NCBI RefSeq assembly: GCF_004010195.1
Contig: NC_057719.1
Span: 42,163,917 to 42,215,043 of the forward strand
Reading direction: 5' to 3'
DNA length: 51,127 nt
From: Chiloscyllium plagiosum
Lineage: Eukaryota
The notes under the pieces were generated by a model. It was given only the letters and a program-made list of their open reading frames with translations, had not been told where the DNA came from and ran no database searches. Shown in pieces: positions 1-51,127 of the stretch. Each line of letters starts with the position of its first letter. Positions within the stretch are counted from its first letter, which is position 1. Made by a program: the position numbers and the translations under genes.

Positions 1-638
1 TCTCATGTCCCCTCCTGGCTCTTCTGAGCTCTCTTTTTAGGCCTTTCCTGACTTCCTTGTACCCTCAAGCGCCCTGAGTTTTCACATTTTGTCCTAACAT
101 AAGACTTCTTGTTCTTCTTGACCAGGGATTCCACTTCCTTAGTAAACCACGGCTCACCCGTTCTATATCTTCCTCTCTGCCTGACAGGTACATACTTATC
201 TAGGACACACAGGAGCTTTTCCTTGAATAAGCTCCACATTTTTAATGTGCTCATCCCCTGCAGTTTCCTTCCCCTTTCTACGCTTCCTAAATCTTTCCTA
301 ATTGCATTGTAATTTCCCTTCCCCCAGCTGTAACTCTTGCTCGGTGGAGTACACCTATCCCTTTCCATCACTAAAGTAAACCTGACAGAATTGTGATTGC
401 TGTCTCCAAAGTGCTCACCTACTTCCAAATCTAACACCTGGCCAGGCTCGTTACCCAGTCCTAAATCTAAAGTGGCTTCTCCCCTTGTAGGCCTGCCTAC
501 ATAGTGTGTCAGGAAGCCCTCCTGCACACACTGGACAAAAACTGACCCATCTATAGTACTTGTACTGTAGTGTTCCCAGTCAACATTTGGATAGTTGAAG
601 TCCCCCATGACAACTACCCTGCCTCTCTCACTCCTCAT
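1..638 (-). mobile_element. CR1 LINE ORF2 fragment (APE endonuclease C-terminus and linker)
   Basis: VVVMGDFNYPNVDW, PTRGEATLDL and HFGDSNH motifs in ORF 3..638. Confidence 0.9.
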
Positions 639-639
639 A

Positions 640-940
640 TGACAAGCTTTTCATTCCTAGGATCATGCTTGTGAACCTCCTCGGAACCTCCTTTAATGCC
701 AGCACATCCTTCCTTAGATAGAGAGCCCAAAACTGCTTACAATATTCCAAATGTGGTCAGAGCCTTATACAGCCTCAGCAGTCCACCTCCCCTCTTGTAT
801 TTTAGACCTCTTGAAATGAATGCTAACATTGCATTTGCCTTCCTAACTACCAACTGAACCTATATGTTAACCTTAAGAGAATCCTGAACTCCGACTCCTA
901 AACCCCTTTGTGCTTCAGATTTATGAATCCTTTCTCCATT
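640..940 (-). mobile_element. CR1 LINE 3' RT-region fragment
   Basis: Degenerate LY.ALVRP.LEY..QFW.PY region, similar to the other CR1 copies in the window. Confidence 0.7.
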
Positions 941-1056
941 TATTAATTTAAGAACTAGTACACAACGTTCCATTAATAATATATGGCATAAATGATTATT
1001 CTTACAGTTATATGTAGTATATAGTTTCTGGGCAATATAATAGATTATGATCTTAC

Positions 1057-1189
1057 TTTACTAAACAATGCTGCAAAAACATCTTGATGGCAGTTCATAT
1101 CATGGATTTTTGTTAAATCTTCGTCATCTTCTGCCCGGGCTTCCTCAAATTTGGAACACTGGATTAGTAGATCTGCATCATCTATTTTT
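1057..1189 (-). CDS. inf2-like: INF2-like paralog exon ([44 protein letters not shown])
   Basis: Acceptor gttttcag, donor AAA|gtaaga, 133 nt. Matches DADLLIQL..FEEA.AED and H..VFA.LF.K. The gene continues beyond the left edge. Confidence 0.92.
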
Positions 1190-2589
1190 CTGAAAACAAT
1201 AATACTAACAATATAGAACATTTTATCTTGCAGTGGGTGAATTTGTGTCGGTGTTTTCTGCTGGAAACTGAGTATTTGCTGGAGAAAAGTTTCTGACAGT
1301 AAAATTTAATTGTCAGTGAGACCTCTGAGGCAAAATTCCCAAATCTTAACACTCTCATGGGAAAGGCTCCCACCCTTCATGTCTAGATTTTAAAAAGTGA
1401 AATATAATTTTTCCTTTCCTTTTCACATGAAGATGCAGACTCAAGTTCAGAGCAATAGAATTCAGTCTATTATTTTCAGATGCAAATGTCTCAACCATAA
1501 ACAGAAATTCTATCATTTTATGATCACATTTAACTTGAGAATTCTTGACTATGATGCCTTTATTAACCCTGTCTCATTACACATTAGCAAGAATAAAATG
1601 GTTCCAGAACATATTGTTATAAGGAATTGTCCCAACTATAAAACTCATCCTTCAAGCAACCTTGTCTAATTTAATTTGTCCAATATTTATGGAGATTAAA
1701 ATCTTCCATCCTTTTTGCATTATGCCTCCTACAATCTCCCTTTATTCAGGCTACTTGGATCTAGGAATACCACAGCGATACTTGATCATGACTTCATCTA
1801 ACATGGCTATCTTCAACGGACATGAGCTATGGCTGACCATTCTCTGTTTAAAATATAGGACTGAATTTTCTCATTTCTGGCAGCATATTTTTCTCAACTG
1901 ACCCCTGGTCCATCATGGCCCATTCTGTGTTTCATCCCATTTGTTATACAACCGTCCTCTTCAGTACTCATCTCCTGGAATCATGTGGCATAAGAGGTGG
2001 AAGTGCTCATCAATGCTGGGACTTTGTTACTGTTAGACTGAATTTAAGCTTCAAGGATTAAGTGGAGACATCTGCCCCTCTGGACGCAGGTGGAGGCGGC
2101 CACAGGAGCAGGTGAGTGCTGAGGTGGCTGTTTTGAAGGCAAACCTTAGTTCTCCTACACGTTGGCCTAATTTTATAAAATGTTGCTTGGCCCTCTGATC
2201 CTTGTTCACCCCTTATACCACCTATGCCACTTCAAACTCCTAGACTACCTCCATAGCTCCTCAATCAGTGACCACTATGGGTCGATATCAGTCGCCATGT
2301 TGGGATGAAAAGAACAATAAACATCTCGCGGACCAATAGAGACTTCATTCATTTATGTTACTGATGGAAAAATCCCTTTTATTCATAAATCCAATCAAAG
2401 ATTTCATATTCCTTAAAGTGGTCAATCTGTTATAAAACAAACATCTATTCAATAATCACCTCAAATAAGCCAATTCTTTTATACCCTCTTAAGATTGTCA
2501 ATCAAATTGTACTCACACTCCACTGGGATGGGAGGTTTTCAAGCTTTGCAAACTCAACCACGCATTTATAATAGGTTTATCTTTAGAAA

Positions 2590-3952
2590 CAGCCTTTGGG
2601 GGATGTTATACTGATAAAAGGGATAGCCATGGGGACATCCATGGGCCCCAGCTATATCTGCCTCTTTGTCGGATACATGGAACAGTCCATCTTCTGCAGT
2701 TATATTGGCACCATTTCCCACCTTTTCCTCCACTACATTGATGACTGTATTGACGCCACCTTGTGCTCCCATGAGGAGGTTGAACAGTTCATCAACTTCA
2801 CTAACACCTTCCACCCTGACCTTAAATTCACCTGGACCATCTCGGACACCTCCCTCCCCTTCCTGGACCTCTCCGTCTCCATCTCTGGTGATCGACTCAA
2901 CACAGACTTCTATTTCAAAACCACAGATTCCAACATCTACCTGGTCTACACCTCCTCCCACTGCTCCCCCCCCCCCCCCCCCCAGTAAAGATGTGATCCC
3001 TTACTCCTAATTCCTCCGCCGTATTTGCTCCCTGGAGGAGCAATTCCACTCCAGGACATCCAAGCTGACCTCCTACTTCAATGACCACAATTTCCCCTCC
3101 CATGTGATTAACAATGCCCTCCAGCACATCTCCTCCACTTCCTGCACCTCTGCCCTTGAATCCCACCTCTCCAACAGCAACAACCCCCTGGTCCTCACCT
3201 TCCACCATACTAATCTCCGGATACAGTGCTTTATCCTCTACCATTTCTGCACCTACAATCAGACCTCACCACTAAACATATATTTCCCTCCCCATCCCTA
3301 TCTGCATTTTGCAGAGACTTTTCCCTCTGAGACTCCCTCGTAAGATCCACGCCCCCCCCACCATCAATCCCCTCCACACCCGCCACCTTCCCTTGCTGCC
3401 ACAAGCAGTGTAAAACCTGCACCACACCTCCCCCCTCACTTCCGTCCAAGGCCCCAGTGGGTCTTTTCACATCCAAAGAGATTTGTCTGCACATCCAAAC
3501 ACCTCATCTACTGTATCTGTTGCTTTTGATACAGTCTCCTCGATGTCGGGGAGACAGGACGCCAACATGCTGAATGTTTCAGGGAACATCTCTGGGGCAC
3601 ACGCACCAAACAACCCCACCGCTCTGTGGACTACCACTTCAATTTCCCCCCCACACCACTCCGCCAAGGACATGCAAGTCCTGGGCCTCCTTTACCACCA
3701 ATTCCAAGCCACCTGACAACTGGAAAAAGAATGCCTCATCTTCCGCTTTGAAACCCTTTCACCTCATAATGTCAACACTGACTTCACTAGTTTCCTAATC
3801 TCCCCTCACCTCACCTCATCCCAGATCTAACCGTCCAACTCGGCACCGCCCTTTTGACCTGTCCTACCTGTCCATCTTCCTTCCCACTCAACTCTCCTGC
3901 TCCTCAGATGCTGCATGACCCATTGTGTTTTTCCAGTGCCACAATTTTCGAC
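2590..3952 (+). mobile_element. Penelope-like retroelement, degenerate (RT C-half, GIY-YIG region, terminal repeat remnant)
   Basis: GIAMGTSMGPSY..LFVGY.E, YIDD, LKFT and LPFLD motifs. Downstream LIYCI..GET-like GIY-YIG remnant. The end (~3895-3950) resembles the terminal sequence at 18634-18700. Confidence 0.88.
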
Positions 3953-4639
3953 ACAAATGTTATACTGAAGTCAATTGAAACTGCAGGAACAGATGGAATT
4001 TGTTTTCTAGACTGCAACTGATAGCCTGTCAATTAATGTACGATAACAATATATTTTCACTCTAGCTGAAAATGGAGCCAAGCTCTTTTCAATTGTTAAA
4101 AAGCTGATGATGAAAATAACTTCAGATCATGATCTGCTCCCAAAGAACATGCACGATTCCACCATAAATTAGTGACTCCCACAATGAAAATTAAGACTCT
4201 TGGAGCAGCAAAAACAGAGTCTATTTGAACTCAGGACTGATTTCAATGGCCTGGTAAGTTTAACTTTCCCACTTGTTTGATTTATGCCTCAGACTTTCTC
4301 CTACTTACAAAAAAATGGGATCTATCAGAAATGGGGTTTGGAATTCCACATCTAAGATCACCCATGTCATTTCTAAAGGTCTCTGCAGTTGTCCTATCTG
4401 TGGAAATCTGATTCTTGTGTTCACTCTTTGCTACGAGGTATGTTTTGGATTTAATTTCATATTTATCAAACCCGAGTGCTGGAAGACCACTTAATGTTTG
4501 GAAATACCCATATGTTTTATTTCTTATGGAATCTGCAAGAATGGTTTTCTATTACTCCCTTGTGATGTTTTGCTATAAAGTAGAATTTGAAATGTCAGCA
4601 ACTTTAGAAAACAGTTGTTTGAATGTAGTAACTAAAAGA

Positions 4640-5780
4640 ATCTTCGATTTATGATGCAGTTTATGTGGATTTCAGCAAAGCATTTGACAAGGCTAATAAA
4701 GAAGATAAAAGAACATCAGGTTCTGGATAATTTGGAAGCTTGGATTCAAAACTGGCTAAGTGACAGTAGACAGGGGGTGGTGGTAGAAAGCTGTTTATGT
4801 GAATGGAGACTGGTGTCAGTGGTGTACCACAAGGATCAGTGCTGGGTCCCTTATTGTTGATTATGTATATATAAGTGATATACAAGAAAATGCGGAGGGA
4901 TGATAAATAAGTTTGTGGATGACACAAAGATTGGCGGGATGGTTGACAGTGAGGAGGAAACTGTGAGATTACTGGAGGATATATCTTGATTGGTCAGATG
5001 GGCAGATAGTGGTAGATGGAATTTACCCTGATAAATGTGAGGTGATGCACTTTGGAAGACATAACAATACAAGGAAGTACTCAATGAATGGCAGGACACT
5101 ATGAAGTTCAGAGGAAAAGGGGTTCTTGGGGTACTTCTCCACAGATTCCTAAAGATGGCAGTCAGGTTAGTAAGGTAGTTAAGAAGGCATTTGGGACACT
5201 TGCCTTTATGAATTATGTCATGGATAACAAGAGCAGGGAGGTTATGTTGGAGCTGTACAGGACTTTGGTTAGGCCACAGCTAGAGTACTGAGTGCATTCT
5301 GATCACCACACTGTAGAAAGGGTATAATTGCATTGGAAGGGGTGCAAAGAAGGTTCACCAGGAAGTTTCCTTTATTGGAGCAGTATAATAATGAAGAGAG
5401 GCTTTGTAGAGCAGCTTAGTGGGGACCTGAGTGAGGTGCATAAGATTATGAGGGACATGGACAAGATGGATAGAGAGCAGCTATTTCCCTTATTTGAAAG
5501 GTCAATTCCAATCAGGCATAATTTAAGGTTAATGCCAGGAGGTTTAGAGGTTTTGAGGAAATTGTTTTATCACAGAGAATTGGGAATCTGGAATACATGG
5601 CCTGGGAAGGCATTTAAGACAGGAAATCTCACAAACTTTAATAATAACTTGGATGAGCACTTGAAATGTTAGGCAATGGGCCAAGAGCAGGAAAATGGGA
5701 CTAATGCAGATTTAGAATAGTTTTGTCAATGCTGGTTCAATGTACCAGAGGCCTCTTCTGTGCTGTATGATTCTATGATT
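4640..5780 (+). mobile_element. CR1 LINE, 5'-truncated (RT and 3' end)
   Basis: Degenerate DFSKAFD, SGVPQGSVLGP, FVDDTK and LYRTLVRPQLEY motifs. Ends in a tatgattctatga tail. Confidence 0.88.
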
Positions 5781-6050
5781 TGATCATTTTGATGGTGAAG
5801 TGACATCTCATTTCTAAAAAGATGAAATTACATCTTTATCTTCACTGAAAAAGAACTACCTTTAATTAGAATTCAATTTTCAATGTTTTCCTGTCTGTGA
5901 ATCTCAAGTTACAATTTATACACAAGTCAAAGTCTTTATTTCTAAGTAGATGCTTCCAGTAAATGTATATACCTTAAATACTGACTAAAACAATGTATTA
6001 GATTGCATTTTCCAAGCAGTAGCTTTTATTATTGTAGGAATAGTCCTTAC

Positions 6051-6084
6051 CTCAGATTTGGCAGTGCTTCCAGCAAATGAAGAC
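6051..6084 (-). CDS. inf2-like: INF2-like paralog 34-nt exon (GLHLLEALPNLR)
   Basis: Acceptor ctattgtag, donor AG|gtaagg. Corresponds to GLQLLDVLARLR. Phases 1 and 2 fit the neighbours. Confidence 0.88.
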
Positions 6085-6374
6085 CTACAATAGAAAGAGA
6101 TAATTCTTGTCAAATAGTTCAAAGCACAGTAATATCATTCATTTACCTTCTTTGTACGCAAGAACCAATTCATTTGGCCAAGTAATGTTTTTGAATCACT
6201 GACATGCTCTTTTCACAAAACAACATTATTTTTGTTTTTGGAACATTATAGTGATATTTATTTGATTTGATGCTGCTCAAAGAACACCTTGTCTGTTAAT
6301 GTCACATACCTAATATTTAGATATACACATCCCATCATTTTTAACCATTCACGTTATTTTGTAATATGGACTAC

Positions 6375-7222
6375 CATAGAGCCATCAAGCCATATAGAAT
6401 GGAAACAGACCCTTGGGACCAACACATCTGTACTGACTAGACATCCCAATCTGACCTAATCCCATTTGCCAGTATTTGGTCCATATCCCTCTAAACCCTT
6501 CTGATTCATATACCCATCCAAGTACCTCTTAAATGTTGCAATTTGTAGCTGCCTCCACATCACTCTCTGGCATCTCAGTCCATACACGCACTACCCTCTG
6601 TGTGAAAAAGTTACCCCTCAGGTCTTTTTAAAATCTTTCCTCTGTCACCTTAAAATTATGTCTGCTAGTTCTGGACTCCCCAGCCTAGGAAAAGACCTTG
6701 GCTATTCACCCTATCAATGTCCCTCATGATTGTATAAATCTCTATAAAATCACCTTAGTCTCTGATGCTCCAGGGAAAAAAGCCCCAACATAAGCAGCCT
6801 CTCCCTATAGCTCAAACCTTCCATATCCAGCAACATTCCTGTAAATCTTTTCTGCACCCTCTCAAATTTAAAAATACTTGTCCTATAGAAGGGCAACTAG
6901 AATTGTACACAGTATTCCAAAAGTGGCTTCACCAATGTCCTGTAAAGCTGCAACATGACATCCCAACTCCTACACTCAATGTCATCACCAATGAAGGCAA
7001 ACATGTCAAATGCCTTCTTCACCACCCTGTCTACCTATGACTCCACTTTCAAGGAACTAGGTACCTGCACCCCTAGGTGTCTTTGTTCGGTAACACCCCC
7101 CAGGTCCCTACTATTAACTGTATGAGTCCTGCCCTGGTTTGTCTTACCAAAATACAACACTTCACATTTATCTAAACTAAACTTCATCTGCCACTCCTTA
7201 ACCCATTGGCCCATCTGATTCA
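6375..7222 (-). mobile_element. CR1 LINE 3' fragment
   Basis: WQMKFSLDKCEVLYFG motif and a CR1 3' UTR shared with the copies at 11141 and 26165. Confidence 0.88.
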
Positions 7223-8739
7223 TAGAAATATCTCTTGTATTCGATATGTCAGGACAATTAGTTTCAAATTAGGAAGTTAAGATAATAAGGGAAGTGTAAT
7301 GGGATAGATTTTTTTGTAGCTCAGTTACCGGCAAGGATCACTGATCTACACTGTTGTAATAACCTCAAGAGCCAAGTGGATATATTTGTAAAGGGACAAT
7401 AGATTATGGAATAAGATGAAAGGAAAGATATAGAGGTTTGTTGGGTATAGTTGTTATTTTTTTATTTGAAAACCACTTACGTTCTTATTATTGGAAGTAA
7501 AAAGCCTAAGGTATGAACCCCAAATTCTTTTTTGCAGGTGAACAATATTTATTCTTACAATACCAGCACCATAAATGTGTAGGAGCTGGAACAAGTCACT
7601 CAGAGCCATTGAACTGAATCAAGCCTGGTCAGTTCATTGATACTTTTCACCAATTTCTTTATAGCCTCATCTAATAAAAAACATACTAATTTCAATTTTG
7701 ACATGTCAGATTAGTTTTTTAATCTTTGTTGATTTAGATAAAGAAACAACTATCTTATATCTTTTAAACTGCCTGGTAGATTTAACAAATAAACATATTC
7801 TTTTGCCACTAGTAAGGGGAAAGTTCAGTTTAGAGATTTCTTTACCTTTAATTCCACTAACATAATTGACTTTAATTCTATATTGGTGACTGGGAAACAT
7901 TAGATGGAATTTAATGCCCCCACTGATGGTGAATTTGATGGTTGGTGCGTGGGGATCCTGCTGCCTATCCCCTCTGCGCTGATTAAATCTGTGACAAGAT
8001 GGCTCATACCTTCCCCTTATACCACCACAGAGATTCTTAACTGGACAATTTCTGAGTACTTAAGAGCCTCATCCTGCTACCACTGGTGTTAAGCCAGTGG
8101 CAGGTCAGGTACTTGCTATATATAAAGTCCAAAAATCAAACCCGGTTTACTAGCAGGCTTGAGGTGAGATCCCTCATTCAAAGGCACTCAAAGCTGGATG
8201 GAGGGATGTGGCATTGGGGAAATAGTTACTGAGAGCTGCCCCTGCCCTTGCTACCAACTCCCCTTCTCCCTCACCATGATCCCCATTCCATAACTCCCCC
8301 TCTTGTGATCTGTGGCCTGGATACAACGATGATGCTGGGGCTCAGGTGAGTGCATTACCACGAGCAGCCACATCTCCTTAATGGCACTGCAGAGCAATGA
8401 AGAGCGGTTGGTTCTGTTTGGCCATCAACTCTTAGTCTGTGGCAATTTGTCCTCCCACACTTTAGAAGTTGATTGCCATTTAATTCAATGAGCAATCTTG
8501 AAAGTGGATGACTGGATGATCTAGCCAGCTCTTTAACTGGTTAACAAGACTCCCATCGCTTGCATTAAATTGTGTCCATTATGGTCATTGCCTTAGTAGT
8601 CCTTTTGGATTGTATCAATAAATAGAGGAAGATGCCACAACAATCTATATCTAATACAAATATTATTTTTACCAAATAAAATAGACTATATAATATAGGT
8701 AATGTAAGATAAACAACACAAAATGTAGAGAAATATTAC

Positions 8740-8896
8740 CAATGAATTCATTTCTGAGTCTTGCTCGTTTTTGCAAGTTTGCAGTTCCCAGAATAAGAGC
8801 GTTGATCACACTCAAGAGTGATACCAGATAAGGAACATTATCTGTTTGGAGTTCACTCATAATGGCATTTAATCCATATAGATATCTCTGTGCATT
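8740..8896 (-). CDS. inf2-like: INF2-like paralog exon ([52 protein letters not shown])
   Basis: Acceptor ttctgacag, donor G|gtaata, 157 nt. Contains DNVPY..LLSVINA.ILG and [11 protein letters not shown] motifs. Confidence 0.93.
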
Positions 8897-8959
8897 CTGT
8901 CAGAAAGAAACATACAATAATATATTTATTCTAATTGTGTATATTTATGTATTATATCA

Positions 8960-9715
8960 AACATAGAACAGGCCCTTCAGTCCACCATGTCTATGCTAAC
9001 CATGATGCTATTCTAACTAATCCTATTTGCTTGCACATGGTACACATTCCTTTATTCTCTGCCTGTTCAGGTGTCTCTCTAAATACTTCTTTAACTTAGC
9101 TATCATATCTGCTTCTACTACCTCCCTTGGCAGCATGTTCTAGGCACCTACTACTCTCTCTCCTTTAAACCTTCTTCCTTTCACGTTAAACATATGCCTC
9201 CTAGCATTTGCTATTTCCACCCTGGTAAAGAGACTGACTATCCACCTTATACATGCCTCCTCATAATCTTATATACTGCTATCAGATCACCCCTCAGACT
9301 CCAATGTTCTAATGAAAACAATCCAAGTTTGTACAAATTCTTGATATAGCTAATACCCTCCAGTCCAGTCAACATCCTGGTAAACCGTTCTGCACCCTCT
9401 CAAAATCCCCCACATCCTTCCTATAGTGCAGCAACTAGAACTGTACACAGCACTCCAAAGTAGCCTAACTAAATATTTATCCAGCTACAACATGACTTGA
9501 CAACTTTTATACTCAATGCCCTGACCAATGAAGGCAAGCATGTTGATGCCTTCTCTACCACCATATCTATTTGCGTTGCCACATTCAGAAAGCTATGGAC
9601 TTGGACTCCCAGATCCCTCTGTATATCAATGCTGTTCTCTTGCATTTGACCTCCCAAAATGCATCACCTCACACTTGTTTGGATTAAACTCCATCTGCCA
9701 TTTCTCAGCCCAACA
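8960..9715 (-). mobile_element. CR1 LINE 3' fragment (older)
   Basis: QRDLGVQVH motif and a CR1-type 3' end. Confidence 0.8.
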
Positions 9716-10039
9716 ATGGATTGAAACAATATTTTACGCATTACAGTGCTAACATACTTATAAATTTATTGAATGTACGGAATACCATATAATTATGAAT
9801 TTTTGAAGCAGTTTTGCTGGAAAATATATCAGTTATCAAAGGAAAATCATTTTGTACGTTAATCAAGATAATGACCTTTTTTGATATTATGCTGTAATTT
9901 AATGAGAACTAAAACATTTTTCATCAATGAATCAGCCATTAGAAACTGTAATATTGACACCATAGATCCATGCACCTAATTTACAATTTCTCTTTTGGAG
10001 AACAAAGAAAGAGCATCAAATGGGAGGATAAGAGATAGA

Positions 10040-11010
10040 TGAAATTAGAGATATAGGCCAAGAAGTGGAAAAAATTCCAAGAAGATCTTTTAATGGATGG
10101 ACATAAGTTGAAGTGATTGAATTATAGAGGAATGACCTGGGCAGCTGAAACAGTCAGCATTGATAATATGAGTAACAAGAGAAAAAACAGTGTTAGAAAT
10201 GGAAGATATCAAGAGGGTGTATTTGAGTGAAAAGGACTAGAGAAAGCAAGAAAAATAGAATTGAGATAGAATATAATGGGTTCTGTGGGGTGATAACACT
10301 GACTGAAATGATCAATCGAAGACGGCAGGCATGTTTAGGGAAGTACGTGGACGTGGCCTGTAAGAGATTGTAATCTATAAGATTAGACCAGACTGGGTAA
10401 ATCTCCAGAGAAGAGAAGTTCACTCAGCGTCTTGGAAACAATTTCTTGGTGTGGGATCATGGCCCAGGAGGAAGTAGGAGGTGTCAGAGTTGGTTTTCGA
10501 CGTCTGTAAGGTTGCAGTCAGATTGTCAAAGACCATCAGTTCAGGTTTATTGACAATGTTAGAGTTAGATCTGAGAGAATGATGCCTTTCAGTTTCAGAG
10601 GGTAATAAGTTTAACTGAGTGAACAGAATGGAAAAATTGGCGAAGTCAAAGTTACGCCAGCAGCATCCACTATAGAGGGTTAAAAGTTTGGAGAAAAAGG
10701 TGTGTGTGGAACAAACATTCGGATGGCAAACTTCTGGCAGAAGGAGAGGGTGAAGAGTCACAGGCAATGGAAGGAAAACTCAATAATATATAAAACGCAG
10801 AGGACATTAATGAGTCATGATCATGGAAATGTCAGGAGAAAGCATGATTTTACAATGTAGCGAGGTAGGAGAGTTTAGTTTGAGTAGAGTGGCTATTACA
10901 TATGCAGTAGAACGGTGCTGGAGTTGTTAAATTATAATGTTATTGAGATAATAAAAATGAAGCAAAATAAAGCTGCGTGTGGCAGTAATTTACAACGATG
11001 AGAATTAGGA
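10040..11010 (-). mobile_element. Highly decayed LINE, possibly L2
   Basis: Purine-rich + strand with faint LINE-like peptides. No clean motif found. Confidence 0.3.
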
Positions 11011-11140
11011 ACAGGATGGGCAATAAAAAAGTCTAATTAAAAATAGGCTAGAAATTTCAAAAGAGCATAACAAGGACAAATAGATCAGAGTCAACAGAGT
11101 ATCCAGCCAGCTGATTCTGAAAGTACAGCTCCAATACTGA

Positions 11141-12150
11141 GAGTCATAGGGTCATAGAGATGTACAGCATGGAAACAGACCCTTCGGTCCAACCCACCCC
11201 TGCTGACCAGATATCCCAACCCAATCTAGTCCCACCTGGCAGCACCCGGCCCATATCCCTCCAAACCCTTCCTATTCATATACCCACCCAAATGCCTTTT
11301 AAATGTTGCAATTGTACCAGCCTGCACCACATCCTCTGGCAGCTCATTCCAAACATGTACCACCCTCTGTGTGAAAATGTTGCCCCTTAGGTCTCTTTTA
11401 TATCTTTTCCCCTCTCACCCTAAACCAGTGCCCTCTAGTTCTAGACTCCCCGACCCCAGGGAAAAGACTTTGTCTATTTATCGTATCCATGCCCCATATG
11501 ATTTTGTAAACTTTTATAAGGTCACCCCTCAACCTCCGATGCTCCAGGGAAAATGACCCCAGCCTGTTCAGCTCTCCCTATAGCGCAAATCCTCCAACCC
11601 TGGCAACATCCTTGTAAATCTTTTCTGAACCCTTTCAAGTTTCACAACATCTTTCCGATAGGAAGGAGACCAGAATTGCACGCAATATTCCAACAGTGGC
11701 CTAACCAATGTCCTGTATAGCTGCAACATTACCTCCCAACTCCTGTATTCAATACTCTGACCGATAAAGGAAAGCATACCGAACGATTTCTTCACAAACC
11801 TATCTACCTGCACCTTCACTTTCAAGGCGCTATGAACCTGCACTCCAAGGTCTCTTTGTTCAGCAACACTTCCTAGGACCTTACCATTAAGTTACTAACT
11901 GTACCTCTTATGCTCACATCCAAATCATTTATATAAATGACAAAAAGTAGAGGACCCAGCACTGTTCCTTGTGGCACTCCACTGATCACAGGCCTCCAGT
12001 CTGAAAAACAACCCTCCACCACCACCCTCTGTCTTCTAGCTTTGAGCCAGTTCTGTATTCAAATGGCTAGTTCTCCCTGTATTCCGTGAGATCTAACCTT
12101 GCTAACCAGTCTCCCATGGGGAACCTTGTCGAATGCCTTTCTGAAGTCCT
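11141..12150 (-). mobile_element. CR1 LINE 3' fragment with internal deletion
   Basis: LYRTLVRPLLEYCVQFWSPSYRKD..KLERVQKRFTRMLPG motif and a (tctatgac)-like tail. Same family as 26165-28216 but missing an internal segment near 11890. Confidence 0.92.
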
Positions 12151-13979
12151 GCAACTGATTAAAAGATACAGGTAACAATTCTATGTCAGGAATTGATTTG
12201 ATTGTGAGAATATTTCATGCTGTGGTCATTCAGATCACTCAGCAATTAAACATTCAGATCCTTTCTTGATTTTTCATATGTTGAAATCTGTCAAAGGAAG
12301 ACACAGATTTCCTGGAACTGGATATAATCTAAAACATTTTTCTTTTTGTCAATATCAAAGACTAAAGATGTCAAGAGCTTTTAGTCTGACAATCTAATGA
12401 AGCCACTAACTGTAATGTCCCACTTAATGTACCAGAGAGTTTGAACTAATTTGTAAAGATATTAATCACATCTGTCAACAGGCAAGACAACAGGGACTGA
12501 TTGGGGTGAAAAACAGTATCAGTTAGGTGATTAGATGGAGAATACAATTTCCAGATGGGATTTTCAGTTTTGAACTTTGTCTTTTTTTTTGCTGAACTGC
12601 TTTGATTAGGTATCAGTTTTAAGCAGCACTTTAGTTTAATGAGCATTTCTGGTTATCATCAACATACATTGGAATTGTTGTCTTGTGTCCTGAGAAGGAT
12701 ACTGTTGTGGTTTATATTTCCTGTGATACTAATCCTTGTAAATGGCAATCAGTGGCAAGGATATTAAACTCTGCTGCAAGCATTTCTTATTTATTATAAT
12801 AAATTAGCACTGCAGTAATTTTTTTCTGCCATCTGTTACACTTCTCTGTGTGCTAAATATTTTTTACAAGTAGTTTGGATCTTTTCAAACATGCTACATA
12901 GAACTATTGAATCTTTTAACTGGGAATATTTGAGTTCCCATAATTGTAACCAGGCAAGATTTTCTGCTTTGTGTGGCTTAAACCTGAATATCCAGGTAAA
13001 CTTGAACAATATGCATCTGACTGTTGATGTCATTAGACATGCCTCCCCACTATTGGATCAGTGACAGCATCTGAGTGATTGATTTCACAAGGAACAACAG
13101 ACAATTTTCATATTTTTGAATGACTAGCTTCACCAGGTAGAGGTGCATGAAAGATCTATCTCTCAAACATTTAGGATTGAAAATGCGACATTTCTGTATT
13201 TTCGTCATTGTTAAAAGTTAATACAGTTCATGTCTTTACTATCTGCATCCTATCTCACTCCTTGCTGATGCTGACAGCTCTGCAGTCACAAGGGCTGAGT
13301 TCCTTTGGCCGTTTAACCAAACTTCCACTTTAACTCCGTTCAGTTACTGGAAGCCCTTCCTGTTGTGGAAGTTAAGCACTTTATTTATAGAGCTCATGAA
13401 ATTGCATCTTAGAGCTTGTGGGAGTCAGTAAATTTGTAAAACTGGAGAGCAGCTGTGAAATCAAATTGTGATGAATTCCCCAGCTCTATGGTAAAGTACA
13501 TCAGTCAGTTGACAAATTGCACAGACCCCTTTGGACGTAAGAAATACCAAAAGACTGAATGTAGTTATCACTTTCATAGGCACAGAGAGAGCAGTGCAGA
13601 TGACTGAGGGTTCTCACATAGACTCCCCTATTGAATCTTTAAGGAAGTATCAATGCACAGTTCTTCATCAAGGTCATCATGTGACCCGTATTATCTCTAT
13701 GCACTATAGGGAATATTTAGTTGAGTTTGCCCTGCTTAAATGCTGTCTCACTTCCCTTCACCTCACACGTTGCCATTAATCTCTTATTCATAACTATGGA
13801 AAGGCATATACTGATTGAGAATATCATATCTGTTCCTTGGTAACCATTACCATGGGTGAGGGCTGGGAGATTGTAAAACTTCATGACTTCATGTTGTCAA
13901 TGCCTGTCTCTATCTGGAGAACTACAAAAAGATGAAAATGTGGTTTCAACTGTAAAAATGGAAACTCTCTGCCACAGAA

Positions 13980-14500
13980 TGAACCATAGAATGATTAAAG
14001 CACAAAGGAGGCCATTTGGCCCATTGAGTTTGTGCCAGCTCACTGCAAAATAAATTTATCTAGTTCCATTCATCCACCTTCTCTCCATTGCACTGTAATT
14101 CTTTCCTCTTCAGAAAGTTATCCAATTCCCTTTTGAAAGCCACATTTGAATTCTTAGTAATGTGAAAATTACTTTTCTCACAGAGCCTTTTCTTTTATTG
14201 CTAATCAACTTGAATCTGCACCGCTGCATCTTGGCCTTTATGCCAATGGGAATAGTTATTCCTCCTTATCTACTTTATGTAGGTCTGACTTTGAATACCT
14301 CTGTTACATCTCCCCTCAGTCTTCTACAGTACTCTCTGTATTGCTCTCCCACCCTTCCTAATGTGTGGTGCCTAAGATTGAACAACACCCTCCAATTGAG
14401 GTAGAGTGAATGTTTTATAATGGTTTATTATAATTTCCTAGCCTTTGTACTCTGTGCTCTTATTGGCACAGTCCAGGGTCCCATGTGCTTTGTTAACCAG
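13980..14500 (-). mobile_element. Old CR1-like 3' fragment
   Basis: catagaat tail and ggaggccatttggcccat 3'-end signature. Confidence 0.6.
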
Positions 14501-15134
14501 GTTCACTTCGTCCGGTAAGAGTTACAGTTATAAATCGCATTTGAACTTACTCGAAGTACCTGGAGACCCAGACTGCACCACAGTGACCTGCTACAGTATA
14601 TAACATGAATGAGCTAATCTGCACTTGGGTGGCATGATATAAGACCCACTAAAAAGAGGCAGGTAATCTACTTGTTCAGATGGCAAACCATTCTAAGTGG
14701 CTATGTCCAATTTTACTTGTGAACAAGTTGCTTAAATATCTGACTATATCTTGAAGTTACACTAAAGTTAGTGTAATTTTAAGCCTGGCTATTTTTGACA
14801 TTCTCAATAAATTGGCGGCTGTACTTTGAGAAAAGAATATCTCATTTGACAAGGCATTTAGCATTGCAAATATTTGATAACAACCAACATTGAATATAAA
14901 TAGAGATTTGCTGTCCAACACTGTGTGATGCTATTTTAGGAATCTACATCAAAACAAGTTTGTCAATTTGCCTTATTGGATTTGCCATGACAAAGTTGTT
15001 TCTGAAATATCCTGACATATTGCACTGAATAGTCAACATAGTTGGCAGCTTTTCACATGGAAGAGCAAATTGCTTGGAACAGCAAATATTAGAAAATGAG
15101 ACTCTGATTTTGCTCTATTTAAATGATTGGCCTG

Positions 15135-15505
15135 AGGTTGAGGGGTGACATTATAGAGGTTTATAAAATCATGAGGTGCATAGATAAGGTGAATGGCAGG
15201 TGACTTTTTCCTAGGGGTGGGGGCTTTCAAGACTAGGGGACATATTTTTAAGGTGTGAGGAGAAACATGCTAAAAAGACACATGATTCTTTTACACAGAG
15301 CGTGGTAGGTGTGTGGAATAAACTTCCAGAGGAAGTCGTAGAAGTCATAGCATTTAAAAGACATTTGGATAAGTACATGAATAAGAAATGTTTGGAGGGA
15401 CATAGACAAAGCTCTGGCAAGTGGGACTAGTTTAGATTGGGATTATGGTCAGCAGAGACTGGTTGGACTGAAGGGTCTGTTTCCATGCTAGATGACTCTA
15501 TGAAT
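15135..15505 (+). mobile_element. CR1 LINE 3' end
   Basis: RLRGD.IEVYKIM region and the 3' UTR gaagggtctgtttccatgct..tgactctatga. Ends ~80 bp from the GC donor at 15586. Confidence 0.88.
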
Positions 15506-15586
15506 CTAGGAGTGCTGACAGTTGAAATTCTCCCTTGTTTTTTCGCTGCAGAGTTGATGTTATACTCCCTGTGGTAAAATACTTGC

Positions 15587-15702
15587 CTTGTAGTGTTGTA
15601 GTGCATATAAAACCCGATCATGACCTTCTGGAGAGTACATGCAGAGTGCTGCCAACAAATCAAACACTTGTTTCTTCACCAGGATCACTGATGTATTCAG
15701 AG
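15587..15702 (-). CDS. inf2-like: INF2-like paralog exon ([39 protein letters not shown]), GC donor
   Basis: Acceptor cctacttacag, 116 nt, donor AAG|gcaagt. Matches [20 protein letters not shown]. This frame is absent from the ORF track. Confidence 0.92.
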
Positions 15703-17014
15703 CTGTAAGTAGGCAGAATGTATTTGTAAAGTGTCAGAATTTACACAAGCACACTTTGTTGAAAAGAAAGAAGTACCAGGATAAATATTGCATAAACATA
15801 AATTGTATTCTTCTTTGTAGAAAAATATACTCTAATAAATTCTGTACATGACACATTATACGTATAGGTTTGTAAAAGTGCATTAACCTGGATACTATCC
15901 TGCATTTGAGCTTAGTTTATCATGAATTTCTCTGCCAATAAATGTCATCAATCATAATAAAGAGCAAATGAAAATACAATTTGTCCATCAGTTCCACCCC
16001 ACAGATAACCTTATTGTTTTTAATTGGTTGTGAAGGAATGGCATTTAGATATGTCCACAGTCTTTTACTAAGCATTCAAACAGAATCGTAGGAGGGAAAT
16101 TTGCCAATTTAGCCTGTCATCAATTTGTAGGTAGGGAATCTGTTGACAATTGGAATGGGCTCTGCGGGAACTCTCTAACCGTGTCATGGCTTTAGCAGTC
16201 AGCCTTGACTAATCAGGGCAGGGGAGTGCAATGACACATCTATTCCAAGAAAGGAAGCATTCTTACTTAAAGGGAGAACAGCATGGGTTTAAATGGCTCA
16301 CCAGCGCTGGGTGTTTGAGGCAGCAAGTAACCAAAGAAAGTCAATGCAGATGTGGAAAGGCTGCTCATTGCATCTCTGATTCTTTTCTGGTATGGAACCT
16401 GAGAGGCTGCAGTGAGATGCATTCTGTAAGGGATGGGAGGAAATGGACAATGTCTACAACCAAATAGGTGTGGATACCAGGGACTGAGAATGGCAATAAC
16501 AGAAATGGGATCCCTCCAAACTGGAAACAATATACCCAGGAAATCCAGCACATCAAGAAGGAATGTCAGTGATCAGCATTGGGGAGAGGATGGGTATGGG
16601 TGGGAGTATCTATTCCACACACTCTGATTTTCCCTTGATTGTCCTGCACAGCATTCCTCAGTTCTGTGTAGCTTCACACATTCCTCACTTTCAACACAGT
16701 TAACATTCCTGTCTAAGCAGCAAACCCTCACACTTCCCTTCATCTGATTGGCATCTTGCACCCATGCCTCACAGTTACCTTACACAAATGCCCATCTCTG
16801 CACAAGCACCATTTTCAACACTCACACCTCTCTGCTTTCTCTCCTCACAGTTAATAAGAGCACACAAAGTTGGAAGAGGCGGAGCACTTGAAGGAGGTGG
16901 GAGATTGATCAGGAGATGGGGGCTACAGAGAAACTGATGGCAGTAGTGACCTGCACTGATAGCCTTAGCCTCCTGAGGTACTACTGCTTAGATACGTAGA
17001 CAGAGAGAGAGCAG

Positions 17015-17392
17015 ACAGAGTAACAGAAGCCCCAGTGTGTGGAAGCATGCCAATTGGCCCATTGAGTCTACACTGAACCTCCAAAGAGCATCTCCCCTGG
17101 ACACACCCTTACTCTATCCTGTAACCCTGCATTTCCCACACTAATCCACGTAGCCTCTACATCTGTGGACACTATGGACAATTTAGCATGGCCAATCTAC
17201 CTGACCTGCTTATCTTCGAACTGTGGGAGGACACTGGAGTACCAGGAGGAAACTGTAGCACCCAGAGGAAACCCACACAGACGTGTGGAAAATGTACAAA
17301 CTCCATACAGGAACTAGCCCAAGTGTGGGATTGAACCCGGGTTCCTTGGTGCTGTGAGGCAGCAGAGCTAACCATGAACAACCATGCCACCG
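17015..17392 (-). mobile_element. tRNA-derived V-SINE (HE1-like)
   Basis: tRNA-like head (tggttagctctgctgcctcacagc..cgggttcaatccc), V-domain (tggagtttgtacattttccacacgtctgtgtgggtttcctc) and a CR1-like tail. Confidence 0.85.
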
Positions 17393-18633
17393 CAGATCCT
17401 CTGCCTTGGATCCCACATTGTCATCTAACTGCCTTCCATCCAGATCTCAGTGTTCATTCCATCTGCCCTGTGTAGGAGTATGCTGCTAAAGGGAAGTCAA
17501 CTGGTATTACTGCTGATGCTCTGTAGCTGGTATTGATGGTTTGGCTGGTGCTGTTGGCGATGCTGTTGTTGATGGTGTTGCTCCTCAACATGTGTTTCAT
17601 TGGGATATAATGTGCAGCTGAATATAATCTGCTCCTATCTCATGGTAACAGCTGGTGACAAAAGGCATGAAGTACTGGACAGTTAAATTGTCTTCCAAGA
17701 AACTGACAATCACCTGACAAACAGTGATAGCACCCTCTGAGGGAAAATGTGCTATGAACAGTAATTTCTCAGTGGCCATGATTTGAGCTCTTCAGTGTAA
17801 CTGGTCAAAGCCTTCACTGTTTGTCAGTTTCACTGAAGACCTCCCCTTGCTGTGCTTGATCACCTTGGTAAGTTGCTGAAATGCCAGAAAATGGGTACCC
17901 TAGTTCTGAAAAGCAAAAATGAAGGCTTTTACACATCTTCACTGATTTCCTGACAGATCCAAGGTGGTTCCTGTCTCACATTCAAACCTGTCTCAGTAAC
18001 ATCTGGAGAAGGGCATGATCATGTTGGGATCCAGAATACACATCATTTATAGACAACATAACTGAGAAAATGGTCCCCTTACAGTCATTGAGAGTGATGC
18101 TATGGGGATTAGGGAAGTGCATGAACAGGTAAGCAACAGTGTGCATCCTCAATCAATCAAAGTGGAGAATCCTTCCTGAGGCACATAGAGTCTGAAGCAG
18201 CAAGTGTAAATTACTTAATCCAATTTAAAATCATGTACACAAAGCAAAAACAGAGAGACAGAATGATGTAGGGATTAAGAGAGATTGATGAAACAGGCGG
18301 AAAGGGAAAATTAAAAATGTTACAGTTTGTTTTGGATTTGAGGCTCACCCCACGACCTGATGTCAAGGATGGTATTTTCAGAACCAAGGCAAACAGTTTG
18401 GGAATCCCTCCAATAAATGCCAATGGCAGATGGTATGAGTGTGAGAGATTTCTGGTCAACTGTGTGATGGAAATAATTTTTGGAACCTCAACCCTCACTA
18501 TCCATAGCTCCAGACTACTATGTGCATGTAAAAATGTATGTTACCACAGTAACTCGGACTCCCTGAGTGAACATCACAGACTTGATTTAACAGTGGCTAA
18601 ATGCACTCAATCTAACAATTGGCAGTGATGTAA

Positions 18634-18750
18634 ATGTCAAGATTAGAGTGGTGCTGGAAAAGCACAGCAGGTCAGGCAGCATCTGAGGAGCAGGAAAATC
18701 GATGTTTTGGGCAAAAGCCCTTCATCAGGAATGAGGCAGGGAGCTTCGGG
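18634..18750 (-). mobile_element. Solo Penelope-like terminal repeat fragment with degenerate hammerhead ribozyme
   Basis: Reverse complement resembles 25410-25520. Minus strand reads CTGATGA A GGGC TTTT GCCC aAAA. Confidence 0.75.
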
Positions 18751-18869
18751 GGAAATGGACAGCCTCAGGTTTGCATTGGATTGTTTAATCTGTATTTTCT
18801 TTGGGAGAGCCACTGCGTTAGGAGTGCTGCATGAAGAACTGTATTTGAAAGTGCTATTGCTAACCGTAC

Positions 18870-19272
18870 CTTGTAGCAGTTTTTTAATCTGGTTTTCATC
18901 ATTCACAAGCTGCTCGATTCCATTTGGAGAATTCATCACAGCTCTTACACAGCTCACACAGGTGAGTTGTAGAAGGGCATCATAAATCTTCGGCCCTCCT
19001 CTGCTTGACAACTTATCTAAGGCTTCCAGCATCAGATCGAGGCCACTGAGCTCTAGAAATTCTACCATCCACATGTTACTACTATTTGGCAGGTACTTCT
19101 TCAGGTGATAGTAGTTTCTAAGAGTAGGATCCTTCAGCAAATCGATGCAGAATTTAGGATCTCCACTTTCAAAATCATCTTCTGGATAACTTGTAACTGC
19201 TTTTCTCTTCCCTTTAAGAAGTGCTTGCTTCAGCAAAATCCATCTCTGCCGTGCATCTACTTTACTAGCCAT
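18870..19272 (-). CDS. inf2-like: INF2-like paralog, first coding exon (MASKVDARQRWILLKQAL...LLQLTCVSCVRAVMNSPNGIEQLVNDENQIKKLLQ)
   Basis: Acceptor tttccacag, exon starts at 19278, ATG at 19272, donor CAAG|gtacgg. Strong similarity to the INF2 N-terminus and DID (WMV.FLE.SGLDL..EAL, LLQLTCVSCVRAVMNS). Confidence 0.93.
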
Positions 19273-20832
19273 ATTTTCCTGTGGAAACAAGTAAAATGTA
19301 TCATTAGTAGTACATTGTGATGCAGTAATGCATCCATGTATCATGCTGCATGAGGGCCTGCTCCAGATTTCATAGGTAGCAGGTATTACGAATGAATCTG
19401 TATGTGGGTTGGATGTTACTGTTAATGATATAGAGAAAATGACTGTTTACCATCTTTATTAAATATTTAATTGAGAGCTTTACTGGAACCATTCTTGTGT
19501 TTGGAAAGAAACAAAAATATTCACAGGTGTTGGAATAGACACCAAATCCATAGGCTGTGACCAGTTTGGTTAGGTTAGGGGCTGCAAGTGTGAAGCTGAT
19601 TCCCTTCCCATTAATGTGGATAAGTGAATTATATATTTGACATTGGAAAACTCCAATAACTGTTGCAAAAGTTAGACTTCAAAACACCTTTTAAAATGTC
19701 CCTTTGAATTAGGGTAAAATTGAGATTTTTGGAAGCACACCATTTTGGAGATATGCCTATGTAATCTGTTTGCCTGGAAGGAAGAAGCTCAAGCACAATG
19801 CTATTGAAATAACAAATGAATGTTTTTAAACCTTTATATAGTAACATGGAATATAGACAGTAGCTTTCTCAGACACAGAGATAGACAAGGATGATATTGT
19901 TATGAATAACCTGGATTGGTTTGTGTCAACAACCAAGCAGAATGCTTGTCTTCTTTTTGAAAAGAAAGAAACAGAACAGACCTTCTGGAAATTTAGTGCA
20001 CATAGAATCTCCGAGTTAGGTCTTGCTTGTGAAAATCAACGTACAAGACCAGAGACCACCGCAACAATTTTGAAAAACGCTGGAAGTTTAACATAATGTG
20101 GCAGGTAGAAGAGAGGGGGTTATGGAATGACTGTTTCTGTAATGCTGCATATCTGTTATAATGAGGTACACGATGAGACGGTTTTAAGATATGTCCCAAT
20201 TGTATTAGCTGGTTAATATTGATGTTCATTCTCAGTGCACAAAAACAGAGTCTGTCCTGCCCCTTTGTCTGTCAGAATTGCCTCTTCATTCAAAAGCTTT
20301 GACCTTACATTAATCTTCCAAACTGGCGAATTACAACACAATGCCCTTTCAGATCATTCTAGATCAAATGGGCACTATAGATATGCCTGCCAACTTCCAA
20401 ATCATTTGAGCTATTGTTTAAAAATCATATCAATGTTTTGAAAGATGGGGACCCAGTGGAGATTGATGAGGATACAGGCATCAGTATTGTGAACCATTTG
20501 CAGCTTGTGTATGGAAGAGTTCAGAGGTTTTTGGGAAGTCAAATTTTGGAGTTACAATAGTCTTTTAGTTACACAAGGTATGAGCTGAGATTAAGGTGAT
20601 TGTAGTGTTGGTGGTGGAGTAATGTTATGGAGGTGAAAGTGCCTCTCTGCTTAGGATACAAACCTAGACTGTAATGTATATACAGTGATCTCCCTGGAAT
20701 ATGGCATGCATGGGGAATGGGGTTGCCAGTTAGCTGAATTTTACATGAGAAATACTAGTGGTAGCTGGGAGAACTCCATTCAATACTATCACAAGTGTGG
20801 ATTTGAAAAAATACAAGTGGCCAGAACCGCTT

Positions 20833-21597
20833 ATGGTGAACATTTTGTGTTTCTCAATAGTCTTTGTTCGTAATTGCTTGTCATTCACCAAAAAAAAGCC
20901 TCGTGAATGAAATGCAATCAACAATGCAAGATGGTTTGGAACAAAATAAAGAATGTTGCAGAACAGAAACTAAGTTACTAAGAAACTAAGTTGGTATACC
21001 CGGCTACTATAGGTAATTCTGTCTTCATCGACAAGCTCAGTCTTGAATTAGATTTCATAAATTATCTGATCCACTATCCCCTTCCAATTGCAAATACAGT
21101 AAAGATTCCATTCTCTGGATTCAAACAACCAGAATTCACCTGTAACTGGCATCCAAGATTGAAAAGTGGTATTCTGGAACTGGCATCTGGATAACAGGGT
21201 CTCTACTATACCTTTTATATTTTAACAATTAAAACTCAATTAACCCAATATGTATTTTTTGAGGATTAACTTTGCACATTTTTCCCAAGATTATGTACTG
21301 TTATTGCCTTCATACCCTTAACTTTTGTGTATGGGTTCGCCAGTAAAATTACATATCAATGGAAAAAAAACTATTTTCAATGGTTCTGCTAATGTTTTGC
21401 TATCAAACTACAAGTTGTGATGGTTCATACAACAATGACAGAGCTGATGTAGTAACTTAGTTTCTGTTCTGCAACATTCTTTATTTTGTTCCAAACCATC
21501 TTGCATTGTTGATTGCATTTCATTCACGAGGCTTTTTTTTGGTGAATGACAAGCAATTACGAACAAAGACTATTGAGAAACACAAAATGTTCACCAT
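20833..21597. repeat. Perfect 148-bp inverted repeat (20833-20980 / 21450-21597) with a 469-bp spacer
   Basis: Direct comparison of the two arms. ORFs 20730..20924(-) and 21506..21757(+) begin with the same peptide. Confidence 0.95.
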
Positions 21598-21989
21598 CTG
21601 CGAAGGATTGCAAGGAAGTGTGGGAATTCCGTTTGCCATCAGCAGATGGCAGCATGAGTTAGTGTTGATCACATTTCTATTCCTGATATTTAAAAATTTC
21701 TCAAACGGCCCTAAGATTCTTTGGGGATTTTACTGGTTTCTTGCCAGAGTTATCTGACCCATCTGAAGTCTGGTGCAACTTGATTGCTGGAAGGGACTCT
21801 CCAGCAGTAGGGACATATATGTCGAGATGGCTATGCAGCAGTGAGCTTAATTATTCAGATGATTCTACGCAGATGAATAACACAGAAAAATGCGAAGACT
21901 CAGATAGAAAATCTCCTGCCTTTACTTGTGAACTTCCATTCAGCTCTATTGGAGTGGAGGCTTGAGTTGTTCCTTATATGGAAAAAGTG

Positions 21990-23020
21990 CAAAAATGAAA
22001 TCAATGGGAATCGGGGCAAACTGGCCAATGGTTGGAGCCATACCTGACACAGACACCAACTTGACTGGCCCTGGAAATGTCCTGTCCCAATGGCAGGATA
22101 GACCTGACAGAGATGGTAGTGCAGTGATATACAGCCAGGAGCGAGTTGCTCTGGGAGTCCCCAACACTGATTCTGGACCCCACGCGGTCTCATGGCTTCA
22201 GGTTAACCATGGGCAAGGAGGCCTCCTGCTGCTTACCACATAGTGTCCTCCCTCAGCTGATGAATCAACACTCCTCACATTGAACAACATTGGAAGCACT
22301 GAAGGTGGCACAGGATGCAAAGTATACTCTGGGTGAAGGATTTCAATATCCATCACCAAGAAGGGTTAGGCAGCAGTACTACTGATTGAACTGGGCGGGT
22401 CCTAAAATACACAGCTGCTAGGCTGGGTGTGCGGTATTTGGCAAGTGAACCTACAAGAAGAAAAAACATACGTGACCTCACCTTTACCAATCTGTCAGCT
22501 GCAGATACACCTGCCCATGATAGTATCGGTAAGAGGGACCACAACACAGTCCTTGTGGAAATGAAGTCCCGCCTTCACATTGAGAATAATCTCTATGGTG
22601 TTGTGTGGCACTATCACCGTGCTAAATGGAACAGACTTCAAACAGTTCTAGCGGTTCAAGACTGGGCATCGTTGAGGAACTGTGGGCCATCAACAGCAGC
22701 AGAATGGTACTTGAACATACTCTGGAACATTATGCCTGGCATATCCCCTACTCAACCATTACCATCAAGCAAGGGGATCAAGCCTAGTTCATTGGAGAGG
22801 GCAGGAGGCCATGTCAGGAGCAGCACCAGGTGTATCTAAAAATAGGTGCCAACCTGGTGAAGTGACCAAACAGGATTATTTGCATGCCAAGCAACAAAAG
22901 CCACAAGCGATCCCACAACCAATGGATCAGATCTAAGCTCTGCAGTCCTGCCACATCCAGTCATGAACGGTGGTGGACAAATAAACAACTCACTGGAGAA
23001 AGCAGCTTCACAGATATCTA
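21990..23020 (+). mobile_element. LINE APE-endonuclease fragment from a family distinct from the main CR1
   Basis: Degenerate DR..RDG..VIY, DFNIHH, EPTRRKNIRDL.FTN, DH.TVLV and WHYHRAKW motifs. Confidence 0.8.
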
Positions 23021-24742
23021 CAGGAGGGGAGCCTGCACCACATGAAGCACAGCTGACTAGGAGACTCGCCCCTTCTTACCATCTGTGATAGACCAATGGG
23101 AGTGATTCACAGGTCAATAATCAATCTGTTTTGACATGTTCTGTGTGTAGCTTCAATGGCCATCAAGTCTTGTACTGGGATTTGAACGTAGAGCTCCTAG
23201 CTTAGAAGTGACCAGAAGAACTCCACACTAGCAAGATAACAATTAGTTAAACTTTAGTTCTTGTGGGGTAATGTTAGACCACTGGAAGACATGGAACAAG
23301 TATCTGCCTCACGTGAGCCTCACAGGTGGAGTTTAAAACCATGTTATGGACACAGGAGACAGAGCTTGGTCCTGGATGGGTCATGTTTTTAAGATCAACA
23401 TTTTTAAGTTGAGCACAAAGGGAAATCATCAACAAATGATAGGTTATTGACTGAGAGAGTAATATTGAAAAAGACAGCAAGAACATTTCCTGTTGCTCAT
23501 GAGTTTTCTTGCAAATTCTTGCAAAGTAGTCTAAGCTTAACCTGCAGTATTCCTGGAATGACTGTATAGATTGCTGCTGTCAGGTTGGAAATCCTAGGCT
23601 GAAACTTCTCAATTTATTTTAAATGTTACAAGAGATCATTTTTTCGACAACAGATTTTCAACATTGAATAGTGAAGCTCAAGTGAATCAACTTTTTCAAA
23701 GAATATGCTACAGCAGAACTGTAGTCAACTAAACCTTTTCTACTCCGAACAATTATTTCGTGGTCATTAAAATTGCACTGTAATCAGGTCCAACAGCAAT
23801 GCACAGTGTCTCCAAAAAACTTGGTTGTAATGAGTAATTTTGTTATTAAATACTACAGCAATCCATGATTTAGTGTACAATTAAGACTGAACCAAGATGA
23901 TACAAATGAGTATTTTAAAAAAATATAACAGTTGGTTACTATCTACTTCACAAAGTAAAAATTACTCACTGTGCTGCAGTAATTCTCTAAGCAATCAGAA
24001 GTTTACAGTTCTTTCGTTTTCAAAGCAGCATTTCCTCCCATCAAAGTTGTTTTGCAATCTGGTGTTCTTAATGTTTTCCGAGAATTACAATTGCAATATT
24101 ACAATATTGTATTATAAGATGGAAAAGATTGTATGACTATTTTCAGCAACCTTATGTAGACCTTTGAATGTGGCGGTCACATGTCATTCATGTGATTTGC
24201 TTCTGCCCTGCATTAACATATCCTCTGGTGCCACACCATAAGACATTTTAAAAATAAAATGGTAACCACACCCCTTGAAATAAGGTACTAATATATTAAA
24301 TACACCCGCTTCAAATGATACGGGTACTGAGTACGACCAGTTCTTGTCCCCTTCTGAAGTTAGTTCCCAAGTAGAAACTCAATGGGTCAAGGTCTTTGCT
24401 CATTCACAGGACTCCAGTAGAAATCCACAGCATGTTCCTGATCAGGGTACTCCTCATTTTATATTCAGGGAGCTTCTGAGTAGTTCCCTCACTCCTGAGT
24501 GGTTCCTCATTGTACGGAGGGTAGGGCATAGAGTGTAGCTGCATTGTCTAAAACCCTGCAGCTACTTAAAAGGAATGAGAAACATAAGCAAATTTGGGAA
24601 GTCATAGAAATGGCAGAGGAATGAGCAGCACCAAAAGTGTTTGTTATGGCATAGTCCTCAGTGACTGATTGGTGAGATGAAGGTAAGGGGGAGGCTGATA
24701 GGAACCTCCATTGCCAGATGCTGTTGCCTGTTTCACAGAATA

Positions 24743-25545
24743 AAGACAGGACAGAACATCCCTGGTGCTCACCTTCCACCCTACCAACCTTCGAATAAAC
24801 CAAATCATCCGCCGACATTTCCGCCACCTTCAAAAAGACCCCACCACCAGGGATATATTTCCCTCCCCACCCCTTTCCGCCTTCCGCAAAGACCGTTCCC
24901 TCCGTGACTACCTGGTCAGGTCCACGCCCCCCTACAACCCACCCTCCCATCCTGGCACTTTCCCCTGCCACCGCANNNNNNNNNNNNNNNNNNNNNNNNN
25001 NNNNNNNNNNNNNNNNNNNNNNNNNNNNNNNNNNNNNNNNNNNNNNNNNNNNNNNNNNNNNNNNNNNNNNNNNNNNNNNNNNNNNNNNNNNNNNNNNNNN
25101 NNNNNNNNNNNNNNNNNNNNNNNNNNNNNNNNNNNNNNNNNNNNNNNNNNNNNNNNNNNNNNNNNNNNNNNNNNNNNNNNNNNNNNNNNNNNNNNNNNNN
25201 NNNNNNNNNNNNNNNNNNNNNNNNNNNNNNNNNNNNNNNNNNNNNNNNNNNNNNNNNNNNNNNNNNNNNNNNNNNNNNNNNNNNNNCCACTCCACCCTCT
25301 CCTCCCTGACCTATCACCTTCATCTCCTCCCCCACTCACCCATTGTACTCTATGCTACTTTCTCCCCACCCCCACCCTCCTCAAGCTTATCTCTCCATGC
25401 TTCAGGCTCACTGCCTTTATTCCTGATAAAGGGCTTTTGCCCGAAACGTCGATTTCGCTGCACCATGGATGCTGCCTGAACTGCTGTGCTCTTCCAGCAT
25501 CACTTCTCCAGAATCTGGTTTCCAGCATCTGCAGTCATTGTTTTT
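24743..25545 (+). mobile_element. Penelope-like element 3' part spanning an assembly gap, with terminal hammerhead motif
   Basis: VLTFHPTNLRINQII.RHF..LQ.DP.....F..PP..AFRKDRSLRD.LV linker, similar to 3190-3400. Terminal repeat at ~25410-25545. Confidence 0.88.
24976..25286. other. Assembly gap (311 N)
   Basis: Run of N. Confidence 0.99.
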
Positions 25546-25601
25546 ATCTAGCATATATTAACAGTTTCACTGTCATTATAAGCCTGAAATCTGGATCAAA
25601 G

Positions 25602-28600
25602 ATGGTGAAATTCAGCCTCTTTCTTAACCATTTTCCTGAAATTAAAATGGTGAACGAATGTGATAGTTAAAATTTGAACACATCTGAAGACTACACACGT
25701 ATTCATTTGCGTGGTTACAATGTTGGTGCCTGCAAACATCTGTGTGAAACATTGTGCCAATTAAATATCTTTCCTAACCTGAGTTCTCATTACAAATCAT
25801 TGACCACAACCTTTGGAAAATTATACCATAGACAGAGGATCGACAATCATCAGAAGAAGAAGTTCAAATCACTGGGAAACATACACAATAAGCAGTGGGA
25901 TAAAGGCAAGCTGCTAGAAGGACGTTACTGTGGGTAAAGATTCAATTCAATTTAATTCAATTCAGGTTGTCTAAAATGTGTTGTCACAGGCTCTATTGTT
26001 TCTCAGTTACAGTTTCAAAAAGGAAAACAAATTTAGCTCGTGCTTTGCACTGACTGCTTCAAAGTGCTGAATAGGCAACTAAATATTTTTGTAATGTGGT
26101 TAAATTCATAAGTGCCGTGTGTACCATTTATCATCTACAGCAGTAAAGCACTGAGGCCTCCACAGAGTCATAGAGATGTACAGGATGGAAATAGATCCTT
26201 TGGTCCAACTCATCCATGCTGACCAGATATCCCAAACCAATCTAGTCACACTTGCCAGCACCCAGCCCATATCCCTCCAAACCCTTCCAATTCATATACC
26301 CATCCAAATGCCTTTTAAATGTTGCAATTGTACTAGCCTCCACCACTTCCTCTGGCAGCTCATTCCATACACGTACCACCCTCTGTGTGAAACCTTTGCC
26401 CCTTAGGTCTCTTTTATAACTTTCATCTCTCACCCTAAACCTATGCCCTCTAGTTCTGGTCTATTTATCACATCCATGGTCTTCATGATTTTATAAACCT
26501 CTATAAGGTCACCCCTCAGCCTCTGACGCTCCAGGGAAAACAGCCCCAGCCTGTTCAGCCTCTCCCTGTAGCTCAAATCCTGCAACCCTGGCAACATCCT
26601 TGTAAATCTTTTCTGAACCCTTTCAAGTTCCACAGCATCTTTCCAATAGGAAGGAGACCAGAATTGCATGCAATATTCCAAAAGTGGTCTATTCAATGTC
26701 CTCCCATGACCTTCCAATTCCTGTACTCAATACTTTGACCAATAAAGGAAAGCATACCAAACACCTTCTTCACTATCCAATCTACCTGTGACTCCACTTT
26801 CAAGGAGCTAGGAACCTGCAATCCAAGGTCTCTTTGTTCAGCAACACTCCCCAGGACCTTATCATTCAGTGTATAAGTCCTGCTAAGATTTGCTTTCCAA
26901 AAATGCAGCACCTCGCATTTATCTGAACTAAACTCCATCTGCCACTTCTCAGCCCATTGGCCCATCTGATCAAGATCCCATTGTAATCTGAGGTAACCTT
27001 CTTTGCTGTACACTACACCTCCAATTATGGTGTCATATGCAAACTTACTAACTGTACCTCTTATGCTCACATCTAAATCATTTATAGAAATGATGAAAAG
27101 TAGTGGACCCAGCACCGATCCTTGTGTCACTCCACTGGTCACAGGCCTCCAGTCTGAAAAACCACCCTCTGTCTTCTACCTTTGAGCCAGTTCTGTATCC
27201 AAATGACTAGTTCTCCCTTTATTCCATGAGATCTCACCTTGCTGACCAGTCTCCCATGGGGAACTTTGTTGAAAGCTTTACTGAAGTCCATACTGCTCTG
27301 CCCTCATCAATCCTCTTTGTTACTTCTTTAAAAAACTCAATCAGGTTCGTGAGACACAATTTCCCATGCACAATGCCATGTTGACTATCCCTAATCAGTC
27401 CTTGCCTTTCCAAATATATGTACATTCTGTCCCTCAGGATTCCCTCCAACAACTTGCCCACCACCACCATCAGGCTCAGTGGTCTATAGTTCCCTGGCTT
27501 GTCCTTATCACCCTTCTTAAACAATGGCATCACGTTAGCCAACCTCTGGTCTTCTGGCACCTCACCTGTGACTATCAATGATACAAGTATTTCAGCAAGA
27601 GGCCCAGCAATCACTTCCCTAGCATCCCTTAGAGTTCTAGGGTACACCTGATCAGGTCCTGGGGATTTATCCAATTTTATGTGGTTCAAGACATCCTGCA
27701 CTTCCTCCTCTGTAATTTGGACAATTTTCAAGATATCACCATCTATTTCCCTACATTCTATACCTTCCATGTCCTTTTCCACAGTAAACACTTATGCAAA
27801 ATACTCATTTAGTATCTCCCTCATCTCCTGTGATTCCACACAAAGGCCGCCTTGCTGATCTTTTAGGGGCCCTGTTCTCTCCCTAGTTACTCTTTTGTTC
27901 TGAATGCATTTGTAAAACCCTTTGGATTCTCCTTAACTCTATTTGCCAAAGCTATCTCATGTCCCCTTTTTGCCCTCCTGATTTCCCTCTTAAGTATACT
28001 CCTACTTCCTTTATACTCTTCTAAGAATTCATTTGATCTATCTTGTCTATGCTTGACATATGCTTCCTTCTTTTTCTTAATCAAACTGCAATTTCTTTTG
28101 TCATCCAGCATTCGCTATACCTACCAGCCTTTCCTTTCACCCTAACAGGAATTTATTGTCTCTGGACTCTCGTTATCTCATTTCTGAAGGCTCCCCAATT
28201 TCCAGCGGTCTTTTAAACATCTTTCAAAATCGCCTTTATCACCTGGAAGGCCAGGGGTGGTGGTTGCATGGGATCACCATCACATGCAATTTCTCCTTAA
28301 AGTCATGTACCATTCTGACTTAGAACTACATCTCCATTCTTTCACTGTCACTGGGTCAAAATCCAGGAACTCCATTCCTAACAGCACTATAGGTCTACCT
28401 ACACCTCAAGGACAGCAGCAGTTCAAGAATGCAGTTCACCACCAACTTCTCAAAGGCAATTAGGGAACGGCAATAATTGTTGCACTAATCAGTAATGCTA
28501 ATACTCCACAAACAAATAAAAACAACGTGTTGGAAAACCAACAGCCATTTTGCACACGACAAATTCTGAAAGACAGCTTTGTGATAATGATCATTTAATC

Positions 28601-29068
28601 TATTACCAAGAAATTGATTGAACCTTAAATATAGGGTGGGACACCCTTGCTAACTCCTCATTCATCTTCAAAGTAGTCCAATGTCATCTGTCACATCTGC
28701 TCAAGTAGGGAACCAGGGCGTCCATTTAATACGTCACCTGAATGGTGATAGCTCTGACAATGCAGTTCTCTACCAGTCCCACAATGGGATGTTAACCTTA
28801 ATTTCTACATTTCAAGCCTTGGAATGGTATACTCAAACCCAAAACGTGATAAGTCAGAGATTGAGAGTGATATTGGTCATGGCTGACCCAGGGGAAAGTC
28901 TGCTCTCCTGGTCTATTTTCTGATATGTGTGGATGGAAATTGTGACATGAAAATGATCGGAGTTGGAGAATTTTGAATGGCTGTGCAGCTGAGGTAGATT
29001 TCAAAATAAGGGAAAGATGAAGGATATGGATATCCTGGAATGTAAGGCTGGAAATTTTGAAATTCAGA
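25602..29068 (+). repeat. Tandem duplication copy A (~1.4-kb unit interrupted by a ~2-kb CR1)
   Basis: 25602-26166 aligns to ~29071-29625, and 28217-29068 aligns to ~29626-30476. Confidence 0.9.
26165..28216 (-). mobile_element. CR1 LINE, 5'-truncated, ~2 kb (linker, RT, 3' end)
   Basis: KSPGPD, PLFKKG..KPGNYRP, QHG...KLCLTNL, SGVTQGSVLGPLLF and LEYCMQFWSP motifs. Confidence 0.95.
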
Positions 29069-29070
29069 GA

Positions 29071-30476
29071 ATGGTGAAATTCACCTTTTTTAACCATGCT
29101 GAAATTAAAATGGTGAATGAATGTAATAGTTAATATTTGAACATATCTTTGAGATCACACACACATCCATTTGCATGGTTACAGTGATAGTGCCTGCAAA
29201 CATCTGTGTGAAACATTGTGTCAATTAGATATCTTTCTTAACCTGAGTTCTCATTACGAAACATTGACCACGACCTTTGTAAAATTATACTATAGACAAA
29301 GGATCGACAATCATCAGAGGAAGTTCAAATCACTGGGAAACATACACAATGAGCAGTGGGATAAAGGCAAGCTGCTAGAAGGAGGTTACTGTGGGTGAGG
29401 ATTCAATTCAATTAATTCAATTCAGGTTGTCAAATGAGTTGTCACAGTCTCTATTGTTACTCAGTTGCAGTTTCAATAAGGAACACAAATTTATCTCGTG
29501 CTTTGCACTGAATGTATCAAAGTGCTGAATAGGCAATTAAATATTTTTGTAATGTGGTTAATTTCATAACTGCAGTGTGTACCATCTATCATCTACAACA
29601 GCAACGCACTGAGGCCTCCACAGTCACATCTTTCAAAATCGCCTTTATCACTGGAAGGCCAGGGGTGGTGGTTGCATGGGATCACCATCACATGCAATTT
29701 CTCCTCAAAGTCACGTACCATTCTGACTTAGAACTACATCGCCATTCTTTCACTGTCACTGGGTCAAAATCCAGGAACTCCATTCCTAACAGCACTATAG
29801 GTCTACCTACACCTCAAGGACAGCAGCAGTTCAAGAATGCAGTTCACCACCAACTTCTCAAAGGCAATTAGGGAACGGCAATAATTGTTGCACTAATCAG
29901 TAATGCTAATACTCCACAAACAAATAAAAACAACGTGTTGGAAAACCAACAGCCATTTTGCACACGACAAAGTCTGAAAGACAGCTTTGTGGCAATGATC
30001 ATTTAATCCATTACCAAGAAATTGATTGAAAATTAAATATAGGGTGGGACACCCTTGCTAACTCCTCATTCTTCTTCAAAGTAGTGCAATGTCATCTGTC
30101 ACATCTGCTCAAGTAGGGAACCAGGGCGTCCATTTAATACGTCACCTGAATGGTGATAGCTCTGACAATGCAGTTCTCTACCAGTCCCACAATGGGATGT
30201 TAACCTTAATTTCTACATTTCAAGCCTTGGAATGGTATACTCAAACCCAAAACGTGATAAGTCAGAGATTGAGAGTGATATTGGTCATGGCTGACCCAGG
30301 GGAAAGTCTGCTCTCCTGGTCTATTTTCTGATATGTGTGGATGGAAATTGTGACATGGAAATGACCAGAGTTGGAGAATTTTGAATGGTTGTGCAGCTGA
30401 GGTAGATTTCAAAATAAGGGAAAGATGAAGGATATGGATATCCTTGAATGTAAGGCTGAAAATTTAGAAATTCAGA
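29071..30476 (+). repeat. Tandem duplication copy B (uninterrupted)
   Basis: ORFs 28681..28923 and 30089..30331 give identical peptides at an offset of 1408. Confidence 0.9.
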
Positions 30477-30830
30477 CACTGCCATATCATGAACCGACAT
30501 AGTTGTACAAGCATAGGGTGATGAGTGACTAGAATGCAGCACAAATTAGGATCAAAATAGCAGAGCCTAGTATGAGCTTAGGGTTACGGAGGAGTTAAAG
30601 TAGATGCCTGCCAGAAGAATATTAGAATAGTCAATTCCGGCGATAATGAAGATGTGGATGAAGATTTCAGCAGAAGTTGAACAGAGGACGAAGTGAAGGT
30701 GGGCAATGTTATGGAGGCAGAAGTAGGAGGTCTTGATGCTGAAGAGGATGTACATTTGGAAACACAGCTCAAGATCCAATAGCATAGGAAGGTTGCGACC
30801 AGTCTGATTGAGCCTCTGACAGTGGCTAGT
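30330..30830 (-). mobile_element. L2 LINE 3' fragment
   Basis: KTSYFCLHNIAHL...AEIFIHIFIIAGIDYSNILLAG matches the L2 ORF2 C-terminus (RLDY.N.LL.G). Confidence 0.75.
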
Positions 30831-31139
30831 AATTGGTCTTGCTTTGACTTTGCTTTCAACCCTCAGGTCAGCTTGTGTGAAGCAGACTTATGTATCAGGA
30901 TTGAAATCACCTTTTTCTAATTATTCCCAGATAATCACTATCAAGGCAACAGTTTGTCTCTTTCACAGAGGAGTGGATGGAATAGCAAAATCACAAGTGA
31001 TTTAAATTATTTGTAAACATTCCCTTGAATCATGTAGAATTAATAGCAGAGCATCACACTGATATTACAGAACAGGCACCCAGATTCCTGATTTCCTTAA
31101 ACAAAACCCGAAAGAACTAGAGATGCTGTAAATCTGAAG

Positions 31140-31314
31140 CAAAAACAGAAATTGCTGGAAAAGCTCAGCAAATCTGGCGGCATCTGTAAAGAGAAATCAG
31201 AGTTAACATTTCAGGTCCCAGTTCTGAGGGTCACTGGACCTGAAAAGTTAATTCTGATTTCTCCTCACAGATGTTGTCAGACCTGCTGTGCTTTTCTAGC
31301 AACATCTGTTTTTG
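31140..31314. repeat. Palindrome of two inverted Penelope-like terminal repeats
   Basis: Imperfect ~79-bp arms (31140-31218 / 31236-31314). The arms resemble the gctggaaaagc.cagcag..c.ggc.gcatctg terminal sequence at 18650-18690. Confidence 0.8.
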
Positions 31315-31643
31315 TCTGTGATTTCACATTCCATTGTCCCCAGCTATTACTAACTGACCCCCAATGGAATATAATGATTTGGAATTCACACATTGGTTCC
31401 AATCACAGTAGATTTTGACATGTTGACATATTTAATCACCATAAAACCATTGGTCTGGTTATAATATTGCTTTACATGTTCATGTGAACTATTACAGACC
31501 AAATAGCCTGTTTATGTTCAGCAAATTCTATGTAAAATATAAACTGAAGTGATATACAATTAGTCCATCAGAGGGGGCTGTGGAACAAGCAAAAGCGTGC
31601 TGTTGTACCTGAAACTTAAACTGATCTCTTCCCTTTTCGAATA

Positions 31644-32018
31644 CAATAGCGCCTCGACATACGAACGATCCCGTTCATGAACAAATTGGTTTACGAACAG
31701 GATTGTACATAAAATTTTGCTTCAACGTACGCACGAAATTCAAGGTACGAACGAAGATACGAACGCAAAAAGCCTGTGTGCGACCACGTGGTTTCATTGT
31801 TCTGCTTTGCTACGCGCTTGTTGAACGCAAAAGCTCTCAGGCCCCGCGTGATCTCATTCAGTTCGTCTTTGGCGCGTGCGCTGTGAACAGCGTTCGTTGC
31901 TACATCCAAGCATTCTTACGCTATCCGAACAATGGGAAAAATTGATTCAGTTCGCAAACTTTTTGGTTTGCGTACAGGGTCCCAGAATAGATTAAGTTCG
32001 TAAGTCGAGGTGCTACTG
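31644..32018. mobile_element. Tc1/mariner-superfamily (Tigger/pogo-like) MITE
   Basis: TIRs caatagcgcctcgacatacgaac / cagtagcacctcgacttacgaac (20 of 23 match), TA on both sides, CpG-rich. Confidence 0.85.
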
Positions 32019-32844
32019 TACTTTTAATCAAGCATCTGCAGCAATTTCTGTTTTTATTTCAGGTATTCAACTTTGCAATTAGTTTTACTTTTTATTATTT
32101 TGATAGCAGGAAGCTGGGATTAGGAAGAGAACCTAGGTATCTTTGGGTCAACATGGACAAGATCGGCCGAATGGCTGCTTTCTGTGCTGTAAGATGGCTC
32201 GTGATAAGCTGCACTCTGGTTCCTGTCTGCACAAACTAACATATTTTCCCATTAGATAGTGATGAGATAAAGTCCAATTTCATTCCCCTGAGAGTTTACT
32301 CCCGTTGTGAAATGCAACTACAGTATTGTTAATGAAGTTAAATTGCCTCACATTATCTCAGCTAATTGCCACTGATTAATACAGTCCAAAGCATATAGCC
32401 ATTTCAACACCAGCAACAATCAGACACAGACATATGTTGTATTTCCTTATTTAATCTGATTTAACAAATAAGCCAACATTTAAATGCTGCAATTGTGACG
32501 AGGTTTTTGCACAATAATTAAAATATATTCATTTCCTTTGAACTGTGAGGTAGAGAAATGGAAAAAACACAGACACAAATCCAGGAACCAATCACGACAC
32601 ACCAAATTGAACCTTTGTCGAGATCCCTTGGAAAATGATAAACGTGTGTGAAAGCCAGGATCCGAATAACCCCCTTTGTGACCTTTCAATCAATGCTGCA
32701 AGGTTCAGGCATTGTCCCTGGTGTTGACAGACAACAGTGAGGCACGTAATCCGAAAACCATATTTTTCCCAACTAGTCTCCACTGCTCCCATTCCATCCA
32801 CTGCCCCCTAACCTTTAAGCATTTATGAGACTTTGTAATATCCT

Positions 32845-33005
32845 CTCATGTATGGGTAGTGGTGGTTTAACCTAAGGGTCACCATGCCTCGGGTGAGGGG
32901 AAAGTCTGAGAAACAGAGTCTTTTATGGTAACCTCAGCTGGTGCAGGAATTAAACCCATGTTGTTGGTGTCACTCTGCATCACAAACCAGTTATCCAGCC
33001 AACTC
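32845..33005 (-). mobile_element. tRNA-derived SINE fragment
   Basis: A-box-like agttggc and B-box-like gggtttaattcc on the minus strand. Confidence 0.55.
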
Positions 33006-33178
33006 CTTCCCTATTTATTAGTTACTATCTATCAAAGCAGGTTTCTGCATCAGTGACAGTAGTGTACTTCAGCAACTCCACTGTAGCTCTGCTAATCTCC
33101 AGAAACCTTACCTTATGTTACCATCCTCTGGATCAATCCCTGATACAATCAAACCGAAGACCTCTCTCCTTACCACTA

Positions 33179-33397
33179 CAGATAGCCCCTGCTATCCAAA
33201 AGTAGAGTGTTCCCAAGAAACATTTTGTAAGCCGAACATGGTGTAATGCGCAGGTGCGTGGTTTATATGGGATAAAGTATGGCTGTGCTTCGTAAAAGTG
33301 AAAATCCTCTTTGGAATCACAAAAACAGGTACAAATATAGGTCTTTCATAAAAGCTAAATTGCATACAGAGAACATTCGAAAAGTGGGGTATACCTG
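33179..33397. mobile_element. Older Tigger-like MITE
   Basis: TA|cagatagcccc...ggggtatacctg|TA, degenerate TIRs. Confidence 0.6.
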
Positions 33398-35063
33398 TAT
33401 ATGTTTCTTCATTTTGCCCAGTCAAGCATTTACATCCAATCAGATAACCTTGCATAATGTATGATTGGGGATGAAAACTAAATATTGTGGCAATGGAATA
33501 TGCATAGCTATTATATATAAAATGAAAAAAAAATTTTTTTTTCCAATTTTAAACATTAGAATATTGACAGGAAATTGAATTCAATCCACAGCAGAACAGT
33601 AAAAATCCTAGAGAATGTTTTAAGAAGAATTAACCAATTTGATTACTGTAAATCAATGTTCTGATGAGAATTACCTACGGTTATTTTACATTTTGCAAGT
33701 CTGGCTCACTGTCAGGTGTAATGCAGTCCAGGGTCACTGGAGAACTGAATAACTAAATCCAGGGGTGTGTTGGTTTAACATTCCAGGATGCAACAGCAGT
33801 GATTTAAGAACTGGGAGATAGCAACAAGGAAAGATTCAGCAGTCTGCTAAAACTGCACCAGCTTTTGTTATGAGTTTAAATCCAAGAAGGCCCCAACTGA
33901 AGTAAGTTGTGAAATTCTTCAACCTAAATGTATACAGAGTGTGGAGTTATGGTTGCTAACGCAGTTCTAGGGAGAAAATATCCAATTCAAGCTATCCTAT
34001 AATTCAGAATGATAACTGATCTCAGGGTCAGATGATATCAGTGCAGTAATAAAGCTTTCAACTATGATTTCTCGTATTAGTTCATTTACTGCATATAGTA
34101 GACAGCTTCTTTTAAATGCCAAGATGGCATTTATCTCAGGCCATTTGTCCTGGTGTTCTCAGATTCTTGATGGTTGTAATATGATTACCCACTAAACATG
34201 TCAGAAAAAGTTGTGAACAAAGTTCACAAAATGTCTTCTGTTTGCTAACAATGTGATGAATGATAAATGAAGTTTCTTTGTAACTGACCACAAAATCCAA
34301 GCTCATGACCTCAAACTTCTCAACAGCACTAATGCAGCTGCGTGCAATAATTATACTGACACAAGCCGTGGTGAATTTCTCCTGGAATCTCCCTATTCCA
34401 ACCATCAAAGAAATGCATAATGCAGTATTGTGTGGGGAACCTGTTCAGAGCGGATTTTGGACAAGCCACCACACTTACCCTTTTTTTCAAGCATTAACTG
34501 CGATATTCTACTAAACGTTTAAGGTTTGGTCTCTTAATGAGTGTTAGTGAACGGATGTGTGAAAAGTGAGGAGAAGTTGGTGAACGGCTGAGACAAGTTG
34601 ATGGATGAGATGAATAGTTGAGTAGTTAAGCTGGTGACTAATCATGTCAGGATAGTTGGGTCTGATGGGGGCATAGTCAAGTCCTGTTGGATGAATGTGT
34701 GAAGGAATGGAAGGGGATGTGATTAACAATCCAGCAAAGTACCTCAGCGTCAGAGACATTTGCTTAAAGTTTCTGGAAGCAGAGTAATGCTTCATTGGAT
34801 ATTTAAAGTTTCACAGCAATTTCCATAGGGGTCTATATATCAGAACATCTAAAGGATCCTAATATGCATCAGCCATCATCTATCTGGCCTCTATGGTTCA
34901 GGAAGATTTTAGCCATTGTATAATCAAAATTACTTTCCACCCATCCTCATCCTCATGACTGCTCTACTTCATGATTTAATGCTCTCAGCAGAGCTCACTT
35001 TGTAATGGAAATAAACATCCAGAATTTGAGTGTGAATGCCAGTTCAAGTGTTTTAATACTTAC

Positions 35064-36400
35064 TTTATTAGAAATTATATTTGCATTTGTTAATATTTTT
35101 ATTACAGTTTATTTGTTATGAAGGTTTGTTCTTTTTTCTTATAGGAAAGCTATTTTGTCTTGGAAATACAATATAAAAACATGGTATAAGAGTAAAGAGT
35201 TACATAAATATTTAACAAAATATTTATTTGTTGGTACAATATGACCTTATTTTTGTTATATTTTATCTTGTGCCCATTGAATATAAATATTCTAATCTTC
35301 AACCAGTTACCATTTTAAAAGCTTCTTTTACAAAATCATAGTCATATGTCTGTCAAATGTCTAGCTTTTTATTGATCGGAAAAGAGCATGAACAGCGATA
35401 TGAAGTTGAAGGAGAACCCCAAGCAAAAATGCACTCCTAAAATAATAGACAAATGTTATGCTTAGAGAATAACAAAGACAATTGTTTAAAAATAAACAAA
35501 AATCTTTTATGTTGATTATTTGAAAGTTAAAAATAAGATTTAGAATAAACAGTAACTAAATAAAGATTGTACACTTATTTTTGTTTTCAAAGCATTCACA
35601 AATTATTAGCATTTGTAGCACATTTGTCCACATATAACTGAACACTTGACTGTCTTTTAAAGAAGCAAGAACTGCAGAATATTAAATACAGTTGGCAATG
35701 TGACTTATGCTTTCAGCCAGAGATTACTGTCATATTTTATGTTCCAGTTTGCAGTGAGTCAATGAAAAATACTTTTACATCCTGTTTTATGCATTTACAT
35801 TAGAAGTCTAATGTGAGTGTGCAGCAGCTTTATGCTAACTCTATATCTATGGGATTGTAAATTATGCAGCAAGGTCTGGACGAACTCTAAAGTGATAGTG
35901 AACGAGATTACCTTCCTGGAAAATTCACTCCGGTCATGTCCAGTATTGGGCTATGATTATAGATCCAGGCTGCATTTATTTTATGTGTTGTGTTGGAGTA
36001 AGTCAAATTTCTGCCATTTCTTTTGTCAAGTATCATAACTGAATATGGCAATTTGCACAGAAAACGTATCACTCATTGGTAGTAACACAATGCTAATCAA
36101 ATTTGAAGTGTCTATGTAATCACAACTCAGTTGAGATTTTTCTCTTAAATATATTCCATTTAGACCTTTTGGAAACATCTGAAAAGTGTTTTTGTCTACT
36201 TTAGATGAGATTCAATGTAACAAAATGTAACAAAAATAATGCAAATTTAACCACAAATTTAAATAAATTCTGAGAAAAATGACATACATTCAATAATATT
36301 GCATATCTTAATCTCTCTTGAAAGTTTTGACTATGCTTTTAAATCATCTAATTTGTCTATCCAAACACATTCATTAGTTTTTGTTCTCGAGAACATGGTC
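35064..36400 (-). other. INF2: Putative INF2 3' UTR with candidate AATAAA polyadenylation signals
   Basis: AT-rich, repeat-poor stretch. TTTATT on the + strand at ~35064, ~35108, ~35223 and ~35368. Confidence 0.4.
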
Positions 36401-36459
36401 TTAAAGTAGAGTCATCTGTGAATTAGTTTTGATGTCATTTTTCATTTTCTTCAGTTCTT
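36401..36459 (-). CDS. INF2: Probable INF2 terminal exon, coding in the non-CAAX isoform (EELKKMKNDIKTNSQMTLL*)
   Basis: Good acceptor ctttgtttcag, phase-1 compatible, short basic peptide, followed by AT-rich UTR-like sequence. No recognisable sequence homology. Confidence 0.55.
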
Positions 36460-37589
36460 CTGAAACAAAGATCAGACAAAATCAAGTTATATTTTTTAGA
36501 CACATGAAACAACTCAAGTGACTTCATTATTTTCTGGCTATTTTATTAGAATTTAAAGGTTTTATTTATTTCCCCAGATTCCCTCTTTGCGGTATGATTT
36601 CATTGGGTCTAGCTGTCCTTCAATACCTCAGCAAGTTGGCCATTATACAAGTAAAAACCTTAACAGTAACAGTACAGAATTTATCTGCAAAGGACATTTT
36701 TGCTAAGCCCCTTTGGCTTTCCATCTGTGTATACCCATGGTAGAATTTGCTGCAGAATTAACTGAAGTACAACTAATTTTCATTACTTTCTCCCAGTGCA
36801 GCATAGGCAGAGACTGAAAATAAACTTTTCGGATCTGTATGCCTCAGACTTAGCGCCCTTTAAGGCAATTTTCCAAGAATTTCCGAGAAGGAGTTTCTCA
36901 TGCTGTGAGTGACATGTTGGAAATTCAAGGCAACACTCATGTAAATTTCCAGTATGTGCTTAAAAGCTGCCAAGTGAAGGCTTCCCATTGAGAGTACAAA
37001 CTAAAACCATCACTTGATGCGAATCTACAGACATCAGGAGAATGTAAATGAAGATAAAAGTGCATTTAGGAAAGCACATGAATATAACTAGCACGATAAT
37101 TAAGCTTCATGGTCACAAGTACAATTACTGTTAAGATAGTAAACTATACTACAGATCAATTTCCTATTTGATGAAATGAATATGATAATGGAAATAAGTT
37201 AAAAATGTGGTCTCCTTAAAAAGAAAAAAACAACTGACACATTGGACAATCCAAGTGAATAATTTAGTGTGTAAGAAAAAGTGAATCATGTTAAATGTTG
37301 TTGTGTTGGTTTTTCAGATGTATATAACGTAAGATTAATTTAAAAAAAGGTTTAAAGTACAAATTTATAAAGGATAAAAACATCTGAAATGTAATATATA
37401 ATGTTTATGTTGACCTTTGGTTATAATCAATAATAGTAAATTACAATGTAATCTACCAGTTTCTGATTAAGTGATTGATCAAACATAATCATTTTAAAAA
37501 CTTACCTTCCATTTGAGATAATGGTTTGTGTCTAGGTAGTCCTTTGAACCGTCTAATTAAACTACTTTTGCTATCACTAAAAAAATGCA

Positions 37590-37692
37590 CACGGACGTCT
37601 TCCTTGGTAAAGACAGGTGTAAAGTACTTATTTACCACTTCACTTCTACTCTCTGCCTCTATGTGTAAATCCCCTTTTAGGTCTTTAATCAT
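37590..37692 (-). mobile_element. Short CR1 linker fragment
   Basis: IKDLKGDLHIEAE..EVVNKYFTPVFTKED peptide, similar to ORF 50063..50245. Confidence 0.7.
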
Positions 37693-38211
37693 GCATGCTA
37701 CTGCATAAATTCATAACGTAACAACATCACAAATGCACTCACTAGTGGTCCTCATGTTGAAGTCCAACAGAATAACTAGATTCAAAATGGGATGTGGTTT
37801 TTAAAAGGTTTTTTAAACAATAGAGATTTTGGTGATGGAATGGGACTTGGGCAGGGTGAACAAAGGAAGTCAATGCAATATACCAGTTATTAAAATACAC
37901 ATTTGATCTTCAATTTTAATAGAATCAATTAGACTGAATATTGGCAAAATATTTCACTGAATAAATACCACCTTTTTACATCACTGTCCATTTCCAACTT
38001 CACTCAAATAGTTTGAGAAACAGGACAGAAGTCATTGTAAAAGTCAATCTTTTCTCATTAATTAAATGGCTGAGTATTAGTGTTCATTGACAGCAAGCAA
38101 TTTACACATAACAAAATAGCCTTTTTTCATTCAGTGAAGTGCCCAAGTAGAAAATGATCAAACATATGAGCTTTTTTCTCAGAAAGTATATTCAGCCGGC
38201 TCATACGTACC

Positions 38212-38267
38212 TTAGTGCAATAGACAGCTTTTTTTTAGTTTATTGCTTTTATTTTCGGAATGGTCAC
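38212..38267 (-). CDS. INF2: INF2 CAAX-isoform cassette exon (GDHSENKSNKLKKSCLLH*)
   Basis: Acceptor aaaacag. The 57-nt exon 38211-38267 ends TAA G|gtacgt. A lysine-rich run plus C-L-L-H-stop parallels the mammalian INF2-CAAX tail (..KKLCVIQ). Confidence 0.85.
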
Positions 38268-39414
38268 CTGTTTTGAAATGAAAATATCAAACAATAGCAA
38301 CAAATTAAAGTTCAGAATATAAATTAAGGTATCAAAATATAAGCCTAAAATATAATGATAATTAAATGGCTTGGACAAGACCAGTTTGTTGCCATAAAGA
38401 TTAAACAAGTCACTGATCTCCCACATGAAGGGACAGAGATGTATCAAAATTGAAAACATTCACAGCTTAACTCCTTGCTCCACTGGCTGATGGGACAGGA
38501 GAATAGAAAGAAAATGTCCACAGCAAAATAACTGAAGATTCAGCAAAGCAATTAAACTGCTGCTGCTATGCCATGTTGCATGGCTCTTAGATCTTTAGGA
38601 AGCAAGTTATTCTTTTACAAAGAAAGTGTATTGAATACTATGATAAGTAATTTATGAAAGGCCAATAATAGAAGGCAAATGAAATTTCGAAGAGGTCATC
38701 TTAATCACAGAATAAATACATAGAGTGAAAACCAAAAGTTATCGTTCATTCCTCATTCCAGGTATTTAAGGGGATCTGGAAAGAGTTTCACATCCAGTGC
38801 ATTGAACACTTCTTGCTAAGAAAACGCTATTTCTGATGATCCAAAATTGTCATTTCACCAATTTAGCATAAAGCCCAATCTGCTATTGGTTTAGCTTACC
38901 CTGAAACAGTATTCTATACTTTATCTGTATTAGGTGCAATCTCAGTAACCTCATTTCAAAGCTGAACAACTCCAGATTTTCCTCACATCTAAAAACTTAA
39001 ATGTCAGACATTTACCCCTTCAGATTCTTCATATTGCCAACCCACATCTAAGTTAATCAAACTGTACTCAATATTCAAAGAACATAGAGAATTCCACAAT
39101 TCCTGCAAACCATTTTCTCTGGTTTATATGTAATTAATTTAGCATTCAGTGCAACATTTCACTCTTTGGCATTTGTTAGTCCATATTTGTGTGAAATGTT
39201 AAACCAACAGTTACCACTAAATTAAGTTCACCTTCAATTTCACTTAATGTCAGTTTGGTCAGTGGGAACACTCTTGTCTACAAGGGAGAAGAGTGGAGAA
39301 CTAAGGACCATTCCAAGGCTTCAGCATCTAAATATGCCTGGCACTTAAATGCATATTGAGGAAAGATGAAGAGGTGCTGCCTTTTTAGATATTTTATTCT
39401 GTCTTTTCAGATAT

Positions 39415-39620
39415 GTTATGAGACATGCCTGAAGCAAGTGGGATTTGAACCTAGACCTTCTTGCCACAGGTAGGGAGATGACCACAGTGCCACTAATGTC
39501 CTTGGTGCAGTCTTTCTAGTAATTTTTATCAACCTATGTGGACACACGTCCAAGAGATGTGGGATTTGAACCTTGGTCTCTTGGCTCAGAGGCAGGACAC
39601 TACCACTGTGCTTCAAGCAC
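39415..39620 (-). mobile_element. Two tandem tRNA-like SINE heads
   Basis: B-box ggttcaaatcccac occurs twice on the minus strand (~39440, ~39560) with similar flanks. Confidence 0.5.
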
Positions 39621-40689
39621 CTTCAGTGTTGCTTTTGTTAAAATAAATGTCAACAAGTCCTTCAGTTGCCCATTCAAAGAAACATTAAGAGACTCTGTGG
39701 CACTATTAAAGGTTAGCAACTCAGAATTGTCGTATTGTTTTAGTGGGCTCATCAATCAGTCTCACCAAAAATATAGATTAACTGTTAGGTTAGCTTCTTT
39801 TCTATCTCAGAGGTGCCACTGCGGAAATTAGTTGCTGCATTTTCCTATAAACTAACCTTAACTACATTTAGAAACAAATGACCTTGGAAATGTCTTACAT
39901 CCTGAGGAGCTAAAAAGTTGTATTCTTCTCTAGCTCCGTGGTAATATGTACTGCACCTACTTTACATTTAATTTAATCATGCAGCGCATCCCATTTCTCA
40001 AATCTAGATTTTATATGCTACTCTTCTACCCAAATACATATTTAATCTCCCACTTGTTTGCTTTCCTAACTGCTTTGAGTTTAAATTAAAAATTCATTGC
40101 CTCTGCGCTATACACTCAAGTGTGCCAGTGCTTGCCGTTTGACATTAAGTTGTAAAGTAAGCAAAAATATAAAAAGGATTATTTTTTGCAGCAGACTACA
40201 GAGAGATCTTTCATCAAATAATGGTATGGACTTTACGTATGCAGCCTTCCAATCTTCTATTTATTAAGGAGTTGGAAATGATCAGGTACCTGCATACTTG
40301 ATCTATGCAACCATCAGTGAGACTCCTTTGGGTAAATAATTGGCCACAAACTCTCTATTTTACAGTGTTTGTTCAACCTAGGTAATTTGAATAGTCATTT
40401 GGCTGTACAGTACTTGAATATTGCTGAAAAAAAGGATCCATTTTGGGAATTTTTTTTCATCCTGACCTCATTAAAACAATTTTTAAGAATGCCATCGAGG
40501 GAAAACCTGCTTGTGAGAGGAGTCTGGATTGGCCTGCAACTAGATTCTGATTGGTAAAAATGTTGCCAAGGAAAATACAGCCCTTAATGTGGATTGACAA
40601 TTAACTGCCAGGCTTTATTTAAATGTTAAACCAGGCAGGAAAATGAATCATCAAATGGTTGTCACCCATTTTATTGAGTTGAAACACAA

Positions 40690-41215
40690 GACCAGAAGGA
40701 ATAGGCACAGGAGTAGGTCATTGGCTGTCTTGAGCCTGTTCCACCATTCAATAGGATTACGACCGATCTGACATACCTCACACATTTCCTGCCCTTTCTT
40801 CATAAAGCTTGATTTCTCAGCTGATTACGAATCTCAGTCTTAAATATACTAGAAGAGTCTGCCCCACAGCTCTCTGTGGTAAGAATTTCCAAAGACGCAC
40901 AGCCCTTGCTGACACTAATTTCCTCCTCATCTCAGTTTTAAAATGGTGCCCCGTAATTCTGAGACCATGCCTCTGGTCCTAGACTCTCCCATAAGGAGGA
41001 ATACATCCTCTCAGCATTTACTTTGTCAAGTCACTTAAGAATCTTATATGTTTCAATGAGATCACATCTCATTCTTCTAAACTCCAATGAGCAGAATCCC
41101 AACCTGTTTCGCCATTGCTCATACTAGAGATCCTACTGAACCTTCTCCAAACTGCTTCTGATGAAATGATACCTTTCCTTAATTTAGGGGACCAAAACTG
41201 TAAATATGTGCAGTG
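40690..41215 (-). mobile_element. CR1 LINE 3' fragment
   Basis: QFWSPKLRKGII..EAVWRRFSR motif and a CR1-type 3' UTR. Confidence 0.82.
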
Positions 41216-41533
41216 TGTGTATGTGTTCCTTCTGTCTACGAAGAACATGGTCCTGAGTATTAATACATGTAGCTTCAAGTTCAGGGAAGTGTACCACACT
41301 GTAAGGCTGACTAACAATCCTAAAACCAGTGAAAGGTAAAAATATTCAACGATTGTTTTTTTTCCCCCAGCAACACACGGTTAATTTCACAAATAAACTG
41401 CACCTTAAATCTGGAAAGGCCAGAACTATTTTAGCTGAAGCTTAATTTAAGATGCATTTTCAAAATGTATGAAATGTAACAGGATTACAGTATTGATGGA
41501 GTGAGTGTTTGGAGTAAACAGAAAAGAAATTAC

Positions 41534-42250
41534 CTTTGAGTTTTTTGCTTTTCTCATCTAAAGAGTTTCTGGTAGATGATTTTGGTAAAGATGACCATGA
41601 AGCAGATCGAGAAGAACGAGTTTTTGAAGGTGTAGTATGATCAGTGTGCTGGACTTTTGATTTTGAATGGGAGATATTTGTGTCAGGTATGCTTTGGTCC
41701 ACATTTTGTGATACTGTTATTGCAGTGGCCATGCTCGTGATTGAGTCAGGCACACTAGGTGTAGGGTCAACATGCTTAACCACAACTTTATTTTGGGAGT
41801 TTATATCATTAACAAGTTTAGATAGATTCCCATCTACAGTAGCATTAGGGCAGAAATTGTTTTCCTTTTTGTCTGCTGTATTGACATTATCTTCACTGCG
41901 ACATTGTTCCAACTGTTCATGATCTTTTCCAAATAGATTTTCACAGTCAGATCTGGGGTTTTCCTTGCAAATATTTTCTTTATTTACTTCATTTGTATTT
42001 TTATCAGTCACAGCTTCTTGTCCTAATACAGTTTCAGATTTATTTCTTTCAGAGTTGGAAACTTGTTCAGCAGACAGCTGCTGTGTATTATTTTGCACCA
42101 TGTCTTTTTGAGTAGGCAACTCTTCAACGTGTGGTTGTTGGGTAACAGCTTCCATTACGGGATCAGAAACAGCATCTGAAATTTGAGGTATGGTTGTACA
42201 TTGAGGCGCCAATACTTTTCCTTTGTCTTCTGCAGAAGGGGCACTTTGTT
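41534..42250 (-). CDS. INF2: INF2 long, poorly conserved C-terminal exon (EQSAPSAEDK...DEKSKKLK)
   Basis: Acceptor atttacag, donor AAG|gtaatt, 717 nt with an open frame, phase 1 to 1. Overlaps ORF 41460..42212. Confidence 0.88.
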
Positions 42251-43797
42251 CTGTAAATATATACAGATGAATAAAGTGTTGTACAGCTATGAAAGTGAGA
42301 GTTTATGCCATTGTCTATAGAGGCATTTTAAATAGTTCAAATGCTGGAAAATACCTGATATGCCCATTCCAAGCCACACAATTAAAAAAGTAAAGCAGTT
42401 ACCACAAAAACAAATACTTGAAAATATATTTAATTTTACTTAAACTGCTTGAAATGATGGCCCTTGATCAGCTATAAAGCATTTCAAATGTTTCTTTAAT
42501 TAGAAAGAAAGGCATAATCAACACGTAATAGAGCACAAATTTATATCAGAATTATTGAAACAGGATATAATACATATATTACGTATATTTAGCAGGATAC
42601 TGGCAATTCAAAATTTGTGCAACTACTCATGTGGGCAATTTCAGCCAAACATGTAGGTAGCACACATGTATCAAAATAAAACAAATCAAGAGGAGAGAAA
42701 AGTTAAGCAAAAACTTAGATTTTTTTTGAACCAGCAAAAAAAAAAGCAACTGAAGTTTAACTAATACAAGAGTGAAATATCATGCTTGGGAAATTAGATT
42801 GGATGACACAAATGGATGGATGAATAAACCGCTTTGATAAAACTGATAATTAAAGGCATATACTGGGTTGTCATACAGGAAAATCAAGTTGAATTCAACT
42901 GGATTAGTGTAAACTCATCACAGAAATCTCTGGGGCATACATTTCACACAAGAAACTGATAATGACATACATAAGTGTTAGATGTATCCTTTATAGTCTT
43001 ACACTGGGTTAGATCCAAGTTTTTGCACCTGATTTAATGCTTTAGCCGAAAGCACTATTTAGATATTGCATGGTACATTCTACCTTGTACTCATTAGTCA
43101 GACAAAAAGATAGAAAATAGCAATTCCATTGCAAACAATGTAAACAATCTCACAAAAAGTAAATTTGCCATTATAGCAAGCGACTTCAGTTTTCAATAAT
43201 GGAATAAACAAGCACCCAGACCAATAAGTCAAAACAAAATCTCTCATTTTCATTCTGTATTTCAAGAATGGAGAAAATCCCCAGTCATGGATGGTTTTGG
43301 GAAAAAAAGTCAATTCCCATTGAGCACTGCTTTTAACTAAATAAAAAGACAAAATTCAAAACAGAAGATCCCTGAATAAGTTTCAAAAGACTTCAGGTTA
43401 TCATGCAATTCTGTACTGGTTAAAAATTATTTGACAGATTTGTAAAGGTATACAAATTCAAGGTACAAATTAAGCTTTGTATTCGTTTTTAATTAGATAT
43501 GCACACTCCAATGCATTCCAGTAAGTGACTTCAAAGCACGTGCCCTGCAGCATATTAAGCATCAAGTAATATGGAAGTAAAACCTTTCAGATAATACAAG
43601 GCCATTATTTATTTGCCTTTAAAAGAATTGAAAATAACAGGGATAGGGAAAATTAAATTAGGAAACCAGGACTTGCAGATACCCCATTAAAAAAAATTGA
43701 GGTGACAATTAGGTCAATTTGGAAATGCTGCTATTTTAGCGAAAAGCTAGCTAAGCTTACAGTTTGAAGCTAAATGCATGCAGGCATGTGCTCTTAC

Positions 43798-43962
43798 CCA
43801 GTGGTATTTTCAGCGTAGGTTTCTCAGTAACTGAACTTTTAGGAGCAGACAGAGATTCGCACCTGCTCCTGGCAGTCTTCTTCAATTGAAAACCCTTCCT
43901 TATGTCTGACAGAAGAGCATCAATAATACATCCCTCCTCTTGTTTTATTGATGATTTATGAA
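43798..43962 (-). CDS. INF2: INF2 exon encoding WH2/DAD (KQEEGCIIDALLSDIRKGFQLKKTAR...)
   Basis: Acceptor ttttatag, donor G|gtaaga, 165 nt. Contains the INF2-diagnostic IDALL.DIRKGFQL(R/K)KT motif. Confidence 0.95.
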
Positions 43963-44313
43963 CTATAAAACAAAGGTGGTCACAATTTACTAGAGCTTCT
44001 TCAATATTAAAAAATCATTTCACAAATTTAGAGCAAACATAAACATCTTCAAGTCAAACGAAAACTAGTAATAAATGGAGGAACTTGACATATTGTCAAG
44101 TTTAGATCAACAATTCATCAGATGCAAACTGGATCCCCATCTCATATTGATTGCTTTTATATTAATATAGAGTTTGAAGAACAATTCCACACTGCATTTG
44201 CTCTTAACCAAAGGTTTCTTAAATGTATTACGTTTATTTATTAAAACAATAGTAAATTCATTTAAGTTTTTCTTTAAATCAAGACAGAACTCCTTTCTAT
44301 GATTCACACTTAC

Positions 44314-44419
44314 TAACTTGTCCATTCTCTCCTTTTTGTCTTTTTGCTTCTTCTTCTTCCTGAAGTTTTTGTTTCCTCTTCTCTGCTTTTGCAATCTGCT
44401 CCTTTCTGAGCTTATTTTC
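44314..44419 (-). CDS. INF2: INF2 exon, post-FH2 coiled coil ([35 protein letters not shown])
   Basis: Acceptor gcttaaag, donor A|gtaagt, 106 nt. Matches ENKDRKEQAAKAERRKQQL of INF2. Confidence 0.92.
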
Positions 44420-44669
44420 CTTTAAGCACAAAAAAAATGCTACTCATTTTCCAACACCAACATAGCAATGATGAGGCTAGGCTAAAACAATTACTCACAG
44501 ACCCAGAATGAGAGAGTTTATTATAAGAGGAGGGATCACTCTGAATGCGTGTCACTCTTTCATTCAATGTAAACAGACAGCCTTCTACAACAATTGTGTA
44601 ATGTCTGCTAGTACATTCAAAGCCCTTTTCAACTGACAGTCATCAAACGAGTAAACTCTGGTGGCAATG

Positions 44670-44980
44670 ATGGCCTTTTTTTTCATTTATTTATGGGATG
44701 TCACTGGCTAGGCCAGCGTTTATTGCCCATCTCTGGTTGCTCTCGAAGTGGTGGCGGACTACCCTCTTGAACTGCTGCATTCCATTTGATGTAGGGACAC
44801 CATCAATGCTGTTATGAAGGGAGTTCCAGAGTTTTGACCAGGCAAAGGAACAGGGAAATATTTTGAACTCTAGATGATGTGTGACATGGAGGGGAACTTG
44901 CAGGTGGTATGTATTCCCATGTACATGCTGCCTTTGTCCTTTTGGATGGTACCGGTCCTGGTTTAGAAGGTGAATTTGGG
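44670..44980 (-). mobile_element. LINE-derived 3'-end repeat, also present on + at ~28270-28500 and ~29680-29910
   Basis: Shared SK(L/S).NS..NS..G.PT..G.QQFK...HH peptide remnant. Confidence 0.6.
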
Positions 44981-46020
44981 AAGGCGGGTGGGGGGGTGGT
45001 GTATATGGCTTGGCAGGTGTTTGGACAGCCAGATTTAGGCCCTTACATGGGCATTTCATGCCCACAGGTTTGGTAATATAATGCTCGTGTGAGGCTAATG
45101 TCATAAAATACTAAGAAAAGGAAATACTCCCGTTGCAAAAAGTTTAATTAGTATCCATTTTAATAACTTTAAGGTTTATTGTGTGATGTCAATTTACAAT
45201 GCTTTAAATTAAGGTCTTCATCACAAAACATGCAACAGACTTATGTTGCATGTTGAACAGTGAACCATATTTTGGGGCTTGGATTTTAAAATAGAAGTAG
45301 ATTGATGTGATGGTATTTTCTTTGAAAAACAGGTCAGGAATTCATTTGGAACAGTGCATAATTTCCAAGCAAACATGCAAATGCAATGAAGAGCCTGGGA
45401 GAACCCCGACAATTTAATGGACAGAATGTTCCTCTTACTTAGCTTACAACAGGCCAGAAAACCAATAGATTTAATTTCTTTTAGGGCAGGGGAACTAGTC
45501 TTCATAGATGTAGTACTTTTGCTTTATGAAGCTTATAGGCCAGAGGACACTGGATAGAAATCTTCAAGTGTTTAGAACAGGTGAAGCCCAAGTCATTAAA
45601 ATTGTGAAAATGTAAAGTCAGCAAAATTGTGAAAGTGTATCAATATTGTTTCCACAATCCAAAGAGGAGAAACACAGGAAGGGGTTAAGTAAAAACTTAA
45701 ATAGAAGAGACAGGAGTGAAGTTTCTGTGAATTGTGAAGAGGACATAATTGCAAAATCGATCGAAACTTGATTTTGCCGTTTGTGTTAAGATCAGTGGAA
45801 TATAAATGTAGCTATATTGGCTTTTCTCTCTCTCTATTTTCATTATAAAAGGTGTTGTGTATTAAAGGAACAGCTGCAGCTTTGTGTGAACATGTTTCAG
45901 TGACAAACCAACTGCAGAAACTAAATATACCAAGTCAGGTTTCGTTCCAGGATCTGACATAACCAATATTATCATCAGCTGGAATTATAACAGCTGTATA
46001 TTGAAGTTATGAAGAATTAC

Positions 46021-46185
46021 CTTTATGGCTTTGAGGAAACAATCTCTGAAGGTTCTGATAGTTCGAAATAGTTCCTCTAGTGATAATTTACTAACATCAT
46101 CACAGAAGTACTCAGCCAGTTTCTTCCTCTCTGACTCAATATCTTCCACGAGTTCCTTCAGCTTAATTGCTTCAGACAAACTTTC
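46021..46185 (-). CDS. INF2: INF2 exon, end of FH2 (ESLSEAIKLKEL...LAEYFCDDVSKLSLEELFRTIRTFRDCFLKAIK)
   Basis: Acceptor atttcag, donor AAG|gtaatt, 165 nt. Overlaps ORF 45985..46179. Confidence 0.95.
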
Positions 46186-46272
46186 CTGAAATCATAGTTT
46201 TAAAAAGAAAATAAAAAGTTTCACACTAGGCAACTAAAACACTCAATTATTTGAAGTTGCAGTTCTACTTGC

Positions 46273-46393
46273 CTGGATAGGTTTGTCGAACAGTAATTTT
46301 ATATCATCTGCTGATGACTTGACTTTACCACCAATCATCTTGAGGCGCTCCAAGAGGTTGACTGTATCCGACTGAAGTGAGTCCACACTCAAG
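46273..46393 (-). CDS. INF2: INF2 exon, FH2 (LSVDSLQSDTVNLLERLKMIGGKVKSSADDIKLLFDKPIQ), GC donor
   Basis: Acceptor ttttctggcag, donor CAG|gcaagt, 121 nt. Phases 2 and 0 fit both neighbouring exons. Confidence 0.88.
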
Positions 46394-47049
46394 CTGCCAG
46401 AAAATATAGTCTCCAAGTTATAAAAATGGTGGATTGGACAACAATTAACAGTGCAATGTTGATGGATGGGATAAGTGAGAAAGGGAAAAGAAACAATAGC
46501 ATATATTTCACCAACACGGTAATCTTGGCTATTGTTTTATCTCAGCTGATTTCCTTTTCTGGTACTTATCCCACACCGTGTTTCTAGGAGACAGTCTAGA
46601 TTCTACCCTTTCAAAATACATGCTATAAGAAATGTTAACTGTAGAAGTAAATTTTCCCTTAGTCAGCTGGAAGATCTTCGCAAACCTCATTTTATGTATA
46701 GGCTAGCTGAGATTGGGATTTGAACTCTGATCTTCTTACCGGACCTCAAAGCTTGCACTTTTTGACAAGATTTTAGATTAAGTTATGATAATTATCCTCA
46801 AACACTGTAGCTCCAAGATTTTTTTTAATTAGTATAAAATCAAACAGAAATTAGTAGATGTCAAAAGTCAATTTGCCTTAACAACAGAATATAACAACCT
46901 CTGTTCAGTTCTGTTGATGTGCCTTAATTTTCTCATGCTGTTGAAAGAGTCTACTTTATTTAGTAAATAAATGTCATTCCAGTCACTATTTAAGGAAACT
47001 CCACTCAAAGTTGGACAACTAGCAAAAAAATTACAAATGGTCTTCTCAC

Positions 47050-47120
47050 CCTCCTGCTTTTGAAATATTTTTTAAGTCTTCAGGAAGATTCAGTAGATCT
47101 GGATGGGACTTTTCAATCTC
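47050..47120 (-). CDS. INF2: INF2 exon, FH2 (EIEKSHPDLLNLPEDLKNISKAGG)
   Basis: Acceptor attatag, donor GG|gtgaga, 71 nt. Matches EAEKSHPDLLQLPRDL of INF2. Preceded by an 82-nt intron. Confidence 0.93.
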
Positions 47121-47202
47121 CTATAATATGTGAAAAATCAAAAATCATTTATATACTAACCAACATAAAAAATATAGATGGAGAAATTGTAAAAGATATC
47201 AC

Positions 47203-47310
47203 CTCTATTGTATGATGGAGCAATGTAATTCGGGATCGGTTTGCTTTCGTTTCAGTTAGTTTTAGTAGAGTGTTGATTTTAAATCCATCTGCATTTCCTG
47301 TGTGACTGCC
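47203..47310 (-). CDS. INF2: INF2 exon, FH2 ([36 protein letters not shown])
   Basis: Acceptor catcag, donor GAG|gtgata, 108 nt. Contains the FH2 GFK..L.KL.ETK motif and lies within ORF 47149..47349. Confidence 0.95.
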
Positions 47311-47638
47311 CTGATGAAAGACAAAGCAAAACCAAGTCAAACTACGCATTTAAATATTTACACAAATGCAACAAACATTTTGTGAAAACAACTGTCACAG
47401 ATTTTGAGTAGGGAGAGTCTCTAATTTTGTACATCTGCAACAAGAATGGGCGACATTATTGTTTACTGGAAATAGTATACAAGGAAAAACAACTAAAATT
47501 TGCAAAAATTTACTTTGAAAAAGAAATCAATCTCTAGCGGTATAACATAATAATGTCTTCAATATTTTTTCAAAAAAATTGTTTAATCTGTTCTAACTTC
47601 CTAGAAGACACTGGTTAAACCTTTCACAAAATACGTAC

Positions 47639-47709
47639 ATAGTTAAGGAAGTTTCCAATTCGAAGAATCAGGTCACAGAAGATGGGTAGTCTTCTAGCAG
47701 AACGAAGAT
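47639..47709 (-). CDS. INF2: INF2 internal exon, FH2 domain (xLRSARRLPIFCDLILRIGNFLNY)
   Basis: Acceptor ttttgaccag, donor TAT|gtacgt, 71 nt. Peptide matches the INF2 FH2 segment LPIFCQLILRIGNFLNY. Confidence 0.93.
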
Positions 47710-49004
47710 CTGGTCAAAAGCAGAGAATGATTATGGTATAAATATTTCAGCCTGCTAACATAAATTTGATGATTGCATTTGACTGGGTATCTTTAAAGTC
47801 ACATGAAAATGATGTATCAAGCAAAGCTATTCTAGAAATTTAAAAGAGTGAACAAATATTGCTTTCTTCTGGATGTTATCTTTTTTAAAAAAACCATGCT
47901 CACAAATGCTTGTAGGCACTCGGTTAGAAAACATCTAGATTATAAAATTTGCTTCCTTGCTTTCAGATTGCTCCATGTTCCTCATCTTCGTCATTTCGTC
48001 TAGTCTAAAGATATCTTAGGGCTAGATATTGTTTTTTTGGCGAGTGTGCCCAGTTTGACATCTATCCACCTCAGAGGCGGCAAAATTGGCACCCTGGGGG
48101 CCAATTAAGTAGTCCATGTCAAAATACTGTTAGTGTAGCCAGGGAGCGAAGCTGAGATTCCAATTTTTAAAATAAGTTTATAAAATGGCAGAAACTCAGA
48201 ACAATATTGTCTTCAGGAGATGCCGATGTGCAATGGGGCACCTCTTGAAGTTAGTACCCAGCTTCTTACTCAGCCACCTGCATCGCAAAACCAACCACTA
48301 TCACTGATCCTCCCAGATACTATCAGATTTACGTCCACATTCCAATGGGTCCATTTGTGGGTCTGCTTGCAGTACTGGCAGTGTCCACTATTTAGCTGTG
48401 GCGCTAATCTTATTACTGGTTTTGCCAGCCAATAGGAGAACACCACCTGGAAACACCTCCTGAGAGTGTGACTTTCCTCTTATTGAAGGACAGAAATTCC
48501 ACAATGAGACAACATAGCCCACCGCAGATAGACTTTCACTAGGCATGTCAACTTCCAACTGCCCATTAAAGATCTGAAATTTCCTTCATAAACCTCTGTT
48601 GCTCTAGCTCTCTCACCTGCTTTAAGAGGCTCACCAAGACTCATGCTTTGAAGATGACTTTAATGACCTCTCTTATTATCTCGTAGTGTGATGCCAACGT
48701 GTTTGGTACATCATCCTACAGTACCTTATGATTCTTTACTTTGCTATGTAATAGGGCATTATATAAATACAGTTACAAGACAAGTATTAACACTGACTGA
48801 CCACTATAAACACGTCTCTGTTCAGTTAACATTCATATCTGATTTTCAAAGTGCTTATAATAGAATTGAGGTTTTAAATGTATTTACTGTTTGATTAGAA
48901 ATGTATTGATTGAACTGAAAGAACATGACACTTATTAAGCAAAAAGTGACTAGACAGACTTGAAATCATTCAGAAATAAAATGTAAGACATATGTCTCAT
49001 ACTG

Positions 49005-50472
49005 CAGATGTCATACTGGAGTGTCCGAAATAAGAGTGACAAACTTAGAGCATGGATCAGTACTTGGGGCTACGATGTTGTGGCCATAACAAAGACTTGG
49101 GTTTCACAGGGGCAGGAATGGTTGCTTGATGTTCCAGGGTTTAGAACGTTTAAAAAGAACAGGGAGGGTGGAAAAAGAAGAGGGGGTGTAGCATTGCTAA
49201 TCAGAGCGTGCATCACAGCTACAGAAACAAAGGTTGTTGAGGTAGGTTTGCCTACTGAGTCAGTATGGGTGGGAGTTAAGAACAGCAAGGGAACAGCCAC
49301 CGCATTGGGGGTATTCTACAGACCACCTAACAGCAGTAGAGAGATTGAAGATCTCATAGGTGGGCAGATTCTGGAAAAATGCAAAAGTAGCAAGTGGTTG
49401 TTATGGGTGATTTCAACTTTCCCAATATCGACTGGAGCCTCCTCAGTGCAGATGGTTTGGATGGAGCTGTTTTTGTCAGGTGTGTTCAGGAGGGTTTCCT
49501 TACTCAGTATGTAGACAGACTGACGAGGGGAGAGGCCATTTTGGATTTGGTGCTTTGCAACGAGCCAGGACAGTTGTCAGATCTCACGTGGGAGAACTTT
49601 GGTGAAAGTGATCAGAACTGCCTCACATTTAGCATAGCCTTGGAGAGTGAAAGGAGCAATTACTGAGGGAAGATATTTAATTGGGGAAAAGGAAATTATG
49701 ACGCTATCAGACAGGAGTTGGGAAGTACAGACTGGGAGAAATTGTTCCACAGAAAGGGCACAGCAGACATGTGGAGACTATTTAAGGAGCTGTTGTTGCG
49801 AGTGATGCACAAATTCGTTCCTCTGAGACAGGTAAGAAGGGGTAAGATTAAGGAACCTTGGATGACGAGAACAGAGGAGCTTCTCGTCAAAAGGAAGAAG
49901 GCAGCTTGCATAAGGTGGAGGAAGCAAGGATCTAGCACAGCTTGAGAGGATTACAGGCTTGCTGGGAAGGAGCTCAGAAATGGACTGAGGAGAGCCAGGA
50001 GGGGGCATGAAAAAGGCTGGGCAATAAGGATTAGGGAGAACCCAAAGGCATTTTACTCATACGTGAGGAATAAGAGAATGATCAGGGAGAAGGTAGGGCC
50101 GATCAGGGATCGTGGCGGGAACTTGTGCGTGGAGACTGAGCAGTTAGGAGAAGCCCTAAATGAGTTTTTTGATTCAGTTTTCACCAAGGAAAGGGAACCT
50201 GTTGTAAATGAAAACTTAGAGGAGCTGGGATACAGTCTTGACTAGATCAAGATTGTTGAAGTTGATGTGCTAGAAATTTTGGAAAACATTAAGATCAATA
50301 AGTCTCCACAACCAGACTAGATTTATCCTAGGCAGCTCCGGGAAGTGAGAAAGGAGGTTGCTAAACTGTTGGTGAGAATATTTGCCTCCTCACTCTCCAC
50401 GGGAGTCGAACCGGAGGATTGGAAGGAGGCGAATGTTGTTCCACTTTTCAAGAAGGGTAATAGGGAAATCCC
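49005..50472 (+). mobile_element. CR1 LINE ORF2 5' part (APE endonuclease, linker, start of RT), frameshifted
   Basis: YDVVAIT.TW, GGGVAL, GVFYRPPN, MGDFNFPNIDW and NVVPLFKKG motifs. Confidence 0.93.
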
Positions 50473-51127
50473 ACCCAACCAGCTCCCAGCTCCCAGCCCT
50501 GCCGAGTTTTCACCATCCCCCCAGACCTCCCCCTCACTGAGGACGAACGATCAGTCCTCAGCAAAGGACTCACCTTCGTCCCCCTCCGTCCATGCATCAA
50601 TGAATTTAATACACGCCGTGACATCGAACAATTCTTCCGTCGCCTCCGCCTCCGAGCTTACTTTCACAATCAGGACTCCCGCCCACCTTCCGAGGACCCC
50701 TTCGCCCACCTCCAACACACTACATCCACCTGGACACCCCGCGCTGGCCTATTACCTGCCCTCGACCTCTTCATTTCCAACTGCCGCCGGGACATTAACC
50801 GCCTCAACCTGTCGACCCCCCTCCACCACTCCAACCTCTCACCCTCACAACGCGCAGCCCTCCAATCCCTCTGCTCCAATCCTGACCTCACCATCAAGCC
50901 AGCGCACAAAGGGGGCGCAGTGGTAGTCTGGCGCACTGACCCCTACATCGCTGAAGCCAAACGCCAACTCGAGGACACATCTTCCTACCGCCCCCTTGAC
51001 CATGACCCCACCCCCCATCACCAAACCATCATCTCCCAGACCATACAGAACCTCATCACCTCAGGAGATCTCCCACCCACAGCTTCCAACCTCATAGTCC
51101 AGGAACCCCGCACTGCCGGTTCTACCT
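50473..51127 (+). mobile_element. Penelope-like element ORF (pre-RT region), abutting and probably inserted into the CR1; continues past the window
   Basis: Open frame read by hand: RVFTIPPDLPLTEDERSVLSKGLTFVP...FFRRLRLRAYF...LTIKPAHKGGAVVVW...YRPLDHDPT. Confidence 0.9.

What the first reader, a model, noticed from the sequence alone, without database searches (positions are those of the whole stretch)
1057..47709. Tandem head-to-tail INF2 pair: a second, divergent INF2-like gene whose first coding exon lies ~16 kb downstream of INF2's 3' end
Seen: on the minus strand the INF2 C-terminal exons (47709-36401) come before INF2 N-terminal exons (19278-1057), which cannot be one colinear gene. The five downstream exons have clean splice sites, consistent phases and no stops despite clear divergence, which argues for a maintained paralog rather than a pseudogene. 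Known: mammals have a single INF2, with ADSS1 as the downstream neighbour (from memory). Inference: this is a lineage-specific tandem paralog. Whether it is a full formin or a DID-only protein cannot be seen. A DID-only product could bind DAD motifs of INF2 or mDia in trans.
Basis: partly seen in the sequence, partly recalled or inferred. Interest (0 to 1): 0.8.

Follow-up and report, generated by a model that had tools for sequence, protein, structure and literature searches.

The report
Shark INF2 twin split by assembly
Sharks carry a second copy of the actin-building gene INF2 right behind the first; it is a complete, spliced gene that this genome assembly cuts in two, most likely by flipping a block, and it is predicted to build actin filaments without the membrane anchor and with little of INF2's filament-cutting ability.

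Summary
The tandem pair is real, and the open question is settled: the downstream gene is a full formin, not DID-only. INF2's own N-terminal exons lie right of the window. The paralog's exons 1-7 run on the minus strand to -3829; exons 8-20 lie on the plus strand at 128488-154273, followed by ADSS1 and SIVA1. Two 500-N gaps bound the block between. Flipping it gives one 869-aa, stop-free gene sharing INF2's intron positions. Public contigs splice exon 7 to exon 8, and a close relative has one 865-aa model, 95% identical. RefSeq holds the gene as two halves. It occurs in 8 galeomorph sharks; trees place the duplication before the shark-ray split. It keeps the calmodulin site, DID, FH2 and DAD helix. 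It has a short FH1, no CAAX tail, and the WH2 leucine replaced in 6 of 7 species. It is likely a cytosolic, calcium-gated, weakly severing formin (untested). Birds carry a separately derived, FH1-FH2-only INF2 copy in the same slot; reptiles and amphibians have further copies. The gene is auto-annotated; my searches found no paper on it. Moderate interest.

The parts
18870..19272 (-). Paralog coding exon 1: ATG at 19272, calmodulin-binding helix (W11/L14/L18) and start of DID; splice acceptor opens the exon at 19278
15587..15702 (-). Paralog coding exon 2 (DID, A149-equivalent); GC donor
8740..8896 (-). Paralog coding exon 3 (DID, R218-equivalent)
6051..6084 (-). Paralog coding exon 4 (34 nt)
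1057..1189 (-). Paralog coding exon 5 (DID/dimerisation region). The gene goes on outside the window: exons 6 (-3061..-3202) and 7 (-3497..-3829; short FH1, FH2 start) on the minus strand, then exons 8-20 (FH2, DAD with degenerate WH2, non-CAAX end) on the plus strand at 128488-154273, followed by ADSS1 (172709-208828) and SIVA (250730-255564). 500-N gaps at -6316..-5817 and 116118..116617 bound the flipped block.
   Evidence: spliced joints
46021..47709 (-). INF2 proper: five FH2 exons (47709-47639, 47310-47203, 47120-47050, 46393-46273, 46185-46021). Its N-terminal, FH1 and first FH2 exons lie outside the window at 54975-77802, ATG at 77802.
44314..44419 (-). INF2 proper: exon after FH2
43798..43962 (-). 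INF2 proper: WH2/DAD exon with intact LLxDI and LKKT boxes
41534..42250 (-). INF2 proper: large C-terminal tail exon, with no counterpart found in the paralog
38212..38267 (-). INF2 proper: last exon ending in a CAAX box (CLLH) and stop
36401..36459 (-). Candidate alternative non-CAAX last exon of INF2 (in-frame, 19 aa); splicing not tested
24976..25286 (.). 311-N gap between the two genes; not needed to explain the arrangement

Best explanation
The downstream gene is a complete, spliced 869-aa INF2 paralog of sharks, split in this assembly most likely by a mis-oriented block, and it likely works as a cytosolic, calcium/calmodulin-gated actin-polymerising formin with weak actin-monomer binding and weak severing. 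Shown: 20 coding exons; order INF2, paralog, ADSS1, SIVA1 after flipping the block; a spliced exon 7-8 joint; intact orthologs; retention of the calmodulin-site residues, the DID residues A149, N110, Y153 and R218, FH2 I643 and the DAD helix; a short FH1; loss of the long tail and CAAX box; replacement of the WH2 leucine and threonine. Inferred from human INF2 experiments: DID-DAD autoinhibition relieved by Ca2+/calmodulin; FH2-driven nucleation and slower profilin-fed elongation; no ER anchoring; and, with a DAD that no longer binds actin monomers well, little severing and a damped calcium response, like the INF2-mDia1-DAD chimera. Gene structure about 0.95; mechanism about 0.55-0.6.
For: Two DID first exons in the genome. 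FH2 exons 51-90% identical to the whale-shark paralog on the plus strand at 128484-152565. A joined model with AG and GT/GC sites, phase 1 to 1 across exons 7-8 and no stop. Both block ends are exactly 500 N, whereas the other 15 of 17 N runs in 451 kb have other lengths. No near-identical inverted repeats at the ends. Loose ends at exon 8 read the end of exon 7 in 4 of 4 runs laid; 2 of 4 contigs have 31 or more letters on both sides, from two studies and two species labels. Hemiscyllium has one 865-aa model, 94.9% identical over 865 positions. 18 of 19 introns match INF2 in column and phase, the other in phase. dN/dS 0.30 against INF2 over 733 codons. Residue table: W11, L14, I92, N110, A149, Y153, R218 kept in 6 of 6 paralogs covering them; I643 in 7 of 7; L986 kept in 20 of 20 INF2 rows but Q in 6 of 7 paralogs; T989 in 19 of 20 versus 0 of 7. 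Roles of these residues: PMC9616786, PMC12871907, PMC12632326, PMC5140269, bioRxiv 10.64898/2026.08.14.744810.
Against: No biochemical or cell data exist for the paralog. Scyliorhinus keeps the WH2 leucine. The basic residue at 987 is kept in 7 of 7, so some actin binding may remain. A single L986 change was not tested alone in the passages I read; the 3L mutant also changes the helix. Deleting the basic region made human INF2 more active, not less. E969, a modelled DID contact, is not kept in any of 7 paralogs; R177 is G in 5 of 6; L18 is F or H in 2 of 6; K792 is R in 3 of 7. The paralog evolves 1.8-3.2 times faster than INF2 in 15 of 15 relative-rate tests, which also fits relaxed selection. 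The run types are guessed or unrecorded and give no tissue or level. The flip is inferred from transcripts, synteny and gap pattern, not from DNA reads across the gaps.
Confidence: 0.6

Rival explanations
1. Near-redundant duplicate: it behaves like the cytosolic non-CAAX INF2 isoform, keeps useful WH2 activity, and is retained for expression pattern or dosage under relaxed selection.
For: All domains are present; the hydrophobic box and one or two basic residues remain; Scyliorhinus keeps the leucine. The non-CAAX isoform rescues the calcium response in human cells. Faster rate and apparent absence in rays and Heptranchias.
Against: L986 is invariant in 20 of 20 INF2 rows from sharks to marsupials but Q in 6 of 7 paralogs. 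An mDia1 DAD lacking this leucine did not bind actin. The short FH1 and 39-42-residue tail (62 in one model) are consistent across species.
Confidence: 0.22
2. De-repressed formin: changes in DAD (E969, D979, basic box) and DID (R177) weaken autoinhibition, so it is a constitutively active cytosolic nucleator.
For: INF2 lacking the basic region raises F-actin. E969 is lost in 7 of 7, R177 in 5 of 6 (R177 as a disease site is recalled, not found). Bird second copies are modelled without DID and DAD altogether.
Against: A149, N110, Y153, R218, L977 and the calmodulin site are conserved over the whole clade, which is hard to explain without regulation. mDia1 DAD binds INF2 DID as well as INF2 DAD does.
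Confidence: 0.13
3. A real inversion broke the gene in this species or individual, leaving a 457-aa DID-FH1 product that could inhibit INF2 or mDia in trans.
For: The assembly shows the halves on opposite strands, and RefSeq annotates 457-aa and 399-aa genes. Two runs hold contigs that run from exons into introns.
Against: Spliced exon 7-8 contigs in two species labels. Both halves are intact and 95% identical to a one-piece ortholog. Both breakpoints sit in 500-N gaps. The 457-aa end is read-through of the exon-7 donor.
Confidence: 0.04
4. One INF2 gene mis-ordered, or a haplotype duplicate.
For: The assembly is gappy: 17 N runs in 451 kb.
Against: Two full exon sets, 57% identical in protein, no intron similarity, both genes in other sharks.
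Confidence: 0.01

Closest known systems
Vertebrate INF2 (human Q27J81; PDB 9azp)
   Same: N-terminal calmodulin helix, DID, dimerisation region, FH1, FH2, DAD helix; 19 intron positions or phases shared with shark INF2; E = 2.8e-219 for the whale-shark paralog against human INF2.
   Different: About 865 aa against about 1250-1300. FH1 region holds 9-28 prolines against 58-93 in well-assembled elasmobranch INF2s. LKKT box degenerate, no long tail, no CAAX.
RefSeq 'inverted formin-2-like' models of sharks (XP_043554369.1 + XP_043553490.1; XP_060684454.1; XP_048456060.1; XP_067895135.1; XP_038646164.1)
   Same: The same gene; own halves are 99.8% and 100% identical to the two Chiloscyllium plagiosum models.
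   Different: Automatic names only. Split in two here and in Cetorhinus; named plain 'inverted formin-2' in Hemiscyllium and Cetorhinus, where the true ortholog is called '-like'.
INF2-mDia1-DAD chimera and 3L WH2 mutant (engineered; PMC12632326, PMC5140269)
   Same: INF2 body with a DAD that binds actin monomers poorly.
   Different: Engineered, with the tail and long FH1 kept. The natural paralog keeps the DAD helix and changes the LKKT box; its activity is unmeasured.
Second INF2-like genes of birds, turtle, amphisbaenian, salamander and caecilians
   Same: INF2-derived duplicates without WH2. In birds, three fused gene models put the copy directly after INF2, and one of them continues into ADSS.
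   Different: Modelled as FH1-FH2 only (no DID or WH2 by Pfam). They nest with tetrapod INF2, and one origin with the shark gene is rejected (p-AU 3.3e-5). Position outside birds not shown; one caecilian copy is on a different contig from its INF2.
MWH proteins (DID-DD only formin derivatives; PMC5047451)
   Different: The shark gene has FH1, FH2 and DAD, so it is not of this kind.

Membership tests
Formin (FH2 protein) | FH2 domain above the Pfam cut-off | tested here: met
   PF02181 E 1.3e-67 for the own C-half, 6.2e-74 for Hemiscyllium
Formin (FH2 protein) | Barbed-end residues Ile (I643) and Lys (K792) | tested here: met
   I in 7 of 7; K in 4 of 7 and R in 3 of 7, including this species. 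Role of K792 recalled; I643A called elongation-deficient
Formin (FH2 protein) | Proline-rich FH1 before FH2 | tested here: met
   One 11-proline run here; 1-4 short runs in orthologs
Formin (FH2 protein) | Nucleates and elongates actin | not testable with these tools
   Needs pyrene or TIRF assays
INF2 subfamily | Descent from INF2 (tree and intron positions) | tested here: met
   Sister to elasmobranch INF2, SH-aLRT 95-98 in two trees with outgroups, unresolved in a third; 18 of 19 introns identical
INF2 subfamily | N-terminal 1-4-8 calmodulin motif (W11, L14, L18) and I92 | tested here: met
   W11, L14, I92 in 6 of 6; L18 is L in 4, F in 1, H in 1; motif defined. Binding itself untested
INF2 subfamily | DID with DAD-binding pocket | tested here: met
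   Drf_GBD and Drf_FH3 hits; A149, N110, Y153, R218 kept in 6 of 6
INF2 subfamily | DAD that is a canonical WH2 (LLxxI plus LKKT box) | tested here: not met
   Helix kept; L986 is Q in 6 of 7, T989 lost in 7 of 7. No Pfam WH2 hit in paralogs, hits in 3 of 3 shark INF2s scanned, though many true INF2s lack a precomputed WH2 hit too
INF2 subfamily | CAAX-bearing ER isoform | tested here: not met
   None of 7 paralog models ends in CAAX; no tail exon found between 152570 and 172700. An unseen alternative exon is not excluded
INF2 subfamily | Severing and depolymerisation | not testable with these tools
   Predicted weak
MWH-like DID-only proteins | No FH2 domain | tested here: not met
   FH2 exons present and spliced on

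The most novel reading that the evidence does not exclude
The slot between INF2 and ADSS1 has produced WH2-less INF2 offshoots more than once. Sharks kept a calcium-gated formin that polymerises but does not sever, and birds (probably all sauropsids) independently kept an FH1-FH2-only, unregulated one. These are undescribed vertebrate formins and natural experiments that separate INF2's polymerising, severing and ER-anchoring roles.
Probability: 0.4. Interest if true: 0.6.

Novelty: new variant of a known kind. Interest (0 to 1): 0.4.

Why it matters
INF2 is a human kidney and nerve disease gene whose WH2/DAD both inhibits it and lets it sever actin; which of these drives the calcium-induced actin burst is still argued (PMC12632326). 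A paralog that has long kept the calmodulin site, DID and DAD helix but lost the LKKT box, tail and CAAX is a ready natural variant to test that. It also tolerates changes at positions invariant in INF2. Practically, the finding corrects a flipped 122-kb block and a split RefSeq gene, and warns that the name 'inverted formin-2' is on the wrong copy in some sharks. It is a gene duplicate in a well-known family, not a new mechanism.

Tried and rejected
DID-only product: rejected. Mis-join at 24976-25286 making one gene: rejected; no reads were laid across that gap. Haplotig duplicate: rejected. Duplication inside galeomorph sharks: rejected by AU test, p = 0.005, with a long-branch caveat. One origin for shark and tetrapod second copies: rejected, p = 3.3e-5; gene conversion could mimic this and was not tested. 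Duplication before the bony/cartilaginous split: not favoured but unresolved in the FH2-only tree. No listed holder is on record as RNA; this is no evidence on expression. The upstream neighbour (TMEM179, recalled) was not tested, so left-flank synteny is open. dN/dS among orthologs could not be computed: only proteins were on hand for other species. No fold or complex prediction was run; either would pass by likeness to solved INF2 or mDia structures. Earlier scan findings: none. Supplements were not read; alignments in those of PMC12871907 and PMC9616786 could include shark sequences.
Full report
Source and observation. The window is G000 contig C10, 42163917-42215043. Its first paralog exon is 100% identical to a RefSeq 'inverted formin-2-like' protein of Chiloscyllium plagiosum. 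Coordinates outside 1-51127 below are contig position minus 42163916. The five downstream exons are as described: 19272-18870, 15702-15587, 8896-8740, 6084-6051, 1189-1057, in phase and stop-free, with one GC donor. The upstream exons are the C-terminal part of INF2 proper, with an intact WH2/DAD exon and a CAAX end. A genome search with exon 1 gives 2 matches, the second at 77413-77775, so INF2 has its own N-terminus. The two proteins are 57% identical over 733 core positions and share no intron sequence.

The missing half. On the left the paralog continues for only two more exons, to -3829, ending just inside FH2; none of its FH2 exons was found in the next 116 kb. They lie on the plus strand at 128488-154273, beyond INF2's 5' end, and are followed by an ADSS gene and a SIVA gene on the same strand. 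Two gaps of exactly 500 N, at -6316..-5817 and 116118..116617, bracket the block; the other 15 of 17 N runs in the 451 kb read have other lengths. That 500 N marks Hi-C scaffolding joins is recalled. The published genome of this species used short reads, stLFR and Hi-C (PMC7677710, passages); I did not confirm that it is this assembly. Flipping the block gives INF2, paralog, ADSS1, SIVA1 on one strand, matching the human order (recalled). The joined model has 20 coding exons and 869 aa, and joins phase 1 to phase 1 across exons 7-8. Its halves equal RefSeq XP_043554369.1 (440 of 441) and XP_043553490.1 (399 of 399); Hemiscyllium has one 865-aa model, 821 of 865 identical.

Transcript evidence. 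I laid 4 of the 24 listed runs. At exon 8, loose ends read the end of exon 7 in 4 of 4 runs. Matched across the two lays by run, length and depth, the 1547-base contig of X10 and the 271-base contig of X1 have more than 31 letters on both exons. The X2 and X7 contigs have only 30 letters on exon 8 and do not count as bridging. The X10 contig also skips intron 6 exactly. Run types are guessed or unrecorded, so level and tissue are unknown. No processed copy appeared in the genome searches (one search used a stricter first look).

Range and age. The paralog was found in 8 shark species: Chiloscyllium plagiosum, Hemiscyllium, Rhincodon, Stegostoma, Heterodontus, Cetorhinus, Scyliorhinus canicula and Mustelus, all galeomorphs (classification recalled). 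In 5 of the 7 other species one model carries DID and FH2. No paralog from rays or Heptranchias appears in the listed hits (120 of 348, 120 of 704, 28 of 28, 150 of 7393), though six ray INF2s do. No chimaera INF2 was retrieved. The paralogs form a clade with full support on a long stem. With cyclostome and invertebrate outgroups they are sister to all elasmobranch INF2 (SH-aLRT 95 and 98), but the node is open in an FH2-only tree. A galeomorph-only origin is rejected (p-AU 0.005). All mixture-model trees were 'quick' searches. The likely history is a duplication before the shark-ray split, with loss or non-annotation elsewhere. 18 of 19 introns match INF2 exactly, dN/dS between the two genes is 0.30 (dS 0.96), and the paralog has 1.8-3.2 times more unique changes in 15 of 15 tests.

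Anatomy. Human numbering was read from the alignment and tabulated over 7 paralogs and 20 INF2 rows; Stegostoma was left out because its model has an aberrant C-terminus, and Mustelus lacks most of the DID. Kept: W11, L14, I92 (calmodulin), N110, A149, Y153, R214, R218 (DID), I643 (FH2), L977 and I980 (DAD helix). Changed: L986 to Q in 6 of 7, T989 in 7 of 7, E969 in 7 of 7, D979 to N in 4 of 7, R177 to G in 5 of 6, L30 to F or I in 6 of 6, K792 to R in 3 of 7. FH1 has 9-28 prolines against 58-93 in elasmobranch INF2s, leaving aside the collapsed own copy. The tail after the DAD is 39-62 residues with no CAAX.

Mechanism. In human INF2 the W11/L14/L18 helix binds Ca2+/calmodulin and is needed for activation (PMC9616786, passages). 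The WH2 needs both its helix and its LKKT box to bind actin, and an mDia1 DAD lacking the leucine does not bind (PMC12871907, parts 1-3 of 7). Swapping in that DAD leaves polymerisation normal in vitro but greatly reduces the calcium response in cells (PMC12632326, abstract, introduction and section 12). The 3L mutant slows the response, and ER anchoring is dispensable (PMC5140269, passages). The N-terminus also binds filament sides through L30 (bioRxiv 10.64898/2026.08.14.744810, abstract, section 6 and passages). I infer a cytosolic, autoinhibited, calcium-gated formin that polymerises but severs poorly. Against this: removing the basic region made INF2 hyperactive, E969 is a modelled DID contact (PMC10368640, passages), and Scyliorhinus keeps L986.

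An unexpected parallel. Three bird-type database models hold two FH2 domains: INF2 followed by a second copy (Bubo, Hirundo), and in an unnamed one by ADSS as well. Separate second copies are annotated in six birds, a turtle, an amphisbaenian, a salamander and two caecilians. The five scanned have FH2 but no DID or WH2 hit. Those placed in trees nest with tetrapod INF2, and a single origin with the shark gene is rejected. These are automatic models; missing DID exons could be annotation gaps, and gene conversion was not tested.

Prior knowledge. The gene exists in RefSeq as automatic models. I found no paper on it: 'inverted formin' + shark + duplication gave 0; INF2 + elasmobranch + formin gave 0; INF2 + cartilaginous gave 7, none relevant by title; the listings showed none. 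The animal formin phylogeny PMC5047451 has no occurrence of 'shark' (passages). PMC11589041 gave nothing on paralogs (passages). Subscription journals are not covered.

Verdict. Observation confirmed; tandem paralog confirmed; DID-only idea refuted; assembly error identified. It is a new variant of a known kind. Interest 0.4; the most novel reading, repeated WH2-less INF2 offshoots in one genomic slot, has probability 0.4 and would merit 0.6.

Noticed in passing
Proteins P0121, P0024, P0124, P0237, P0238, P0240, P0242, P0244, P0246, P0250, P0272, P0308, P0326, P0377: Birds, a turtle, an amphisbaenian, a salamander and caecilians carry a second INF2-derived gene modelled as FH1-FH2 only. In birds it follows INF2, and in one model precedes ADSS. 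Trees favour origins separate from the shark paralog.
   Followed up: partly
Extended window coordinate about 64510 (L004), minus strand: INF2 proper has a frameshift inside its FH1 exon in this assembly and only 31 prolines in that region; the Chiloscyllium punctatum protein has a long intact FH1 there, so this looks like a collapsed repeat.
   Followed up: partly
Proteins P0262, P0137, P0003, P0130: RefSeq names are swapped in Hemiscyllium and Cetorhinus: the paralog is 'inverted formin-2' and the ortholog 'inverted formin-2-like'.
   Followed up: yes
window 36401-36459, minus strand: In-frame candidate alternative last exon of INF2 without CAAX, beside poly(A) signals at 36570 and 36547.
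   Followed up: no
window 15586, 46272; extended 60275: GC-AG introns: one in the paralog, two in INF2 proper, at different positions.
   Followed up: no
Extended coordinates about -50000 to -35000 (L014-L015): Broken LTR-retroelement or provirus-like ORF fragments (polymerase- and integrase-like by eye) in the left flank; observed only.
   Followed up: no
window 3-650, 2587-3750, 11121-12058, 48987-51127: Decayed non-LTR retroelement fragments (endonuclease/reverse-transcriptase-like by eye) fill the introns and flanks.
   Followed up: no
one search hit list (for example P0011, P0020, P0037, P0103): Many fish 'inverted formin-2' models are 236-240 aa, DID only; they may be short isoforms or models broken before FH1.
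   Followed up: no
G000:C33:36411090-36411263: A second SIVA-like match with one stop codon on another contig.
   Followed up: no
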